From IMG/VR virus record IMGVR_UViG_3300028833_000129: a stretch of DNA of 64,000 nt. One strand, written 5' to 3'. The notes below the pieces were generated by a model. That model saw only the letters and a list, made by a program, of their open reading frames with translations, was not told where the DNA came from and did not search any database. The position numbers and the translations under genes are program-made. Within the stretch, counting starts at the first letter, position 1; every line of letters starts with the position of its first letter. Shown in pieces: positions 1-64,000 of this stretch. This DNA is from an uncultured virus (IMG/VR IMGVR_UViG_3300028833_000129). Lineage: Duplodnaviria; Heunggongvirae; Uroviricota; Caudoviricetes.

Positions 1-414
1 TATGATGAACATAGAAAAAAAATATCAGAAGCATTAAAAGGCGAAAATAACCCATTGTATGGAAAACACCACTCTGATGAAACAAGACAAAAATTGTCAG
101 AATCACATAAAGGTAAACACCACTCTGATGAAACTAGACAAAAAATGTCTGAAAACAATGCAAAATATTGGCTAGGTAAACACTTCTCTGATGAATATAG
201 ACAAAAATTGTCAGAATCACATAAAGGTGTTATACCAAAATCAAATCCTCCAAAAACCGTTTACCAATACACACTTGATGGTAAACTTGTTAAGATATGG
301 CCATCAACAAATGAATGTGAAAGGAATGGCTTTAACCAAGGGAACATTTCTAAGTGTTGCAGAGGCAAAAGAAAAACAAGTAATGGCTATAAGTGGAGTT
401 ATACCCCACTGTAG
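1..414 (+). CDS. NUMOD3/NUMOD1-containing homing endonuclease, C-terminal part (5' truncated by window edge)
   Basis: Frame open from base 1; repeats HHSDETRQKLSESHKG (NUMOD3); C-terminal VYQYTLDGKLVKIWPS...ISKCC.GKRKT..GYKW (NUMOD1); similar to the GIY-YIG protein at 36894-37526. Confidence 0.85.
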   Translation, partial: YDEHRKKISEALKGENNPLYGKHHSDETRQKLSESHKGKHHSDETRQKMSENNAKYWLGKHFSDEYRQKLSESHKGVIPKSNPPKTVYQYTLDGKLVKIWPSTNECERNGFNQGNISKCCRGKRKTSNGYKWSYTPL

Positions 415-423
415 CCAATGTCA

Positions 424-1755
424 TTAAAGTAATGAAACAGCCTCAGCAAGGTCATCATCCTCACCAAGGGACTTAACGTATACGCTAATGGTATCTATAC
501 TGTGACCTATAAGTGAGGCCAATGCGATAACGCTGCCGCCCTTTGCAAGGTACATCTGAGCGAATGAATGCCGGTAGCTATAATAAGATACATCGGTCGG
601 CGCAAGGGGTATATTATCATTTGTCTCAACATTTTTTTTAATGATATAGCTGTTAACCTCCTTTAACCAATCTCTGAATTTGTCAATATGGTTCGATGTG
701 AAGTTGTTCACCCTTTTTATTATTTTAACATTATCATTTGGACTTAAACCATCCAATACCGGTAATAGCCAAGTTCCTTTGTTAAGCATAAGCATCGGCA
801 ACATAAGCACCTGATTAAATTTATCATCAGCCTTTATTCTTATTTTAACATCAATGCCCGTTTTCTGACGTTTTAAATCCCAACAATAATACTTACTATC
901 TTTGATATATCTAACATCCATATCAGCCATTTTCAATTGCGCTAAATCGATAGGACTTAAGCCTTGAAACATTAGCCCCATAAACCAAAAATACCGGGCG
1001 AACAATGGCGACGATGTGCAGGTCAACGCCTCAAAAACCCCATCCCTATGATGCCACAAATCACCCTTGTCGACAATCAATTCATCCAAAAATAATTTCT
1101 TCATTATATCAATTGTCCGGTGATGTATAAAAATATTTCTTGATGATACCTTGTAATCCTTGCCATAGTTCCAACGCTTGAAGGGTGACTCCTTAATGAT
1201 GCCCTCCTCTGCTGCATACCGGCACAACGCTGCCAATTTGGATAACGTCATCTTAATGGTAGATTGCTTCATGCCGCTCCTCTCCAAATATTTGCCATAG
1301 CCCTTGATGATATCGACTGTTACCTCCTCTATGTTTTTAACGTCTGTATAGCCTTTAAAACTTTTCAGAAACGACTTCCATACCTTAACAGTACCCGGTG
1401 CAAGCGGTGCTGTATATCTCTCAATGAGAGTCTCTATATTGCCAATAGGGGCTACTTCTTTTCTTTGCAGTATCATTGCCGGCGTATACGCCTTACCCTC
1501 CACTTCATACTTGTTCCTTATATCAATAGCCTCTGATTTTAACCGGTGGATAAGCTCGTTAATGGTGGCATAGTTCTGATAACCTTTTCGAACACATTCC
1601 TTTTTGGAATCCCAATACTTAACTGTGCATGAGCATCCGGTAGATATTTCTTTTCGCCCATTAAACTGACAACGCAGCATAATAGGATGGCTACCATCAC
1701 TGAGAACTTTGTTTGTGCGCAACACTAACTTAATAATCGCAGAAGACGTTTTCAT
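424..1755 (-). CDS. int: Tyrosine recombinase / phage integrase (Bacteroidetes type)
   Basis: N-terminal arm-binding-like region (DGSHPIMLRCQFNGRKEISTG...WD), SAM-like middle region, C-terminal YSYRHSFA...LIGHS...VY. Confidence 0.9.
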   Translation of the reverse strand: MKTSSAIIKLVLRTNKVLSDGSHPIMLRCQFNGRKEISTGCSCTVKYWDSKKECVRKGYQNYATINELIHRLKSEAIDIRNKYEVEGKAYTPAMILQRKEVAPIGNIETLIERYTAPLAPGTVKVWKSFLKSFKGYTDVKNIEEVTVDIIKGYGKYLERSGMKQSTIKMTLSKLAALCRYAAEEGIIKESPFKRWNYGKDYKVSSRNIFIHHRTIDIMKKLFLDELIVDKGDLWHHRDGVFEALTCTSSPLFARYFWFMGLMFQGLSPIDLAQLKMADMDVRYIKDSKYYCWDLKRQKTGIDVKIRIKADDKFNQVLMLPMLMLNKGTWLLPVLDGLSPNDNVKIIKRVNNFTSNHIDKFRDWLKEVNSYIIKKNVETNDNIPLAPTDVSYYSYRHSFAQMYLAKGGSVIALASLIGHSIDTISVYVKSLGEDDDLAEAVSLL

Positions 1756-1820
1756 ACTCTTTTAATGTTAAATTAATAATATTTGGTGCACACTGTGGTG
1801 CACACTTAACTTTCAAGCTG

Positions 1821-1852
1821 CAAAGTTAGTGCACTTTTATCAAAAATGCAAA
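1821..1852 (-). promoter_or_regulatory. Bacteroidetes housekeeping-sigma promoter for integrase A
   Basis: Minus strand TTTG-N20-TAACTTTG matches the -33/-7 consensus. Confidence 0.7.
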
Positions 1853-1924
1853 TACGCTGATATAAAATAAGTTAATAAATTATTAATAATATATAAGTTT
1901 TTAGTTATTAAGTAACTTATAATT

Positions 1925-1955
1925 GCCCCGGACTGCGATAGTTAGGGGCTTTTTT
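1925..1955 (+). terminator. Intrinsic terminator-like hairpin inside the attP-like region
   Basis: GCCCCGGACT-GCGAT-AGTTAGGGGC (imperfect stem) followed by a T-run. Confidence 0.55.
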
Positions 1956-2089
1956 ATTATTTATTTTTTTGCAGTGCACTTTATGGTGCACATTTATAAT
2001 AAGTTACGGCAATTGACAAAAATCAAGAAATTGCACTTACTATGTACAAATTGATTTTTCCGGATATTTATTATAAAATAATAATAAGT

Positions 2090-2623
2090 ATGAATAGAGA
2101 ATTTTTTGAGACGAATGAGAGGGAAGGCTTCGAAAAACTAAAGGCACTTAATGATGCGGTTCATTTATTTCCGGAGGTTTATCAAACACCAAAGTTAACT
2201 GATTACGATGCTTCAGCGACAACCATAGCCAATAACGTTTATAACATTGAGATAAAGATACGACATCAGGTGCTATTGGAAGATATGAGAGTATCAGGCG
2301 TATCAAATGCAGGCAACTCATACATTGAGCCATCGATAATGATTGAGTCACATAAATTGGCAAGTAACCTGTTGCATGCACATTACTATAACACCACACC
2401 AATATATGTGAATTTCCTTGATGACGGTAACATTCTCATTTTTAACCTGCATAAATTAAGGTATTTACCGGAAAAAAATGTAAGGCGAACATACTCCAAG
2501 GGCTATCAAGGTAAAGAGAGAGAAATGAAGTTCTATCTGAATATGGCTGATGCTTGCATATTCGATAAAAATTATAACCTGATAAAAAGAGCCTCTGATG
2601 ACAAACCAACAAATAGCAGATAA
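2090..2623 (+). CDS. PD-(D/E)XK nuclease-like protein
   Basis: YDAS...NIEIKIR (D...ExK) motif; homolog at 50457; start moved to 2090 by comparison with the homolog. Confidence 0.5.
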   Translation: MNREFFETNEREGFEKLKALNDAVHLFPEVYQTPKLTDYDASATTIANNVYNIEIKIRHQVLLEDMRVSGVSNAGNSYIEPSIMIESHKLASNLLHAHYYNTTPIYVNFLDDGNILIFNLHKLRYLPEKNVRRTYSKGYQGKEREMKFYLNMADACIFDKNYNLIKRASDDKPTNSR

Positions 2624-3194
2624 CTTTTTAAAATGGGTAAACAATAACTATGAGCGTTTGCAGCTGCATCACCGGAAGTATTGTCTTAATACCAACCAAG
2701 AGTGGGATGATGACATATTTGCCAACACCTATTTAAAGATATACGATAAGATAGTTAAAGACGGCATAAACGATTGTTCAGAAAAAGGCTTTGAAAATTA
2801 TTTTTTTATTAGTTTTAAACAGAACTTAAGGAGGGAAAAACAATATTCAAGGAACGCCAAAAGGGACAGCAATGCTAACCTGCCTATGTTGCAAGAAGTA
2901 TATAAAAACTCACAACTTACCGAGCAGGAAAAACTAAAAAGTGATTTACTAAAAGATTATGCGACAATATACATACTGACCAAAGTGGAAGAGAATTTTT
3001 CTCCGGCTGATAATAGAATTTTTAAAATGAAATTATTTGACAAGTTAACCTATAAGCAACTCACTGAAAAGACCGGAGAAAAAGCAGTAAGACAACGGAT
3101 AGTTAATATCAAAAATTGGTTAAAAGAAAATGTGACCAAGGACGAAATAAATAAAGCCTTTAACGAAGACTATAGTAATCTAATAACGGACTAA
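2598..3194 (+). CDS. Phage sigma-70/ECF-like transcription factor
   Basis: Region-2-like DDIFANTYLKIYD...FENYFF and region-4-like HTH (RIFKMK...LTYKQLTEKTG...VRQRIVNIKNWLK); lies directly upstream of the late genes. Confidence 0.65.
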   Translation: MTNQQIADNFLKWVNNNYERLQLHHRKYCLNTNQEWDDDIFANTYLKIYDKIVKDGINDCSEKGFENYFFISFKQNLRREKQYSRNAKRDSNANLPMLQEVYKNSQLTEQEKLKSDLLKDYATIYILTKVEENFSPADNRIFKMKLFDKLTYKQLTEKTGEKAVRQRIVNIKNWLKENVTKDEINKAFNEDYSNLITD

Positions 3195-3934
3195 TGTTGG
3201 AGAAAAATAAAATTTATTGTTGTGATGTATTAGAAGGACTAAAAGAACTTGATGATGAAAGCGTTGATATTATAATCACATCGCCGCCTTATAATAAGGG
3301 CATAAACAAAGGTAAAAATAGCTCAAAGGCAAAGTGGGTTTCTACAATAGATTATAATGGCGACTCAGAAAATGATAATATGCCTGAAGATGAGTATGAG
3401 AAGTGGCAAATTGACGTTTTGAAAGAATGTTACCGGGTATTAAAAAAAGATGGTTCAATGTTTTACAACCACAAAAATAGAATATGGACCGGTCATGGAG
3501 AAATTATATCACCATATAAATGGCTGTATCAAGCACCATTTAAGATTAGACAGGAAATAATATGGGATAGAGGTTCGACAAATAACGTTGCAAGGTCGAG
3601 GTATTTGCCATGTACAGAACTCATTTTTTGGTTAACAAAGTCAAATAAGGTAAAATTTGACAGGAAGATTGATACACCAATGAAGAAGGAAGTATGGAGT
3701 TTTCCATTTGAAATAAATACCGAGCATCCGGCTCCATTCCCTGAAAAGTTACCTGATAATATTCTACATTGCATTGCCGGTGAATACGACTATAGACCAT
3801 TGGTGTTAGACCCATTTATGGGAAGTGGTACAGTAGCAGTATCAGCTATAAAACATAACTGTGACTATATAGGTTTTGAAAAATTCCCAATTTATGTGGA
3901 TATGGCTGAGAAAAGAATAAATAATTTTTTGTAA
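3194..3934 (+). CDS. DNA methyltransferase, N6/N4 beta class (SPPY, probably m4C)
   Basis: DIIITSPPY motif IV, HPAPFP, VLDPFMGSGT motif I. Confidence 0.9.
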   Translation: MLEKNKIYCCDVLEGLKELDDESVDIIITSPPYNKGINKGKNSSKAKWVSTIDYNGDSENDNMPEDEYEKWQIDVLKECYRVLKKDGSMFYNHKNRIWTGHGEIISPYKWLYQAPFKIRQEIIWDRGSTNNVARSRYLPCTELIFWLTKSNKVKFDRKIDTPMKKEVWSFPFEINTEHPAPFPEKLPDNILHCIAGEYDYRPLVLDPFMGSGTVAVSAIKHNCDYIGFEKFPIYVDMAEKRINNFL

Positions 3935-3939
3935 AAATA

Positions 3940-3948
3940 ATATGTTTA
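3940..3948 (+). promoter_or_regulatory. Putative phage late promoter motif ATATGTTTA (representative copy)
   Basis: Motif recurs upstream of structural genes at 7103, 16839, 18369, 19510, 21247, 24803, 26605, 34736(-), 34758, 37533, 41942, 51591, 54730 and 60226. Confidence 0.7.
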
Positions 3949-3958
3949 AATAAGAGAT

Positions 3959-4249
3959 ATGATAGCAACAGAAATACTTTTAATACCGGTATTGTTTTTG
4001 CTAATAACAGGTGTATGTTATTATTTAACAGAATATAATAAAATACCGGTGTGGTTAAGATATGAGCCATTCATATGCTACAAATGTCTATCAACTTGGT
4101 CATTGGCAGGCATAGGCATAATGTTCATATTACTTGATTTATTAATTACCGGTATTGCACTTATAATATTAGGCATACTCAATGGAGTGGCTAAATATAT
4201 TGACGAGAAAAATAACACAGTAAGTATAGAAGAATATGACAGAGGATGA
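3959..4249 (+). CDS. Small membrane protein with CxxCxxxW motif (DUF1360-like)
   Basis: Hydrophobic helices, PFICYKCLSTW; homolog at 51614. Confidence 0.6.
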   Translation: MIATEILLIPVLFLLITGVCYYLTEYNKIPVWLRYEPFICYKCLSTWSLAGIGIMFILLDLLITGIALIILGILNGVAKYIDEKNNTVSIEEYDRG

Positions 4250-4556
4250 TGTTAAAATTGTAGAGAAGTTTATTAGTATAAGAAATAGGGGTTTATATGC
4301 AGACGGTGGCCAAGTCACAGAAGTATATAATAGGGTACTTAACAAAAACGTTAGGCCGACTTCCTGTGGAAGCTGTATTAGGCAAAGGGTGAACGAATTG
4401 GAGGTAGCCCTAAACGCCTATAAAAGGCTTCAGGAGGCGTTAAAAAACAATGACCTTGATGATACCCCATCAGAGGAAAATAAAGCGATTGTAGATGCTA
4501 ACGCCGGTGAAAATAAGCCACCTGAGAAAAAGGTTGGCAGGTCAAAGAAGCAATAG
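4236..4556 (+). CDS. Hypothetical phage protein with CGSC motif
   Basis: VYNRVL...PTSCGSCIR conserved with the 51897 homolog. Confidence 0.7.
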   Translation: MTEDDVKIVEKFISIRNRGLYADGGQVTEVYNRVLNKNVRPTSCGSCIRQRVNELEVALNAYKRLQEALKNNDLDDTPSEENKAIVDANAGENKPPEKKVGRSKKQ

Positions 4557-4559
4557 GTT

Positions 4560-5036
4560 ATGAATTCATTAGTAAAAACACATATAGAGCAAAGTTCGCC
4601 AAAAAGAGGGAAAAGGCTCAGTCAAAAACAACTTGACGAATACGACCGGGTGCAACGTCTAATAGAGGAAATACAAGTTGACCTAGTGAATGGCGTAATG
4701 CGCTCAGAGATATTTAACAAGTTCAGGGAGAGAATGTATAATAATCTGTCAAAAAAAGATATTGGTGAAAGGCAGATACAGAATTACATCAAGGCAGCTT
4801 GGGAAGTGTTAAAAGAAGACAGGGTAGAAAGAGTGCAAGAACTTAGGGATTTACTGTTTTCTCAGTATATGTCTCAATATAACGAAGCTACTCGAATGGG
4901 AAACACAATGGTTGCAAAGTCAGTGCTTGACTCAATTGCAAAGATATTCTTACCGGATGAAAAGAATATAAACCTTAATGCAAAAGTGGATGGGGAAATA
5001 ACCATAGATTTTAACCTTATAGAGGATGAAAGTTAA
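4560..5036 (+). CDS. Probable terminase small subunit
   Basis: Helical 158-aa protein overlapping the TerL start; homolog at 52189. Confidence 0.55.
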   Translation: MNSLVKTHIEQSSPKRGKRLSQKQLDEYDRVQRLIEEIQVDLVNGVMRSEIFNKFRERMYNNLSKKDIGERQIQNYIKAAWEVLKEDRVERVQELRDLLFSQYMSQYNEATRMGNTMVAKSVLDSIAKIFLPDEKNINLNAKVDGEITIDFNLIEDES

Positions 5037-6288
5037 TGTAAAAGGTATAAAACTCACAGAAAGTCAAAGACTTATTTATAATGCGGCAAATGACAATGAG
5101 CATAGAATTGTTATGGCAAATCTGTCAAGACAGCAGGGCAAGACCACTGTTGTCATGCTGTTATGTATTAAATGGCTTTCACAGAAAAATGAGGATATTA
5201 TATACTTTACACCAACATTCACACTAGCAAAAAGAATATACAGCAAAATAATTAAAATGCTCCCATCGTCATTTGTAACAAAAGCAAATGCATCAGACCT
5301 AATCATAGAAAGTGTAAATGGTTCACAGTTAAGGTTTTGCAGTGGAGAAGCTGCGCAATCTGCAAGAGGTAGCAACTGTACAAAGTTGGTTATCGATGAG
5401 GCGGCATATATCAAGCAAGAGATAGATGGTCAGGATTTTTATTACAACATTGTTATGCCATTAACGAAAGTTCATTGCGATAAGATTGTAATGATTTCCA
5501 CCCCAAAGTCAACGTCAGGTTTTTTTTATGAGTTATGCATGCAGGCATTAAGCGGTGAAAGGAGCGATATGATATACATTAAACGCACAATATACGAAGA
5601 TGCACTCATCGACCCTGAAGAGATAGAAGAACTTAAAAAAGGCTATCCACCAATGGCTTGGAAGACAGAGTTCGAATGCGTCTTCATGGCAAATGCATTA
5701 TCAGTTTTCCCCAATTATGAGACATGCTTTGATATAAATTCATACTCCGGAGGAAAGTGTTGGTGTGGCATAGACCCATCCACATTGGGAGAAGATAACA
5801 CCATTGTTACATTCGTTAATACCGGCAATGAAGTTAAACAATATAAGATTGATGGGGAGTTGGATGTTAAATATCAAAAAATTTCAAAGCTTATTAATGA
5901 ATATAATCCGGTAGCAACGTACATTGAGAGCAATTCCATTGGTGAAGTGATGGCCAATGAAATAAAGAAGCAGTTAAAGAAAAAATCAAATTTTTACACA
6001 TTTGCCACAACTAATGATAGTAAAAAAGACTATATATCATTGTTGGCAGTGGATATAGCAAATAGCGCAATACACTTTGAAAAGGAAAACACCCTATTAT
6101 ACTCAGAGTTGGGAACGTTTTCATTTAGGCTTACAAAAACAGGGAAGATAACGTATGCAGCAATCGATGGAAAGCATGACGATACTATCACCTCTTTAGG
6201 GATAACACTGCAATGTAAAAATGATTTTAAATATGCCGGTGAAAATAATATATACATACAGAAAACAGGAAATTTATGGCTGAAATAA
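5026..6288 (+). CDS. terL: Terminase large subunit
   Basis: Walker A SRQQGKTT, Walker B VIDEAA, ISTP coupling motif, nuclease motifs GIDP and HDD. Confidence 0.95.
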   Translation: MKVNVKGIKLTESQRLIYNAANDNEHRIVMANLSRQQGKTTVVMLLCIKWLSQKNEDIIYFTPTFTLAKRIYSKIIKMLPSSFVTKANASDLIIESVNGSQLRFCSGEAAQSARGSNCTKLVIDEAAYIKQEIDGQDFYYNIVMPLTKVHCDKIVMISTPKSTSGFFYELCMQALSGERSDMIYIKRTIYEDALIDPEEIEELKKGYPPMAWKTEFECVFMANALSVFPNYETCFDINSYSGGKCWCGIDPSTLGEDNTIVTFVNTGNEVKQYKIDGELDVKYQKISKLINEYNPVATYIESNSIGEVMANEIKKQLKKKSNFYTFATTNDSKKDYISLLAVDIANSAIHFEKENTLLYSELGTFSFRLTKTGKITYAAIDGKHDDTITSLGITLQCKNDFKYAGENNIYIQKTGNLWLK

Positions 6289-6968
6289 ATGAAAAAGAAA
6301 TAATTGATTTGGGCAGTATACAAGTGCCTGAGAAATGGCAGGACGTTACCCTTCTTCAGTTTGAAAACATACAGAGATATTACGCTGACAAGGACAAAAA
6401 ATTTAATGTGTTCGATGTTATTGACATTTTTATAAATAAGGAGAAGGATTATGTGATGACGTTGCCGGCTGAATTTATAGAAATTATACTTCATAAGCTA
6501 TCATTTTTGTATGAGGAGTATGATGAAAAAGAACCGACAAATAAAATTGTCATCGATGGTGAGGATTATATTGTTAATGTACAGAATAAATTAAAAGCCG
6601 GTGAATTCATAGCAGCAGATACCCTATTAAAAAGTGATAAGTATAATTTGGCAGCACTGCTTGCCATCTTATGCAGGAAAAAAGATGAAGCGTATGATTC
6701 GAAGTTTGAGAATGAAATGGTAGAGGAGCGAATGAAGATGTTCGAAGAGCAGCCGGTGATTAATGTTTTACCAATATTAGGTTTTTTTTTGCAACTAGGG
6801 ATAATATCATCAGGTCCTACCCTATTATCTTTGAAGCTCGAAGAAGAAATAAACCGCACTGCCAACAGTATAGAGACTTTGCAGAAAAATGGGGAAATAT
6901 CAAAACATTGTATGAAATCGCTGACGAAAAAATTGAGAAAGTTGAAAAAATCTATTGCACATATCTGA
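6276..6968 (+). CDS. Probable tail assembly chaperone (gpG-like)
   Basis: T9 slippery run at 6782-6790 with an open, conserved -1 frame; homolog at 53927. Confidence 0.7.
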   Translation: MAEINEKEIIDLGSIQVPEKWQDVTLLQFENIQRYYADKDKKFNVFDVIDIFINKEKDYVMTLPAEFIEIILHKLSFLYEEYDEKEPTNKIVIDGEDYIVNVQNKLKAGEFIAADTLLKSDKYNLAALLAILCRKKDEAYDSKFENEMVEERMKMFEEQPVINVLPILGFFLQLGIISSGPTLLSLKLEEEINRTANSIETLQKNGEISKHCMKSLTKKLRKLKKSIAHI

Positions 6969-7072
6969 ATGATTACTTTCAGTTTCTTTCGTATTTGATT
7001 GAAAAGGCTGATGTGGATGAGGAAGAAGAAAAATTTAAAGACCAAATGAGAGAAGCTAAAAGACACCGGTAA
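6782..7072 (+). CDS. -1 frameshift extension of tail chaperone (gpGT-like C-terminus)
   Basis: FFFATRDNIIRSYPIIFEARRRNKPH...EKWG...YFQFLSYLIEKADVDEEEEKFKDQMREAKRHR*, conserved with 54418-54708; not in the ORF track. Confidence 0.8.
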   Translation, partial: FFFATRDNIIRSYPIIFEARRRNKPHCQQYRDFAEKWGNIKTLYEIADEKIEKVEKIYCTYLNDYFQFLSYLIEKADVDEEEEKFKDQMREAKRHR

Positions 7073-7091
7073 AATTAGCCGGTGTTTTTTT
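7059..7091 (+). terminator. Intrinsic terminator
   Basis: ACACCGGT-AAAATT-AGCCGGTGT followed by a T-run, at the end of the frameshifted ORF. Confidence 0.65.
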
Positions 7092-7131
7092 ATATATAAA
7101 TAATATGTTTAGTATATAATATATATAACAT

Positions 7132-7686
7132 ATGCTTACAGAAATAATTAATATCTTAAAGAACATAGCTCTCAGACATAAAGGCGTTAGAACATTTAGG
7201 TATCAAGGCGATGACCTTAACAACCAACAGGCAAATTATAAAGGTTTTCAAGTATTTGTCGACGACATATCGCTCCATCAGTTAAATATCACTACCAACG
7301 TATTTAAGACAGAGTTTCAAGTGTATATATTGTCCACACCTGAAAATACTCCTGAAGCCATTTTAAAAGCTCAAGATGACGCTTACACAATAGCGGTGGA
7401 TATATTGGCTTACATAGACTTAAAAAGCGAATACAGAGGCATTCTGAGCGTTTATGACTACAGTATAATAACATTGTCGCATTATACTGCAAACAGTAGC
7501 GCCGGTGTTAAGTTATCTTTGGTAATAGAGACACCAAATCCTGTTAACTTATGTGAGCTTGATGACAATTTTAATGATGAGCCTTATGAAGAAAAGGACG
7601 AAGAAATAACAATAAATGAAGAGGAGATTGGCGATATTACAATAAATCCAATTCACCTCCCACTAAATAACCCTTGCTGTAAATAA
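7132..7686 (+). CDS. Probable tail terminator/completion protein
   Basis: Size, position and acidic C-terminus; homolog at 54756. Confidence 0.45.
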   Translation: MLTEIINILKNIALRHKGVRTFRYQGDDLNNQQANYKGFQVFVDDISLHQLNITTNVFKTEFQVYILSTPENTPEAILKAQDDAYTIAVDILAYIDLKSEYRGILSVYDYSIITLSHYTANSSAGVKLSLVIETPNPVNLCELDDNFNDEPYEEKDEEITINEEEIGDITINPIHLPLNNPCCK

Positions 7687-8216
7687 TGGACTTAAAGTTA
7701 GCTCTTAATGAATTGGCTGAAGCTGTTAAAAGAATGATTAATGCCGGTATTGCAGAGTATGGTGTTAACAAAAGGGTGAAGCCACCAACTAATACCCTTG
7801 AAGGTAGTGAGCTGCAAAAGACAATGGAAGTAAATACCATAGAGAATGGTATAGCATTGCGCATAGCAGACTATTGGGGGTATATAGTAAAGGGGTGGAA
7901 TCGTACCCATAAAAGCCCTGAACGAGGGTTGTACCATGCCCTTGTACTATGGGCCATCAAAAAACATATAACATTGCCGGGCAAATCACAGTCAGTCAGC
8001 GCAGTGTTGGTAGCTGAAGAAGTGTGGAAGACAATGATTGTGTATGAACGACCAATACCTGCAAGACCATTTATGAATTATGATGAGGAAGGAGAAAAGA
8101 AAGGAGAGGCTGACATTACAAAAATGGTAATTGGCCTTGACACATATATAGACAAATGGTTCGATGACCTTTTTGAAAAAATAATGGAAAAAACAGATAA
8201 ATATTTTAATGGCTAA
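7686..8216 (+). CDS. Probable neck/tail completion protein
   Basis: IPARPF motif typical of tail-completion (HK97 gp10-like) proteins; homolog at 55280. Confidence 0.5.
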   Translation: MDLKLALNELAEAVKRMINAGIAEYGVNKRVKPPTNTLEGSELQKTMEVNTIENGIALRIADYWGYIVKGWNRTHKSPERGLYHALVLWAIKKHITLPGKSQSVSAVLVAEEVWKTMIVYERPIPARPFMNYDEEGEKKGEADITKMVIGLDTYIDKWFDDLFEKIMEKTDKYFNG

Positions 8217-9744
8217 TATTGTAACAACATTTAATGGTTTTGATAACCTTGATACTTCTTATATAGCACTTACAGATATCCCTAATATAATAACAGTTGA
8301 GGATAGCAGTGGCTATTTTACCGGAGTGTACCCCACCTTGAAGTTCAGATGCAACACATCATCTTTATATGGCAACCCTGATGGAAGATTCACCATAGAG
8401 ATATTTGGTGAAACAATAACTAGTGTCAGATATTATGAAAACGCTACCAATAAGAATTTTTATATATCGCCAAATAATTATTCGACAGCTGCAAGTATCG
8501 CAAGAGCACTGAGAAATTGTCAATCTTTGGCCTCAAATTTTAAGATAGAAAACAATGCTGACTATGTTGTAATAACCGGTAGAAAATATTTTTTGGTCAA
8601 TTTTCAGGATGGCTTTTTTATAACTGATACAACCGGAGAATATACGCAGAGCCAACTGTGGAATAATTATTTTATATTTACAAGCAGTGATTATAATGAT
8701 GGACAAAACCCATCAGTATTAACGAATGCAAGGGTGAGCGTAGATATTTATTCAGGAGAGACAGAGGACTATGTTACAACGTTAGAGAAGGTATGCCCTG
8801 ACTATAGCGTCAGCTTTAATGTTTCGCCGGCAATAACATCTATAGCAGAGTATGGTAAGACTGTTAAGTGGTCGTATAGGGCTGCATATACCACAATCGC
8901 AGGCTTATATAATTCATTAACCAACCCTGATGATTATACCAACTATGTAAGCATAGGCTATATGGTAAACCAAGGGAATGGAAGGGGGCTGCATCAGATA
9001 GAGGCAGACAATGCAATGATTGCGCAGAACGTTAACAGAGGTGATAGCAACCCTTCATTTACCAACCACACATTATTATATACCTATGACAGCAACATAC
9101 CGTTATCATTTTATGTTGGTAATTATACTTCAGGCAATATTAATGTAACATTTAGGGATTCAGCTTACCAAACAATAAGTGGCTTCACCACAACTTGGAT
9201 TAACCAAAGCGCAAATAAATTATATGAAATGAATTTAAATTTGGTGTATGACCAAGCAAGCCAAAGTTGGTTTAACAATGCGTTTTATATAGATATAGAA
9301 GTTATTGGACAAAGCCTTAGATATAATGTTATCAAACCATTAAAGGCCGCTGAAGGGTACACAAGGATTTTCTTTAGAAATTCATATGGCGGCATATCAT
9401 TTATAGACCTAACCGGCAAGCGAACAGAGACGAGGGACTTAACGTTAAAGACATATCAGAAAAATATATATGACTACCAAGATATAGACGCACCAAATAT
9501 ACTTGATAAGATATATGATAATCAAGTTAAATATACTGTTACGATTAAGAGCCATTTGTTCGAAGGTGATGGTCGATGGATATATAACGACCTGCTGCAA
9601 TCATCAAAGGTATGGATATATGTTAATGGTGAACAGTATGATATAATAATCGACTCAGTAAGTGTTAATGAACAAGATAATAGTAATGACATATGGGAGG
9701 CTGAAGTAAAATATTCGTATAGTATGCACCCATCAATATTATAA
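8209..9744 (+). CDS. Minor tail protein (distal tail-like)
   Basis: RIFFRNSYGG...F.G and DLLQSSKVW motifs; homolog at 55813. Confidence 0.55.
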   Translation: MANIVTTFNGFDNLDTSYIALTDIPNIITVEDSSGYFTGVYPTLKFRCNTSSLYGNPDGRFTIEIFGETITSVRYYENATNKNFYISPNNYSTAASIARALRNCQSLASNFKIENNADYVVITGRKYFLVNFQDGFFITDTTGEYTQSQLWNNYFIFTSSDYNDGQNPSVLTNARVSVDIYSGETEDYVTTLEKVCPDYSVSFNVSPAITSIAEYGKTVKWSYRAAYTTIAGLYNSLTNPDDYTNYVSIGYMVNQGNGRGLHQIEADNAMIAQNVNRGDSNPSFTNHTLLYTYDSNIPLSFYVGNYTSGNINVTFRDSAYQTISGFTTTWINQSANKLYEMNLNLVYDQASQSWFNNAFYIDIEVIGQSLRYNVIKPLKAAEGYTRIFFRNSYGGISFIDLTGKRTETRDLTLKTYQKNIYDYQDIDAPNILDKIYDNQVKYTVTIKSHLFEGDGRWIYNDLLQSSKVWIYVNGEQYDIIIDSVSVNEQDNSNDIWEAEVKYSYSMHPSIL

Positions 9745-9760
9745 ATTAAAAAATGTTAAA

Positions 9761-12718
9761 ATGCTTTACAAATCTCATAACATACAACTTGTAGTAAATG
9801 GTCAGTCGGTAGATATAAAGTCTCAGCAGGACTTCAGCTTGGCAATAAATAACACCATTTTTAACCCAAAGGACTTATCATCGACCCAAGCTGAGTATAG
9901 CTATTCGTTTACACTGCCGGCAACGCCTACAAATAATAAGATATTTAACTTCGCCAACTGCCTTGATAAATCTAATAGATTCCATCAAAGGTGGAAGGCT
10001 GAACTATATGCTGATGAGCAACTGATATTTTCAGGTACGTTTATTATAAATTCTTTTAAGGATGGAGAATATAATTGCAACCTTGTAAGTCCTAAAGTAT
10101 ACAATTTGGAGGATATCTTTGGCGATGCCAAGTTAACAGATATACCTTGGTCAGCGACACCATTTAATGGCATATCTACCATAAATGAGTATAACGCCGG
10201 AGGAAATAAAGAGGCTATGTTCCCATTGGCAAGTTATGGCGTATTTGAAAAAGTGCCATACAACTCTGATGAGGTGGCAAACGATTATACTAATAAGTTT
10301 ACATTTGACAAATATAATCGATGGTGGGTGGAGAGTTTTTACCCTTCATTAAATATGTTAACAATTGTTAAAAAGGCGTTCGAATGGAAAGGGTATACTG
10401 TGGCAGGCGATGCTTTTTCTGACAATGACCTTAGTAGTATATATATGTCAACGAATTTGTCTGATGGTCAAGTGCCTACTTATAATTTAGCCAACCCATT
10501 ATTTGGTGAAGTAGATTTAACAACATCGTTAACAACAAGCGGTAGCGGTTATGAACAGGAGCTTAACTTCCCGTATTTTCATTTGGTAAATGGCAGGGCA
10601 GGATTTGGTAGTGGAAATAGCCCGGTAAATACTAAAACATATGAGGAGTGGAACTTTAATTCAGTAAGGATATACGACCTATTAAAGAATGGTTCGACAA
10701 CACTTTCAAACTCTTATATGTATGACCCAAACGAAAAGTGCATAGTAGTACCTGCTGATGGATGGTATATGATATATATGAATGCTGAAACACAGCTTAA
10801 TACAGCAACCACAACAATAACAGCGTCACAATATTGCATAACTGATAATGGAAAAGGTGATGACATAGAATCCAAGGACTTTACAATGACAATTGGCCTT
10901 GATGAGGTAACACCGGTGGAAATTCAGTTGGTAAGAAATTATAACGACAATATTGAGCTTGTAAAGGGCAAATGGAATAAACAATATGTGATAGGCGACC
11001 CTACAGTAGATAGGTATGAGCAGGGTAATAATAGGTGGTATAATAATATAACAGAGTGGCGAACAGCCTTCCCACATGAAGACTTATATAACTGCAAATC
11101 GCCAACAAAAACAAATGATTTATCATTAAGGAATACACAATCACAATTTGGTGGTAACCGGACAACTTCAGATTCATTAGGGTCAACCATAACAACAAGG
11201 GGTGGCAGTCGCTCAGGTGGAAGTAATGGAGGCTTTGGCAGTGGAAGAACAGGTAATAAATCAGATAGGGTATATAACTCTACTATGTATGGCTATGTAC
11301 CGGTAGATATGCAGCTAATGTGCTATGACCCTGCTGTTAACAGCGACTTTATATGTGGCTTTTCATCAATAGGAAAAGGACAACCCTCTGTTATTAAAAA
11401 TGGATATAGTTGGACAAAATCTTATGCTGATAAGATGGAGGCTTTTTATAATCAACCGGGATATATGAAGTTGGTAAGGGGTACAAATGATACTATAGAA
11501 GAAGTGGCTACTAACTTTAATCAGAATGAATATTCCGGTACACCAACTGAAACATTTTTTATGGGAAGTGTAATGTCAGGTGGCAAGCGAATTGCAAATG
11601 GAATGTATGGCAGCTTATATACATTAGTATGGCTCAATAAGAACGATATATTGGAACTGTTCGAAGTTCATAGGGCATATCATACAACAGCCGGCACAGA
11701 TGTTAACTACTCCACAAATACAAATGTAAGGCTTAAAATAAAGGCGATGTCACCAAACTCTATGGCGTATCTAATTAATGAAGGGTTTAACTATGGCTCA
11801 GAATCAGAGTTTGATGTTGGATTAAGATTGTCTAATTTTTTAAATAACCAAACAACCGTATCAAGCTTTATACAGGATATATTAACAGCATTTAACCTGC
11901 AAATGACGCAGGAGGGAAAAACAATAACAATCGACAAAAGAAAAAATCCATTAAATAATGAATATTTGCCGGTAATTGACCTTGATGACAGAGCTAACTC
12001 TATTGCAGCTACGTCAGAAAATATAGAGTTCCCTGCAACGTTGTCTGTAAAATATAAAATAGATACAGAAGAATGGGGATATGAGACAACAGTACCGGCA
12101 GAAAAACTAAATGATGAGGATTGGGCTGAATATGGCGATTCAGGCTACACTGTACTTAAGATAAGCGATGATGATTATAATGTAGATAACCAAGAAATAA
12201 ACTTAAACTTCAGCTATACTTGGTATGATGATTTCACTTGGACTGAAGTTGACTCAGGAGGTACTGAAAATTCAGGCAATACACTAAGTCTGTCCATACC
12301 GGTAATATCGAAGTTTACCTATATGGTACCTAGGTACGATTATGATGAATGTTTAAAACATGATGGCTTTGGACTAACGCAGCGTTTTTGGCTAAAACCT
12401 GAAAAAACAGATGCATTTGTATGGACGGCATCTTACCCTACTGAAAAGGTAGATATTTATATACCAAAAAATAGCAATGATAATATCGTACTGAATTATA
12501 AAGATGAGGAGAATAGTCTTCTGATGAAGTATTTTAACGCTAATCAAAACGTAACCTCAGATAAAATAACATTAGAAGTATATATCAGTATAGATGAGTA
12601 TAACCTTATTAAGAATGGGGCGAGGGTAAAATTTGATAAGACTGTTTATATACCAACAGAAATAGTATACTACCCTTCAGGTGAAACGCCGGCTAAATTA
12701 ACTTTAATGAAACTATAA
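9761..12718 (+). CDS. Large minor tail / baseplate hub protein
   Basis: N-terminal YSYSFTLPATPTNNKIF typical of Bacteroidetes phage tail proteins; homolog at 57248. Confidence 0.6.
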   Translation: MLYKSHNIQLVVNGQSVDIKSQQDFSLAINNTIFNPKDLSSTQAEYSYSFTLPATPTNNKIFNFANCLDKSNRFHQRWKAELYADEQLIFSGTFIINSFKDGEYNCNLVSPKVYNLEDIFGDAKLTDIPWSATPFNGISTINEYNAGGNKEAMFPLASYGVFEKVPYNSDEVANDYTNKFTFDKYNRWWVESFYPSLNMLTIVKKAFEWKGYTVAGDAFSDNDLSSIYMSTNLSDGQVPTYNLANPLFGEVDLTTSLTTSGSGYEQELNFPYFHLVNGRAGFGSGNSPVNTKTYEEWNFNSVRIYDLLKNGSTTLSNSYMYDPNEKCIVVPADGWYMIYMNAETQLNTATTTITASQYCITDNGKGDDIESKDFTMTIGLDEVTPVEIQLVRNYNDNIELVKGKWNKQYVIGDPTVDRYEQGNNRWYNNITEWRTAFPHEDLYNCKSPTKTNDLSLRNTQSQFGGNRTTSDSLGSTITTRGGSRSGGSNGGFGSGRTGNKSDRVYNSTMYGYVPVDMQLMCYDPAVNSDFICGFSSIGKGQPSVIKNGYSWTKSYADKMEAFYNQPGYMKLVRGTNDTIEEVATNFNQNEYSGTPTETFFMGSVMSGGKRIANGMYGSLYTLVWLNKNDILELFEVHRAYHTTAGTDVNYSTNTNVRLKIKAMSPNSMAYLINEGFNYGSESEFDVGLRLSNFLNNQTTVSSFIQDILTAFNLQMTQEGKTITIDKRKNPLNNEYLPVIDLDDRANSIAATSENIEFPATLSVKYKIDTEEWGYETTVPAEKLNDEDWAEYGDSGYTVLKISDDDYNVDNQEINLNFSYTWYDDFTWTEVDSGGTENSGNTLSLSIPVISKFTYMVPRYDYDECLKHDGFGLTQRFWLKPEKTDAFVWTASYPTEKVDIYIPKNSNDNIVLNYKDEENSLLMKYFNANQNVTSDKITLEVYISIDEYNLIKNGARVKFDKTVYIPTEIVYYPSGETPAKLTLMKL

Positions 12719-12724
12719 AAACAT

Positions 12725-15700
12725 ATGGTAAATACTAAGACATATCAACTTGTTATTAACGGCCTAAAGGAAAGTATAGATGCCGTTGAGAGCCTTAACA
12801 GACAGCTTGCAGACGTTGAGCAACGAATAAAGGCCATAGATGGTAAGACAATAAACATCAATGTGAATAATGTTGGTGGTACTACCGGCGGTGACACTAC
12901 CGGTGGTGGTAGTAGGACAAGTGAACTATCTGAACAGGATAAACTGCAACGCCAATTAATCAGGAATAATGAAAAAATACAGGCGATGCAGACGGAAGAG
13001 TATAAAGCTCTTCTTATGCAAAAGGAGGTCATCAAGGAGATAAACACTGAGCAAAAGGCAAATATAGCAAGTGACAACCTATCAGCAAAGCAGTATGAAA
13101 ATACTATGCTTGAACTGAAGCAGCACCTAAAAGATATTAAGGCTGCTATGCAAACTGAAGAAATAGGCTCTGACCGGTTTAAACAACTTGCTCAAGAAGC
13201 TAATGAACTTAATAATAAACTAAAAGAAATAGAAGCCTCATATGGACAGTTTGGGAGAAATGTGGGAAATTATGGTTCAGCAGCAGAAGGTTTCAAGGGT
13301 ATATCTGTAGAGGTAAATGGTATAGACAGAAGTTTTAAAAGTCTCAGCAGTGCAACGAAGACATTAAGGGGTGAGCTAGGAGCGTTAGAACTTAACGAAA
13401 AGGGTAACACTGAGGAGGCTGACCGCCTTAGAGAAAGAATAAAGGAGCTTGAGAGCGCTATGCACCATGCAAAAGATGCCTCATATGCAATGGGTAGGGC
13501 TATGGATTGGATGCAGTCGTTTGTAGCTATGGCTTCAGTTGGCAAGGGTATATCTGCAATGTTTGGCATAGATTCTTCAAATGTAGAGGAATCTATGCGA
13601 AAACTACTTGCCTTACAAAACACACTCAAGGGCATCGAAAAACTACAAAAACAAATAGCCACAAGTGACGGTATAGGCAAGTGGTTGAGCAAGAGCAATA
13701 GTGTTATTGACAAGTTTGTTAATAATTTATTTGGTTTAAGCAAGGCTTCAAATACAGCTACCAAGTCGCTACAAGCACAAGCAGTGGCTACCAAGACTGT
13801 AGATAAGGCAAACAAGGCTGCTGCAATAGGGGCAAAGATATTATCTACTGCTTTAAAAACAATACCATTTTTAGCTGTAATAACCGGTGTTACTTGGTTA
13901 TTGGATAACTTAGGTAGTGTTATAGATTGGATAAAAGGCGTTGACGAAGAAACAAAAAGGTTAGAAGAACAACAGAAGAAGTTAGGCGAATCGACAGCAG
14001 AAGCATACTCTACCGGAAATGCTGAAATACAAAAACACCTTATGATGGTTAATAGTTTTAATGGCACAGTAGAAGAAGAAAAACGAATGGTCGATGAACT
14101 TAACGGGAGCTTAGGTAAAACATTTGGCAATTACCAAAGCATTGCAGAATGGAAACAAGCCCTTATAGATAAGTCTGACGCATACCTTGAAATGATGCGC
14201 AGGGAAGCTCAGGCTCAGGTATATTTGGAGAGTTATAAGGAGGCTATGAAGGCTGCTGCTGAATCAGCAGATGACGCAGAAAAGGTGGCCAAGGCAATGG
14301 AGACTGCCAATAATGAAATGGAAAAATATTTAGCCACATTAAGAATAGTAACATCCATACAAAACAGATTTTTCAGAGAAAACACAAGTGGTTTTACCGG
14401 AACATCAGGCAGTGGAGTTGACAATGTTAAGAAGGCTGAAGAAAACATTCAGAATATGCGAATAAGGGTTATGAGGGATGGACTTGCAAAAACTATTGCC
14501 CAATATACCTTGGAGAGAAATAGGCGCATAGACGAAGTTAAAAAGACCGGTATAAGGGTAGGCGAACAGACACTACTTATAGAGAGGGAGTATCAGCAAA
14601 GAGTGTTAGCAGCTAGGAGACAATATGAAGAAAGGCTTATGCAGCAGCAAAAGCAGTTCGAACAGACGTTTATGGATATAAGCAAAAACACATCAGAGCA
14701 GGCATATAGCAATACATTAAAGCGCCTAGATACCGAATTAAAAAACAATATAGAGGTACTGACCAAATATCCTGACGCAGTTAATAATATTTTTGATACT
14801 GAAGAGACACAATTAGAAAAGTATAAAGCTAAAATAGCCACACTTACAGACAACTTCCAACGTTTCTTAAAGAACCCACTTGTAGGCGTAGAGAGTAATT
14901 TAGAGTATGGTCGAATAAGCGAAAGAAAAATATATTATGAAAACCTATTAGATATTGAGCGCACATACCTACAAGAGCAGAAGCAGATAAGGGCAGAGCA
15001 GTTGACGGATGAGTTGAGGGCAGAGGAGGAAGCTAATAAGAAAGCACTTGAAATTATAACCGGCAACTTAGAAAAAGTTAAAAGGTTTGGCGAAGAAATA
15101 TATAGTGAGAATCCAATTAAAAAAGCGTTGGACGCATATGCTAATATGGACATATCAGATAAGTCTTTATTAGACATTAGTGATGCGCTTATAAATGAAA
15201 AAGATGCTGTAGATGAGTTTATAAATGAACTTGAATCAGCTTATAATTTAGGGTTAATCACATATGAGCAGTATGAGCAGACAATGCAATCTGAGCAGCT
15301 AAAAAATTATAATGAATCAAAGTCCAACTATGAGGAGTTTTTAGATTATTATAATGAACAAAATGCAGAATGGCAACAAGACAATGCTGATAAGCTGCAA
15401 AGGTTTGAACTTGATACATATGAGGCGTTTGCAAGAATGTTACAAAATATGTATTCAGCTCAAGAGACATATAATAATCAGTCAAATGTATTAACAAAAA
15501 AGCACAACGCTGAAATAGCTTCGCTGAATGATGAGTTCAGGGAAAGCGAACAACGCTATACGGCAGAGTACTATAAGAATATGTTGTATGAATATGAGAA
15601 GGCTGACAGCGCAATAGAAAATATTGTTGATAAAATCCGTACAAGGGCTGACAATCAGTTTGAGTTTTTGGACATAAAGAGAATAAAATATGAATTTGAC

Positions 15701-16813
15701 TCAGCAGCAGAAGAGTATGGGTATAGATTACAAGAGCTGTCTGAACTTAAACAAAAATTATTGGGCGAACTTATGTTAAATAATATAACGTTCGAAGAGT
15801 TTGATACCATTAATGAGCAGTATGACGCTGAAATAACAGAGGTAAAAGAAAAGATAGACAGTCTAAAAGTAAAATTTAAGGAAGCCCTTGATGAGAATAA
15901 AGCTACATTTAATGACTATATGCAACTCATTGGCCAAAGTATGCAAAGTATAATGACCGCAATATGGGATTACCAAGATTCAGTATATGAGTCAGAAATG
16001 AAGAAGTTAGAAGATTGGGTGGATTTTTATGAGGACAAGTTAAGTGAGCAAAAATCTATTACTGAAAAGTATGCAGACGCAGTTAATGATATTGAGAGCG
16101 AACTTGCAAATAGCAGGGGTGATAGGAGGCAGCATTTAATAGACCAACTCAACGCACAGATACAAGCTCAAAGGGCATCATTGGCTGAACAAAAACGCAT
16201 TGAAAAGGAGAAGCAAAAATATGAGGATGAGGCTAAAAGAAAAGAAGAAGCGCAAAGAAAAATCGACCATAGGAGAGCATTGCAAACAGCAATAATGAAT
16301 GCAGCACTTGCTATAAGCCAAGCAGCAGCAAATCATTGGCCACTGCCGGCAATACCACTTATAGCAGCAGCAACAGCGGTTGGAGCTGCTCAAGTTGCAT
16401 CGATTGCAAGTCAGAAATACGCTGAAGGTGGTATAATCCAAGGTAAGTCTCATAAAGATGGTGGTGTTAAAGTATTAGGTGGCACTGCGGAAGTGGAAGG
16501 TGGAGAATTCATTACCAACCGTATAACAACATCAAAGAATGCGCCATTATTAGAATATATAAACTCTAATAAAAAGAAGGTGGAGCTTAGTGACCTTATA
16601 GAATTTTATAATAAAAAGCCAAGGAAAAATATAATGGCAATGTCAGCCAAGTTCGCAGAAGGTGGAACGTTACCTGCAGTAGATGTTTCTGACCAACTAA
16701 ATGATATTGTTATGGTGCAGTCGCAACAGCCTATATATGTTACCGTAAAGGACATAGAGGATGGTATGAGCAGAGTATCAAGGGTGAGAGTTCTTGCAGG
16801 TTTAAAAGAGTAA
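12725..16813 (+). CDS. Tail tape measure protein (phage A)
   Basis: 1362-aa coiled coil; FGRNVGNY; C-terminal KYAEGGIIQGKSHKDGGV...EVEGGEFI. Confidence 0.85.
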   Translation: MVNTKTYQLVINGLKESIDAVESLNRQLADVEQRIKAIDGKTININVNNVGGTTGGDTTGGGSRTSELSEQDKLQRQLIRNNEKIQAMQTEEYKALLMQKEVIKEINTEQKANIASDNLSAKQYENTMLELKQHLKDIKAAMQTEEIGSDRFKQLAQEANELNNKLKEIEASYGQFGRNVGNYGSAAEGFKGISVEVNGIDRSFKSLSSATKTLRGELGALELNEKGNTEEADRLRERIKELESAMHHAKDASYAMGRAMDWMQSFVAMASVGKGISAMFGIDSSNVEESMRKLLALQNTLKGIEKLQKQIATSDGIGKWLSKSNSVIDKFVNNLFGLSKASNTATKSLQAQAVATKTVDKANKAAAIGAKILSTALKTIPFLAVITGVTWLLDNLGSVIDWIKGVDEETKRLEEQQKKLGESTAEAYSTGNAEIQKHLMMVNSFNGTVEEEKRMVDELNGSLGKTFGNYQSIAEWKQALIDKSDAYLEMMRREAQAQVYLESYKEAMKAAAESADDAEKVAKAMETANNEMEKYLATLRIVTSIQNRFFRENTSGFTGTSGSGVDNVKKAEENIQNMRIRVMRDGLAKTIAQYTLERNRRIDEVKKTGIRVGEQTLLIEREYQQRVLAARRQYEERLMQQQKQFEQTFMDISKNTSEQAYSNTLKRLDTELKNNIEVLTKYPDAVNNIFDTEETQLEKYKAKIATLTDNFQRFLKNPLVGVESNLEYGRISERKIYYENLLDIERTYLQEQKQIRAEQLTDELRAEEEANKKALEIITGNLEKVKRFGEEIYSENPIKKALDAYANMDISDKSLLDISDALINEKDAVDEFINELESAYNLGLITYEQYEQTMQSEQLKNYNESKSNYEEFLDYYNEQNAEWQQDNADKLQRFELDTYEAFARMLQNMYSAQETYNNQSNVLTKKHNAEIASLNDEFRESEQRYTAEYYKNMLYEYEKADSAIENIVDKIRTRADNQFEFLDIKRIKYEFDSAAEEYGYRLQELSELKQKLLGELMLNNITFEEFDTINEQYDAEITEVKEKIDSLKVKFKEALDENKATFNDYMQLIGQSMQSIMTAIWDYQDSVYESEMKKLEDWVDFYEDKLSEQKSITEKYADAVNDIESELANSRGDRRQHLIDQLNAQIQAQRASLAEQKRIEKEKQKYEDEAKRKEEAQRKIDHRRALQTAIMNAALAISQAAANHWPLPAIPLIAAATAVGAAQVASIASQKYAEGGIIQGKSHKDGGVKVLGGTAEVEGGEFITNRITTSKNAPLLEYINSNKKKVELSDLIEFYNKKPRKNIMAMSAKFAEGGTLPAVDVSDQLNDIVMVQSQQPIYVTVKDIEDGMSRVSRVRVLAGLKE

Positions 16814-16817
16814 ATAT

Positions 16818-16839
16818 GCCGGGGTATAATAACCCCGGT
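16818..16839 (+). terminator. Hairpin after tape measure A
   Basis: CCGGGGT-ATAATA-ACCCCGG. Confidence 0.5.
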
Positions 16840-16866
16840 ATGTTTATATAAAAGAAAAAAACAAAG

Positions 16867-17157
16867 ATGGAAAAGGAAACTTGGAAAAACATAAGCATAA
16901 GGGAAAAACTACAACTTATCAATGGCACAGCCTTAATTGTAGCAGCAATTGCCCTGTATTTTATATCGTTTTTAATAACATTATCCATTGGATTTGACAT
17001 TATTTCAGCTGGTGCAACATTACTTGCAACAGGTTTGGCGCTATTTGGTATTACCGGATTTGTAAAAAACTCTATGATGCAGTTTGAAACCAAGATTGAA
17101 AAGAAATTAAGACGTTTTGAAGACATTGAAGAAGACAGAAAATATGGACAGAACTAA
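16867..17157 (+). CDS. Holin (2 TM); chimeric A/B copy
   Basis: Two hydrophobic helices and a charged C-terminus, upstream of the endolysin; 5' part differs from the copy at 60252, 3' part identical. Confidence 0.7.
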   Translation: MEKETWKNISIREKLQLINGTALIVAAIALYFISFLITLSIGFDIISAGATLLATGLALFGITGFVKNSMMQFETKIEKKLRRFEDIEEDRKYGQN

Positions 17158-17644
17158 ATGGTTAATATTTGCCGTTATTTTTGCATTGATTGGAGCACAT
17201 GTATATAATATACTAGGCAAAAAGGCAGAAGTAATTGAAATAGAAAAGACAGATACCATCGTTGTTAATGATACAATAAAACAGAGAGATACCATAACAA
17301 TTACCAAAACAAAACAGGTATATAGAGAAATTGTTAAGACGGACACAGTATTTAACGAAAAAGGTGATACAATTCAGCTAGTTACAGAAAATAAGTTATA
17401 TAAAGACACTTTATGCAGTCAAAACGATTCTATCATACTGGAGAGCAGTATTACAGGTATAAATCCAAGGTTAGATTGGATAAAAGCAGATTGGCGAAAG
17501 CAGGAAATTATAAAAACTGTAACGATAACAAACTATGTAAAACCAAATAAAATAAAAATAACTCCACAATTGGGCATTGGTTATGGATTATTTAATAAAA
17601 AAATTGATGCTTATGCAGGTGTTGGAATCAGTATTAATTTGTAA
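17144..17644 (+). CDS. Lysis-cassette membrane-anchored protein (spanin-like)
   Basis: N-terminal TM, DTIV/DTI repeats, C-terminal beta strands GIGYG...YAGVGISINL; lies between holin and lysin. Confidence 0.55.
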   Translation: MDRTKWLIFAVIFALIGAHVYNILGKKAEVIEIEKTDTIVVNDTIKQRDTITITKTKQVYREIVKTDTVFNEKGDTIQLVTENKLYKDTLCSQNDSIILESSITGINPRLDWIKADWRKQEIIKTVTITNYVKPNKIKITPQLGIGYGLFNKKIDAYAGVGISINL

Positions 17645-17772
17645 GAATCCCTATGATAATCAATATAAAGCACCTTATGGTTATGGCTTTTTTTATAATG
17701 GTCAGTTCCAAGGCACAATTATATGGAGGGATAACGTTGAAGGCTACGAACTTAAAAAACTACAAGATTAAT

Positions 17773-18276
17773 ATGGCAGATTATAAGAAATTAGTACCAA
17801 TAATACTAGAGTTTGAAGGTGGATATGCAGGCAATATTGATGGCATGATATGCACAATGAAAGGTGTGACATTGGCAACATACAAACAATATTATGGCAA
17901 ATTAAAGACTTGCAAAGATTTAAAGAATATCACCAATGAAGAATGGGAAACAATATTTAAGTTGGGATATTGGAATAGATGGTGTGCAGACCAAATAAAC
18001 AATCAAGCCATTGCCAATTTGCTAGTCGATTGGACTTGGGGCAGCGGAATATATGGCATTAAATACCCACAAGCAATATTGGGCGTTAAAGTTGATGGAA
18101 AAGTAGGCCCAAAGACATTGGCAGCAATAAATAACCATCATGACCAAAAGAAATTATTTCAACAGTTGTGGGAGAGAAGAAAAAAACACTTTGAAGACAT
18201 TGCAAGGAGAGATAAGTCAAAGGCAAAGTTCTTGAAAGGTTGGCTTCGAAGATTAGATGCTTTCAAGTTTGAATAA
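17773..18276 (+). CDS. Endolysin, glycoside hydrolase family 108 with peptidoglycan-binding domain
   Basis: EGGY motif, TMKGVT, DGKVGPKT, C-terminal KFLKGWLRR; start at MADYKK. Confidence 0.85.
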   Translation: MADYKKLVPIILEFEGGYAGNIDGMICTMKGVTLATYKQYYGKLKTCKDLKNITNEEWETIFKLGYWNRWCADQINNQAIANLLVDWTWGSGIYGIKYPQAILGVKVDGKVGPKTLAAINNHHDQKKLFQQLWERRKKHFEDIARRDKSKAKFLKGWLRRLDAFKFE

Positions 18277-18324
18277 GATATAGTAGCACCGTTTACAGTT
18301 AGGAATTTCGTATTAATGGGCTGA

Positions 18325-18361
18325 TGGGAGTTAGGGGCGATAGCTAACTCCCACTTTTTTT
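18325..18361 (+). terminator. Intrinsic terminator
   Basis: TGGGAGTTAG...CTAACTCCCA followed by a T-run. Confidence 0.75.
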
Positions 18362-18397
18362 GTCTAGGATATGTTTATTCTAAAATACTTTGTGAAT

Positions 18398-19492
18398 ATG
18401 GCAAAAAAGCGTAAAAGATATTTAGTAACGGCAGACAAATCAGAAGCCTTTGCATGCAGTTTGGTTACTTCTCCAGCGATGGAAGAGACTTTTGTTGTTT
18501 TCAACGAAGATACACCAATAGTTGAAAAGTTTGCTGATGATAAGAAACACATGATAACAGGTGTTGTTGCTATCCCAAACAAACCTATCTACAGAAGGAA
18601 CAAAGAAACTGGAGAAGAATATGATATTGTTTTTTCAGCAGAAGCAATTGAAAAAATGTCGATGGACTTTTTAAAGAACTACAAGCAGCATGAAGTGACG
18701 TTGCAACATCAAGAAAATGCTGATGGCGTTTATCTGGTTGAACAGTGGATAAAAAATGATTTGGTATATGACAAATCACTTTCAATGGGACTGTCAAAAG
18801 AGTTGCCTGTTGGTAGTTGGTTCCAGACATATTATGTGGATTCAAACGATGTTTGGAAACGTATTGAAAGCGGTGAATTACTAGGATTTAGTTTGGAATG
18901 TGCACTGTCAATGGAAGAATTTAATAAAATTGAAAATAATGATAACGATATGGATTTAGTAGACAACATGAATTTTTGGAAGAAAATGAAGGAAACACTG
19001 AAAGAAGTGTTTGCAAAAGGTGATGTTGATGTAGAAGGAAGCGAAGCAGTAAAGATTACACCAACAAAACAAGAATTGGCTGAAATGTCTGGTTTTACAA
19101 GCGTTGAAGACTATGAAAAAGAGGTTGAAGCCATTAAGGCAGAATTTGAAGAGGCAACACCAACTGTTGAAACGCCTGTAGAGCCTATAGAAACGCCTGT
19201 AGAGGCTCCAAAAGTGGAAGACCCTACAACTACCCCACCTGCAAAGGAAGAAACGCCTACAGAGGCAGAAAACAAGCCTGACGAACCAAAGGACAACCAC
19301 CTTGAAGACTTAATTAAGAACTTAAAAGAAGAAATCGAAGCATTGAAGGGCTTAAACAAAGACCTAAACAAGAAAGTTAAGACCCTAGAAAAAGAACCAT
19401 CTGTTAATCCAATTAATACGAATGGCGGTGGCAAGAAAGGTGGTGACAATTTTGACAATTGGCGTGAAACGATGAAAAACTATCTACAATAG
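18398..19492 (+). CDS. Prohead protease / scaffold fusion (XkdF-like protease)
   Basis: ITGVVAIPNKPIYR, LQH, LPVGSW, GFSLE motifs; acidic Pro-rich coiled-coil C-terminus; precedes the capsid gene. Confidence 0.75.
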   Translation: MAKKRKRYLVTADKSEAFACSLVTSPAMEETFVVFNEDTPIVEKFADDKKHMITGVVAIPNKPIYRRNKETGEEYDIVFSAEAIEKMSMDFLKNYKQHEVTLQHQENADGVYLVEQWIKNDLVYDKSLSMGLSKELPVGSWFQTYYVDSNDVWKRIESGELLGFSLECALSMEEFNKIENNDNDMDLVDNMNFWKKMKETLKEVFAKGDVDVEGSEAVKITPTKQELAEMSGFTSVEDYEKEVEAIKAEFEEATPTVETPVEPIETPVEAPKVEDPTTTPPAKEETPTEAENKPDEPKDNHLEDLIKNLKEEIEALKGLNKDLNKKVKTLEKEPSVNPINTNGGGKKGGDNFDNWRETMKNYLQ

Positions 19493-19581
19493 TTTCTGCA
19501 AAAACTGAAATATGTTTAAAATAAACAACATACGAAGAGTATGCAAAAATGATAAAATAATAGATTAAAATAAATAAAATT

Positions 19582-20532
19582 ATGGCTAATTTCATAGATG
19601 TTAGTGGATTAACTTATTGTGGCAAAGAGTATCAGAATATTTTTGCTAGAGATATGTACACTTTAGACCTTCGTAATTATGGTATTACGTTGATGGATGG
19701 TGTAAAGGGTAAAATGAAACTTTATACTGGAGAGATTGGTGATGTATGGCAGGCTTATTCATGTCCGTTTACACCCCAAGGTGCTGCATCATTGGCAGAA
19801 AGTTTTATAGAGCCGGTTGCAATTAAATCAAACCTTGAAAACTGCTACGATACCTTCTGGAATACATTCTTAGTAGAACAGACTTCAATCAGTCTTAATG
19901 GCGGCATTCCCCAGACATTTGCAGCATGGTTCTTTGACAAGTATCGTCAGAAGATGGCACGTGAATACGAAGAGATTTTCTGGCAGGGTGACACCGCTAG
20001 AACTGCAACAACCAAGGCTTATTTAAAGGTCACTGATGGTGTTGAAAAGCAGTTGTCAGGTAATTCAGCTGTTACAAGCGTTGCATTAACTGCTTTCACT
20101 GTTGACAATATACTTGCCCAAGTCGAAACTGTTATTTCAAGCGGTCTTTCTGTTGCAAACGCTGCAGAAGTTGACACTGGTAAATATAAGGTTCTTATGA
20201 ACAAGGCTGACGTTGACCTCTTAAAGATGGCACTTGGTAAGGTTTGTTGCCCAAACAACAATAGCATTTTCTCCAACTATGCAAAGGGTGCTGATGGTGG
20301 TGTTATCATACTTGGTTATGAAGTTATCCCAACCATGCAGAGCAGAAACACCATAATCTTTGGAGACCCAAGGAACTTGGTATTAGGTTTTGATACCTTC
20401 GATTCACACTTATCTTGGAAGTTAATTGACCTTCGTGATACGACTGGGGATAACATGTTTAGAATCATAGCAATTTCCAATATTGCTGTTGGTGTTGTAT
20501 TCCCTGAAGGAATGGTTTATGCAAGCGTATAA
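19582..20532 (+). CDS. Major capsid protein
   Basis: 316 aa after the protease/scaffold gene; IFWQGDT...DG motif. Confidence 0.75.
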   Translation: MANFIDVSGLTYCGKEYQNIFARDMYTLDLRNYGITLMDGVKGKMKLYTGEIGDVWQAYSCPFTPQGAASLAESFIEPVAIKSNLENCYDTFWNTFLVEQTSISLNGGIPQTFAAWFFDKYRQKMAREYEEIFWQGDTARTATTKAYLKVTDGVEKQLSGNSAVTSVALTAFTVDNILAQVETVISSGLSVANAAEVDTGKYKVLMNKADVDLLKMALGKVCCPNNNSIFSNYAKGADGGVIILGYEVIPTMQSRNTIIFGDPRNLVLGFDTFDSHLSWKLIDLRDTTGDNMFRIIAISNIAVGVVFPEGMVYASV

Positions 20533-20571
20533 CAATTCGTTATCATATATATTTCCTTTGGTTATCTGATG

Positions 20572-20595
20572 GGGGATAACAATAGGGTTATCCCC
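20572..20595. terminator. Hairpin between capsid and tail tube genes
   Basis: GGGGATAAC-AATAGG-GTTATCCCC. Confidence 0.5.
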
Positions 20596-20634
20596 ACTTA
20601 AAAAGAAAAATAAAAAGTAAAAAAATATACAATC

Positions 20635-21183
20635 ATGGCAATTTGTAATCTAAATAGAAACCTTTTAAGAACTACTTCTTGTGGGTACGTACTTCCAGAA
20701 ATTGTAGATATTTATCTTATCAACTATTCTGATATTAGTGCAACTAGTGCAACTACTGGTACTGGTACAAGCGAAGGTTGTGAAGCAATATCTGCAATAA
20801 CTTTAGTTACTGGTGCAAACGTCTATCACATAGAGCCACAGAAAAACAGTGCTTCTTTCGAAGACACGTTGGTAGTTGCAGACAATGGCACAAAGTATCG
20901 TAATGCTTCAATTACCTTTACGGTTCCTGGCAAATATGATGCTTGCATGCATGGTGCACTTGATGCATTATCACTGGGCAGATATATGGCAGTGTTGAAA
21001 ACTGCTGATGAAAATTATCTAGCATTTGGCAGAATATCCCCAGTTGAAGCAGAAACGGCAACCCTTGCAGGTGGCAGTGATAACAATGGTATGCAGATTG
21101 TTCTTGCAGGAAACATTGCAGAATCACCACTCCCTTTAACTAAGGAAGCTGTTGATGCATTACTTGAAAAAGTTGCAGAGTAA
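20635..21183 (+). CDS. Major tail (tube) protein
   Basis: 182-aa beta-rich protein after the capsid gene with MAIC...SC start, followed by a terminator. Confidence 0.6.
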   Translation: MAICNLNRNLLRTTSCGYVLPEIVDIYLINYSDISATSATTGTGTSEGCEAISAITLVTGANVYHIEPQKNSASFEDTLVVADNGTKYRNASITFTVPGKYDACMHGALDALSLGRYMAVLKTADENYLAFGRISPVEAETATLAGGSDNNGMQIVLAGNIAESPLPLTKEAVDALLEKVAE

Positions 21184-21207
21184 GAAAGTAAAAACATGGA
21201 ACATAAG

Positions 21208-21238
21208 AAACCTAGGCTTTAAAAGTCTAGGTTTTTTT
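21208..21238 (+). terminator. Intrinsic terminator
   Basis: AAACCTAGGCTTT-A-AAAGTCTAGGTTT followed by a T-run. Confidence 0.7.
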
Positions 21239-21271
21239 GTTTGATAATATGTTTATTTGAAAAAGATTATA

Positions 21272-22672
21272 ATGGGTTATAATGCATATTATTTATATCA
21301 AAAGTATATTACGATAGGAGACCAACCACCTGTTCCATTCTATCCAGAAACGTATAGTGTCAGTGGCGATAGTGAAAACCCTATGCCACTTGTTTTAAAG
21401 GAAGAGAACAGCGTGGAATGTGGTTATACAGATATTGTATATAGATGGCATCAATTGCCAATATCAACAGCATCAGAATGTTCAGCAGGCACGAAATACT
21501 ATGTTGATATATACCAAGTCAGTTATGATGGTGGCTTATCATGGGAAGATGTTGTGCCAACCACAACAAGAATTGGTGATGTATATGAAACTGGTAGCAG
21601 TGATTGTATTGAATATAGATGGATTACCAAGCCAATAACAGAAGATTATATTTGTGATACTTGCCCACCTGTTCAACCAATATATAGAACATTAACATCT
21701 GCAACAACTTGTGTGGGGTACGACAAACATACACTAGAGGAATACCAAGTTAGTTATGATGAAGGTGTTACTTGGACAACGACAGCAACATCAGCGACCA
21801 CGTTAATAGAGGCTAACAGTGAAGATTGTGGCTATATTCCTCCTGCATCTTACAAGTGGCTTGCAACTTATTATGGGGGTACAACATCATCAGCAAATTG
21901 TGATAGCACATCAGCCATTACCCAGAATGAAATTGAAACAGGTAATCTACAATCAGTTATTATTGGCACTTGTGTTACACACATAAATTATAGGGCTTTT
22001 TATGATGGAAGCATACCTGCTGGTATTTTTACAAGTGTAACCATCCCAAACACTGTTACAAGTATTGGCGATGAAGCTTTTAAACAGGCAGGCCTTACAA
22101 GCGTAATTATTCCAAATAGTGTTACAAGCATTGGAAGTTATGCTTTTCATGCTTGTCAAGGTCTTACTAGTGTAACCATTGGCAGCGGCATTACAAGCAT
22201 TAATGAAGGTGTTTTTCAATCTTGTACTAGTCTTGCAAGCGTAAACATTCCAAATACTGTTAATACTATTGGTACTGTTGCCTTTGATAATTGCCCAAGC
22301 CTTACAGGTATAACAATTCCAAATAGCGTTACTACTATTGGCGTTTGGGCTTTCATGACTTGTAGCGGCCTTACAAGTGTTGCCATTCCAAGCAGTGTTA
22401 CAAGTATTGGTAATTATGCTTTTGCTTATTGTAGAAGTCTTACAAGTGTAACAATAGGAAGTGGTGTTACAGGCATTGATGAAGGTGCTTTCCAAGATTG
22501 TACTAGTCTTACAAGTATAACAATAAATGCAACAACACCTCCAACATTAGGTAGTGCTGCATTTGGCGGCACCAACAATTGCCCAATTTATGTGCCATCT
22601 TCTAGTGTTAACGCTTATAAAACAGCTACAAATTGGAGCAATTATGCTAGTAGAATTCAGGCTATTCCATAG
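21272..22672 (+). CDS. BspA-type LRR (LRR_5) protein with N-terminal Cys/Asp-box modules; 8 LRRs
   Basis: LTSVTIPNSVTSIG..AF..C repeats; QVSYDxGxTW modules; ATTPP...IYVP...YK.A..W cap. Confidence 0.85.
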   Translation: MGYNAYYLYQKYITIGDQPPVPFYPETYSVSGDSENPMPLVLKEENSVECGYTDIVYRWHQLPISTASECSAGTKYYVDIYQVSYDGGLSWEDVVPTTTRIGDVYETGSSDCIEYRWITKPITEDYICDTCPPVQPIYRTLTSATTCVGYDKHTLEEYQVSYDEGVTWTTTATSATTLIEANSEDCGYIPPASYKWLATYYGGTTSSANCDSTSAITQNEIETGNLQSVIIGTCVTHINYRAFYDGSIPAGIFTSVTIPNTVTSIGDEAFKQAGLTSVIIPNSVTSIGSYAFHACQGLTSVTIGSGITSINEGVFQSCTSLASVNIPNTVNTIGTVAFDNCPSLTGITIPNSVTTIGVWAFMTCSGLTSVAIPSSVTSIGNYAFAYCRSLTSVTIGSGVTGIDEGAFQDCTSLTSITINATTPPTLGSAAFGGTNNCPIYVPSSSVNAYKTATNWSNYASRIQAIP

Positions 22673-22737
22673 CCTTCTTCTATAGATGGAATACAGGCTA
22701 TACCATAAATAATTCGTAATAGTTAAAAGAAGTTAAA

Positions 22738-23919
22738 ATGGCGAACGAATGTAAATATTATAAATTGCAGAAACAGTACAGATACGTTGAAGAAACAACA
22801 TGGCATGATGTAACACCTGCTGAATACCAAAAGGGAGAATTATATGAATATCAATCAGAAGATTGTGGATATATCCCACCAACTCCCCAGTACAGAACAT
22901 TAACGTCTGCAAGAACTTGTGTGGGGTATGACAAGTATGTTCTAGAAGAATACCAAGTTAGTTATGATAGTGGTGTTACTTGGACAACGACAGCAACATC
23001 AGCAACAACTTTAGTTGAAGCTGACAGCCCTGATTGTGGCTACCCACCAACGCCTGTAGAACCAATTTATAGATGGACAAATATACCAATATCAGAGGAT
23101 TATATATGTGATGATTGCCCAGAAGTTCAATATAGATGGGTAGCATCAACAGGCTATGTTTGTTCTGGAACAAACAAAATGACAAGGGAAATAGAAGAAA
23201 TTAGTTATGACAGTGGCACTACTTGGACACCAACAGGTGATGAAAGGGCAGCATTGCCAATAATTGAAGCTGCTTCTACTGATTGTGGCTATATACCTCC
23301 AACACCTCCAGCAGGTACTAAATGGATTATAACCTATCTGGATGGAACAACAAGCTCTGGCGAATGTAATTCACTTACAACGTTGGTGTATGACGAAATA
23401 CCGCCAGGTGATGTTAAAACAGTGGCGCTAGGTAATTGTGTTACAGAAATTGGCCTTTATGTTTTCAGAGCTTGTTATACTCTTACAGGCGTAACAATGG
23501 AAGGTACTGTTAGAAGTATTGATGACGAGGCATTTTCATCTTGCATTAACCTTTCAAACATCGATATGACAAATTTTACAAGAATAGATATGGATGCTTT
23601 TTATGGTTGTAGAAGTCTTACAAGTCTGTCATTACCAAGTGTTACATATATTGGTGATGGCGCTTTCAAAAGTTGTAGTGGTCTTACAAGTGTAACGCTT
23701 GGAAGAGGTGTTTCAACTATTGGCGGCGAAGCTTTCAAATATTGCACTAATCTTACTAGTATAACAATAAATGCAACAACACCACCATACATAACAAATG
23801 ACTATGCTTTTCACCATACCAACGACTGCCCCATTTATGTTCCAGCTGCAAGTGTTAACGCTTATAAAACAGCAAATTATTGGAGCACTTATGCTAGTAG
23901 AATTAGAGCAATATCATAA
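22738..23919 (+). CDS. BspA-type LRR protein with Cys/Asp-box modules; 5 LRRs
   Basis: Same architecture as the 21272 gene. Confidence 0.85.
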   Translation: MANECKYYKLQKQYRYVEETTWHDVTPAEYQKGELYEYQSEDCGYIPPTPQYRTLTSARTCVGYDKYVLEEYQVSYDSGVTWTTTATSATTLVEADSPDCGYPPTPVEPIYRWTNIPISEDYICDDCPEVQYRWVASTGYVCSGTNKMTREIEEISYDSGTTWTPTGDERAALPIIEAASTDCGYIPPTPPAGTKWIITYLDGTTSSGECNSLTTLVYDEIPPGDVKTVALGNCVTEIGLYVFRACYTLTGVTMEGTVRSIDDEAFSSCINLSNIDMTNFTRIDMDAFYGCRSLTSLSLPSVTYIGDGAFKSCSGLTSVTLGRGVSTIGGEAFKYCTNLTSITINATTPPYITNDYAFHHTNDCPIYVPAASVNAYKTANYWSTYASRIRAIS

Positions 23920-23941
23920 TTATTAAAAAACGTTAATTGAA

Positions 23942-24799
23942 ATGGCTTGCAAATTTTTTAAGCAGAAGAAACAAGTATCATACGATGATGGGGTGACATG
24001 GGTTGATGTTACCCCAGCTGAATATCAAAAAGGCAGTTTGTATGAATATGATTCAGCAGATTGCCCTAGTCCAACACCAACACCACAATACAGAACATTA
24101 ACAACAGCAACGACTTGCATTAACTATGATAAGTATGTTCTAGAGGAATATCAAGTGTCCTACGATGAAGGTGTTACGTGGACAACAACCGGAACAAGTG
24201 CAACAACTTTAATTGAAGCTAACAGTGAAGATTGTGGCTATGTCCCACCAACGCCAACGTTTAAATGGAAAGCAACTTATACTGGTGGCACAACATCATC
24301 AGCACAGTGTGATTCAACATCATCAATAACAAATGGAGAAATAAACAAAACAGGGCTTACATCAGTTGAAATTGGCACTTGTGTAACAACAATCAATGAT
24401 GATTCTTTCAGTAGCTGTTATAGCCTTACAAGTATAACCATACCTAATAGTGTTACAAGTATAGGCGAACGTGCTTTCCGATATTGCACTGGCCTTACAA
24501 GTATAGATATACCTAATAGTGTTACAAGTATTGGTAATGGCGCTTTCCGTAGTTGTAGCGGCCTTACAAGCATAACAATACCTGATAGTGTTACAAGCAT
24601 TAGTAGTGATGCTTTCGGTTATTGTAGCAACCTTACAAGTGTAACAGTATTAGCGACAACACCACCAACACTAGAAAGCAGTGCATTTTATGGTGCCAGC
24701 AATAACTTAATAATTTATGTGCCATCAGAAAGTGTTAGTGCTTACAAAGCAGCAAGTGGTTGGAGCAGTTACTCTAGTAAAATCAGAGCAATACCTTAA
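23942..24799 (+). CDS. BspA-type LRR protein with Cys/Asp-box modules; 4 LRRs
   Basis: Same architecture as the 21272 gene. Confidence 0.85.
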   Translation: MACKFFKQKKQVSYDDGVTWVDVTPAEYQKGSLYEYDSADCPSPTPTPQYRTLTTATTCINYDKYVLEEYQVSYDEGVTWTTTGTSATTLIEANSEDCGYVPPTPTFKWKATYTGGTTSSAQCDSTSSITNGEINKTGLTSVEIGTCVTTINDDSFSSCYSLTSITIPNSVTSIGERAFRYCTGLTSIDIPNSVTSIGNGAFRSCSGLTSITIPDSVTSISSDAFGYCSNLTSVTVLATTPPTLESSAFYGASNNLIIYVPSESVSAYKAASGWSSYSSKIRAIP

Positions 24800-24829
24800 T
24801 TAATATGTTTATTAAAAAATATACACGAT

Positions 24830-25813
24830 ATGAATTATAGAAATTGGTTAAGAGGTGGCAATTGTGGTTGTGGCTGCAATGGAACACCTAGGCAAATAAA
24901 CAATTGTGATTGTGATTCAATTTGGGCTGAAATTGAAAACCTTCATACGGATGATGAAGTGTTGCAGCAAGAAATAGATGAAATTGACCTTTCAAACTAT
25001 TATACAAAGTTGGAGGTTGATACACTGATTCCTACCAATGTATCAGAACTTGTCAATGATGCTGGATATATTACCAATGCTGCATTAAATGGGTATGCCA
25101 CTGAAACGTGGGTGCAAAATCAAGGCTACCTTACAGAACATCAACATCTAAAGACAGTGAACAATCAAAGTCTTATTGGTGATGGAAATATCGTTATAGA
25201 AGCGTCTGGAGGCTCTGTAACGGTCGATTCGTACCTTGACCCTACAAGTACCAACCCCGTGCAAAACAAAGTCGTTACAATGGCTTTAAATGGAAAATTG
25301 GACGTATCAGCATATACACCTGTTGACCTTTCAAATTATGCCACAAAACAATGGGTTGAAAATAAAAATTATTTAACTGAACATCAGCCATTAAAAACAA
25401 TCAATGGTCAAGTTATTAGTGGAAGTGGAAATATTGTCATAGAGGGCAGTGGAACGTCTATAACAGTAGATGAAAACCTTGACCCTACAAGTACCAATCC
25501 AGTAGAAAATAAAGCGATTGTGGGGGCTTTAAATGGCAAACTTGATGCTAGTGCATATACCCCAACAGACCTTTCAAATTACTATAGCAAACAGGAAGTT
25601 AACAACCTTATCCCTACATCAAACAGTGCTTTAACGAATGATATGCACTATATAACTTCTGCTGAAACTGTTAATTTTGCTACAACTGCTAACACATACA
25701 CTAAAACAGAAGTTAATAATCTAGTTAACAATAAGTTTTGGTGTGGCACGTTAGCAGAATATAATGCACTAGCGGTTAAAGAACCTAATGTGCTTTACTT
25801 AATTCATGAATAA
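24830..25813 (+). CDS. Tail fibre shaft-like protein
   Basis: Repeats DLSNYYTK, VSELVNDAGY, LKTVNNQSLIG.GNI, DPTSTNPV.NK; C-terminal GTLAEYNALAVKEPNVLYLI. Confidence 0.7.
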   Translation: MNYRNWLRGGNCGCGCNGTPRQINNCDCDSIWAEIENLHTDDEVLQQEIDEIDLSNYYTKLEVDTLIPTNVSELVNDAGYITNAALNGYATETWVQNQGYLTEHQHLKTVNNQSLIGDGNIVIEASGGSVTVDSYLDPTSTNPVQNKVVTMALNGKLDVSAYTPVDLSNYATKQWVENKNYLTEHQPLKTINGQVISGSGNIVIEGSGTSITVDENLDPTSTNPVENKAIVGALNGKLDASAYTPTDLSNYYSKQEVNNLIPTSNSALTNDMHYITSAETVNFATTANTYTKTEVNNLVNNKFWCGTLAEYNALAVKEPNVLYLIHE

Positions 25814-25815
25814 TT

Positions 25816-26550
25816 ATGATATTTAATAATAATCAAATAACAGGCATATATTATTCTGGTTTTACAATCGTAAAGGCGTTTTCATGTGATGGTGAATTGG
25901 TGTTTGGCGAATTTGGAAAAAAGATGGAATACCAATATTCAAATGGAACTACAGGAACTGTTGAATGCAATGGAGACCCAATATTAACTTCTGGGGACAC
26001 AAACCATCAAGTCATAAGAACACCAGATACACCTTGCTATAGAACTGTAGTTGTTGGCGATTGTGTAACAGGTATTGGTGATTCTGCATTTGAACAAGAA
26101 ACGTGTTTGGTAAGTTGCATATTGCCACAAAGTTTGGTGACAATTGGCAAGTCGGCTTTTGCACATTCTTGTTTACCTTCGATTAATATACCAAGTGGTG
26201 TTACAAGAATTGAAGGAAGTGCTTTTGCAGGCTGCACATCATTAACAGCCATAACAATTCCAATAGGGGTTAAAGAAATAACTTCTGGAGTTTTCATGAA
26301 TTGTACTAGATTAACTTCAATTGAAATACCAAGTGGCGTTACTTCCATTGGAATTTCATCTTTTGATGGTTGCAGTGGTCTTACAAGTATTAAAATTAAT
26401 GCAGTAACACCACCTGAAATATTTGCTAGTAGTTTTAGACCATTCGACAACACAAATAACTGCCCAATTTATGTTCCAGCTGCAAGTGTTAATGCATACA
26501 AAACAGCACAAAATTGGACTTTATATGCATCAAGAATCCAAGGTTTTTAA
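25816..26550 (+). CDS. BspA-type LRR protein with short N-terminal adaptor; 5 LRRs
   Basis: LRR_5 repeats and C-terminal cap; starts 2 nt after the fibre gene stop. Confidence 0.85.
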   Translation: MIFNNNQITGIYYSGFTIVKAFSCDGELVFGEFGKKMEYQYSNGTTGTVECNGDPILTSGDTNHQVIRTPDTPCYRTVVVGDCVTGIGDSAFEQETCLVSCILPQSLVTIGKSAFAHSCLPSINIPSGVTRIEGSAFAGCTSLTAITIPIGVKEITSGVFMNCTRLTSIEIPSGVTSIGISSFDGCSGLTSIKINAVTPPEIFASSFRPFDNTNNCPIYVPAASVNAYKTAQNWTLYASRIQGF

Positions 26551-26563
26551 ATAAAACGAATGA

Positions 26564-26587
26564 AAGGGTGTAGATGGCTACACCCTT
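26564..26587 (+). terminator. Intrinsic terminator
   Basis: AAGGGTGTAG-ATGG-CTACACCCTT followed by a T-rich tail. Confidence 0.7.
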
Positions 26588-26631
26588 ATTTATTTTGTCT
26601 AACAATATGTTTATTAGAAAATCTAGATTTT

Positions 26632-27255
26632 ATGGAAATTAATAAAATAAAAGTTCAAAACGTTGATTTTGATATTCGTGATATATCAGCAACAAAGACT
26701 GTTGAATTAACCCAAGCGGAGTATGATGCATTGGTAACAAAAGACCCCAATACTTTATACATCATAACTGATGCTACTGCTGGGGATTTAAGCGATTATT
26801 ATAACAAAGATGAAATTGATGATTTGTTAGACGAAATTGAAAGTGTTGCAGCGGCAGCATTAAACGACCTTGAAGAAAAGAAACTTGATGCTAGTGCATA
26901 TACACCAACTGACCTAACAAATTACTATAACAAGACAGAAGTTAATGGACTGTTGGCAAATAAGGTTGATACTACAGCGTTTTCAACTTATTCAGCAGCA
27001 ACAGAAGCAAGACTTGCAGAAGACGAAGAGGTGACAGCAGCAGCATTAAACGACCTTGATGCAACCACTGATGCAATAAATGATGTTGTCACAGCACATA
27101 CAGCAAACACTACAGTCCACATCAATTCAACTGAAAGGACAAATTGGAATGGTGCTGTTACAGCATTGGGTGGCTTGAAACTTGTAAAACTGACCCAAGC
27201 ACAGTATGATGCCCTAGCAACTAAAGATGCAAATACACTCTATATTATTGTTTAA
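26632..27255 (+). CDS. Tail fibre adaptor-like protein with two LTQAxYDAL..KD.NTLYII motifs
   Basis: Start MEINKIK lies 18 nt after the late motif; duplicated V.AAALNDL coiled segments. Confidence 0.7.
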   Translation: MEINKIKVQNVDFDIRDISATKTVELTQAEYDALVTKDPNTLYIITDATAGDLSDYYNKDEIDDLLDEIESVAAAALNDLEEKKLDASAYTPTDLTNYYNKTEVNGLLANKVDTTAFSTYSAATEARLAEDEEVTAAALNDLDATTDAINDVVTAHTANTTVHINSTERTNWNGAVTALGGLKLVKLTQAQYDALATKDANTLYIIV

Positions 27256-28088
27256 TGAAAACCTGCATTCACACTGTCATACTTAATGAACTAGACGAAT
27301 ACTTAAAGTCATGGTTGGACTATCATACAAAGATGGTTGACCAGATCTTCATATATGAAGACATTGGCAGCCATTCACATAAGCATATAACTGACCAATA
27401 TGATAATGTTACCCTCTGGAGCGTGTTTGATATATATGATAACGAACAAGGCAAGAAGAAACTGATAACAAACAGGGAAAAAGGGGGCATAAATCAAAGG
27501 TTTTACATTGTTGATGGTGTACTAAAGATACAGGCATTAAAGGTATATGATTGGTGTTTTACGTTGGATATAGACGAATACATTACATTACAAGACCCAT
27601 ATAAGGCAATTTCAGACGTTCTGGAGGGTTTTCAAGACAAAGATGCAGTATTGCTCCAATGGATGAATTTTGGAGCGTCTGGGAGGGTTTATAAGCCAAA
27701 TTATGATGGCAAGGACTATAGGGAGTTTTACACACAAAGGGGAAATGATACAGATTGGGATGCAAAGGTATGCATAAACACCAAGATATGTTGGAATTTA
27801 AACAAGATTACAAGATGGCATATTTGTGGATTGCATTGCCCAGCAGGGAATTGGGTTAAGACCAATGGAAAGAAGGATAGAAGGGCAATTGTATATGATA
27901 AAATGTATCTGAAACACTATATTACAAGGAGTTGGGAAGAATATATTTGGAAACTCTATAAAAGGGGTATGCATTGCAGGGATAGGCATAGAAAGATAGA
28001 TGATTTTTTTCAAATAAACCCTGATATGTTGCCAATGTATGACGAATTAATTAAAATAAAAGAAAAAATACTACAAAAATATGGCTAA
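27255..28088 (+). CDS. Glycosyltransferase, GT-A fold (GT2/GT92-like)
   Basis: WLDYH...IFIYED, DWCFTLDIDEYI (DxD), WMNFGASG, HYITRSWEEY motifs. Confidence 0.75.
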   Translation: MKTCIHTVILNELDEYLKSWLDYHTKMVDQIFIYEDIGSHSHKHITDQYDNVTLWSVFDIYDNEQGKKKLITNREKGGINQRFYIVDGVLKIQALKVYDWCFTLDIDEYITLQDPYKAISDVLEGFQDKDAVLLQWMNFGASGRVYKPNYDGKDYREFYTQRGNDTDWDAKVCINTKICWNLNKITRWHICGLHCPAGNWVKTNGKKDRRAIVYDKMYLKHYITRSWEEYIWKLYKRGMHCRDRHRKIDDFFQINPDMLPMYDELIKIKEKILQKYG

Positions 28089-28707
28089 TAACTTAAAAAA
28101 GTTTGCAACGGTGGCAGATTATAATGCTGCAACATTGAATTATCCAGCAGTTTCTTGGGTAACTGCAACTGATAGCATTTATTATGATAAAAGTGCACCT
28201 AATGATAAGGTTATGATTGCATGGCATACACCTAGTGATGCAAGAGATGGCGAAGATATTGTATTGTTCAATGGTGCTTCATCTGACGTTGGAGACAAAA
28301 TTTCAAGTGTAACAATTAATGATGTTGAAGTCAACCCAATTGCAGCAGTTTGGGAAAACCAATCAGTCCATAATACAGACTATGTTGTTAAGTATGGCTT
28401 GCAAAACACCACAACCATTTTCGATGCATTTACTGGTGATTTAGGTGGTGGTTGGGGCAGTGATGCACAGCCAATAGACTTTCTTGTTCCAGCCCAAATA
28501 ACAACAGTTGGCAGTCTTCCATCAAACGTTGGAAATTTGGTGCTTGAAACCACAACACCACCAACAGTTTTGTTTGGCTTTTCTGCATTAAGCCTTGATG
28601 GAATATATGTTCCAGATAATGCTGTTAACACATATAAAGCAACATGGATGGAATCAGAGAATATTATTTATCCAATATCTGATTATGATGGCGTTTTGCC
28701 AGTGTAA
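28081..28707 (+). CDS. Degenerate BspA-related protein (C-terminal cap with about one LRR)
   Basis: ETTTPPT...IYVPDNAVNTYKATW...IYPIS cap; N-terminal LKKFATVADY..P.VS motif. Confidence 0.65.
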   Translation: MANNLKKFATVADYNAATLNYPAVSWVTATDSIYYDKSAPNDKVMIAWHTPSDARDGEDIVLFNGASSDVGDKISSVTINDVEVNPIAAVWENQSVHNTDYVVKYGLQNTTTIFDAFTGDLGGGWGSDAQPIDFLVPAQITTVGSLPSNVGNLVLETTTPPTVLFGFSALSLDGIYVPDNAVNTYKATWMESENIIYPISDYDGVLPV

Positions 28708-28720
28708 AAATTGATAAATT

Positions 28721-29710
28721 ATGAAGATAGGGAATTTAGACATATCAGCGTTTAAGGTAGGTGGCAACGATTGTTCCATCTACCTAGGCGATGTTAAACT
28801 ATATCCAACAGCAGAACCAAATTTTAAATGGAAAGCAACTTATACTGGGGGCAGCGTTACAACAGCGGAATGTGATTCATCATCAGCAATAACAGAGAAT
28901 GAAGTTACATTGGCTGACCTTGAATCAGTGCTGATTGGCGACTGTGTAACAAGTATTAGCCAAAATGCTTTCAAAGGTAGTAGTGGCCTTACAAGTGTAA
29001 CAATACCTAATAGTGTTACAAGTATTGGTAGTAGCGCTTTCGGTTGGTGTACCGGCCTTACAAGTGTAACAATACCTGATAATGTTACAAGCATTGATGA
29101 ATATGTTTTTGCTTATTGCAGTAGCCTTACAAGTGTAACCATAGGAAGTGGTGTTACAAGCATTAGAAATAGTGCTTTCTCTAACTGTAGAAGTCTTCCA
29201 AACATAACAATACCTAATAGTGTTACAACCATTGGTTATGATGCTTTCAGTAGTTGTAGTGGCCTTACAAGCATAAATATTCCAAGTGGCGTTACAATAA
29301 TTAATAATAATACTTTTTTTAATTGTAGAAGTCTTCCAAGCATAACAATACCTGATAGCGTTACAAGTATTGGTAATTACGCTTTCCAAAATTGTATAAG
29401 ACTTACAAGTATAACAATACCTGATAGTGTTACAAACATTAATAGTGGCGCTTTTAGAGGTTGTAGTGGCCTTACAAGTGTAACTATTGGTAATAGTGTT
29501 ACAAGTATTGGTGATAGTGCTTTCAGAGGTTGTAGTAGTCTTACAAGTGTAACAGTTTTAGCCACAACACCGCCAACGTTAGGTAGTGGCGTATTTATAA
29601 ATACTAGCAATAACTTAATAATATATGTACCATCAGCAAAAGTTAGTACCTATAAAACAGCAAGTGGGTGGAGCAATTATGCTAGTAATATACAAGCAAT
29701 ACCAACATAA
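28721..29710 (+). CDS. BspA-type LRR protein with short N-terminal adaptor; 9 LRRs
   Basis: Nine 23-aa LRR_5 repeats (69-bp period). Confidence 0.9.
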   Translation: MKIGNLDISAFKVGGNDCSIYLGDVKLYPTAEPNFKWKATYTGGSVTTAECDSSSAITENEVTLADLESVLIGDCVTSISQNAFKGSSGLTSVTIPNSVTSIGSSAFGWCTGLTSVTIPDNVTSIDEYVFAYCSSLTSVTIGSGVTSIRNSAFSNCRSLPNITIPNSVTTIGYDAFSSCSGLTSINIPSGVTIINNNTFFNCRSLPSITIPDSVTSIGNYAFQNCIRLTSITIPDSVTNINSGAFRGCSGLTSVTIGNSVTSIGDSAFRGCSSLTSVTVLATTPPTLGSGVFINTSNNLIIYVPSAKVSTYKTASGWSNYASNIQAIPT

Positions 29711-29730
29711 TTATTCATATATAATAAACT

Positions 29731-32700
29731 ATGATTAAATACAACGAATCAAAAATAAATGATTGGAACTTTGGCGATGACAATATCATAAAGGTGTATC
29801 GAAACAATGCCGTTTGTTACTATAAGGTTGCAGGAAGTTCACCAACAGCCCAAACACCATGTTTTGCAGTTGTCGATGATATAACACAGTATCACGACAC
29901 TGAATTTGTTGATGTATTTGACAATGCAACTGAAAAATGGTACAAACTTAACAATCTTAATCAATTTGAAGAATATGGTGTATATGCTAGCGGAAGAACT
30001 GAATGCCAAAGTGCACCATCAAGGCTACCAGCTGGATATACAGAATTGGTAGATTTTACTGTTCCAATGGTGCATGATGTATATGGTGCAAGTGCCTTTA
30101 CTGTTCCAAACAATCTTCAAGAAGATTACAAATACACATTTGAATTTACCCCACTAGATTTTTATACAACAAGTTATTATGGCGATATTGTCGATAATGA
30201 TGGTGGCGTGGAGTTTAAAAAGTTTGGAATATTGAAATGGGATAATGGTTGGGGAACTGTTGCCAATAGAGGGTGTGTTTCTCTATTCAACTATAGAATG
30301 GATGGAAGGAATGTTGATAGCAGCCCAATGGCAGGTAAAATTGCATTTTATGAAAATTCTAGAACTAAAGTTGTAACTAATTTGCATAATTACACGTTGG
30401 GGCAAGGCGCTGATTTACTTATTGAAAGTGAAGGGTATGAAACATATAGTGGAACAAGCACAATGACATGGAGTTCAGCAACAATTGCAACAGGTATATA
30501 CGATATGCCATTGTTTTCTACTATAAATGGAAATAACAATAACAGTTGGTATTCTGCAAATTTGAAGTTCCATAACTTCAAGGTTGAAACAAGTGGTGGC
30601 ACTGCTGTTTATGACTATGTTCCTTGCAAAATGGATAGCGACAATAAAGTTGGCGTGTATGACATTGTAAACAATGCATTCTATGCACCTTCTGCATTCA
30701 CATTAACAGCAGGTGAAGAGGGAACACCACAACAGGATTGTGTCACAACATATAAGGGAAAGTTGACCATTGATGGTGATTATGAATATGAATGGGATGG
30801 TAATAGTTGGAATAATCTAGGAGAAATAACAGGTGATTCAAAAACAAACAATTTCACAATTGAAAATATTGGCGAAAGTGGCGATACAAGCAATTTTTCT
30901 GATGGTGATTATGTTGTTATATCATTTAAGAACCACAACAACCCCAAAGAACCACAATATATGATGTCATATTTTAACGATGGCACGTACAATAGGGCGG
31001 GCAATTTCAGTGCCAATACAGGTTCGAATACAATAACCACAAGCACCATCATTGATGCAGCAGTATGGAAATTGGAAGATACAGCATCGGCAAATACATA
31101 TTACATCAAAAACGTTAATACTGGTGAATATTTTGGTTATCAAGCAAGGACAACTTCAAATTCATTCTATTTGGTTGATGAATCCCAAAAAGCACCAATT
31201 CTTCTAGATGATTATGATGGGGCGATTGGCTTAATTGAAATGAAACAGTGGGGCGGCAGTTATTTTGGTGGGTATGGATTGAATCAGTTGTTTAATTCTA
31301 CTAATTTGCTTAATTGGTATAATAACGACGGTAGAAGCGAAAGTGCTTTCTATACAAATGATGGAAATGCATTATATACAATGTACAAAGTCAATAATGG
31401 CGCTGTTGATTATCCAAAGTATTATGCTGACAAGTCAGAACCAGAAAACTATGTAACATTTGATACAATGGAAGAGGCACTTGCATACGAATGCCCTTGG
31501 GTTGGAATGGTTGCATTTATTGATGGCGAAAGATATACATTTGATTCTACAAATACTTGGGTTAAAGTTCTGGAATATTACAAGGTTGAAGATGTAACGC
31601 CAAATGCTGCAAGTGGATGGACAATTACCCAATCTGCAACGTATAATCCAAATTCTTCGTATTATGATGATTTCGACCTTGAAACAACTTCAACTTCATA
31701 TTCTTATAAAGTTGCAAAGGTTACGATTTTTGGGTATGAAGACTTTACATATTATTTAAGAACAAGTGGCTATCCAAGCAATAACTATGTTGTTGCAACA
31801 AATGTTGATGAATTGTCAACAGACCAGACAAGCATGTCCTATAATGACCCTAGAGCAATAACAAATACGTATGGATGGGACAAAGCACCAAAATCTGCTG
31901 TTAATTTAAGCAACTATAGAAGGGTAACATATAATAATCTGGATAAAAATGTCGAACACACGTTTTATGTTATTTTCTATGGCAGAACATACAGCAGTTA
32001 TATTGGCAATGCAACAATATTAATTCCAAAAGACCAAACAAATGAAAATTGGGAGCAGGTAACATTCTCTGCATCAACAATTAGTTCAACAGTTAATAAA
32101 AACTTGTATATTGATGGCAATAATTCAACAAGTGGTGGCACTAATTATTTCTATAGTAGATGGATTATAGGTTTACCAAGTGGCAGTCATACTTCATATA
32201 CAAACTATTCAAACTATAATTATTGCCCAAGCGTATCTAGTGCCACATTTACGTCTGTTGCAGGCGACGTAAGAAGCGTTAACTTTATATATGATTCTAT
32301 AAGCAATAAAACATTACAGTTAAGACTTGTAGATGGCAACAGCAATGTTTTAACACCTAGTGAAACTGTATATTATAATCTGTTTAAATATAATGCTTGT
32401 GGTGTTGGAATTTCTAGTATAAATTCATATCCAAGAAATGAATCTATGCCAATAGGAGGTAGGTTTAGACTTGCCCAATCATCAGATAGGCATTACATAT
32501 ATGGCTATCAACTACAAACTGCATTAAATACAGACTTTTACACTGACAACTACAATAGCACATTTGATATTGTTTATTCCAAGTTAAATGATGAAGCAGT
32601 AACAATTACCTATGTAACGTATGACCCCAATGATGCTGAAACACCTGCATTTAAGACAGAAGTAACATGGCCATATAATGGTGGCACAACGTCTTCAACA

Positions 32701-33636
32701 ACGTCGACAAGTTATGACGTGCCATATACGTATAGTTACACTGTTAGTCAGACAAGCAACATGTTTTCAGCAAATAACCAGGTGTTCACAGCAGGGCAAG
32801 CAGCAAGGACAGTAACGTTTACATTATACCCCAATAACAGGGAGTTTGCAAGCGTGGCAGACATGGAAGCATATGCATATGCATGGGAAGGAATGAAAGC
32901 AACTGTTAATGGAACAAAGTATAAATATGAAAATGGTGAATGGGTTGAAAATACATATTCTTTACCAGATATTCCATTTGTGCTTAATTATAACGCCAAA
33001 CAATATGATGCCACGACACATTCAATGCCAAAAACAGATGGGCAGTTGAATGATGTTGATGCAGTTGCAGTAGTGAATCCTTCTAACATTGTTGACCATT
33101 CTGCTGATGGTTATATATCAGTTAATACTGCTTCAATGCAAATAAGAAAAGCAAATCAAGACATTGCACTTTTCAATCGTACAAATACATCAACAGGTGC
33201 AGCATTTACCATTGTTTCAAAAGCTATGACAACTTCTGCTGGTACACATAGTGTTATAACAAACAGGGATAACAATTACAATTGGATGTATAGACAATAT
33301 ACAGGAAAACTAACATTGCATGGAACTAGTCCAACAGGTGAAATTTCTTGTTCAAGTTCAAACCCTGATATATTATCAGCTAGAGTATATTGGGATAATA
33401 ATTCTGCAAAAGTGTATTATAATAACTGGACAAGTGGAAATGCTACAACCCCAACTAATTTTACTTTTGGTGGCATAAATGCTGATAGTTCAAAAGCAGG
33501 TGCATTATTTACTGGTTATGGTTATAATGTTACTAAAGAACAATGGGTAGGCGATTTCTATTGGATTTACATGTCACAGACAACATTAACTGATGAACAA
33601 ATTCAACAGGTGATTGACTACAACGAAAACCTATAA
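29731..33636 (+). CDS. Large multidomain receptor-binding/adhesin protein (lectin-like domains)
   Basis: 1301 aa; ConA/LamG-like segments (YDYVPC...VGVYDIVNNAFY; LTDEQIQQVIDY) and a beta-trefoil-like segment (VWKLE...YYIKNVNTGEY) separated by repeated linker motifs. Confidence 0.55.
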   Translation: MIKYNESKINDWNFGDDNIIKVYRNNAVCYYKVAGSSPTAQTPCFAVVDDITQYHDTEFVDVFDNATEKWYKLNNLNQFEEYGVYASGRTECQSAPSRLPAGYTELVDFTVPMVHDVYGASAFTVPNNLQEDYKYTFEFTPLDFYTTSYYGDIVDNDGGVEFKKFGILKWDNGWGTVANRGCVSLFNYRMDGRNVDSSPMAGKIAFYENSRTKVVTNLHNYTLGQGADLLIESEGYETYSGTSTMTWSSATIATGIYDMPLFSTINGNNNNSWYSANLKFHNFKVETSGGTAVYDYVPCKMDSDNKVGVYDIVNNAFYAPSAFTLTAGEEGTPQQDCVTTYKGKLTIDGDYEYEWDGNSWNNLGEITGDSKTNNFTIENIGESGDTSNFSDGDYVVISFKNHNNPKEPQYMMSYFNDGTYNRAGNFSANTGSNTITTSTIIDAAVWKLEDTASANTYYIKNVNTGEYFGYQARTTSNSFYLVDESQKAPILLDDYDGAIGLIEMKQWGGSYFGGYGLNQLFNSTNLLNWYNNDGRSESAFYTNDGNALYTMYKVNNGAVDYPKYYADKSEPENYVTFDTMEEALAYECPWVGMVAFIDGERYTFDSTNTWVKVLEYYKVEDVTPNAASGWTITQSATYNPNSSYYDDFDLETTSTSYSYKVAKVTIFGYEDFTYYLRTSGYPSNNYVVATNVDELSTDQTSMSYNDPRAITNTYGWDKAPKSAVNLSNYRRVTYNNLDKNVEHTFYVIFYGRTYSSYIGNATILIPKDQTNENWEQVTFSASTISSTVNKNLYIDGNNSTSGGTNYFYSRWIIGLPSGSHTSYTNYSNYNYCPSVSSATFTSVAGDVRSVNFIYDSISNKTLQLRLVDGNSNVLTPSETVYYNLFKYNACGVGISSINSYPRNESMPIGGRFRLAQSSDRHYIYGYQLQTALNTDFYTDNYNSTFDIVYSKLNDEAVTITYVTYDPNDAETPAFKTEVTWPYNGGTTSSTTSTSYDVPYTYSYTVSQTSNMFSANNQVFTAGQAARTVTFTLYPNNREFASVADMEAYAYAWEGMKATVNGTKYKYENGEWVENTYSLPDIPFVLNYNAKQYDATTHSMPKTDGQLNDVDAVAVVNPSNIVDHSADGYISVNTASMQIRKANQDIALFNRTNTSTGAAFTIVSKAMTTSAGTHSVITNRDNNYNWMYRQYTGKLTLHGTSPTGEISCSSSNPDILSARVYWDNNSAKVYYNNWTSGNATTPTNFTFGGINADSSKAGALFTGYGYNVTKEQWVGDFYWIYMSQTTLTDEQIQQVIDYNENL

Positions 33637-33641
33637 AACAA

Positions 33642-33670
33642 AAAATCCCAAGCGTTAAACTTGGGATTTT
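33642..33670. terminator. Bidirectional terminator between convergent genes
   Basis: AAAATCCCAAG-CGTTAAA-CTTGGGATTTT. Confidence 0.75.
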
Positions 33671-33692
33671 ATTTTTGTTAAATATTTTTATT

Positions 33693-34388
33693 CTATGATA
33701 CAACCAAAGTCGTACCTGTTACAGTTATGACTTGGTTCTTTCCTGCAAGTCCTGTAAATACAGCACCACCTGCAACAGCATTCGTACTATTTTCAATGAT
33801 TGTTTGGTCAACAGTAGTAGATGCTGTTACACTGATAACGTTTTGATTGTTGATAGCAATACCTGCACCAGCTGTTAACGTGTCTTGCTTACCATTAAGG
33901 GCGTTATCAACTTCTGTCTTGGTGTAATAGTTGGTTGGGTCAAATAAATCAGCAATAGGAATGTCAGTTTCTTGTATTCCAGCATCAGTATTCCACTTAA
34001 ACACCAAACAAGTGACAGTTTCACCTTCAATCACAACATCATCAATTTCAACACTTACAAGGAATCCATCTTTGACAAATGGTGTTGCATCAACATAGGT
34101 TAATACAGCCCCAGTAGTTGAATCATGATAGAAGTTAATTCTTTGGGTGGCTGAATCATAGGCAACAGCACCGAATAATGGTGCAATGGCTGTTTCAACG
34201 TCACCACTCGTCTGATAATGCATGCTTGCAATTGCTTCTGTAACTGCTGTTATAGCAGCGTAAATGCCACTACCTTTAACGGCATTAGCACCATCACTAG
34301 TAACAGTGTTGTCAAGTGTATGAAGGGCAGTGGAATCGACTATGGTATAATCAGTTCCTGATAGTCTAATTTCATTAATATTCGGCAT
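33693..34388 (-). CDS. Tail fibre-like protein (reverse orientation)
   Basis: TNYYTKTEVD..L.GKQDTLTAGAGI.I fibre motifs. Confidence 0.65.
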   Translation of the reverse strand: MPNINEIRLSGTDYTIVDSTALHTLDNTVTSDGANAVKGSGIYAAITAVTEAIASMHYQTSGDVETAIAPLFGAVAYDSATQRINFYHDSTTGAVLTYVDATPFVKDGFLVSVEIDDVVIEGETVTCLVFKWNTDAGIQETDIPIADLFDPTNYYTKTEVDNALNGKQDTLTAGAGIAINNQNVISVTASTTVDQTIIENSTNAVAGGAVFTGLAGKNQVITVTGTTLVVS

Positions 34389-34410
34389 AATACGTATTAT
34401 TTTTTAATTA

Positions 34411-34716
34411 TTATTCATTTAAAACAAGGGTTGTTCCGTCAATTTTGGCATAGTTATCCATAACACCTTCCAATGCTGTTATATCTAGATAATTTTCCAA
34501 AATGGCGTTAATTTCATTTTTTGTATAAGTATTCCCTAGTATTTCGTTAACTTGTTGGGATAATTCTGCAACACTTTCACTGCTTGCCTTATCCTTTAAC
34601 AACTTATCAATTTGATAAATGGTATAATAGTTATCAGCATTGGCAAGCATTTCACAACAGTTGTTGTATATTTCCCATCTTTTCATGTCTTCATCTGGAT
34701 AAATGCATCTTCCCAT
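34411..34716 (-). CDS. Small fibre/anchor-like protein
   Basis: Start MGRCIY about 20 nt downstream of a minus-strand ATATGTTTA; NYYT...ID and NTYTKNEIN motifs. Confidence 0.6.
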   Translation of the reverse strand: MGRCIYPDEDMKRWEIYNNCCEMLANADNYYTIYQIDKLLKDKASSESVAELSQQVNEILGNTYTKNEINAILENYLDITALEGVMDNYAKIDGTTLVLNE

Positions 34717-34735
34717 TGTAAAATATATTTTACAA

Positions 34736-34766
34736 TAAACATATCTGTCTTTAAATAATATGTTTA
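34736..34766. promoter_or_regulatory. Back-to-back late promoter motifs
   Basis: TAAACATAT (34736-34744) and ATATGTTTA (34758-34766). Confidence 0.65.
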
Positions 34767-34784
34767 TTGGTAAATAAACATGCA

Positions 34785-36884
34785 ATGGTAAAGAACTTTT
34801 TAATGAAATTCTGCAAATATGGTATTCACAACCTTCAACCATATTGTTATATATTTGATGAAACAAACGTAAAGTCAATTAAAATAGATAATGGCAGGGC
34901 ATACGTTCAAATGATACACCCTTCACCAACTATTTTATCTGGTTTTTCAATATCATTCAACGAAACAACGTCACTTGATGAAAGGTATAGGTTTACAAAG
35001 TCGGTTGTTATCAATGTTGCAGGAAAGGCAGACATAACAACGTTGGTTGGAAGGAAACTATATGTTGTCTTGGAAGGCAAAAATGGAAAGCGTTATCTTT
35101 TCAATCCAGACTTTAAGGCAAACTTGCAATATACATTCAATGTTGGGGAAAATCAGAACCAAACGGAAATAACGTTTCAGACCTCTTCAAATTACCCCAC
35201 CTTGGTAGTTGACCACTTGAACGTGGAAAAGCCAACAGCGTGCTCCTATTATGCCTTAAATGGCATTCTAAAGGTAGAAATGATAGAGCAGACAAAGGCA
35301 AGGCTTGACAGAAATGCAAAAATAGCGTATTTGACTGAAAATCTAAAGGACATTGAACACTACAAGAACAGTGCAATGGTCGAAGAAAACTTTGATGGTG
35401 AAAAGATAACAAACACGCTTCAATTTGCACTTCCATTGTCTTCATTTGATGATTCATTTCCTTATAACCTTCTAGAGTTTTTCAATAACGTATATTTTGC
35501 AAAGGTAACAACAAAGGACAATAAAATTATATACATCGAAAACCTTCAACCCAAATATAACGTTGAAGCATCATCAAACGTTGGCAATAGCGACACTGTT
35601 ACGATAACATTAACTGCTGTTGGAAGACTAGGCGTTGTGGTTGATGAAATTGAAGAGCAGAAAAATGAAGAAACATATTGGGATTTTGTCAGATACATTG
35701 GAAACGTCAAGACCTATGAATGTAGTGGAGGACCAGGACTTGCAAGGCACTTGATGATGGCTGAATTTAATGCATTGGGAAATATGACAGGCAAATACAA
35801 GATGGTTGAAGACGTATATGAATGCTTGCAAGACCCTGATGATGATTGGTGTCATGAAAACTATGATGGATTATTGCAATTTTGGAATGACATTGTTGGA
35901 ACATTTGAAAACGTCACTTTTCCACGTCCAAACACCAACTATTTTCCAACAATAGAATGTGCATACAGGGAAGACGAACATGATTGCACCATTGAAACCA
36001 ATATGCCAAATACAATTGCATTATCTGGATCTTCATTATCATTTGATTTTATGGCATCATGCAATTGGTCAATAACACCTGCAACAACTGCTGTCACTGT
36101 AAGTCCTGCAACAGGGGAAGGTGGCACAAACTATACAATAACCATTACTTCCAACGTAACACCCTCTACAGGCTCTATAAACGTCCCATTGGCTGTTTTA
36201 TGTTGTGCTAGTGAATATAACTATAACGTCAACATACAAGCCCCTATTAGTTGTATAAAGCCCCAAGAAACAACTATTGACTGTCTACAACAAACAATAT
36301 CATTCGAAGTTAATTGTGATAATTTCTATGTCGATAGCATTACAAAAGATGGCAGTGTCGTTTCAGATATAACAACGACAAAGGGGTATAATACACTTAA
36401 TGTAACAATACCCCAAAACACAACGTCAGACCCAATACAATACGTTATAACAGTGTCTGGATGCTGCAATGGAACTGCAACCATCAACCAAACAAAGCAA
36501 TATTCAGATTGGATTGTCGAAGATGGTGAATACATTTGTCAAGATGGGGCAAAGTACGAAAAGGTGTATCTTTGGACTGGAACATCAACAACAACATTGG
36601 TGAAAACATCAACGTTTAGGATTGGAAGCCTTATTCAATCACATAGTAGGGATTGTTGGTTGGATTCTCGTTGGAGTTGGCTAGGGCATTATATCTGCCT
36701 TGATGCAGAAGACGAGCATTGCCAGAAATATAGATTAATGGAAGAGGAATATACACTTGATGGTGTTACATGGCAAACAACAGGGCATGTGAAACTTGGG
36801 GATTTTGTTGCCATTGACTGTGATTTTTGCAACCAAACGACAACAATAACTTGGGTGTTGACTGATGAAATCCTGTGCCTTTAA
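34785..36884 (+). CDS. Tail protein: tandem tail-tube-like domains, BACON-like domains and Cys/Asp-box modules
   Basis: IEHYKNSAMVEE resembles tail tube IEPQKNSASFED; CNWSIT...VTVSPATG.G (BACON-like); EEYTLDGVTWQTTG. Confidence 0.55.
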   Translation: MVKNFLMKFCKYGIHNLQPYCYIFDETNVKSIKIDNGRAYVQMIHPSPTILSGFSISFNETTSLDERYRFTKSVVINVAGKADITTLVGRKLYVVLEGKNGKRYLFNPDFKANLQYTFNVGENQNQTEITFQTSSNYPTLVVDHLNVEKPTACSYYALNGILKVEMIEQTKARLDRNAKIAYLTENLKDIEHYKNSAMVEENFDGEKITNTLQFALPLSSFDDSFPYNLLEFFNNVYFAKVTTKDNKIIYIENLQPKYNVEASSNVGNSDTVTITLTAVGRLGVVVDEIEEQKNEETYWDFVRYIGNVKTYECSGGPGLARHLMMAEFNALGNMTGKYKMVEDVYECLQDPDDDWCHENYDGLLQFWNDIVGTFENVTFPRPNTNYFPTIECAYREDEHDCTIETNMPNTIALSGSSLSFDFMASCNWSITPATTAVTVSPATGEGGTNYTITITSNVTPSTGSINVPLAVLCCASEYNYNVNIQAPISCIKPQETTIDCLQQTISFEVNCDNFYVDSITKDGSVVSDITTTKGYNTLNVTIPQNTTSDPIQYVITVSGCCNGTATINQTKQYSDWIVEDGEYICQDGAKYEKVYLWTGTSTTTLVKTSTFRIGSLIQSHSRDCWLDSRWSWLGHYICLDAEDEHCQKYRLMEEEYTLDGVTWQTTGHVKLGDFVAIDCDFCNQTTTITWVLTDEILCL

Positions 36885-36893
36885 ATACAGTGG

Positions 36894-37526
36894 CTACAGT
36901 GGGGTGTAACTCCACATGTAGCCGCCACATGTTTTTCTTTTATTTTTGCAACATTCTGAAATGTGGCATGGTATTTCTAATTCTTCATATACATCTTTAG
37001 CAGACGGCCAAATTTTGACAAGTTCACCATCCAAAGTATATTGGAATATTGTTTTTTTCCTAGCTTCTGATGCATTTTTTATTTGCTCTTCTGATTGTTC
37101 TTTTCCTTTCTTTGCTTTTGACATTTTTTGTCTAGTTTCATCATATAGGTGTTTTCCATACCAATAGTTTTTTTCGCCTTTCTTTGCTTCTGACATTTTT
37201 TGTCTAGTTTCATCAGAGTGGTGTACACCATTAGGGCCACCACCACCTTTAGAAAGGTTATACCCATTTGGCCATAAGGTGTTATAGTCATTTATAAAAC
37301 GTTGTTCCAACTCCCAAGCATCTTCCCTGTTATCAACTTCTGCAAGTGTCTCTACAGTCCAATTGTCTAGACCATATTTGGCTCTGTCATTGCAAATGTG
37401 GCCATTAGCATAATAATAATTTAAGCATTTCCATTCATTTTCCCTTCGTTTAAAATCACTTGTTTGGCCGACATAACATTTCCCATTAACTTTGTTTCTT
37501 CGTAGGTAAATAGTAAACTTCCCCAT
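36894..37526 (-). CDS. GIY-YIG homing endonuclease with NUMOD3/NUMOD1
   Basis: TIYLRRNKVNGKCYVGQT, WELEQRFI...NGYN, HSDETRQKMS repeats. Confidence 0.85.
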   Translation of the reverse strand: MGKFTIYLRRNKVNGKCYVGQTSDFKRRENEWKCLNYYYANGHICNDRAKYGLDNWTVETLAEVDNREDAWELEQRFINDYNTLWPNGYNLSKGGGGPNGVHHSDETRQKMSEAKKGEKNYWYGKHLYDETRQKMSKAKKGKEQSEEQIKNASEARKKTIFQYTLDGELVKIWPSAKDVYEELEIPCHISECCKNKRKTCGGYMWSYTPL

Positions 37527-37561
37527 ATCATAATATGTTTAATATAAATTAGCGTTTGACA

Positions 37562-37591
37562 CAAATATACAAAAAATATTTAAAAAACAAA
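37562..37591 (-). promoter_or_regulatory. Bacteroidetes housekeeping promoter for the GIY-YIG gene
   Basis: TTTG-N18-TATATTTG. Confidence 0.6.
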
Positions 37592-37599
37592 ATTGAATT

Positions 37600-40500
37600 A
37601 TGGCTAATATAAAGGAATATAAAATTGTTATCAACGGCCTTAATGAAAGCGTCAGTGCAGTTGATAGTCTTAACAAGCAACTTGAAGCCCTTGAAAATAG
37701 AATGAAAGCATTGGAAGGTAAGGGCATTGGTGCTTCAACTGGTGGCAGCGGTGGCAGTAGACGTTCTGAATTGTCAGAGCAAGAAAAGATTGAAAAGCAA
37801 ATCGCCCAAATACAGGAAAAACAAGCAGCATACAGAAGCGAAGAATACAAAGCACTGCTGATGGAGAAGGATGCATTAAAGCAAATCACCACTGAAATGA
37901 AATCCCAAGCAGCAGCAGCGAAAGGCGATGGGTATAACCTAAACACCATGCAGGGCATGAAGGAAAGACTTCGTGACCTAAAGTTGCAGCATAACACAAC
38001 TGACATAAACGATGATTTATTCAAGCAGCAGACCAGAGAAATCAATGAATTAACACAAAAATTAAAGGAGTTAGAAGCAGAATATGGCGTTTATTCAAGG
38101 AATGTTGGCAATTATGCCAATGGTGTAACAGAAGGTATCAAACATGCTAGACAAGAACTTCGTGACCTAAAGACTGAAATGCAAGACCTTGCCAATAAGA
38201 AAGCAAATGGCATTATAAGTGAAGAGGAAGAGGAACGTTTAAAGGCTGTTGTGCATGAATACAACAACATGAAATCAACGTTGGAAGATGCAAACAAGCC
38301 AATGGATGCTCTTATGGACACTATGCAGTCAATGGTGGCTATTGCTTCAACAACAAAAGGTTTTGCAGCGTTTTTTGGGCTTGATGGTGATAAGGTTGAA
38401 GAAAGTTTGAAGAAACTTCTAGCACTTCAAAACGCTATGCAAGGGTTGCAGACATTGCAAAAGCAGATGCAAACAGGTGAAGGGTTTGGCAAATACTTTG
38501 CAAGTGCAAATAGTTCAATTGACAAGTTCGTTGCAAAGATTACCAAGGCGAAGATTGGTGTTAATGGCCTAGAGAAATCTTCTAAAACAGCAACATTGGC
38601 AGTTAAGGGATTTTCAACAGCATTAAAGGCAACTGGTATTGGACTTGCAGTTTGGATTGGTAGCGAAGTAATTGATGGTATTGGTAAATTCATTGATAAT
38701 TTAAAGGCAGCAGATAAGGCAGCAGAAGAGTTTAAACAAACACTTGATGATGTTGCTGACAAGTCACTTGCAGAAAGTATTGGTGCAAGAACTGACATTG
38801 ATGAATTTATTTCAAAGATGAAAGTTGCAAGTGGCAGCACAGCCCAAGAAAAGAAGATTATAGATGAATTAAACAAGTCATATGGTGATTTGATGGGGCA
38901 TTATTATACTTTGTCCCAGTGGTTTGATGTGCTTCAAAATAAAAGGGAAAATTATGTCAAACTGATTGAACAAGAAAAGAGACTTGATGAATTAAGGACG
39001 TTATATGAAACCACACAGCAAGCTAAAGAAAAAGCAATAGAAACTAGAAAGCAAGCAGAAGCACAAGCAGCACTTAACCATCAAGTTGGTAATGGTATCA
39101 TTGAATCAATTGCATATACTAATGCATTAAAAGCCGAATCAATTGCAACCCATCAAGCAACTTTAGCTGCATTGCAATACAAAGCCGAATTATTTTTAGT
39201 TAATAGATTAAGGGCTGCAATGGAAAGAGAAGCGGAAGGTAACCCAGAATCAGGCAGAACACCTACAACCACCACCAAAACTGTTGATGCTGAAAAGGAA
39301 CTACAGAATCTTCGTTTGAAGTACATGAAGGATGGACTTAATAAGCGAATGATGCAGCTAGACGAAGAGAAACGCCAAACTTTGGCTAAACTAAAAAACA
39401 ATCAAAAACAGTATCTAGAAGCTGAAAAGATATTTGAAGAGAGGCGTTTGGAAATCATCAAAGAATATAGTGATGAAATTGCAAAGAAAATAGCAGAATC
39501 GACACAAAACATAAAGGAATTTGGCTTAAATATAGATAAAAACAAACTTGAAGCAGAAGCGAATGAAATTGCTAGATTAATTGATGAAGCATTAAAGAAA
39601 ATACCCCCTATTGAATCTGGATATACAGAGCCATTGGCAGCGTCTTTTGGCAAAAGAATGGACGATATGATTACCTTCCATGAAAAAGTTGTAGAGGCTG
39701 AACAAAGGAATAGTAGGGAAAAGTATGCATTGTTAAGAGAAGCTGCATTAAAGGAATTGGAATTGCAGAAAGATACAGAAGATAAACGTTTCGAAGCTGA
39801 AAAACAAGCAAATCACAAAACAATTGTTGAAGCAGGACAAGCAATTACCAAAATTATTAAAGATAGGGAGGAAGCCCATGAACAGTTAACTGATGAAGAT
39901 GAAAAAAATATAAAAAAATTATGGAAAATCCAACTTGATGCCAACAAAAATCAAGAAGTTTTAATGCAAAACCATAAAGAAAAGTTGGAGTTAATCGAAT
40001 TAAATCACAAATATGCCATTAGAAAACTTATCGATGATGAAAATAATGAACAAGCAGCAATTGACAATCAGTATTATGATGTTAGATTAAACGACTTTAG
40101 GAATTACTTAGCAGAAGTTAACGATTTAATATCCAAGCAGCCAGAAAGAAACATTTGGACTATTGTAAACTATAAAAAGACGAAGGAAAATCTAACAGAA
40201 CTTAAAGAGGCTGTTTCTGAAACTCTAGGGCAAATTGATTTAATTGTAAAAGATGCAACTGAAAAATATAAAGATTCAAATCCAGATATTTATAATGCTG
40301 TTATAAGTACAACCAACGACATTAAAAAATCAGTTGAAGATACTGCTATTTATATCAAAGAAAAAGAAGACACGTTGCTTGGTGATTTGATTAATAGCAT
40401 CAATAACTATGTACAAGAACTTGGAAACGCTATACAGACTGTTATGCAGGCTGTTAACGACTATCAAGACTATCAGTTGGATAAGCAACAGGACTACTTG

Positions 40501-41313
40501 GAAAAGTCGATTAGCGACCTTGAAAATAAGTTGTCAGAGCAGGAAGAAATATTGCAGAAGCATAAGGACAATGTTAATTCAATTGAAGATGAATTATCCA
40601 GTGCAAGGGGCGATAGAAGGCAACATCTTATTGACCAGTTAAATGCTGAAATTGCAGCCCAAAGGGAAGCAGCAGCAGAACAAAAGCGTATCGAAAAGGA
40701 GAAGCAGAAGGAACAAGACAAACTTGATGAACTTGACAAGAAAAGGAAGAAACAAGAATATGATAGAAACCTTCGTCAAATACTTATATCTGGAGCATTG
40801 GCAACAGCAAATGGACTTGCAACACAACCATTTGTCCCAGTAGGTATTGCAATGGGAGCATTGGCAACATCATTGGCAGCAGTGCAATATGCATTGGCAA
40901 AGAAGCAAAAGCCCTTCGCCAAAGGTGGATTGTTGGAAGGTGCTAGTCATAAAGAAGGTGGCATTCCTGTTGGAAATACTGGAATCGAAGTGGAAGGAAA
41001 GGAATACGTCATTAGAAAGAAATCTACAGCAGAAAATGTTCCTGTATTGGACTTCATCAATAGGGCTGAAAGGAAACTGACATTGGACGATTTTATTGAT
41101 TTTTATTCAAGCAAGCCAAAGGCAACAATAAAGAACATTCGTTCAAAGTTTGGTGATGGTGGTGTATTGCCCAATAACATTGATATTAGAGACCAAATAA
41201 GTGACGTTGTTATGGTGCAGAGCGAACAGCCAATATATGTGACAGTGAAAGACATTGAAAATGGTTTGGATAGGGTTGCAAGAGTAAGAGAACTTGCTGG
41301 AGTTGAAAAATAA
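37600..41313 (+). CDS. Tail tape measure protein (phage B)
   Basis: 1237-aa coiled coil; N- and C-termini homologous to the 12725 protein. Confidence 0.85.
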   Translation: MANIKEYKIVINGLNESVSAVDSLNKQLEALENRMKALEGKGIGASTGGSGGSRRSELSEQEKIEKQIAQIQEKQAAYRSEEYKALLMEKDALKQITTEMKSQAAAAKGDGYNLNTMQGMKERLRDLKLQHNTTDINDDLFKQQTREINELTQKLKELEAEYGVYSRNVGNYANGVTEGIKHARQELRDLKTEMQDLANKKANGIISEEEEERLKAVVHEYNNMKSTLEDANKPMDALMDTMQSMVAIASTTKGFAAFFGLDGDKVEESLKKLLALQNAMQGLQTLQKQMQTGEGFGKYFASANSSIDKFVAKITKAKIGVNGLEKSSKTATLAVKGFSTALKATGIGLAVWIGSEVIDGIGKFIDNLKAADKAAEEFKQTLDDVADKSLAESIGARTDIDEFISKMKVASGSTAQEKKIIDELNKSYGDLMGHYYTLSQWFDVLQNKRENYVKLIEQEKRLDELRTLYETTQQAKEKAIETRKQAEAQAALNHQVGNGIIESIAYTNALKAESIATHQATLAALQYKAELFLVNRLRAAMEREAEGNPESGRTPTTTTKTVDAEKELQNLRLKYMKDGLNKRMMQLDEEKRQTLAKLKNNQKQYLEAEKIFEERRLEIIKEYSDEIAKKIAESTQNIKEFGLNIDKNKLEAEANEIARLIDEALKKIPPIESGYTEPLAASFGKRMDDMITFHEKVVEAEQRNSREKYALLREAALKELELQKDTEDKRFEAEKQANHKTIVEAGQAITKIIKDREEAHEQLTDEDEKNIKKLWKIQLDANKNQEVLMQNHKEKLELIELNHKYAIRKLIDDENNEQAAIDNQYYDVRLNDFRNYLAEVNDLISKQPERNIWTIVNYKKTKENLTELKEAVSETLGQIDLIVKDATEKYKDSNPDIYNAVISTTNDIKKSVEDTAIYIKEKEDTLLGDLINSINNYVQELGNAIQTVMQAVNDYQDYQLDKQQDYLEKSISDLENKLSEQEEILQKHKDNVNSIEDELSSARGDRRQHLIDQLNAEIAAQREAAAEQKRIEKEKQKEQDKLDELDKKRKKQEYDRNLRQILISGALATANGLATQPFVPVGIAMGALATSLAAVQYALAKKQKPFAKGGLLEGASHKEGGIPVGNTGIEVEGKEYVIRKKSTAENVPVLDFINRAERKLTLDDFIDFYSSKPKATIKNIRSKFGDGGVLPNNIDIRDQISDVVMVQSEQPIYVTVKDIENGLDRVARVRELAGVEK

Positions 41314-41324
41314 ATTTAAAATGG

Positions 41325-41879
41325 CTACAGTGGTTTATATGACCACCGGTAGCCATTACTTGTTTTTGTTTTGCCTAAACAACATTTAGAAATATTACTA
41401 TTAAAGTACCCTAATTCTCTTTGTATTTCCCTAGTTGATGGCCACATCTTAACAAGTTCACCATCCAAAGTGTATTGGTACACTTGTTTTGACTTTAATT
41501 TGTTATTTTTTTGGTGTTCTCTATATATTTCAAAATTGTTATTTTCCTGTTGTGTACACCAACGAAGGTTTTCAATCATATTATTTTGGTTATCTCCATT
41601 TATGTGGTCTACACAATGTTTATTCTCCGGATTTGGAATAAATGCTTCTGCCACTATTTTATGAATGAATTTGTGTTCTCTTATTCCTTTATTATATAAA
41701 TCAACAATGTAATAGCCATTTTCTTTTTTTTGTGGATTAATTGTTTTGGATTTATAACACCTAGTTCCTTTGGAAGTTTCTATTTCTCTGACAACACTTC
41801 TAACATTTCCCCAATCACTAACTTCATAAAATCCTTCATATCCAATTACAGGACGCCATTCTTCTACTATTTTTGACAT
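41325..41879 (-). CDS. NUMOD4-HNH-NUMOD1 homing endonuclease
   Basis: EEWRPVIGYEGFYEVSDWGNVRS (NUMOD4); HKIVAEAFIPNP...VDHINGD..NN...NLRWCT (HNH_3). Confidence 0.9.
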   Translation of the reverse strand: MSKIVEEWRPVIGYEGFYEVSDWGNVRSVVREIETSKGTRCYKSKTINPQKKENGYYIVDLYNKGIREHKFIHKIVAEAFIPNPENKHCVDHINGDNQNNMIENLRWCTQQENNNFEIYREHQKNNKLKSKQVYQYTLDGELVKMWPSTREIQRELGYFNSNISKCCLGKTKTSNGYRWSYKPL

Positions 41880-41895
41880 ATTTTTAACATTTTTT

Positions 41896-41927
41896 CAAAT
41901 ATATAAAAAATATTTTTAATAAACAAA
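41896..41927 (-). promoter_or_regulatory. Bacteroidetes housekeeping promoter for the HNH gene
   Basis: TTTG-N20-TATATTTG. Confidence 0.65.
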
Positions 41928-41983
41928 TTATTTATAAAAAAATATGTTTAAATTAAAATAAAATACCAATAAATTCAAATAAA

Positions 41984-43234
41984 ATGGCAGAAATAGCAAA
42001 AAAACGTGGAAGGCCTGTTGGAAGCACAAAAGTAAAACCTTCAAATGGACTTACTGTATTGAAGTTTGAAAAACAGATTGATAATGCACCAATTACTAGG
42101 TACAACGCCCAATATAACATTATAAATTATGGCATCAAAAACGATTACCCCTATGAACTAATTTCGTTGTATAACTCTAGTGTTACAATGAAAGCATGTG
42201 TGGATTTTGCAACCAATGCCATCATTGGTGAAGGTGTTGATTTGGAGGCGATGCAAATTAAATCAGAAGACCTTCAAAATCCCAATTATTATATGTCTTG
42301 GACTGAATTTATAAGGGCATTGGCGTTTGATTTTTCACTGTATTCAGCATTTGCATTCCAGATAATAAAGAACAAAGATAACAAGTCATATAGTTTCTTT
42401 CCCCAGCCAATTGAAACAATTCGTTTGGAAGAAATGGACGAAGACGGTGTTATAAACAACGCTTACCTTTGCAAGGATTGGAGTGCAACAGGCCAAAACA
42501 TACCTGTTAAGATACCAATGTTTGGTTTTCAGAGTGAAAAGGAAATACCAATGGGAGTGCCTTATCTTCTTTATCATAAACAATACAATCCTGTCAATGC
42601 ATATTATGGCTTGCCAACATATTCTAGCGCTATTAATGCAATTCAATGTGAAGCACAATACCAACTTTGGGAGTTAAAGAATATTGTTAATGGATTTGTG
42701 CCATCAGGAATGTTGACATTACCAGAAGTTGAAACAGACGAACAACGAAGAGCAATTATAAACAATATACAAAACATGTTCGTTGGCGCTGAAAACACGA
42801 ATAGCCTAATGATTAACTTTAGGAATAGCATAGAAGATAAACCTGTAGAGTTTACGCCATTCACAGCACCAACATCAAACGTCAATTTGTATGAAGCAGC
42901 CAATGAAAGGACTGTCAATAGGATAATGGCAGGCTTTAAAATACCTTCAAAGGCGCTTATTGGTTTTCCTGCTGATACTGATGGTTTTTCTGACAGTGGC
43001 GCTTACATGGAATCAGCATTCGCCCTATATAACGTTAATGTGGCTAATAACGCTAGGAAAGAAATACTAGACACTGTTAACAACCTATTCAAGATGAATG
43101 GTGTTGATGTGCAGTTGCAGTTAAAACCACTTAACTATAGAATAAACGATGCTTCAACAGCAACCAATGTCACACCAACGACTGAAACGAAAGATGAAGA
43201 TGATGTTGAAGAAAGAAAAGATAATACCATTTAA
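41984..43234 (+). CDS. Portal protein
   Basis: 416 aa; YG..NDYP..L..LYN.S, YYGLPTY, NGFVPSG motifs typical of Bacteroidetes phage portals. Confidence 0.8.
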   Translation: MAEIAKKRGRPVGSTKVKPSNGLTVLKFEKQIDNAPITRYNAQYNIINYGIKNDYPYELISLYNSSVTMKACVDFATNAIIGEGVDLEAMQIKSEDLQNPNYYMSWTEFIRALAFDFSLYSAFAFQIIKNKDNKSYSFFPQPIETIRLEEMDEDGVINNAYLCKDWSATGQNIPVKIPMFGFQSEKEIPMGVPYLLYHKQYNPVNAYYGLPTYSSAINAIQCEAQYQLWELKNIVNGFVPSGMLTLPEVETDEQRRAIINNIQNMFVGAENTNSLMINFRNSIEDKPVEFTPFTAPTSNVNLYEAANERTVNRIMAGFKIPSKALIGFPADTDGFSDSGAYMESAFALYNVNVANNARKEILDTVNNLFKMNGVDVQLQLKPLNYRINDASTATNVTPTTETKDEDDVEERKDNTI

Positions 43235-43249
43235 AACCTAGTATGAATT

Positions 43250-43786
43250 ATGATTATAAACAGAACATATTTTGCCAAATATTCACCACTTCCAAAGAAC
43301 TTCAACTATGATGAAGTTATGTTGTATGTTCCAGTCGCTGAAAAGATATGGTTATATCCAATTCTGGGCATGGAGTTTATGGACGTGATACAACATCAGA
43401 TTGATGCTAATGCAGTGTCAGATGAAGTGTCAGCATTGTTGCAAGATGGTGGTTTATACCAATATCTATGCTATGCAACAGTGTTTGAAGCCCTACCAAT
43501 ACTTTGGGCAAAGTTTTCAGAAGTTGGTGTTGTCAAGGGCAAATCTGACAATAGCGATAGTTTATCTTTGAAAGATATGACCTATGTGCAAGACCACATT
43601 CGTAGACAAGTTGAAGTCTTGAAAGAACAAGTCATTCAGTGGATATGCCAAAGGGTTGATAAGTTCCCATTATTCAATACATGCTTATGCAATTGTGGGG
43701 GTTGTTGTGGCGATGATGGGTTACAAACTCCCAATCCAAATTGGTCGTTGTATTCGACTGGTAGAAGATGCACGGACATTATATAA
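43250..43786 (+). CDS. Probable head-tail adaptor/connector
   Basis: Helical 178-aa protein directly after the portal gene. Confidence 0.5.
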   Translation: MIINRTYFAKYSPLPKNFNYDEVMLYVPVAEKIWLYPILGMEFMDVIQHQIDANAVSDEVSALLQDGGLYQYLCYATVFEALPILWAKFSEVGVVKGKSDNSDSLSLKDMTYVQDHIRRQVEVLKEQVIQWICQRVDKFPLFNTCLCNCGGCCGDDGLQTPNPNWSLYSTGRRCTDII

Positions 43787-43808
43787 CTTTGTGGTACAAC
43801 AAAATGTT

Positions 43809-43840
43809 AAAAATGCAGCCATTTCTGACTGCATTTTTTT
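43809..43840. terminator. Bidirectional terminator
   Basis: AAAAATGCAG...CTGCATTTTT between convergent genes. Confidence 0.7.
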
Positions 43841-44071
43841 TTATTCAATCTTCTTAAACTCTTCTGCAAATGCAATACGCTCTTCTTGGCTTAATCGATA
43901 GGTAAAGGGTCTAATGTCTTCAATCAACTTGGCAAAGTCATTGTAACTGCCCATCAAATCGCCCATTGGGAATTGGCGAACTTCCACGTCCCAGCCATAT
44001 TCGTCATTCTTGGTGATTTCAACAACCAGAGTTTCATCTTCACTCTGAAAATTCATTTTGCTTAATACCAT
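43841..44071 (-). CDS. Small hypothetical early protein
   Basis: Part of a minus-strand run of small acidic ORFs. Confidence 0.6.
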   Translation of the reverse strand: MVLSKMNFQSEDETLVVEITKNDEYGWDVEVRQFPMGDLMGSYNDFAKLIEDIRPFTYRLSQEERIAFAEEFKKIE

Positions 44072-44275
44072 AATATCATTTGTTTTGGTGAATATATGAT
44101 ATATAACGCCTCTGGAGCGTTTTTATTGCCATCAGAGGTAATTTATCATCCAAACAATTTGAAGCGACTGGTGGGCTTTAAAATGGGCTTAAAATTAAAA
44201 GCCCCCTGCACCAGTATCACTACTATCAGTGGGGCACAAATAACTTTTAACTTTTTTTATTTTTTTATGATTTTG

Positions 44276-44551
44276 TTAATCCTCTAGTTCCTTTAGTTCA
44301 TTCATTATAGCAACATATTCAATTTGTTCGTCAATATTTACGAATGGCTTATGATACACAAAATCGTATATATTTTCAATGTCTTTTATTGAATAGTCAC
44401 ATACTGCTATATTGCTAATTGAATATGCAAGGTCTACAACAAATCCATCAGTCAAATCTTCCCAGTTGTCACAGTCAATTCTTTCTTCAATCTCTTCTAT
44501 GCATGTTTCTAGCAGTTCCTTCGTTAGTTCTGTAAATCTTTTTCTAGTCAT
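44276..44551 (-). CDS. Small acidic hypothetical protein
   Basis: Minus-strand array; ends KELED. Confidence 0.65.
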   Translation of the reverse strand: MTRKRFTELTKELLETCIEEIEERIDCDNWEDLTDGFVVDLAYSISNIAVCDYSIKDIENIYDFVYHKPFVNIDEQIEYVAIMNELKELED

Positions 44552-44565
44552 AATCTCTAGTTATT

Positions 44566-44721
44566 TTAAATTGAATCTTCAAAATCTTCCAGTTCTTCTC
44601 TTATTTTATCAAGAGTATAGAATTCTTCTTGCATTGATGTCTTTTTTGACATTTCATTATCAACATCAGCAATAAGTGTTATTGCCTGTTGAAGTTTTGA
44701 TTTCATTTCTTTCTTCGTCAT
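44566..44721 (-). CDS. Small hypothetical protein (51 aa, not in ORF track)
   Basis: MTKKEMKSKLQQAITLIADVDNEM...EELEDFEDSI*; fills the gap in the array. Confidence 0.6.
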   Translation of the reverse strand: MTKKEMKSKLQQAITLIADVDNEMSKKTSMQEEFYTLDKIREELEDFEDSI

Positions 44722-44742
44722 AATTACTATATATTTTAATTG

Positions 44743-44985
44743 TTAATCCTCTAGTTCCTTTATGCCTTTAAATAATTGCGGTACAATATTCAAAATATCC
44801 TGTTCAGTCAAGGCGCTGCCATCTTTATTTTGGCAATTGCCAATATCACAAATTGTTACAAAATCAGCACTTCCATCATCAAGCTTAATAACACCTACTT
44901 TCTTTTCGATACCTTCAAGGCCATACATTTCAACGTTAAAGACCTTTTTCTTCACTACAAGATTTTTAGTTTCTTTTTTGCCCAT
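44743..44985 (-). CDS. Small hypothetical protein
   Basis: Minus-strand array; ends KELED. Confidence 0.65.
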   Translation of the reverse strand: MGKKETKNLVVKKKVFNVEMYGLEGIEKKVGVIKLDDGSADFVTICDIGNCQNKDGSALTEQDILNIVPQLFKGIKELED

Positions 44986-45015
44986 ATTAATATACTGTTA
45001 ATAAATAAATTCTTT

Positions 45016-45276
45016 TTAAAAGTCTACTTCTACAGTCCAGACATGTTCTTCCCAAGCATCATCATATCCATCATCACTAAATTCAATGTTGGTAACAGTT
45101 CTATCATATTCTTCTTCAATCAAGTTCTTGAAGAAATCAATGCCCCATTCCATCACCTCTTTATCGTCTTCGCCAATTTCAAAGTAAAAATAATCATCGT
45201 TTAAACGGTTACAATAACCGTCTTGCATCGAATCAGTGATTCTTCCTTTTGCATTTTCAAATCTATTTTTGTTCAT
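45016..45276 (-). CDS. Small acidic hypothetical protein
   Basis: Start MNKNRF directly follows the stop of the upstream gene. Confidence 0.6.
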   Translation of the reverse strand: MNKNRFENAKGRITDSMQDGYCNRLNDDYFYFEIGEDDKEVMEWGIDFFKNLIEEEYDRTVTNIEFSDDGYDDAWEEHVWTVEVDF

Positions 45277-45277
45277 A

Positions 45278-45583
45278 TTATTTATTATGTTTATTTTCAA
45301 ATGCATCAATCATTTCTTCAAAATAGGCTTCCATTTCCAATTTATTCAAAGCCTCTTCGATAATACATTCTGCAACAAAATTATTTGGGTTTTCGTAGTC
45401 AGCGGCTGCATCAAAATCATAAAAACGCCACCAGTTTTCAACTATTACAGCATATTCATTCTTCCATTTTTCTGTTGGCTCTACAGTGTATGCAAAACCT
45501 TCATTGTCATTAAAGCCAAATACACCTCTTTTCTTAAGATATGGAAGCACTTCAACCAAATCAGTAAATGTTTTTTCGTTCAT
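45278..45583 (-). CDS. Small acidic hypothetical protein
   Basis: Minus-strand array. Confidence 0.65.
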   Translation of the reverse strand: MNEKTFTDLVEVLPYLKKRGVFGFNDNEGFAYTVEPTEKWKNEYAVIVENWWRFYDFDAAADYENPNNFVAECIIEEALNKLEMEAYFEEMIDAFENKHNK

Positions 45584-45595
45584 ATTTTTTTAATA

Positions 45596-45892
45596 TTAAA
45601 TTGATAATCCTTCTGAATAATAATAATAGTTGCAATCTGTTGCTTCTGTAAGACACTCTCCCAACAGATAAATGAAATTCTCCCATTCTTCAAGGCTTTC
45701 TTCGCCATAGTTAGGAAGTGTAGGACTTCCAAGTTTCTCCCAAAGTGCCTTGCAATCAGTGTAATGAAATAGACAATTTGGTGTTCCATCTTCATTTTTT
45801 TGGTTGTGATAGTTTTCTACAATCTGCTTAAACTCTTCACTCTTCTTTACAAGGCTCTTTATTACCTTTTCTACCTTACTAATCTTTTTCAT
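45596..45892 (-). CDS. Small hypothetical protein
   Basis: First gene of the minus-strand array. Confidence 0.65.
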   Translation of the reverse strand: MKKISKVEKVIKSLVKKSEEFKQIVENYHNQKNEDGTPNCLFHYTDCKALWEKLGSPTLPNYGEESLEEWENFIYLLGECLTEATDCNYYYYSEGLSI

Positions 45893-46281
45893 AATTCTTT
45901 TTATTTTTGTTTTTCATTCTGTGTTCCTTCCTTCGAACAATGCAAATATGGTAAAAAAAAATGGGAAAAAGAAATTTTCGTTGTTAAAGAATGTTAAAAG
46001 ATTTATGATTCTTTTCAGCCCTATATAATAGTGTACACACATGCATGTGCATTTCTTTATATAAAGCCCAATAGGGCATTAAAATTCCTTGGCCTTATAC
46101 ATTGCCCACCCAACATAAATAAATCGATTGTGGGGCTTCTATGATAGCAACCGGTGCATTTCTGTTAAATAGTGTTAAATGGTGGCCAAGGATTTTGTTT
46201 TTGATTTTATTTTTTGTATAGTTGCACTGTATCGATACAGCTAGATTAAAAATTTATGTTTAATTAAAAAAATTATTTAAA

Positions 46282-46440
46282 ATGACAAAGAAAGAATTTC
46301 TAGAAGAATTGGATTCCATGATTGATGAACAGATGTCAATTGTGAATATCCAGAGTGATGATTTTAACGAAGAATTGCTGAAAACGTTGTGGAATGTAAA
46401 GGCAATGGCAATGGAGTTGGATGAAGAGTTGGAGGGTTAA
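46282..46440 (+). CDS. Small acidic hypothetical protein (52 aa, not in ORF track)
   Basis: MTKKEFLEELDSMIDEQ...ELDEELEG*; AT-rich leader. Confidence 0.55.
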   Translation: MTKKEFLEELDSMIDEQMSIVNIQSDDFNEELLKTLWNVKAMAMELDEELEG

Positions 46441-46976
46441 TAGCCCTCCACTTTTTGTTGTTTTTTATAGGGATTAAGTTCATTATTCTTATCTTGATGC
46501 ACCTTCTTATGGCAATCCTTGCAAAGTGTTATTAGGTCAATGTTTGGGTATTCCCAAGGTCGTTTTCCTTTAGAGTATTTAATATGATGAACTTGGAGGT
46601 TATGCACCGAACCACAACACCTACATTTAAATTGGTCTCTCTTTAGTATGGTATTTCTTTTCCGTTGCCATAGTGGATGCTCTAGGTCTTGAAGGTATTG
46701 TTCTTTCCTTGAAATGGCTTTTTTAGGCTTCTGGGAGGCTTTCTTGGATTTTACCTTGGTATCTTTACATTTCAACTTTTTCTTTTGACTGGAGAGGCTT
46801 TCTTGAAGTTTTTCTTTGGCCTTTTGCTCTTTAACCCATTCTTTATAATCCTTCCAAGTTGAAGCGGAGAAGTTTTTCTTGGTAAGCTGGTATTTTTCAT
46901 CCTTCAGTTGGGATTGTTTTTTCTTCTTTGGTCTAGAATACTTGTACTGAAGGTCTTGGTAATCCATTGTCAACAT
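46437..46976 (-). CDS. HNH endonuclease with basic N-terminus
   Basis: WQRKR..ILKRDQFKCRCCG....LQVHH...LITLCKDCHKKVH. Confidence 0.85.
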   Translation of the reverse strand: MLTMDYQDLQYKYSRPKKKKQSQLKDEKYQLTKKNFSASTWKDYKEWVKEQKAKEKLQESLSSQKKKLKCKDTKVKSKKASQKPKKAISRKEQYLQDLEHPLWQRKRNTILKRDQFKCRCCGSVHNLQVHHIKYSKGKRPWEYPNIDLITLCKDCHKKVHQDKNNELNPYKKQQKVEGY

Positions 46977-47064
46977 TGGTATAAATTATTTTATTTTTTT
47001 AAGCCGCCACCTTCAAGGCGTGGCGGCGTTTATTTTATTCTTTTAGTTGAACTATTGGTTAACT

Positions 47065-47685
47065 TCAACAAACCATGTAATCTTTATTAGTTGATACTTC
47101 TTCTAGTGTTTCTTTTGAAGTTGTTTCATCAATTTTATAAATGTATTTGTTAAACTTTTCATTGAAAAAAGCAATTGTTCCATCTCTAAATTTTATTTCT
47201 TTTGTTTTTGAAGTTGATGTTGAAGTTGTTTTTGTATTTGTTATTGAATTTGATATTGTATTTGTTATTGTAGTTGTAATTGGTATTGTAATTGGAGTAT
47301 TAATAGGCTTTTCCAGTGATTTGGTGTCTTCAAAAAAATCATTGAATAAATCATCAAATGTTTTTTCAACTAGTGGTTCTTTCAATTTTTTAAAGTTGAT
47401 TGTGTATTCAGATGCTTCACCTTTTGCCTTACCAACTTTTCTAGTAATTAAATCATAATCAATTAACTGTTCAATGGATGATAGGAGTTCATTTGAATTT
47501 ATACCACTTATTTTTCTAAGTCTAGAGTTTTGGCAATAAATAATTCTACTTCCTTTAGCATCACTATGCAATAACAGTTCCAATAATGCAGCAAGCACTT
47601 TTTTTGACGATAGTCTTAAAATCTCTGTTTCTTTGATGTTTGATGGCAGTCTATCAAACATTTCTTCAAATTTTGTTTTAGCCAT
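47065..47685 (-). CDS. Putative replication initiator (winged-helix N-terminus)
   Basis: HTH-like LRKISGI....L.SSIEQLIDYDLITRK.G....ASEYTIN followed by a Thr/Ile-rich repeat linker. Confidence 0.45.
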   Translation of the reverse strand: MAKTKFEEMFDRLPSNIKETEILRLSSKKVLAALLELLLHSDAKGSRIIYCQNSRLRKISGINSNELLSSIEQLIDYDLITRKVGKAKGEASEYTINFKKLKEPLVEKTFDDLFNDFFEDTKSLEKPINTPITIPITTTITNTISNSITNTKTTSTSTSKTKEIKFRDGTIAFFNEKFNKYIYKIDETTSKETLEEVSTNKDYMVC

Positions 47686-48013
47686 TGAATATCATTTATA
47701 TCAAATTATTTTACCCTTCCAAACCATTTTTAATAAAAACTAGGAGGGATGATATAAATGGTTTGGGTAAACCCTCCTAGTAGTAAAAAAAGAAACCATT
47801 TCGAACTAGTTTCTTATATAAATATATTATTAGACGTATTTAATAATAAATAGTTTTAAAAAATATTAAATTATATTTATATTTACAAATATATAAAAAA
47901 TTTTTTAAATAAAGAAGAAAAAGGCAACAATTTTAAATTATTAAAAAATATTTTCAATTTTATTTCTTTTTGTCAGAAAGTTTTTGTATATTTGCATTGT
48001 AAAAGATTTGGCG

Positions 48014-48142
48014 ATGAAGAGGATGAAACTTAGGCAAAGGAGGGAACTTGATAAGCAAATTTACATCAAAGCGGATAGCATATGGAAGGTAATAGAATAT
48101 CAACAACCAAAGAAATATACCGTTGGCAGTGTGTTCGGTTAA
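48014..48142 (+). CDS. Possible small protein (42 aa)
   Basis: ORF just downstream of a TATATTTG -7 box at 47987. Confidence 0.3.
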   Translation: MKRMKLRQRRELDKQIYIKADSIWKVIEYQQPKKYTVGSVFG

Positions 48143-48283
48143 AACTGCACAGTTAACCTTTCAAAATAAAAATAAGTATCGATGTGAAAGTGATATTAAT
48201 TGTTAACAATTGTGTCAATGGCTGTTGGTAGAAATACTAGTAATGCTATCGACGGCCATTTTTCAAAAAACAATCGAAAAATC

Positions 48284-48652
48284 ATGAAAGACATTAACGT
48301 ATTTTTAGAAGCGTTCAAGGCAAAAAAGGAGCAACAAAAACAAAGGGAAAAGGAACAAAAGAAAAAGGCGGCCAAAGCAAAGCAAGCCCAAAAGAAAAGG
48401 GTTGGCAAGTTGAAAAAAGAATTATTTCTTAAGCAACTTATCAATACCCATGTTAAACCATTTGAAAAACCACCAAAACCTGAACACGTAAAAAACATAC
48501 CAATAGTTTATGTGGGCGATTTTAATGAAGAAACGCTATTCACGATAAAGGATGAACTTCAACAATGGGAAGCAGAACATTGGCCATGCATAAATTGGGA
48601 TAAGTGGGATGAACTAGTGGAAAAGGGGAGAAAAGAAATCCTAAAACAATAA
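48284..48652 (+). CDS. Basic hypothetical protein
   Basis: Lys-rich ORF; start chosen at MKDIN. Confidence 0.55.
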   Translation: MKDINVFLEAFKAKKEQQKQREKEQKKKAAKAKQAQKKRVGKLKKELFLKQLINTHVKPFEKPPKPEHVKNIPIVYVGDFNEETLFTIKDELQQWEAEHWPCINWDKWDELVEKGRKEILKQ

Positions 48653-48722
48653 TTATCATACAGCCTTGACAGTAGGCCAAAAGAACTGTCTTTAATTTAT
48701 TTTTTTTTATTCCATATGATTG

Positions 48723-48750
48723 CTCTCCCCATCATAACCGGTGGGGAGAG
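48723..48750. terminator. Hairpin between convergent genes
   Basis: CTCTCCCCA...TGGGGAGAG. Confidence 0.6.
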
Positions 48751-48761
48751 TCTTTTAAAAA

Positions 48762-50105
48762 TCAATCCATAATGTTCACGGCATCAGCAATGTCTTTGCT
48801 TTGTTTTAGCAACTTAACGTATGCTTTCAGCGAAGCATTAACACCCCTTCCAAGCATAGAACATAACTGTATAAGATTACCACCATTTTGCAGAAATGCC
48901 ATTGCAAATGATGAACGATAACTGTAGAATGTGCATTCCAAATCAATCAATGGAATATTGCTACCATTTTCAACATTCATCTTAACAATCCTTTCATTGG
49001 CTTTCCTAAACCATTCCCTTAACACGTCAGAGTGGTTTGACAACCAATTTGAAACCTTTTTATAAATCTTTAGATGGTCGTTTTCGACTCCATCAAGAAC
49101 TGGCAACAAATACCCTTTTCTAAACATTATAAGTGTTCTGAATATAACACAATCAAAGAACTTATCTTGACTAATCATGATTTTAACTGGAACACCTGTT
49201 TTTTGTCGTTTAATTGACCAACAATAATAATTTACATTGTTGACAATTTCAACGTCCATATCGCTAATCTTCAATTGGCAAAGGTCAATTGGTGCAGCGC
49301 CAAATGCAGTAAATCCAATAAGATAAAAGGCTAGACAAAACAGGTCACTCTTTCTGTCAAGAAATTTTTCAAGGCCATCATCGTTATATCTGAACGTTTC
49401 TTTTCCTGTCATTGTAATAAGTTGTTCAAGCAGCATTTCCTTCAATACATCAATGCATTGACGGTCAACATATAGCAAGTTTGCATCAGCCTTATACTTC
49501 TTGCAGAAGTTCCAGCGCTTAAATGGGTTATCCTTGATAATGCCCTCTTCAATGGCAAATTTACATAACGCTGACAACTTGGTAACGAACATTAAGATGC
49601 TGCCACTTTTAAGACCCTTATTTTCCAAATGCTGGGCGTATGCCTTGATGGTGTCCAAGTCCAATTCTTGAATGGTTATATCCCTTCCAAGGAAGCCAAA
49701 GAAACTGTTCTGGAACGCTTTCCAAGTCTTCTTGGTGGTTGGCGATAGGCTTGCAGTATATCGCCCAATCAGAGCCTTTAAATCGCCCTCTATGGCAACT
49801 GTAGCAACCTTTTGTTGGAGCACCATTGCAGGTGTATATGCAATGCCATTAATTTCAAATTCATTCCTTCGCCTAATGGCATCATTCTTCATTTGCTGAA
49901 TCAGTTGATTAATGGAAGCATAATTGGGGTAGCCTTTCCTTATGCATTCATTTTTCTTATCCCAATACTTAACTGTACATGAACAGCCTGTTGATACTTC
50001 CTTCATTCCATTGAAACTGCAACGAAGATAGATTGGTGAACTGCCATCGGCCAAGACCTTGCTTGTTCGATGGATTAACTTGATTGATGCACTTTGTACT
50101 TTCAT
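48762..50105 (-). CDS. int: Tyrosine recombinase / phage integrase (phage B)
   Basis: Homolog of 424-1755; YSYRSSFA...LGR...AY. Confidence 0.88.
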   Translation of the reverse strand: MKVQSASIKLIHRTSKVLADGSSPIYLRCSFNGMKEVSTGCSCTVKYWDKKNECIRKGYPNYASINQLIQQMKNDAIRRRNEFEINGIAYTPAMVLQQKVATVAIEGDLKALIGRYTASLSPTTKKTWKAFQNSFFGFLGRDITIQELDLDTIKAYAQHLENKGLKSGSILMFVTKLSALCKFAIEEGIIKDNPFKRWNFCKKYKADANLLYVDRQCIDVLKEMLLEQLITMTGKETFRYNDDGLEKFLDRKSDLFCLAFYLIGFTAFGAAPIDLCQLKISDMDVEIVNNVNYYCWSIKRQKTGVPVKIMISQDKFFDCVIFRTLIMFRKGYLLPVLDGVENDHLKIYKKVSNWLSNHSDVLREWFRKANERIVKMNVENGSNIPLIDLECTFYSYRSSFAMAFLQNGGNLIQLCSMLGRGVNASLKAYVKLLKQSKDIADAVNIMD

Positions 50106-50110
50106 AATCC

Positions 50111-50346
50111 GGACACTTTGTGGGACATGTTATTTATATCGTCGGCAAAATTAGGACATTTTATCGAAACCACCAAATATGCTGATATAAAATAAGTTAA
50201 GAAAATATTAAGAATATAAACGATAATAGTTATTAATATCGACTTATGTAAGTGATTGGCTGTGATAGTCAGTCACTTATGTTTTTTATATATCTACCAA
50301 GACACTCTACGGGACACGTTACTTTAATGTCTAGTGCAAGACACTT
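50111..50346. other. Putative attP region of phage B with arm-type repeats
   Basis: (G/A)GACA(C/T) copies at 50111, 50123, 50154, 50300, 50312 and 50339 around an AT-rich core and hairpin. Confidence 0.6.
50146..50177 (-). promoter_or_regulatory. Bacteroidetes housekeeping promoter for integrase B
   Basis: TTTG-N20-TAATTTTG. Confidence 0.7.
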
Positions 50347-50456
50347 TTGTATTTGCCTTGATTTAAATCAAGATTTTTGCTATTTAGTGGCAATTATTTA
50401 AACTTTTCAAAATTTGCTTATATTTATTATTAAATAACAACATAAAAATAATAAAT

Positions 50457-50978
50457 ATGGTTAATAACAATTATTTCAGCATTAATGAAGACCTAGGTTT
50501 TGATTTACTTAAAGCATTCAACGAAGAAAATAACTTGTTCAAAAGCCTTGAACGTACACCAGAGAAACACTACTATGATGTTAGTGGGAAGACAATAAAT
50601 GATAAGGACGTTATCATAGAGATAAAGCATCGTAATCTTAATATCATCAAGAACGAAAATGGTGAATGGAAAATCAGTGGTTGTTCATCTTCAAACAATA
50701 CATTTTTTGACGATAACATTCTACTGTCAACTGACAAGGGCCTTGATATTATTTTTGATGCACTATCGTATGATGTAATCCCACTGCATATTACCATTTG
50801 CAACAATGGCATTATTATCCACAATTTGTTAAAATTAAATCATAGGCCAAAGCGTATTAACCAAATCAAAACTGTAAATCATGGATATAGGGCAATGGAA
50901 AAAGCAAGCAAGCAAGGCTTATATCTAGACAGTGCAGTTATATACTTAAATAACGAAGGAAAATGGGAAAAGCAGTAA
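50457..50978 (+). CDS. PD-(D/E)XK nuclease-like protein
   Basis: YDVS...IIEIKHR; homolog of 2090. Confidence 0.5.
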   Translation: MVNNNYFSINEDLGFDLLKAFNEENNLFKSLERTPEKHYYDVSGKTINDKDVIIEIKHRNLNIIKNENGEWKISGCSSSNNTFFDDNILLSTDKGLDIIFDALSYDVIPLHITICNNGIIIHNLLKLNHRPKRINQIKTVNHGYRAMEKASKQGLYLDSAVIYLNNEGKWEKQ

Positions 50979-51584
50979 ATGACAAATGAAGAAAATGCAA
51001 CAAAATTTCTTCAATACGTCAACGAAAACTATGATTATTTGAAAAGCCATTTAACAGCATATTGTAAAAATACCAAGAAATTTCAATTTGATGAAGACGT
51101 GTTTTCTGATACATATATGAAAATATATGACAAAATAATGAAAGATGGAATAATCGATAATTCACCAAAGGGGTATGAAAACTATTTTTTCATGGCGTTT
51201 AGGACAAACATACGAAGGGAAAAGCAATACTCCAGAAACGCCAAACGAATTGATATGGGTGGGAATATCCCAACATCAACCCACGAAGAATATCAATCTT
51301 CTAAACTGACAGAAGAGGAAAAGTTAAAGCAAGACCTTTATAAAGACTTTTCGACCCTATATCTTTTCAAAAAGGTTGAAGACAACTTTCCAGCAGAATA
51401 TTTGTATCTTTTCAAATTGAAGGTATTCGAAAAAATTACATACCAAGAACTCGTCAAAAGAACAGGGATAAAGAATTGCAGGCAGAAAGTGGCAGAAGTT
51501 AAGCAGTGGTTGAAAGATAACGTTACGAAAGAAGAAATTGATAAGGAATTTAATAAAATTTATGGAAATCTTATATTTGATTGA
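50979..51584 (+). CDS. Phage sigma-70/ECF-like transcription factor
   Basis: Homolog of 2598. Confidence 0.65.
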   Translation: MTNEENATKFLQYVNENYDYLKSHLTAYCKNTKKFQFDEDVFSDTYMKIYDKIMKDGIIDNSPKGYENYFFMAFRTNIRREKQYSRNAKRIDMGGNIPTSTHEEYQSSKLTEEEKLKQDLYKDFSTLYLFKKVEDNFPAEYLYLFKLKVFEKITYQELVKRTGIKNCRQKVAEVKQWLKDNVTKEEIDKEFNKIYGNLIFD

Positions 51585-51613
51585 AAATAAATATGTTTAA
51601 ATAAAAATAGAAT

Positions 51614-51910
51614 ATGATAACGTTAATTCAATTTGTTTTAGTTTTAGTTATATTCCTAGCAGTTAGTTATGCTGCATGGTATGTTACTGAAAAAAACAAA
51701 GTACCAAGTTATTTGGATTATCGCCCTTTTTCTTGTCGCTTATGCCTAACAACTTGGTCAATGGCAGCAGTGTATATAGCTATTGGGGTAAGCTTTGAAT
51801 GGTGGGTATTGTTGATAGTGGGATTGATAGTAACGGTTTTAAATGCTATTGCAATGTTCGTGCACCAGAAAAATAATACGATAAGACTAGAAGATTATGA
51901 TAATAAGTGA
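51614..51910 (+). CDS. Small membrane protein (DUF1360-like)
   Basis: PFSCRLCLTTW; homolog of 3959. Confidence 0.6.
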   Translation: MITLIQFVLVLVIFLAVSYAAWYVTEKNKVPSYLDYRPFSCRLCLTTWSMAAVYIAIGVSFEWWVLLIVGLIVTVLNAIAMFVHQKNNTIRLEDYDNK

Positions 51911-52187
51911 TGAAGATATAAAGAAGATTGAACAATTCATTGAAATTAAGAATAAGAACTTTTATGTTGACAGCAAGCAGTTGCAAGATGTATATAATAG
52001 AGTGCTGAATACAAATCTTTCTCCAACGAACTGTGGAAGTTGTATAAGAAAGCGTGTAGAGGCATTAGAACAAGCCCTAAATCAATTTAAAAAGGAGCAG
52101 GCGAAGAATATGTCACCTGTTGAAGAAAAGCCTTTAGAAACGCCTGAAAATAAGCCAAGAAAAGTTGGCAGGCCAAAAGCAAAATAA
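51897..52187 (+). CDS. Hypothetical protein with CGSC motif
   Basis: Homolog of 4236. Confidence 0.7.
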   Translation: MIISDEDIKKIEQFIEIKNKNFYVDSKQLQDVYNRVLNTNLSPTNCGSCIRKRVEALEQALNQFKKEQAKNMSPVEEKPLETPENKPRKVGRPKAK

Positions 52188-52188
52188 A

Positions 52189-52677
52189 ATGCCAATAATA
52201 AATAGCCATACTAGACCAAAAGCAGAGAGGTATAGTAAAAGTTTCTACGATGGCATTGTGGTGAAATCCAAAGATTATGAATATGTCGAAGACCTTCTTA
52301 ATCAAATAACTGCTGACATTGTTAATGGCATACAACAGTCAGACATTGTTGCCAAACTTCAACAGCAGTTATATGACGGCCAAAGGCAGAAATACACCAA
52401 GGCAACGGCAGGAATGTATTATAGGACTGCAATGCATAGAATTAAGGCTGATAGGGAAGAGGATTTAGAAGATTTGAAGTCAAAACTATATTCCCAGTAC
52501 TATCAGTTATATGCAGAAGCTATGCAGGCAGGAAATACACTTACAGCAAAACAAGTACTAGATTCAATTGCAAAAATATTCATTGGCGATAAACCATCAA
52601 CTGCCATTCAAATAAACTCTGACAAGGAGAATGGTATAACAATTAATTTTGGATTTGACGATGAAAATAAACTTTAA
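52189..52677 (+). CDS. Probable terminase small subunit
   Basis: Homolog of 4560 (AK.VLDSIAKIF). Confidence 0.55.
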   Translation: MPIINSHTRPKAERYSKSFYDGIVVKSKDYEYVEDLLNQITADIVNGIQQSDIVAKLQQQLYDGQRQKYTKATAGMYYRTAMHRIKADREEDLEDLKSKLYSQYYQLYAEAMQAGNTLTAKQVLDSIAKIFIGDKPSTAIQINSDKENGITINFGFDDENKL

Positions 52678-53927
52678 AATAAATCTTACAAAAAAGCAAC
52701 AAGAAGCCTATTCCATCTTGCATGATAAAGATTGCCAATTCTTAATTGCAAGATGGTCTAGGCAATGTTAGTGGGAAAACTGTATTTGCTGAAATAATGC
52801 TGATTGAATACCTTTGCATGGCAAATACATATTCTGCTTACATATCACCAACGTTTGCCCAAGGTAAGAAGGTATATTCTGAAATTGTTTCATTGCTAGA
52901 TAATACAGGCATTATCAAGAAAGCAAATTCATCTGACTTGAAGATTGAAACCATTTTTGGAAGTACATTAAAGTTTTTTTCTATGGAAAGCCCAAACAGC
53001 ATTCGTGGTGTCACAATCAGTGGCATTCTAGTCCTTGATGAAGCAGCGTTTTTCCCTGTTAAAACATCTGATGGGCAAGACCCTTTTTATAACGTCATAT
53101 TCCCAATTATAAAGGCAAGAAGGCCAAAAGTACTAGTTATATCTACACCAAATGGAAAGCAAGGCATGTACTATGACTTATACTTGAAAGCGTTAAATGG
53201 CGAAGCAGGATATAAAGAAATATCAGCAACCATATATGACGATGAACTAATTAGGCATGAAGAAATACAAGAATTAAAGAAGGGCTACCCACCTTTGGCA
53301 TGGCAGCAAGAATTTGAAGTACAGTTTCTAGATAATGCTCTTACAGTATTTCCAAACTTTGAAAATTGTTTTGATGGCACATATCAGACAGGTAAATGCT
53401 GGATAGGAATTGACCCTTCATCAGTTGGAGAAGATAACACCATTTTAACAGTCGTTAACAGTCAGAATCAAGTAAGACAACATAAGATTGATGGTGATTT
53501 GGATGGGAAGTATAAGCAGATTGCACAACTTATCAACCAGTACAACCCAATAGCAACATACATTGAAAACAACAGCATTGGTGAAGTGATGGCAAATGAA
53601 ATAAAAAAGCAGTTACGAAGGAAGAATAATTTCTTTACATTTGCCACAACGAATGATACAAAGAAAGAATATATATCATTACTGGCAGTTGCAATAGCAA
53701 ATAATGATATTCATTTTGAAAAGGAAAACACGCTTCTTTATTCGGAACTTGCCACATTTTCATTCCAATTGACGAAAACAGGAAAGATAACATACGCTGC
53801 AAAAAGTGGCTATCATGATGATACCATAACAAGCCTTGGAATAGCACTTCAATGCAAAGAGGACTTAAAGAACTATGGCAGAAATAGTTTAGGTTTCGTA
53901 AATAATGGTTTAGAACTAGTTAAATAA
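52661..53927 (+). pseudogene. terL: Terminase large subunit B, frame broken by 4 extra nt in Walker A (pseudogene, error or recoded)
   Basis: ATG 52661 reads MKINFKINLTKKQQEAY...ARWSRQC* (TAG 52769); SGKT and the rest of the protein continue in the +1 frame. Confidence 0.8.
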
Positions 53928-54604
53928 TGAAAGATATAATAGATTATGGCGAAATTCATTGCCCGATAAGTTGGAATGAAATTACATTAAAGACATTCCA
54001 AGAAATAGAACGATATTATGATAATGAAGAAAAGAAATTTGATGTAAGGGATATATTAACAATCGTCACTGAAAAAGATGAAGATTATATTAATTCCCTT
54101 CCATTTGAATTGACTGAAATAATACTAGATAAACTTTCGTTTTTGGAGAAAGCACCAACAGTTAAAGAACCAACCAATTCAATTGTTATCGATGGTGAAA
54201 AATATAGCGTTCATTTCCAGAATCAACTAAAGACAGGGGAGTTTATTGCAGCAGATTCAATATTGAAGAGTGACAAGCATAACTATGCTGCATTATTGGC
54301 CATATTATGCAGGAAAGACGATGAAGTATATGATTCAAAGTTTGAAAATGAAATACTAGAAGATAGAATAAAGTTGTTTGAACAGCAGCCAATAACTAGC
54401 ATATTGCCCATTGTGAATTTTTTTTTGCACTTATATATAATATTAGAGATACCTACCCAACTGTCTTTACAGGTGGCAGAAGAAATAAGCCACATTCAGC
54501 AGCATATAGCCAATTTAAGGAAAAGTGGGGATTTATCGGCACATGTTACCAAACGGCTGACAAAAGAATTACGGAAGTTGAAAGAATCTATCAAATTTAT
54601 CTAG
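53927..54604 (+). CDS. Probable tail assembly chaperone
   Basis: Homolog of 6276; T9 run at 54418-54426. Confidence 0.7.
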   Translation: MKDIIDYGEIHCPISWNEITLKTFQEIERYYDNEEKKFDVRDILTIVTEKDEDYINSLPFELTEIILDKLSFLEKAPTVKEPTNSIVIDGEKYSVHFQNQLKTGEFIAADSILKSDKHNYAALLAILCRKDDEVYDSKFENEILEDRIKLFEQQPITSILPIVNFFLHLYIILEIPTQLSLQVAEEISHIQQHIANLRKSGDLSAHVTKRLTKELRKLKESIKFI

Positions 54605-54708
54605 CAGATTATCTACAATATTTGTCATATCTGATTGATGAAGCAGAAGCAGACGAAGATGAAGAGAAATTCAAGGATACGTTACGAAAGGCAAAGAAGG
54701 GGCATTAA
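54418..54708 (+). CDS. -1 frameshift extension of tail chaperone B
   Basis: FFFALIYNIRDTYPTVFTGGRRNKPH...EKWG...YLQYLSYLIDEAEADEDEEKFKDTLRKAKKGH*. Confidence 0.8.
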   Translation, partial: FFFALIYNIRDTYPTVFTGGRRNKPHSAAYSQFKEKWGFIGTCYQTADKRITEVERIYQIYLADYLQYLSYLIDEAEADEDEEKFKDTLRKAKKGH

Positions 54709-54755
54709 CGCCCCTTTTTTCGTACAATGATATGTTTATTAGAAAAATTATTGAC

Positions 54756-55283
54756 ATGTATTACAAAGATATAATAGAATCAATAGAAAACGTTATGAAA
54801 CGCTTCAAGGGCGTTAACTTTGTTAAATATACAGGTGAAGACCTTATCAACCAACAGCACAATGAAAACACGCTACAGTGCTATATTGATGATGTTACAA
54901 TGTCCCAATATAACCTAACAACAAACATCAATAAGATAGAGTTGCAAGTATATATATTGGGGTTTGCTGAAAACACGCCAGAAGCCATTTTAAACGTCCA
55001 AGACCAATGTTATAATGCAGCAGTTAACCTACTAGCCTATTACGATAATATGCCCGAATTTCAAGGCATTTTAAAACTGTATGATTGGAGTATTTTAACG
55101 CTGTCAAGATATACTTCCCAAGCCAATGCAGGCGTTAAGGTAAGTGTTATTTTAGACGTTGTGTCACCTATCAACCTCTGTGCAGTTGGCGATTGGTTCA
55201 ACGAAGACCCATACCCAGAGGAAAAGGACAAAGAAATAGACCTCCAAGAAATAACCCTTAAACCAACCCATATATGTAAATGA
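54756..55283 (+). CDS. Probable tail terminator/completion protein
   Basis: Homolog of 7132. Confidence 0.45.
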   Translation: MYYKDIIESIENVMKRFKGVNFVKYTGEDLINQQHNENTLQCYIDDVTMSQYNLTTNINKIELQVYILGFAENTPEAILNVQDQCYNAAVNLLAYYDNMPEFQGILKLYDWSILTLSRYTSQANAGVKVSVILDVVSPINLCAVGDWFNEDPYPEEKDKEIDLQEITLKPTHICK

Positions 55284-55816
55284 AGATTAGAGACGCTTTA
55301 ACAGAATTGGCAAATGAAGTCAAGAAGGAAATATTAAGAAGAATGGCTTCTGACATTGGCATTAACAAAAGGACAGGAACAAATACGTTGGTTGGTTCTG
55401 GACTTTATTATAGTGTTGATGTCTACCCAAGAAGCGACACAACGTTAATATTCCAAATCGCCAATTACTATCAATGGGTAGTAACAGGTTGGTACAGAAC
55501 AAAGAAAGGACCGGGCACATTCCAAGAATATCTTTTTTCAATAAGGGATTGGATAAGAAGAAAACATATAAGATGGCAGAAACATACAAAACATGGAATG
55601 GTTGACCTAACAGAAAATGAAATGATGTGGGCATTGGCAAAGGCAATGTTCAACCCAAAGAAGCCATATTCGATTGCCCCAAGACCATTCATCAATTATG
55701 ACCCAGAAGGTGACTTGGAAGTGATATTGCCATTTCTAGAAAAGTTTTTTGAAGATTGGGCTGATAACGTATTCGAAAAAATAATGGAAGAAACAGATAA
55801 ATTTTTTAATTCATGA
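55280..55816 (+). CDS. Probable neck/tail completion protein
   Basis: IAPRPF; homolog of 7686. Confidence 0.5.
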   Translation: MKIRDALTELANEVKKEILRRMASDIGINKRTGTNTLVGSGLYYSVDVYPRSDTTLIFQIANYYQWVVTGWYRTKKGPGTFQEYLFSIRDWIRRKHIRWQKHTKHGMVDLTENEMMWALAKAMFNPKKPYSIAPRPFINYDPEGDLEVILPFLEKFFEDWADNVFEKIMEETDKFFNS

Positions 55817-57243
55817 TAATATATACATTAAATGACTTCGTTAATAATGTCATTTGCCTTACAGGTGTTCCAAACATTATAAAAGTGGCTGACAACAGCC
55901 CTTCAACGTCTGCACATCGAAGTGTATTACGCTTTACAGTGCAAGACAGTGCTTCAATTGCATCTGCACCTGATGGGACGTATTACATCAGTGTACTAGG
56001 TGAAACCATCAGCAATGTCAGAAGTTATGAAAATGCCATTAATAAGAACTTCTATATTTCGTCAAATAATGTTTCAACAGCAGCCTCCATAGCTAGAGCA
56101 TTTAGAAATTGCTCCAACATAATTACGTTATACAATGTTGTACAAAATAGCAATGAAGTGTCATTGATAGCCAGAGACATATTTGAAACCAATACACAGT
56201 CTTCATATAGTAGTAATATCCCAATAGCAGCAATAACATTCATTGGTACTGATGGGCAAGATGTATCACCACTTTCAATGGCAAAGGTATCACTTGATTT
56301 GTATAGCGGCGATAATTATGTTACGACATTGGAAAAGACATGCCCAAAAGACACTGTATCGTTCAATATATCCCCTGCCCTTGAAACTATAGCAGAAGTA
56401 GGCCAAACGAAGCCTTGGAAGGCTATAATTGGCTATACAACGAACTATGGCCAATACAACAGCGTTGGAACAATGAATAACAATAGGGTTGCAGTTGGCT
56501 ACATGGTAAATCAAGGTGAAAACTATATAATGAACAGCAGCCCTATACTTGCACAAAACGTATCCAGAGGCAATGCATGGCAAGACAAGGGAAATCATAC
56601 CCTATTATACATCTATCAGCCAACATTGCCAATATCATTCTATCGTGGTTTAAACAGCGATGGCGATATTACAATAACATACCTTGATTCTGCCTTTAAT
56701 GACATTACAGGTGATACAATATCATATTCTTCTGGTGAAGACAAATTGGTTGATATGGAAGTTGTCTTGAATGAAAGCGTATGGAATGATACGTTTTATC
56801 TAGATGTAGAAATTGATGGCCTTGACCCTATCAGATATAATGTCATAAAGCCTTTGAAAATGACAGAATATTGCCAGCGTATATACTTTAGGAATAGTTA
56901 TGGCGGCACATCTTTTATTGATTTTACAGGCAAAAAGACAGAGACAAGAAGCGTTGAAACAGCAACATATAACAAGAACTTATATGACTATTACACCAAC
57001 AATGTAATAAGCAAGGAAAAGCCATATAATAAAGAAGTTAAATATGATGTTACATTGAAAAGCCACATATTTGAAGAGGATGGCAAATATATCTACAATG
57101 ACCTGGCAAGAAGCCCTTATATTTGGACAACAGTTAATAACAAGACGTATGAAGTTATCCTTGATAGTGTAAGCGTTGATGAAGTGGATAATTCCAATAA
57201 CCTGTATGAAGGTACTCTAAAATATCATTATTCAAATATCTAG
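55813..57243 (+). CDS. Minor tail protein (distal tail-like)
   Basis: Homolog of 8209. Confidence 0.55.
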   Translation: MIIYTLNDFVNNVICLTGVPNIIKVADNSPSTSAHRSVLRFTVQDSASIASAPDGTYYISVLGETISNVRSYENAINKNFYISSNNVSTAASIARAFRNCSNIITLYNVVQNSNEVSLIARDIFETNTQSSYSSNIPIAAITFIGTDGQDVSPLSMAKVSLDLYSGDNYVTTLEKTCPKDTVSFNISPALETIAEVGQTKPWKAIIGYTTNYGQYNSVGTMNNNRVAVGYMVNQGENYIMNSSPILAQNVSRGNAWQDKGNHTLLYIYQPTLPISFYRGLNSDGDITITYLDSAFNDITGDTISYSSGEDKLVDMEVVLNESVWNDTFYLDVEIDGLDPIRYNVIKPLKMTEYCQRIYFRNSYGGTSFIDFTGKKTETRSVETATYNKNLYDYYTNNVISKEKPYNKEVKYDVTLKSHIFEEDGKYIYNDLARSPYIWTTVNNKTYEVILDSVSVDEVDNSNNLYEGTLKYHYSNI

Positions 57244-57247
57244 CAAA

Positions 57248-60178
57248 ATGGTTTATAAAAATCACCTATTAACAATATATGTAAATAATCAATTGTTGAC
57301 GTTGGAAAGTGAAGACGTTAATTTAAGGCTGAATGCAACAGTGTTCAACCCAATTGATATTTCATCTACCCAAAGTGAATACAGTTTCAGTTTTGAAGTT
57401 CCTGCAATAGCAGAGAATAACAAGATATTCCAATATGCAAATTGTCTGGATAAACCTTCAAAGTTTCATAACAGGTATGATGCAAAAGTATATGCTGATG
57501 AACAGTTGATATTTGAAGGCACGTTAATCATCAATTCATATAAAGACAATAAATATAACTGCAATTTGGTGGCAGTGAAAACTTATTCACTTGACGAAAT
57601 ATTTGGTGAAGATACATTAAACGAAATTCCTTGGTATAAGCCTTTTAATGGAATATCGTCTATTAATGCATATAACGCCTCTGGAGACACAGAAATTGCT
57701 TTCCCCTTAATATCCTATGGTGTCTTCCAAAAAACGCCTTATTTCAGTGATACGGTGGCAAATGATTATACTTCAAAGTTTCAATTAGACGAATATAATA
57801 AATGGTGGGTAGAATCTTTCTTTCCGTCATTAAATATGCTCCAGACTGTTAAAAAGGCATTCGAATGGAAGGGATATACTGTTGGCGGCGATGCTTTCAA
57901 TGATGAAATATTGAAGAATGTTTATATGTCCTGCAACCTATCATCTGAACAACAGCCATTGTATAATCTAGGCAATGAAAGAATGGGCAAGGTGTCATTA
58001 ACGACACGTTTCTATAGCAATACAGAAGGATATGAACAAGAACTGAAATTTCCATATTTCCATGTTAAGAATGGAAGGGCAGGATTTGGCAGTTCAACTA
58101 GTGTTAACACCAATACAAAGACATACGAAGATTGGAACTTCAAGACAGTTCAAATTTATGACTTGCTACGTTCTGGAACAACGATTGTCAACCAACCAAC
58201 ATATATGTTTGATGATAATGAAAAATGCATTGTAATACCTGCTGATGGTTGGTATAAGATTGATTTACGTGCAACATGCACACTTGAATCAGGCGAAATT
58301 ACAGCAGTCCAAAATGTCATAACTGATGGTGGCGCTGGTGATGATATTGAAGAAAAGGAACTGACAATGCAACGAAACCTTTATGAAACATGCCCAGTGG
58401 AAATTCAGTTGGTAAGAAACTATAATGATAATTTGGAGTTAATAAAGGGAAAGTGGAACACTGAATATTCTAATGGCAACCCAACTGAAACGATGTATAG
58501 AATAGGCACTAGGTATTACAACAACATCAACCAATGGCAAACATGTTTCCCCCATGATGACCCCTATAATACAGGTCTTCCAACAAAACTTGATGGTATT
58601 TCTTTGATGCATTCTAGAGGCAGCAGTTTTGGAGGGCAAAAGGCAGGTGAAGGAACAATAAACACAATTGGTGGCAGCAGAAGTGGCAAAGGTGGTGATT
58701 TTGGCAAGAATAGAAGAGGTGGTGGCACTAACACAACACCCAGAAACTATTCCTATGGTGATTATGGGTATGTATATGTTGACAATGAAATAATGGCTTA
58801 TGACCCCGTTGTTAACAGCGACTTCATTTGTGGTGTTTCAAGCATGGGAATCAATGGCAGAAGTGGTTGCAAGGCTGTTATTAAGAATGGCTATAGTTGG
58901 ACTAGAAGTTTCAGTGAAGAAACAAATGCTTTCTATGATAACAATGGCTACCTTCACTTAACAAAGGGTACTGGTAACACTGTAAACGAAGAGCAGACAA
59001 CATATAATTCCAACACCTATGGAGCACCTGCAACAACAATCATTTCAAATGCCAATACACTGTCAGCAAGATTTAGTTGCATGGTCTATCTGTATAAGAA
59101 TGATGTATTAGAGTTATTCCAAGTCAATAGGGGCTATAATAACGCTGCTGGTAACGTTGTAACGTACCCAATTGATACAACTGTTGACCTTGATATAACA
59201 GCGATGTCAGAGAGGTCTTATAATGCCCTTCGTTCTGATGATTTTAACTATTCATCAACGACAGAATTTGATGTTGATTTAAGGCTGTCTAATTTCCTAA
59301 ACGATGAAACGACAATAGCAAGTTTCATACAAAACGTGATGGATGCATACAACCTTGAAATAAAACAATATGGCAAGACAATAACGATTGATACCAAGAA
59401 AATAGCAACCACTAACAACCCGCCAATTATTAATCTAGATAATAGGGTTAATTCTAATGATGCTGAATCAGAACTTATTGAATATCCTAGTACTTTGGCA
59501 GTGCAATATAAGATAGACACTGATGAATGGGGGTTTGAACAATCAGCACCACCAGACACTGATTTTAGCACTGATGATTGGAAGAAATATGGTGATAGTG
59601 GCTTTACTAAGATTATATTAAACGATGATAATTATAACATAGATGATGAAGTAAAGAATATCAACTTTTCATATACTTGGTACGATGATTTTAAGTGGAT
59701 TGAAGTAGACAGTGCTAATACAGCAGACAGTGGCACTGTTGAAACATTGTCAATTCCTGTAATATCCAAGTTTGAATACATGATTGATGGCTACAATTAC
59801 GATGAAGCAATGCAGCATGACGGATATAGTTTAACACAGCGTTTTTGGTTTAAGCCAACAAAGACAAATGCATTCGTTTGGACTGATAGTTACCCATTCG
59901 AAAAGGTTGATATATATACAACATCAAACGTGCTAAACAACGTTAATTTGTCGTACAAGAATACAGAGCAGAGCATATTGACGAACTATTTCAACTATTA
60001 TGCAGATTTGTCTTCAAACTATGTAAATATTGATGTGTATATCACTCCAGACGAATATAAATTATTAAAAAATGGGGCAAACGTGAAATTTGATGATGAT
60101 GTATATATACCTGTAGAAATGATTGGTTATGACCCAACAGGAAACAACAAAACATCATTGAAGTTAATGAAGCACTAA
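57248..60178 (+). CDS. Large minor tail / baseplate hub protein
   Basis: Homolog of 9761. Confidence 0.6.
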   Translation: MVYKNHLLTIYVNNQLLTLESEDVNLRLNATVFNPIDISSTQSEYSFSFEVPAIAENNKIFQYANCLDKPSKFHNRYDAKVYADEQLIFEGTLIINSYKDNKYNCNLVAVKTYSLDEIFGEDTLNEIPWYKPFNGISSINAYNASGDTEIAFPLISYGVFQKTPYFSDTVANDYTSKFQLDEYNKWWVESFFPSLNMLQTVKKAFEWKGYTVGGDAFNDEILKNVYMSCNLSSEQQPLYNLGNERMGKVSLTTRFYSNTEGYEQELKFPYFHVKNGRAGFGSSTSVNTNTKTYEDWNFKTVQIYDLLRSGTTIVNQPTYMFDDNEKCIVIPADGWYKIDLRATCTLESGEITAVQNVITDGGAGDDIEEKELTMQRNLYETCPVEIQLVRNYNDNLELIKGKWNTEYSNGNPTETMYRIGTRYYNNINQWQTCFPHDDPYNTGLPTKLDGISLMHSRGSSFGGQKAGEGTINTIGGSRSGKGGDFGKNRRGGGTNTTPRNYSYGDYGYVYVDNEIMAYDPVVNSDFICGVSSMGINGRSGCKAVIKNGYSWTRSFSEETNAFYDNNGYLHLTKGTGNTVNEEQTTYNSNTYGAPATTIISNANTLSARFSCMVYLYKNDVLELFQVNRGYNNAAGNVVTYPIDTTVDLDITAMSERSYNALRSDDFNYSSTTEFDVDLRLSNFLNDETTIASFIQNVMDAYNLEIKQYGKTITIDTKKIATTNNPPIINLDNRVNSNDAESELIEYPSTLAVQYKIDTDEWGFEQSAPPDTDFSTDDWKKYGDSGFTKIILNDDNYNIDDEVKNINFSYTWYDDFKWIEVDSANTADSGTVETLSIPVISKFEYMIDGYNYDEAMQHDGYSLTQRFWFKPTKTNAFVWTDSYPFEKVDIYTTSNVLNNVNLSYKNTEQSILTNYFNYYADLSSNYVNIDVYITPDEYKLLKNGANVKFDDDVYIPVEMIGYDPTGNNKTSLKLMKH

Positions 60179-60251
60179 CAATCTATAGCAAACAATCTTT
60201 GATTGTTTTCGTTCTTTCAGAATAGTATGTTTATACTAAAATATTGAAGAA

Positions 60252-60542
60252 ATGGAAAAAGAAACTTGGAAAAACATAAGCATAAGGGAAAAACTACAAC
60301 TTATCAATGGAACTGGATTGATTGTTGCAGCCATTACCCTTTACTTTTTATCATTTATCATAACATTATCAATAGGATTTGACATTATTTCAGCTGGTGC
60401 AACATTACTTGCAACAGGTTTGGCGCTATTTGGTATTACCGGATTTGTAAAAAACTCTATGATGCAGTTTGAAACCAAGATTGAAAAGAAATTAAGACGT
60501 TTTGAAGACATTGAAGAAGACAGAAAATATGGACAGAACTAA
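60252..60542 (+). CDS. Holin (phage B native copy)
   Basis: 2 TM helices; homolog of 16867. Confidence 0.7.
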   Translation: MEKETWKNISIREKLQLINGTGLIVAAITLYFLSFIITLSIGFDIISAGATLLATGLALFGITGFVKNSMMQFETKIEKKLRRFEDIEEDRKYGQN

Positions 60543-61029
60543 ATGGTTAATATTTGCCGTTATTTTTGCATTGATTGGAGCACATGTATATAATATACTA
60601 GGCAAAAAGGCAGAAGTAATTGAAATAGAAAAGACAGATACCATCGTTGTTAATGATACAATAAAACAGAGAGATACCATAACAATTACCAAAACAAAAC
60701 AGGTATATAGAGAAATTGTTAAGACGGACACAGTATTTAACGAAAAAGGTGATACAATTCAGCTAGTTACAGAAAATAAGTTATATAAAGACACTTTATG
60801 CAGTCAAAACGATTCTATCATACTGGAGAGCAGTATTACAGGTATAAATCCAAGGTTAGATTGGATAAAAGCAGATTGGCGAAAGCAGGAAATTATAAAA
60901 ACTGTAACGATAACAAACTATGTAAAACCAAATAAAATAAAAATAACTCCACAATTGGGCATTGGTTATGGATTATTTAATAAAAAAATTGATGCTTATG
61001 CAGGTGTTGGAATCAGTATTAATTTGTAA
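60529..61029 (+). CDS. Spanin-like lysis protein (copy 2)
   Basis: Identical translation to 17144. Confidence 0.55.
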   Translation: MDRTKWLIFAVIFALIGAHVYNILGKKAEVIEIEKTDTIVVNDTIKQRDTITITKTKQVYREIVKTDTVFNEKGDTIQLVTENKLYKDTLCSQNDSIILESSITGINPRLDWIKADWRKQEIIKTVTITNYVKPNKIKITPQLGIGYGLFNKKIDAYAGVGISINL

Positions 61030-61157
61030 GAATCCCTATGATAATCAATATAAAGCACCTTATGGTTATGGCTTTTTTTATAATGGTCAGTTCCAAGGCA
61101 CAATTATATGGAGGGATAACGTTGAAGGCTACGAACTTAAAAAACTACAAGATTAAT

Positions 61158-61661
61158 ATGGCAGATTATAAGAAATTAGTACCAATAATACTAGAGTTTG
61201 AAGGTGGATATGCAGGCAATATTGATGGCATGATATGCACAATGAAAGGTGTGACATTGGCAACATACAAACAATATTATGGCAAATTAAAGACTTGCAA
61301 AGATTTAAAGAATATCACCAATGAAGAATGGGAAACAATATTTAAGTTGGGATATTGGAATAGATGGTGTGCAGACCAAATAAACAATCAAGCCATTGCC
61401 AATTTGCTAGTCGATTGGACTTGGGGCAGCGGAATATATGGCATTAAATACCCACAAGCAATATTGGGCGTTAAAGTTGATGGAAAAGTAGGCCCAAAGA
61501 CATTGGCAGCAATAAATAACCATCATGACCAAAAGAAATTATTTCAACAGTTGTGGGAGAGAAGAAAAAAACACTTTGAAGACATTGCAAGGAGAGATAA
61601 GTCAAAGGCAAAGTTCTTGAAAGGTTGGCTTCGAAGATTAGATGCTTTCAAGTTTGAATAA
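61158..61661 (+). CDS. GH108 endolysin (copy 2)
   Basis: Identical translation to 17773. Confidence 0.85.
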   Translation: MADYKKLVPIILEFEGGYAGNIDGMICTMKGVTLATYKQYYGKLKTCKDLKNITNEEWETIFKLGYWNRWCADQINNQAIANLLVDWTWGSGIYGIKYPQAILGVKVDGKVGPKTLAAINNHHDQKKLFQQLWERRKKHFEDIARRDKSKAKFLKGWLRRLDAFKFE

Positions 61662-61782
61662 GATATAGTAGCACCGTTTACAGTTAGGAATTTCGTATTA
61701 ATGGGCTGATGGGAGTTAGGGGCGATAGCTAACTCCCACTTTTTTTGTCTAGGATATGTTTATTCTAAAATACTTTGTGAAT

Positions 61783-62877
61783 ATGGCAAAAAAGCGTAAA
61801 AGATATTTAGTAACGGCAGACAAATCAGAAGCCTTTGCATGCAGTTTGGTTACTTCTCCAGCGATGGAAGAGACTTTTGTTGTTTTCAACGAAGATACAC
61901 CAATAGTTGAAAAGTTTGCTGATGATAAGAAACACATGATAACAGGTGTTGTTGCTATCCCAAACAAACCTATCTACAGAAGGAACAAAGAAACTGGAGA
62001 AGAATATGATATTGTTTTTTCAGCAGAAGCAATTGAAAAAATGTCGATGGACTTTTTAAAGAACTACAAGCAGCATGAAGTGACGTTGCAACATCAAGAA
62101 AATGCTGATGGCGTTTATCTGGTTGAACAGTGGATAAAAAATGATTTGGTATATGACAAATCACTTTCAATGGGACTGTCAAAAGAGTTGCCTGTTGGTA
62201 GTTGGTTCCAGACATATTATGTGGATTCAAACGATGTTTGGAAACGTATTGAAAGCGGTGAATTACTAGGATTTAGTTTGGAATGTGCACTGTCAATGGA
62301 AGAATTTAATAAAATTGAAAATAATGATAACGATATGGATTTAGTAGACAACATGAATTTTTGGAAGAAAATGAAGGAAACACTGAAAGAAGTGTTTGCA
62401 AAAGGTGATGTTGATGTAGAAGGAAGCGAAGCAGTAAAGATTACACCAACAAAACAAGAATTGGCTGAAATGTCTGGTTTTACAAGCGTTGAAGACTATG
62501 AAAAAGAGGTTGAAGCCATTAAGGCAGAATTTGAAGAGGCAACACCAACTGTTGAAACGCCTGTAGAGCCTATAGAAACGCCTGTAGAGGCTCCAAAAGT
62601 GGAAGACCCTACAACTACCCCACCTGCAAAGGAAGAAACGCCTACAGAGGCAGAAAACAAGCCTGACGAACCAAAGGACAACCACCTTGAAGACTTAATT
62701 AAGAACTTAAAAGAAGAAATCGAAGCATTGAAGGGCTTAAACAAAGACCTAAACAAGAAAGTTAAGACCCTAGAAAAAGAACCATCTGTTAATCCAATTA
62801 ATACGAATGGCGGTGGCAAGAAAGGTGGTGACAATTTTGACAATTGGCGTGAAACGATGAAAAACTATCTACAATAG
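61783..62877 (+). CDS. Prohead protease/scaffold (copy 2)
   Basis: Identical translation to 18398. Confidence 0.75.
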   Translation: MAKKRKRYLVTADKSEAFACSLVTSPAMEETFVVFNEDTPIVEKFADDKKHMITGVVAIPNKPIYRRNKETGEEYDIVFSAEAIEKMSMDFLKNYKQHEVTLQHQENADGVYLVEQWIKNDLVYDKSLSMGLSKELPVGSWFQTYYVDSNDVWKRIESGELLGFSLECALSMEEFNKIENNDNDMDLVDNMNFWKKMKETLKEVFAKGDVDVEGSEAVKITPTKQELAEMSGFTSVEDYEKEVEAIKAEFEEATPTVETPVEPIETPVEAPKVEDPTTTPPAKEETPTEAENKPDEPKDNHLEDLIKNLKEEIEALKGLNKDLNKKVKTLEKEPSVNPINTNGGGKKGGDNFDNWRETMKNYLQ

Positions 62878-62966
62878 TTTCTGCAAAAACTGAAATATGT
62901 TTAAAATAAACAACATACGAAGAGTATGCAAAAATGATAAAATAATAGATTAAAATAAATAAAATT

Positions 62967-63917
62967 ATGGCTAATTTCATAGATGTTAGTGGATTAACTT
63001 ATTGTGGCAAAGAGTATCAGAATATTTTTGCTAGAGATATGTACACTTTAGACCTTCGTAATTATGGTATTACGTTGATGGATGGTGTAAAGGGTAAAAT
63101 GAAACTTTATACTGGAGAGATTGGTGATGTATGGCAGGCTTATTCATGTCCGTTTACACCCCAAGGTGCTGCATCATTGGCAGAAAGTTTTATAGAGCCG
63201 GTTGCAATTAAATCAAACCTTGAAAACTGCTACGATACCTTCTGGAATACATTCTTAGTAGAACAGACTTCAATCAGTCTTAATGGCGGCATTCCCCAGA
63301 CATTTGCAGCATGGTTCTTTGACAAGTATCGTCAGAAGATGGCACGTGAATACGAAGAGATTTTCTGGCAGGGTGACACCGCTAGAACTGCAACAACCAA
63401 GGCTTATTTAAAGGTCACTGATGGTGTTGAAAAGCAGTTGTCAGGTAATTCAGCTGTTACAAGCGTTGCATTAACTGCTTTCACTGTTGACAATATACTT
63501 GCCCAAGTCGAAACTGTTATTTCAAGCGGTCTTTCTGTTGCAAACGCTGCAGAAGTTGACACTGGTAAATATAAGGTTCTTATGAACAAGGCTGACGTTG
63601 ACCTCTTAAAGATGGCACTTGGTAAGGTTTGTTGCCCAAACAACAATAGCATTTTCTCCAACTATGCAAAGGGTGCTGATGGTGGTGTTATCATACTTGG
63701 TTATGAAGTTATCCCAACCATGCAGAGCAGAAACACCATAATCTTTGGAGACCCAAGGAACTTGGTATTAGGTTTTGATACCTTCGATTCACACTTATCT
63801 TGGAAGTTAATTGACCTTCGTGATACGACTGGGGATAACATGTTTAGAATCATAGCAATTTCCAATATTGCTGTTGGTGTTGTATTCCCTGAAGGAATGG
63901 TTTATGCAAGCGTATAA
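62967..63917 (+). CDS. Major capsid protein (copy 2)
   Basis: Identical translation to 19582. Confidence 0.75.
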   Translation: MANFIDVSGLTYCGKEYQNIFARDMYTLDLRNYGITLMDGVKGKMKLYTGEIGDVWQAYSCPFTPQGAASLAESFIEPVAIKSNLENCYDTFWNTFLVEQTSISLNGGIPQTFAAWFFDKYRQKMAREYEEIFWQGDTARTATTKAYLKVTDGVEKQLSGNSAVTSVALTAFTVDNILAQVETVISSGLSVANAAEVDTGKYKVLMNKADVDLLKMALGKVCCPNNNSIFSNYAKGADGGVIILGYEVIPTMQSRNTIIFGDPRNLVLGFDTFDSHLSWKLIDLRDTTGDNMFRIIAISNIAVGVVFPEGMVYASV

Positions 63918-64000
63918 CAATTCGTTATCATATATATTTCCTTTGGTTATCTGATGGGGGATAACAATAGGGTTATCCCCACTTAAAAAGAAAAATAAAA

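Follow-up and report, generated by a model that had tools for sequence, protein, structure and literature searches.

Opposing losses of short DNA words in two sister gut phages joined in one metagenomic contig are best explained by restriction-site avoidance

Why should a tetranucleotide that is common on one side of a point in a viral contig be missing altogether from the other? The question is raised by a 64,000-nucleotide stretch of DNA from an uncultured virus (IMG/VR IMGVR_UViG_3300028833_000129), analysed over its whole length and referred to here as the window. Two tailed phages that are related but not the same, designated A and B, are represented in it; both are uncultivated, come from an animal-gut community and probably infect Bacteroidota. 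An earlier note on this DNA, written from the sequence alone, had proposed that two sister phages are joined in it, and this is borne out by the collinearity of A and B and by the 30-57% amino-acid identity of the 12 gene pairs compared. Segment A contains a homing-endonuclease fragment, an integrase, an N6_N4 methyltransferase, the large terminase, and large structural genes (Table 1). The start of B recurs exactly at an offset of 43,385, and this repeat has 13 CCAG/CTGG and 4 CACG/CGTG but no TGAG/CTCA or TGCG/CGCA. The repeat is therefore B-type, as had been argued before, and corresponds to B's circle entered a second time. Most genes sit on one strand. For the integrase-like genes of both phages, matches were obtained to PHROG 1 and to two N-terminal Pfam domains but not to the catalytic domain PF00589 at E<=0.001. 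The DNA methyltransferase gene of A is absent from B and from the 51 other loci compared. The homing-endonuclease copies common to A and B are 79% identical over 129 nt, and since the diagnostic words are missing from both copies, they are uninformative on the losses described below.

Table 1. Coordinates of segments, genes and residual sites in the window.
Feature	Position	Strand	Remarks
Segment A, right-hand part of phage A	1..16989	.	purged of CCAG/CTGG, CACG/CGTG, GATC, CGCG
Integrase-like gene of A	424..1755	-	Arm-DNA-bind_5 and Phage_int_SAM_5 domains, typical of Bacteroidota
DNA methyltransferase of A	3194..3934	+	PF01555 N6_N4_Mtase, motif SPPY
Large terminase of A	5026..6288	+	
Small gene, A-to-B passage inside it	16867..17157	+	96 aa, weak DUF6019 match
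50-bp stretch identical in A and B	16876..16925	.	precedes final A-type letters 16926-16989
Unit B, one complete turn of phage B	16990..60374, 43,385 bp	.	0 TGAG/CTCA, 0 CGCG, 1 TGCG, 2 GATC
GATC site remaining in B	27344..27347	.	second one at 36028
Sole TGCG remaining in B	44777..44780	+	
Integrase-like gene of B	48762..50105	-	nearest cellular Atlas clusters are Bacteroidota
Large terminase of B	52746..53927	+	query for fetching relatives
B homologue of the 96-aa small gene	60252-60542		
Second pass round B, opening part	60375..64000	.	exact copy of 16990-20615

Exact counts confirmed the losses that had been found by eye in A. The window holds 77 CCAG and 84 CTGG, every one beyond position 16989 and the earliest CTGG at 17009, just as the earlier note had it; 148 CCAG/CTGG sites were counted in B. 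None occurs in A, against expectations of 64 from a zero-order model, 80 from a first-order Markov model, and 92 from a maximal-order Markov model. Two further losses had been overlooked, that of CACG/CGTG, with 0 in A (33-64 expected) vs 60 in B, and that of CGCG, which is missing from the whole window. GATC is also absent from A, where 56, 44, and 33 sites are expected under the three models in the same order. Other words are partially depleted in A, including CATG (14 vs 75), CTAG (10), CCGA (9), and CGAG (10), and TGCG/CGCA occurs 54 times. CCGG, which had been described as common in A, was counted there 67 times against 16-28 expected, a 4.3-fold surplus, with 12 sites in the remaining 47 kb.

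In B, a different set of words has gone. There are 81 TGAG and 46 CTCA in the window, none past 16989, with the final TGAG at 16785 and the final CTCA at 16449; both the position of the last TGAG and the absence from B had been reported correctly. Over the 43,385 bp of B, 282, 280, and 112 TGAG/CTCA sites are expected under the zero-order, first-order, and maximal-order models. The earlier note had expected dozens of sites in A and hundreds in B; the models give 64-92 and 112-282. TGCG/CGCA, which had escaped notice, is reduced to 1 site in B vs about 102-153 expected, or 111-153 in a narrower estimate. GATC is indeed very rare, as claimed, but B has two sites rather than a single one at 27344, vs 141, 100, and 96 expected under the three models. 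Strong reductions extend to CGAG (5), CCCG (8), and AGCT (35 vs about 130), CCGG is low as well, and among 5-mers CTAAG/CTTAG (6 vs 62), GACTC (2 vs 30), and GGACC (2 vs 27) are reduced; TGCA is in surplus (341 vs 270). The counts and null models thus uphold the proposal that A and B were purged of different target motifs, but the idea of a single reciprocal pair of non-palindromic words does not hold, as several words are involved, palindromic and asymmetric, with the GATC and CGCG purges common to both phages.

No degenerate palindrome or single degenerate motif is claimed to unite the asymmetric words. In B, YGMG fits TGAG, TGCG, CGAG, and CGCG, but CGGG is also low, and the counts of CGAG, CGCG, and CGGG are low in A as well. 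For A, CRYG does not fit because the reduction of CATG is only partial, nor does CYRG, given the surplus of CCGG.

When k-mer counts were set against Markov expectation, a check suggested in the earlier note, neither CCAG/CTGG in A nor TGAG/CTCA in B was near expectation. In first-order Markov simulations, twenty for A and twenty for B, no 4-mer fell to <=10% of its expectation. A shuffle of synonymous codons (100 replicates), which left all proteins and the codon usage of every gene unchanged, gave expectations of 64.5 for CCAG in A (minimum 51), 124.2 for TGAG in B (minimum 103), and 77.1 for GATC in B (minimum 65). Composition, codon usage, and protein sequence therefore do not explain the depletions. 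Each word and its reverse complement are cleared alike, in coding and non-coding DNA and in genes of either strand. At conserved amino acids, none of the 108 TGAG/CTCA words found in four relatives (L014, 20; L002, 32; L007, 27; L013, 29), which are not mutually independent, survives in B, whereas 35-40% of all such words do; the purged words were thus replaced synonymously. Between A and B, TGAG typically escapes to TGAA and CCAG to CCGG, and the escapes fit the surpluses of CCGG in A and TGCA in B. The codon comparison of A with B is weak on its own because their proteins are so divergent.

Purges of like kind were found in all 22 related records (20 from IMG/VR and 2 in MAG bins), with sets of avoided words that differ among A, B, and the relatives, which is what host-specific nuclease pressure predicts. 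Unrelated high-GC contigs from the same scans have 0-1 purged words. GATC is at zero in 21 of the 22, the exception being a 4.1-kb fragment, and CACG/CGTG is at zero in 13. Some relatives lack GGCC, CCGG, AGCT, CATG, CTAG, or CGTA, and CAGG and CCCG are nearly gone from some. Among the 22 records, none shows a purge of TGAG or of TGCG on both strands, and CCAG is low in L021 only (11 vs 114). In one relative, G002, TGCG is purged in one orientation, with 0 TGCG vs 64 CGCA on one strand, and the purge tracks the DNA strand even in opposite-strand ORFs, where there are just 2-3 sites. L016 likewise shows a purge confined to one orientation, that of GGTC. In another relative, the complete genome G003 (45,866 bp), 39 CCAG/CTGG sites lie in three clusters, with none elsewhere. 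The methyltransferase of A was considered as the cause of its tolerance of CCGG, but no link emerged, since the gene occurs in A alone, yet L021/G003 is CCGG-rich too.

Taken as a whole, these observations are best explained by avoidance of sites cut by host nucleases in two phages that were joined in a chimeric contig, a reading to which we assign a probability of roughly 0.75. The selecting agents would be host restriction-modification (R-M) systems or similar nucleases. Each phage would have been cleared of several short words cut by the nucleases of its own host lineage, through selection on point mutations, mostly synonymous: A of CCAG, CACG, GATC, and CGCG, and B of TGAG, TGCG, GATC, and CGCG and mostly of CGAG, CCCG, and AGCT. 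With the sites gone, incoming unmethylated phage DNA could not be cut. As the asymmetric purged words differ between A and B, the two phages would face different enzyme sets.

Other sources of selection, or none, were weighed against host restriction. Phages might avoid the targets of their own nucleases, such as those that degrade host DNA, and B does carry one GIY-YIG/NUMOD and two HNH genes, and A a NUMOD fragment. These genes match homing-endonuclease families, which have long targets, and no restriction-endonuclease family was detected; relatives with other purged sets also lose GATC, GGCC, and CCGG, typical targets of host Type II enzymes, and a single phage would require 4-6 different short-site nucleases, all of which makes this explanation very improbable. 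We give still less credence to avoidance at the RNA level, as an escape from sequence-specific host mRNA endoribonucleases. These words share their shortness and asymmetry with the targets of mRNA interferases, and the genes are mostly encoded on one strand, but both a word and its reverse complement are missing, across both gene orientations and intergenic DNA, and the TGCG purge of G002 follows the DNA strand at the 2-3 sites in opposite-strand ORFs. Least credible of all is a neutral or artefactual origin, whether through biased mutation, deamination driven by methylation, the usage of codons or amino acids, or systematic errors in sequencing modified motifs. Words containing CpG are low overall in A and B, as such an origin could produce. 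Even so, the Markov and codon-preserving nulls give dozens to hundreds of sites, and sister genomes of like composition have opposite patterns. Among the escapes are changes of A to G (CCAG to CCGG) instead of C to T, and CTAG, which deamination of CCAG would yield, is scarce in A as well. Furthermore, reading frames are intact with synonymous replacements, and the identical B sequence is found in a separate record.

How A comes to be joined to B is a separate matter. The word signature switches between 16785 and 17009, so the earlier placing of the switch at the A/B junction stands. A contig crossing between two genomes accounts best for so exact a switch, rather than a boundary within a single phage. 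We consider that it probably marks an assembly chimera, where the contig passes from the A genome to the B genome. Depths at the junction were taken from contigs, not raw reads, of run X1, the probable source. There, the Logan A contig (depth 11.6) ends at 16905, a 296-bp node over 16876-17171 has B-type letters at depth 75.2, and the B contig that follows (17142-21793) is at depth 57.7, with a graph break at 17142-17171. Thus, both a depth step and a nearby graph branch are observed in these contigs. In two independent runs, X4 and X5, the match of A-like contigs breaks off at 16893, and none continues into B. Window positions 42746-63924 are 100% identical to L001 over 21,179 bases, straight through the homologous point, and B alone forms a separate 43,512-bp IMG/VR record with direct terminal repeats, of which L001 is part. 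The contig would have left low-abundance A for the roughly five-fold more abundant B through a short shared stretch within a small conserved gene, then circled B's map once and re-entered B. Counting against a chimera, letters 16926-16968 of the window are in none of the X1 contigs listed. An exact search of viral contigs with this 43-nt A-type pattern gave no match. Metagenomes were scanned with A's 985-aa protein and with the C-terminal portion of its 1362-aa protein; neither scan returned relatives, so A's true continuation was not recovered. If A really shares 16990-17171 with B, then A has one CTGG, at 17009.

The junction may instead be real, a natural recombinant or tandem molecule made of A's left part and B, in which case the purges would still reflect restriction avoidance. 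Mosaicism occurs in this phage family, as in the CCAG/CTGG clusters of G003, the window's own assembler carried A-type letters as far as 16989 and joined them to the shared sequence, and the contig depths are compatible with a minority fused form. We nevertheless regard a real junction as unlikely. The drop from 75.2 to 57.7 occurs at the graph break, as if an A path of ~12-17x exits there, and the A-like contigs of two independent runs do not enter B. More than 64 kb would be needed in one molecule, vs 43.5 and 45.9 kb in complete related records. Finally, the hybrid would carry 127 TGAG, 54 TGCG, 148 CCAG, and 60 CACG, and with both word sets it would be exposed in either host. Assembly of a chimeric contig from co-occurring strains, in which a short identity links a genome of low depth to a more deeply covered relative and the contig then circles the latter's map more than once, is a familiar outcome that the window resembles; it differs from the usual case in that the word signature alone brackets the breakpoint.

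Searches for the hosts turned up no host genome, no CRISPR link, and no integrated copy, which counts against host restriction as the best reading, and a scan of one genome each of 185,579 species had no integrated relative or prophage. Its matches were phage-sized contigs in MAGs labelled Lachnospiraceae and Methanobrevibacter, with distant terminases. Megablast of 23 kb of B against a phage collection returned no match, and tblastn of the B large terminase (TerL) against the same collection gave best matches of <=26% identity, to phages of Aeromonas, Pelagibacter, and others, which offers no host clue and shows no cultured relative in that collection. Prevotella intermedia is documented to have an MboI-like system with GATC as its target (PMC5608340), and a rumen-phage paper lists host R-M genes, with no site counts in the portion available (PMC5723332). 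Our literature search found nothing specific on this phage family or on tetranucleotide purging in rumen or Prevotella phages.

Restriction avoidance is a principle that has long been known, and the GATC-free Staphylococcus phage K is a classical case. The window conforms to it in having short words far below expectation, in sets that differ between related phages, may depend on host lineage, and include Type II palindromes (GATC and CGCG here; GGCC, CCGG, AGCT, and CATG in relatives). GATC, GGCC, CCGG, AGCT, CATG, CTAG, and CGCG are all classical Type II targets. It departs from the known pattern in that 4-6 words per genome are fully or nearly cleared together, half of them asymmetric 4-mers (CCAG, CACG, TGAG, TGCG). 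On our best reading, the avoidance is therefore unusually far-reaching, asymmetric 4-mers included. To our knowledge, no characterised enzyme recognises the bare 4-mers CCAG, CACG, TGAG, or TGCG, a point against this reading. The single-orientation pattern of G002 resembles that of T7 and EcoP15I, where sites in one orientation evade Type III enzymes, which need two inversely oriented sites. It differs in that the G002 word is 4 bp, while known Type III sites are 5-6 bp, and in that B clears the same word in both orientations. In the survey by Rusinov et al. 2018 (PMC6286503), temperate phages seldom showed near-complete elimination of sites, and the sites eliminated were largely orthodox Type II ones. 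The near-total elimination that it describes is mainly in non-temperate phages, whereas A and B have integrase-like genes, which again counts against our best reading.

We tentatively suggest that the purged words are imprints of uncharacterised asymmetric 4-bp host nucleases, at least one of which acts on inverse pairs only (TGCG in G002). The asymmetric words concerned are CCAG, CACG, TGAG, and TGCG, and in relatives CAGG, CGTA, CCCG, and GGTC. If this is true, Bacteroidota of the animal gut would hold a diverse, fast-changing arsenal of asymmetric 4-bp cutters, one that could be read from uncultivated phage genomes and used for phage-host pairing through methylome data. Sisters of like composition with opposite, all-or-nothing losses amount to a remarkably clean experiment of nature and make selection by sequence-specific defences visible without the hosts. 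Where a viral contig is chimeric or mosaic, profiles of purged words can place the joint to about 200 bases. The purged words may also predict host methylomes, in that the profiles amount to testable predictions of the hosts' defence specificities, and hence of their methylation motifs. The asymmetric 4-mers, together with the orientation-specific relative, suggest enzyme specificities to seek in gut and rumen Bacteroidota.

By gene content, both segment A, part of one phage, and B, its sister, are tailed-phage genomes (see table). Their genes specify a large terminase (TerL), a portal and an XkdF-type protease, along with a GH108 endolysin, homing endonucleases, a BspA-type leucine-rich-repeat array and an integrase-like product in which Arm-DNA-bind_5 and Phage_int_SAM_5 domains are recognised. 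GC is 0.30-0.38 throughout the window, with composition alike across its parts. B from 49.9 to 60.4 kb is collinear with A, with matching stretches at 64-69% nucleotide identity and proteins (12 gene pairs) at 30-57% amino-acid identity. The 198/201-aa protein kept in both (55% identity) matches ECF sigma-70 weakly, under that family's cut-off. The homing-endonuclease copy at A's left end matches one in B on the opposite strand (36894-37526) with 79% identity across 129 nt. Between 22.0 and 23.9 kb the contigs of all four runs often join up or end loosely, which marks the BspA-type array region as hypervariable or repeat-confused.

Features of the window and their coordinates
Feature	Coordinates	Strand	Remark
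Segment A	1-16989		
Genome B	16990-60374		one full turn of 43,385 bp
B begun again	60375-64000		first 3,626 bases; = 16990-20615
Small gene containing the switch	16867-17157		
N6_N4 DNA methyltransferase of A	3194-3934		small; SPPY motif
198/201-aa protein	2598-3194 (A), 50979-51584 (B)		
BspA-type leucine-rich-repeat genes	21257-29710		paralogous array
Four homing-endonuclease-like genes	1-414, 36894-37526, 41325-41879, 46437-46976		GIY-YIG/NUMOD and HNH
tRNA-Gly(tcc), ARAGORN call, 93 nt	58118-58210	-	probably spurious; inside opposite-strand 976-aa ORF 57248-60178

We scanned all 4-mers against zero-order, first-order and maximal-order Markov models, which upheld both depletions claimed by the earlier note, CCAG/CTGG in A and TGAG/CTCA in B, and found further purged words, meaning those at or near zero against expectation. 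All 77 CCAG and 84 CTGG lie past 16989, the first CTGG at 17009, leaving none in A (expected 64, 80 and 92 under the three models). Conversely, the 81 TGAG and 46 CTCA all lie before that point, the last at 16785 and 16449, respectively, leaving none in B (expected 282, 280 and 112). Segment A also lacks CACG/CGTG (expected 33-64), GATC (33-56) and CGCG (10-18), while B has one TGCG/CGCA (at 44777; expected 111-153), two GATC (96-141), no CGCG (9-41) and five CGAG/CTCG (27-153). GATC is very rare as first noticed, with sites at 27344 and 36028 in place of a single one. The contrast is again reciprocal, with 60 CACG/CGTG in B and 54 TGCG/CGCA in A. Partly depleted are CATG (14), CTAG (10), CCGA (9) and CGAG (10) in A, and in B CCCG (8), CCGG (10), AGCT (35 against about 114-141), CTAAG/CTTAG (6 against 62), GACTC (2 against 30) and GGACC (2 against 27).

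The switch was said to fall exactly at the A/B junction. The word signature brackets it within 16785-17009, which bears this out, although the passage itself was probably created when the assembler joined two genuine genomes. The stretch 16876-16925 is exactly the same in A and B, 16926-16989 differs between them, and from 16990 onwards they are identical. In X1, the possible source run, the contig of A (depth 11.6) ends at 16905, a 296-bp node with B-type letters (16876-17171) has depth 75.2 and depth is 57.7 in the B contig that follows (17142-21793). The node's excess is about equal to the contribution that A would make, and it looks like A's own path leaves at the break at 17142-17171. In X4 and X5, two independent runs, the match of A-like contigs (90-97% alike) ends at 16893 with no continuation into B. 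Further, IMG/VR has a 43,512-bp record, bounded by terminal repeats, that consists of B alone; it matches window 42746-63924 without a difference over 21,179 bases and passes the homologous point uninterrupted. Together, the contig depths, the X4 and X5 ends and the separate B record make an assembly path switch most likely. A real recombinant, which we consider unlikely, would fit the mosaic word patterns of the complete relative G003; the depths are those of assembled contigs, and neither the 16926-16968 pattern in viral contigs nor A proteins in metagenome scans led to the sequence that follows A in its own genome.

Coding constraints do not account for the purges. When synonymous codons were shuffled inside each of 58 ORFs (proteins and per-gene codon usage kept, 100 replicates), the expectation for A was 64.5 CCAG (minimum 51), 20.8 CACG, 28.7 GATC and 9.2 CGCG, and for B 124.2 TGAG (minimum 103), 102.2 TGCG, 77.1 GATC and 126.6 AGCT. 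No 4-mer fell to ≤10% of expectation in 20 first-order Markov simulations per segment. Purged words are gone together with their reverse complements, in genes on either strand and in intergenic DNA. At codons with amino acids identical in B, four mutually non-independent relatives (L014, L002, L007 and L013) carry 20, 32, 27 and 29 TGAG/CTCA, of which B keeps 0 unchanged, against a background of 35-40% for all 4-nt words. Each escape between A and B takes one synonymous substitution, for example from TGAG to TGAA or from CCAG to CCGG. The zero count and these escapes argue against mutation bias or deamination as the cause, and sequencing error would not respect synonymy. CCGG is strongly in excess in both CCAG-poor genomes, A (67 against 16 expected, 4.3-fold) and L021/G003 (109 in G003), probably because CCAG/CTGG sites escaped by turning into CCGG where that word is unrestricted.

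TerL searches gave 20 IMG/VR records besides B and two in MAG bins, and 22 of 22 show the same kind of purge with differing word sets. GATC is absent from 21 (the exception is a 4.1-kb fragment) and CACG/CGTG from 13. In subsets, the words at or near zero are GGCC, CCGG, AGCT (this last in L016 and L021), CTAG and CGTA (L017); CATG is 0 against 109 expected in L028, about a dozen records have CAGG/CCTG at ~5% of the expected number and CCCG is near zero in many. TGAG/CTCA is purged in none of the 22, nor is TGCG on both strands, and CCAG is low only in L021 (11 against 114 expected), the record closest to A (81% TerL). Among unrelated high-GC contigs of the same scans, purged words number 0-1 per contig; a handful of other phage-like contigs have lost only palindromes, or palindromes and CCCC. 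In G003 (L057-L059, 45.9 kb), the 39 remaining CCAG/CTGG cluster at 0.7-7, 20-21 and 28-37 kb (reversed record coordinates) between long stretches without any, which suggests newly imported modules that are still unpurged.

In G002, a relative (L017, L022, L052+L053; 32,175 bases), the terminase-sense strand has 0 TGCG and 64 CGCA, a pattern kept at the 2-3 sites inside its few opposite-orientation ORFs, which further supports pressure on DNA. Single-orientation sites defeat enzymes requiring inversely oriented site pairs, as for T7 and EcoP15I; G002 is alike in arrangement but differs from this Type III evasion in its 4-bp word. Two more relatives have purges that differ between strands: over whole loci, L016 has 1 GGTC (38 expected) and 34 GACC (51), and L029 has 0 TTAGA (28) and 14 TCTAA (21).

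For the integrase, the closest cellular Atlas clusters come from Bacteroidota, and runs containing the window DNA are animal-gut metagenomes. We infer a Bacteroidota host. We found no cultured relative (TerL ≤26% identity in the phage collection) and, in a collection of one genome each from 185,579 species, no integrated copy, only phage-sized contigs in MAG bins. Two of the family's contigs of whole-phage size, L029 (44.4 kb) and L030 (46.0 kb), were binned with MAGs assigned to Lachnospiraceae and Methanobrevibacter, likely by mis-binning and so no evidence on host.

Restriction-site avoidance is the best-supported explanation of the purges. Short words in incoming DNA that lacks modification would be cut by host nucleases, and a phage lineage that had lost every copy would escape. 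A and B have both lost GATC and CGCG, and nearly all relatives GATC; an MboI-like GATC system is documented in Prevotella intermedia (PMC5608340). Since the asymmetric words differ, A and B would each be adapted to a set of enzymes of its own, presumably because they infect separate hosts of one community. The earlier reading of host-specific defence is right in kind and conjectural as to hosts and enzymes. The N6_N4 methyltransferase, present in A and absent from B and every other locus examined, may have N4-cytosine specificity given its SPPY motif, and we found no link between it and any tolerated word. We know of no enzyme for bare asymmetric 4-mers such as these. In one survey, near-complete site elimination was mostly a matter of non-temperate phages and orthodox Type II sites (PMC6286503). 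A and B differ from that general picture in purging asymmetric 4-mers. Given the survey pattern and with no such enzyme known to us, this case is an extreme, somewhat atypical instance of known restriction-site avoidance. The principle is already known; what makes these phages a good, testable example of it is how far the purges go, that they include asymmetric tetranucleotides, and how much they vary across the family.

What the first reader, a model, noticed from the sequence alone, without database searches (positions are those of the whole stretch)
21272..29710. Array of BspA-type LRR genes in the structural region: a recombination-diversified receptor repertoire
Seen: five LRR_5 genes with 8, 5, 4, 5 and 9 repeats plus a degenerate sixth, all behind late motifs and lacking signal peptides. 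Repeats keep a near-constant DNA framework (CTTACAAG..TAAC.AT.CC..ATAGTGTTACAAG.ATTG) while the residues around 'IGxxAFxxC' vary widely. All five share a pre-LRR connector (KWxATYxGGxTSSAxC-like) and a C-terminal cap. Genes 23942 and 28721 share near-identical connector and cap DNA (TTTAAATGGAAAGCAACTTATACTGG; AGCAATAACTTAATAAT) but have unrelated N-termini, which points to domain swapping. Established: BspA LRRs are bacterial surface adhesins that bind proteins. Inference: virion-displayed binding modules diversified by repeat shuffling and gene conversion, without a DGR reverse transcriptase or invertase, loosely analogous to variable lymphocyte receptors.
Basis: partly seen in the sequence, partly recalled or inferred. 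Interest (0 to 1): 0.8.

Follow-up and report, generated by a model that had tools for sequence, protein, structure and literature searches.

The report
Phage tail leucine-rich-repeat adhesin gene array
A gut phage of ruminants carries five genes for bacterial-type leucine-rich-repeat binding proteins among its tail genes, and relatives weld the same modules onto a tail-tube-like protein, so they are most likely swappable sticky heads on the phage tail, not a programmed diversity generator.

Summary
There are five LRR_5 genes with 8, 5, 4, 5 and 9 repeats and a degenerate sixth. They share a connector and a cap, and they lack signal-peptide-like N-termini.

Two details are overstated. Only L1 sits directly behind the promoter-like motif ATATGTTTATT; the others lie inside three operon-like units. 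The L3 and L5 connector and cap DNA is 68% and 77% identical, not near-identical.

New here:
- Window protein 34785-36884 has a double tail-tube fold (Z 12.1 to a phage major tail protein).
- In 12 of 22 complete relatives this protein carries the same stalk, LRR and cap modules at its C-terminus.
- The 30-residue N-terminus of L5 also heads non-LRR fibre-like proteins.
- All 22 of 22 relatives with enough DNA carry differing LRR arrays.
- Contigs of two bovine strains, 94-99% identical in the middle block, join the L1-L3 modules differently.

Best reading: tail-displayed adhesin modules that evolve by ordinary modular recombination. I found no reverse transcriptase, invertase, silent cassettes or recent conversion.

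The scan found the same kind of array before on other DNA (e1-3999324).

The parts
21247..21257 (+). Promoter-like motif ATATGTTTATT, 14 nt upstream of the L1 start. It heads the unit L1-L2-L3.
   Evidence: 8 exact copies in the window against 0.35 expected. It follows the terminator-like hairpin at 21205-21237.
21272..22672 (+). L1: N-terminal 'YYLYQKY' head, two Asp-box (S.D.G.TW) stalk modules, connector, 8 LRR_5 units and cap.
   Evidence: Pfam LRR_5 E 1.4e-63. Units; Asp-box motifs at aa 89 and 166 of the TTG-start ORF. The ATG at 21272 fits the starts of relatives.
22738..23919 (+). L2: starts at an Asp-box module boundary. Several stalk modules, connector, 5 LRR units and cap.
   Evidence: Pfam LRR_5 E 1.2e-28.
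23942..24799 (+). L3: two Asp-box stalk modules, connector, 4 LRR units and cap.
   Evidence: Pfam LRR_5 E 4.9e-32. AlphaFold2 model with pLDDT 92.6. Fold matches to LRR_5 structures 4fdw, 4fd0, 6mlx and 4cp6. Residues 4-285 are 46% identical to aa 762-1059 of the tail-tube fusion protein L026_11851.
24803..24813 (+). Promoter-like motif, 16 nt upstream of the fibre gene at 24830. It heads the unit T327-L4.
24830..25813 (+). T327: fibre-like protein with internal repeats and a C-terminal phage tail tip domain.
   Evidence: Pfam PF24243 Phage_tail_C E 6.7e-09. Internal DNA repeat 25094-25338 / 25337-25581.
25816..26550 (+). L4: short N-terminal anchor, connector-like stretch, 5 LRR units and cap. 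It starts 2 nt after T327 ends.
   Evidence: Pfam LRR_5 E 6.2e-29. Covered at about 98-99% identity by contigs of two bovine runs.
26564..26587 (+). Terminator-like hairpin after L4.
26605..26615 (+). Promoter-like motif, 16 nt upstream of the ATG at 26632. It heads the unit T231-GT-L6d-L5-p1301.
26632..27255 (+). T231: fibre-like protein with two tail tip domains. The true start is probably 26632, not 26560.
   Evidence: Pfam PF24243 E 2e-26 with 2 stretches. PHROG tail protein hits. Start inferred from the motif position.
27255..28088 (+). Glycosyltransferase (GT2/GT92-like) inside the fibre operon.
   Evidence: Pfam PF13704 E 1.1e-06 and PF01697 E 1.1e-05. It lies next to an L6d-type gene in all 3 relatives that have it.
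28081..28707 (+). L6d: degenerate sixth member. It has its own N-terminal head and a recognisable cap, but the LRR units are eroded.
   Evidence: No Pfam hit. Cap HMM hit. The first 40 aa are 80% identical to the head of a 329-aa intact LRR protein in locus L017.
28721..29710 (+). L5: 30-aa N-terminal anchor, connector, 9 LRR units and cap.
   Evidence: Pfam LRR_5 E 4e-71. The anchor is 67-70% identical to the N-termini of L017_18759 (an orthologue of the 1301-aa protein) and of the 321-aa protein L067_19608. Homologues with the same head range from 257 to 574 aa.
29731..33636 (+). p1301: large protein without a Pfam family. Its N-terminus is a variant of the L5/L4 anchor. Probably a fibre or spike.
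   Evidence: No Pfam, PHROG or PDB sequence hit. N-terminal links.
33642..33670 (+). Terminator-like hairpin ending the third unit.
34785..36884 (+). p705: tail-tube-fold protein (double tube domain at aa 14-289, Ig/PapD-like domains at aa 394-680, one Asp-box-like module at the end). It is the scaffold to which relatives fuse the LRR modules.
   Evidence: AlphaFold2 pLDDT 75. VIA-align: 8xan_B Z 12.1 over 230 aa, 8ed0_A Z 11.9 over 235 aa, 7qg9_I Z 11.4, 5ngj_A Z 10.2. Fusions. The motif at 34758 lies 16 nt upstream.

Best explanation
The array encodes interchangeable adhesin heads of a long-tailed temperate phage of ruminant gut bacteria, probably Bacteroidota.

Each head is one unit: a short beta-hairpin connector, 4-9 BspA-type LRR units and a helical cap. 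The unit reaches the virion in one of two ways.
- In many relatives it is the covalent C-terminal extension of a tail-tube-fold protein, behind Ig-like domains and Asp-box stalk modules.
- In this phage it has been split into free-standing genes. These keep either the stalk modules (L1-L3) or a 30-residue N-terminal anchor (L4, L5) that the large fibre-like protein p1301 also carries.

The genes are made late, in three operon-like units headed by a shared promoter-like motif, together with two tail-tip fibre proteins and a glycosyltransferase.

The repertoire changes through ordinary homologous and illegitimate recombination at module boundaries. This takes the form of gain and loss of repeat units, duplication, fusion and fission of whole modules, and exchange of heads between strains. 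Presumably this retargets adhesion.

Shown: the domain make-up, the fold, the operon signals, the fusions in relatives, the shared anchors and the differences between relatives.
Inferred: presence in the virion, the docking mode of the free-standing proteins, the ligand, and the host phylum.
For: Phage context:
- XkdF-type protease, capsid protein, portal, large terminase, endolysin and integrase are present.
- Window 20616-64000 equals a 43,385-bp circular IMG/VR genome.

LRR identity and fold.

Tail link:
- p705 aa 14-289 match double-domain tail tube proteins, with Z 12.1, 11.9 and 11.4.
- p705 is followed by a 1237-aa protein with weak tape-measure PHROG hits.
- Its homologue lies directly after the capsid genes in 31 loci.
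- 12 of 22 complete relatives carry LRR units or a cap in the same ORF. In L026_11851, aa 3-640 resemble p705 and aa 762-1059 resemble the whole of L3.
- 74 of the 150 best database representatives of the tube domain carry LRR units or caps by my own HMMs.
- 25 of 38 representatives scanned with Pfam carry LRR_5. Others carry BACON, CotH or PAP2 instead.

Anchors:
- L5 aa 1-30 are 67-70% identical to the heads of L017_18759 (a p1301 orthologue) and L067_19608.
- The L6d head is 80% identical to that of an intact LRR protein.

Operons: motif and hairpins. No signal peptides.

Variation:
- 22 of 22 relatives with >=9 kb downstream of the capsid gene have 1-4 LRR genes, 1-10 caps and 2-48 units.
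- Homologues with the same head have differing unit numbers, double modules and extra domains.
- Contigs of two bovine-gut runs are 94-99% identical over 24497-28811, yet join 21611 to 23129 (X6) and 23272 to 24071 (X5). They also replace part of the L5 cap, and X6 runs on unlike the window just after the L5 anchor.

Weak hint of expression: contigs of an RNA library from another study match pieces of every gene without a difference.
Against: - No direct evidence shows that any of these proteins is in the virion.
- In this phage none of the five is fused to the tube-fold protein, and how free-standing L1-L3 would dock is unknown.
- The similarity between the p705 C-terminal module and the L3 stalk is weak (39% over 49 aa, E 0.024 in a tiny database).
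- The tube-fold protein could be a baseplate ring protein rather than the major tail protein. The T5 tail-tip chain 7qg9_I scores as well as true tube proteins.
- The between-strain joins come from k-mer contigs in repetitive DNA and could be partly chimeric. Several joins have sides of only 22-35 letters.
- The RNA-library contigs may stem from DNA carry-over.
- LRR proteins of relatives are not more diverged than the protease (median best-hit identity 38-51% against 42%), so fast evolution relative to all other genes is not shown.
- The host is not identified. Scans of 185,579 species genomes gave only two whole-phage contigs binned into unrelated MAGs.
Confidence: 0.62

Rival explanations
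1. The LRR proteins are not virion parts. They would be soluble late proteins that act in the infected cell or are released at lysis, for example binding host proteins, blocking receptors on neighbouring cells, or serving as decoys.
For: In this phage all five are free-standing and none is fused to a structural fold. LRR domains are general protein binders. No docking partner was identified.
Against: - The same modules sit on a tail-tube-fold protein in 12 of 22 relatives.
- They are co-arranged with tail-tip fibre genes behind shared promoter-like motifs.
- The N-terminal anchor is shared with a 1301-aa fibre-like protein.
Confidence: 0.15
2. The proteins decorate the capsid rather than the tail, as T4 Hoc does, and mediate loose adherence to mucus or feed particles.
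For: L1 lies two genes after the capsid gene. Decoration proteins with binding domains are known from my own knowledge (T4 Hoc), not from a call.
Against: In most relatives the gene in that slot is the tube-fold protein, not a capsid protein. The interleaved genes carry tail-tip domains.
Confidence: 0.08
3. The array is a programmed diversity generator comparable to lamprey VLR assembly, DGR mutagenesis or an invertase shufflon. It would produce variants within a phage population.
For: Repeat framework conserved at the DNA level, with skewed codons: Leu CTT 82% against 28% and Ser AGY 84% against 39% in other genes. Four variable positions per unit. Third-position T in 65% of variable codons against 38% in reference genes.
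Against: - No reverse transcriptase, deaminase or invertase among the 51 ORFs scanned.
- No template repeat or silent cassettes outside the array.
- No inverted repeats, and all genes lie on one strand.
- Units are at most 86% identical.
- The contigs of the likely source-like runs and the IMG/VR record agree 100% with the window over the array.
Confidence: 0.03
4. The genes are lysogenic-conversion genes. They would be BspA-like adhesins expressed from the prophage and exported to the bacterial surface.
For: The LRR parts are 50-75% identical to LRR proteins of Bacteroidales, Prevotella, Muribaculaceae and Paludibacteraceae MAGs, some of which carry a T9SS sorting domain. The phage is temperate, with integrases.
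Against: - No signal-peptide-like N-terminus and no T9SS C-terminal domain.
- The genes lie inside the structural block behind the same motif as the protease and tube-fold genes.
Confidence: 0.05

Closest known systems
BspA-type / LRR_5 (PF13306) surface proteins of gut and oral bacteria. Solved examples matched here: 4fdw, 4fd0, 4fs7 and 4gt6 (putative cell-surface proteins), TpLRR 6mlx, PcpA 4cp6.
   Same: Same Pfam family and the same 23-residue repeat. Same fold, with Foldseek E 5.8e-09 to 1e-04 and profile E down to 6e-83. The LRR parts are 50-75% identical to Bacteroidales and Prevotella MAG proteins.
   Different: The phage proteins have no signal peptide or T9SS sorting domain. Instead they carry phage-specific heads (Asp-box stalk modules or a 30-aa anchor), and they are encoded in a phage tail module.
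Decoration domains on siphophage tail tube proteins: T5 pb6 with its Ig-like domain (5ngj) and the P74-26 double-domain tube protein (8ed0). Lambda gpV is recalled, not from a call.
   Same: The scaffold protein p705 has the double tube fold plus Ig-like domains. Relatives extend it C-terminally with binding domains.
   Different: The payload is one to six LRR_5 modules, up to 39 units in a 2,076-aa protein, rather than a single Ig-like domain. In this window the payloads are separate genes.
Multi-RBP phages whose receptor-binding proteins share an N-terminal docking module. One example is the DUF7941 proteins of phage Goslar, followed by carbohydrate-binding, glycoside hydrolase or LRR/beta-helix domains (preprint 10.64898/2026.04.21.720040, passages only).
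   Same: One short N-terminal head is combined with different C-terminal bodies, both LRR and non-LRR.
   Different: The head sequence is unrelated, and the partner on the virion is unknown. The bodies are mostly LRR_5.
Variable lymphocyte receptors of jawless vertebrates (3wo9, 2o6r, 3g3a).
   Same: LRR solenoid with a capping module and a variable number of units. Weak fold matches, Foldseek E 0.04-0.11.
   Different: There is no incomplete germline gene flanked by silent cassettes, no deaminase and no somatic assembly. The variable residues lie at positions 15, 16, 19 and 20, while the 'LTSVTIP' strand is nearly constant.
Diversity-generating retroelements acting on phage tail fibres.
   Same: A phage binding protein with a few hypervariable positions.
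   Different: No reverse transcriptase and no template/variable repeat pair.

Membership tests
Pfam LRR_5 / BspA-type leucine-rich repeat | Match to PF13306 above the gathering score | tested here: met
   Five genes score 100-237 bits against a cut-off of 27.7. The sixth gene (28081-28707) has no hit.
Pfam LRR_5 / BspA-type leucine-rich repeat | Right-handed LRR solenoid like the solved LRR_5 proteins | tested here: met
   L3 model with pLDDT 92.6. Best PDB matches are 4fdw, 4fd0, 6mlx, 4fs7, 4gt6 and 4cp6.
Bacterial BspA-like surface adhesin (exported, cell-anchored) | Signal peptide and a surface anchor or sorting domain | tested here: not met
   Highest hydropathy in the first 35 aa is <=1.24, against 2.2-2.8 in four bacterial homologues. 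No PF18962 or other anchor domain was found.
Bacterial BspA-like surface adhesin (exported, cell-anchored) | Binding to host or matrix proteins | not testable with these tools
   Needs binding assays.
Phage receptor-binding / tail adhesin proteins | Encoded in the tail module and co-arranged with tail fibre genes | tested here: met
   Interleaved with two PF24243 tail-tip-domain proteins. Three units headed by the same motif as the protease and tube-fold genes.
Phage receptor-binding / tail adhesin proteins | Conserved N-terminal docking part with an exchangeable C-terminal body | tested here: met
   The L5 head is found on L017_18759 (a p1301 orthologue) and on the 321-aa protein L067_19608. 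The L6d head is found on an intact LRR protein. The same head occurs with bodies of 257-574 aa.
Phage receptor-binding / tail adhesin proteins | Physical presence in the virion and binding to a host receptor | not testable with these tools
   No cultured phage or host. Phage GenBank records give no close relative.
Tail-tube protein decoration domains | Covalent fusion of the binding domain to a protein with the tail tube fold | tested here: not met
   In this window p705 carries no LRR and L1-L5 are separate genes. The feature is met in relatives: 12 of 22 complete ORFs and 25 of 38 representatives by Pfam.
Tail-tube protein decoration domains | The scaffold has the tail tube fold | tested here: met
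   p705 aa 14-289: Z 12.1 (8xan_B major tail protein), 11.9 (8ed0_A P74-26 tube), 11.4 (7qg9_I), 10.2 (5ngj_A T5 pb6). Whether it is the major tube or a tube-like ring remains open.
Diversity-generating retroelement | Reverse transcriptase plus a template/variable repeat pair | tested here: not met
   No RVT family among the 51 ORFs. No LRR copy outside the array.
VLR-like cassette assembly | Incomplete expressed gene, silent donor cassettes and an AID-like deaminase | tested here: not met
   All five genes are complete ORFs with start, connector and cap. No deaminase was found.
Invertase shufflon | Inverted repeats around segments, plus a nearby recombinase | tested here: not met
   The longest inverted pairs in 21000-34000 are 16-37 nt at 71-94% and lie inside unrelated genes. 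The integrases are 19-20 kb away.

The most novel reading that the evidence does not exclude
In this phage family the tail is a display scaffold. The tube-fold protein, present in many copies along or at the end of the tail, carries one to six LRR heads. Other members carry BACON, CotH or PAP2 domains in the same position.

In the phage of this window the heads have been cut loose into a set of five genes. These would dock non-covalently through Asp-box stalk modules or a 30-residue anchor, which would allow mixed coats.

Such a polyvalent LRR coat would serve first-contact adhesion to capsule, glycan or feed and mucosal surfaces in the rumen rather than single-receptor recognition. It would be a protein-repeat counterpart of the Ig-domain 'adherence to mucus' idea, with between-strain head exchange setting where the phage lingers.
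Probability: 0.25. Interest if true: 0.75.

Novelty: new variant of a known kind. Interest (0 to 1): 0.55.

Why it matters
LRR_5 proteins are among the commonest unexplained proteins of gut phage catalogues. The fold search found many uncultured gut phage proteins named only 'leucine-rich repeat protein', and none has a tested function.

A rumen virome paper read LRR-rich viruses as probably eukaryote-infecting (PMC12592517, passages only). Phage families like this one offer another explanation for at least part of that signal.

The fusion to a tail-tube-fold protein gives a concrete, testable place for these modules on the virion. It also gives a family of at least 57 related contigs in which natural head swaps can be related to host range.

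My six literature searches found no paper describing LRR_5 modules on a phage tail tube. The library lacks most subscription journals, so this is not proof that none exists.

Tried and rejected
- Complex prediction with three copies of L5 (alignment A3) gave the verdict 'no answer', score 0.00. This says nothing about oligomeric state.
- Megablast of 18000-30000 against GenBank phages gave no match. tblastn of the capsid protein against the same set also gave no match. No cultured or annotated relative is therefore available.
- The genome search 'own' failed because the assembly is not held. I used the nearest record, G001, instead.
- Host search with the capsid protein in genome contigs gave only two 44-46 kb contigs, binned into a Methanobrevibacter and a Lachnospiraceae MAG. 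Their size suggests that they are whole phage contigs put in the wrong bin.
- Host search with the integrase gave one 29% match in a Clostridia MAG. No host could be assigned.
- A sequence search of p1301 against the PDB gave nothing.
- Foldseek on p705 was swamped by Ig-domain hits. Only the full VIA-align search showed the tube fold.
- Single-linkage clustering of N-termini chained all LRR genes into one cluster and was uninformative as a classification. I read the individual links instead.
- Gene conversion between L3 and L5: the 26-nt exact run is about two standard deviations above expectation for sequences about 77% identical (my arithmetic). I do not count it as evidence of recent conversion.
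- Parts of the array without contig cover in runs X5, X6 and X10 are not used as evidence of absence.
- Earlier scan notes for this genome: none.

Full report
**What the window is.**
The window is phage DNA. It encodes an XkdF-type prohead protease, a capsid protein with a weak SU10-type match, a portal, a large terminase, a GH108 endolysin, three homing endonucleases and two integrases. The integrases carry the Arm-DNA-bind_5 and Phage_int_SAM_5 domains.

Window 20616-64000 is identical to a 43,385-bp circular IMG/VR record, G001, which is 43,512 bp long including a 127-bp terminal overlap. Window 1-20615 is the left part of a second, related phage. Its stretch 16838-20615 is 99.3% identical to 60225-64000, and the parts further left are only 65-69% alike. 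The array in question belongs to the part shared with G001.

Runs that hold the stretch come from sheep, cattle and goat gut metagenomes.

**The observation.**
Five ORFs match Pfam LRR_5 with E-values from 1e-28 to 4e-71. The start of L1 is the ATG at 21272, which fits the starts of homologues.

The sixth gene, 28081-28707, has no Pfam hit. It keeps the cap and has an N-terminal head that is 80% identical to the head of an intact 329-aa LRR protein in a relative.

I compared the 26 units of exactly 23 residues out of 31; the five units of 22 or 27 residues were left out.
- The DNA frame is conserved.
- I13 and F18 are invariant.
- Positions 15, 16, 19 and 20 each hold 9-11 different residues.
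- The strand 'LTSVTIP' is nearly constant. In classical LRR proteins this is the ligand face (my knowledge, not a call).
- This pattern is the general LRR_5 pattern and is not peculiar to the array.

Codon choice in the units is skewed. Leu is CTT in 82% of cases against 28% in six other genes, and Ser is AGY in 84% against 39%. Variable codons end in T in 65% of cases against 38% in reference genes.

Units are not recent copies. The best pair is 86% identical in DNA. The mean is 65% within genes and 60% between genes.

**Two points of the observation do not hold as written.**
The motif ATATGTTTATT occurs 8 times exactly against 0.35 expected. It always lies 14-18 nt before a start codon and often behind a terminator-like hairpin. 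In the region it precedes only L1, the fibre gene at 24830 and the fibre gene whose real start is then 26632. The other LRR genes follow their upstream neighbours by 2-65 nt.

This gives three operon-like units:
- L1-L2-L3
- T327-L4
- T231-glycosyltransferase-L6d-L5-p1301

They are closed by hairpins at 21205-21237, 26564-26587 and 33642-33670.

Second, genes 23942 and 28721 do share the quoted 26-mer and 17-mer. Their connectors are nevertheless 68% identical and their caps 77%, while the caps of L1 and L2 reach 78%. L3 and L5 are simply the closest pair of paralogues, at 75-81% over the LRR part. Their N-termini are indeed unrelated.

**What the proteins are.**
The AlphaFold2 model of L3 is confident, with pLDDT 92.6. 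It shows two long beta-hairpin modules built around an Asp-box motif (S.D.G.TW), then a hairpin connector, the LRR solenoid and a helical cap.

The best solved matches are putative cell-surface LRR proteins of Bacteroides (4fdw, 4fd0, 4fs7), TpLRR (6mlx) and PcpA (4cp6). Among predicted viral structures there are many 'leucine-rich repeat proteins' of uncultured gut phages.

The LRR parts are 50-75% identical to proteins of Bacteroidales, Prevotella, Muribaculaceae and Paludibacteraceae MAGs. Four of those bacterial proteins have signal-peptide-like N-termini, and the six phage proteins do not.

**The link to the tail.**
In 31 of the related loci the gene after the capsid genes starts with a conserved domain that the array region of the window lacks. 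Its homologue in the window is the protein at 34785-36884, here called p705. It has its own copy of the motif.

The p705 model has pLDDT 75. Residues 14-289 match double-domain tail tube proteins:

| PDB chain | Protein | Z | Aligned residues |
|---|---|---|---|
| 8xan_B | Major tail protein of phage SH-Ab15497 | 12.1 | 230 |
| 8ed0_A | P74-26 tail tube | 11.9 | 235 |
| 7qg9_I | A T5 tail-tip chain | 11.4 | 218 |
| 5ngj_A | T5 pb6 | 10.2 | 302 |

Residues 394-680 are Ig/PapD-like domains. A homing endonuclease and then a 1237-aa protein with weak tape-measure hits follow p705.

Among 30 relatives with a p705 homologue, 8 ORFs run off the locus end. Of the 22 complete ones, 12 carry LRR units or a cap in the same ORF. 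In L026_11851 (1061 aa), residues 3-640 align with p705 and residues 762-1059 align with the whole of L3 at 46% identity.

A search of 1.84 billion representative proteins with p705 residues 1-390 found 318 proteins, with the domain nearly always at the N-terminus.
- Of the best 150, 74 have LRR units or caps by my own HMMs. One has up to 39 units and 6 caps in 2,076 aa.
- Of 38 representatives scanned with Pfam, 25 have LRR_5. Three have BACON-type domains, two PAP2 and one CotH.
- The window's own p705 ends in one Asp-box-like module that resembles the L3 stalk weakly (39% over 49 aa).

So the unit 'stalk modules, connector, LRR, cap' is a covalent appendage of a tail-tube-fold protein in much of the family. 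L1-L3 look like the same appendage as separate genes. L2 and L3 begin exactly at a module boundary.

**Shared heads.**
The first 30 residues of L5 are 67% identical to the head of L017_18759. That protein otherwise aligns with the 1301-aa protein downstream of L5. They are also 70% identical to the head of the 321-aa protein L067_19608. The head of p1301 itself is a variant of the same motif, and L4 is linked through intermediates.

Database proteins with the L5 head and connector range from 257 to 574 aa. They differ in unit number, some have two complete modules in tandem, and some have an extra non-LRR C-terminal domain. This is the usual architecture of exchangeable phage binding proteins.

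**Variation among relatives.**
The capsid protein finds 57 IMG/VR loci at 62-77% identity. Of these, 22 hold at least 9 kb downstream, and all 22 carry 1-4 LRR genes, with 1-10 caps and 2-48 units by my HMMs. In one locus, L054, the genes lie on the other strand. No two arrays are alike except those of L048 and L059.

Closer strains come from contigs of public runs. Two bovine-gut runs from different studies cover 24497-28811 (T327, L4, T231, glycosyltransferase, L6d) at about 94-99% identity, but they differ at the LRR genes.
- In X6, one 1,047-nt contig joins 21611 to 23129. This runs from L1 into L2 at a shared 'YRW' module and skips 1,517 nt. It then continues into other LRR units.
- In X6, another contig stops fitting 90 nt into L5, right after the anchor.
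- In X5, a contig joins 23272 to 24071.
- In X5, another contig replaces 93 nt of the L5 cap by 87 other letters.

These are k-mer contigs in repetitive DNA, so single joins may be chimeric. The pattern is still conserved flanks with rearranged LRR genes.

A goat run holds pieces without differences. Contigs of an RNA library from another study match pieces of every gene of the array without a difference, one of them across the L1-L2 junction. DNA carry-over is not excluded, so this is only a hint of expression.

**What it is not.**
- No reverse transcriptase, deaminase or invertase was found among the 51 ORFs scanned.
- No LRR copy lies outside the array.
- All genes are on one strand, without meaningful inverted repeats.
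- The window and the independent IMG/VR record agree 100% over the array from 21863 on.

I therefore read the diversification as ordinary recombination over evolutionary time, not a programmed process.

**Literature.**
My six searches found no description of LRR_5 modules on a phage tail tube. I read passages only of three papers.
- A preprint on phage Goslar reports N-terminal DUF7941 modules followed by carbohydrate-binding, hydrolase or LRR/beta-helix domains.
- A rumen virome paper took LRR-rich viruses for eukaryotic viruses.
- The SPLASH preprint notes LRR_5-associated diversity in gut metagenomes and judges the link to LRR_5 possibly incidental.

Supplements were not consulted.

**Earlier notes of this scan.**
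I looked these up after the analysis above. One describes the same kind of array, with tube-fold fusions, in another genome (e1-3999324). Related LRR tail proteins are described in e1-5772695, e1-209001 and e1-5744385.

**Verdict.**
The array is real. It is best explained as a set of tail-displayed LRR adhesin heads that are exchanged module by module. The VLR-like reading is not supported. It is a new variant of a known principle and has not been tested experimentally.

Noticed in passing
window 1-20615 versus 43386-64000: The window holds more than one genome length. 20616-64000 is a complete 43,385-bp circle (= G001). 16838-20615 repeats 60225-64000 at 99.3%. 1-16838 is a divergent left arm, 65-69% identical in pieces, with its own integrase (424-1755) and an extra 1362-aa ORF (12725-16813). 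This is either two related prophages in tandem or a chimeric assembly of two strains.
   Followed up: partly
window 18369, 21247, 24803, 26605, 34734(-), 34758, 54730, 61754: The motif ATATGTTTATT lies 14-18 nt before start codons. This implies that several longest-ORF starts are too early: protease 18398 rather than 18371, fibre gene 26632 rather than 26560, and tube-fold gene 34785 rather than 34767. It resembles the TAnnTTTG -7 box of Bacteroidota promoters (recalled, not tested).
   Followed up: partly
window 27255-28088: A GT2/GT92-like glycosyltransferase sits inside the fibre operon. In the 3 relatives that have it (L017, L047, L067) it lies next to an L6d-type gene. It may glycosylate virion proteins or modify the host surface.
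   Followed up: no
window 36894-37526(-), 41325-41879(-), 46437-46976(-), 1-414: GIY-YIG and HNH homing endonuclease genes lie on the opposite strand between the tube-fold gene, the tape-measure-like gene and the portal gene. The cut ORF at the window start resembles the GIY-YIG gene, 67-79% in DNA.
   Followed up: no
proteins P0240, P0248, P0249, P0256, P0261: Other members of the tube-fold protein family carry BACON or viral BACON, CotH kinase-like or PAP2 domains at the C-terminus in place of LRR modules. The C-terminus therefore looks like a general display site.
   Followed up: partly
loci L068 and L069: Two related 44-46 kb contigs are filed in MAGs labelled Methanobrevibacter and Lachnospiraceae. 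Their size suggests that they are whole phage genomes put in the wrong bin, so those labels should not be read as hosts.
   Followed up: no
window 58118-58210 (-): ARAGORN calls a tRNA-Gly (tcc) on the strand opposite to, and inside, the 976-aa ORF 57248-60178. I did not check whether it is real.
   Followed up: no
window 22360-23054 versus 23607-24255: A 700-nt stretch spanning the end of one LRR gene, the intergenic gap and the start of the next is repeated one gene further on at 70% identity. This is the footprint of an old tandem duplication of a unit that crosses the gene boundary.
   Followed up: partly
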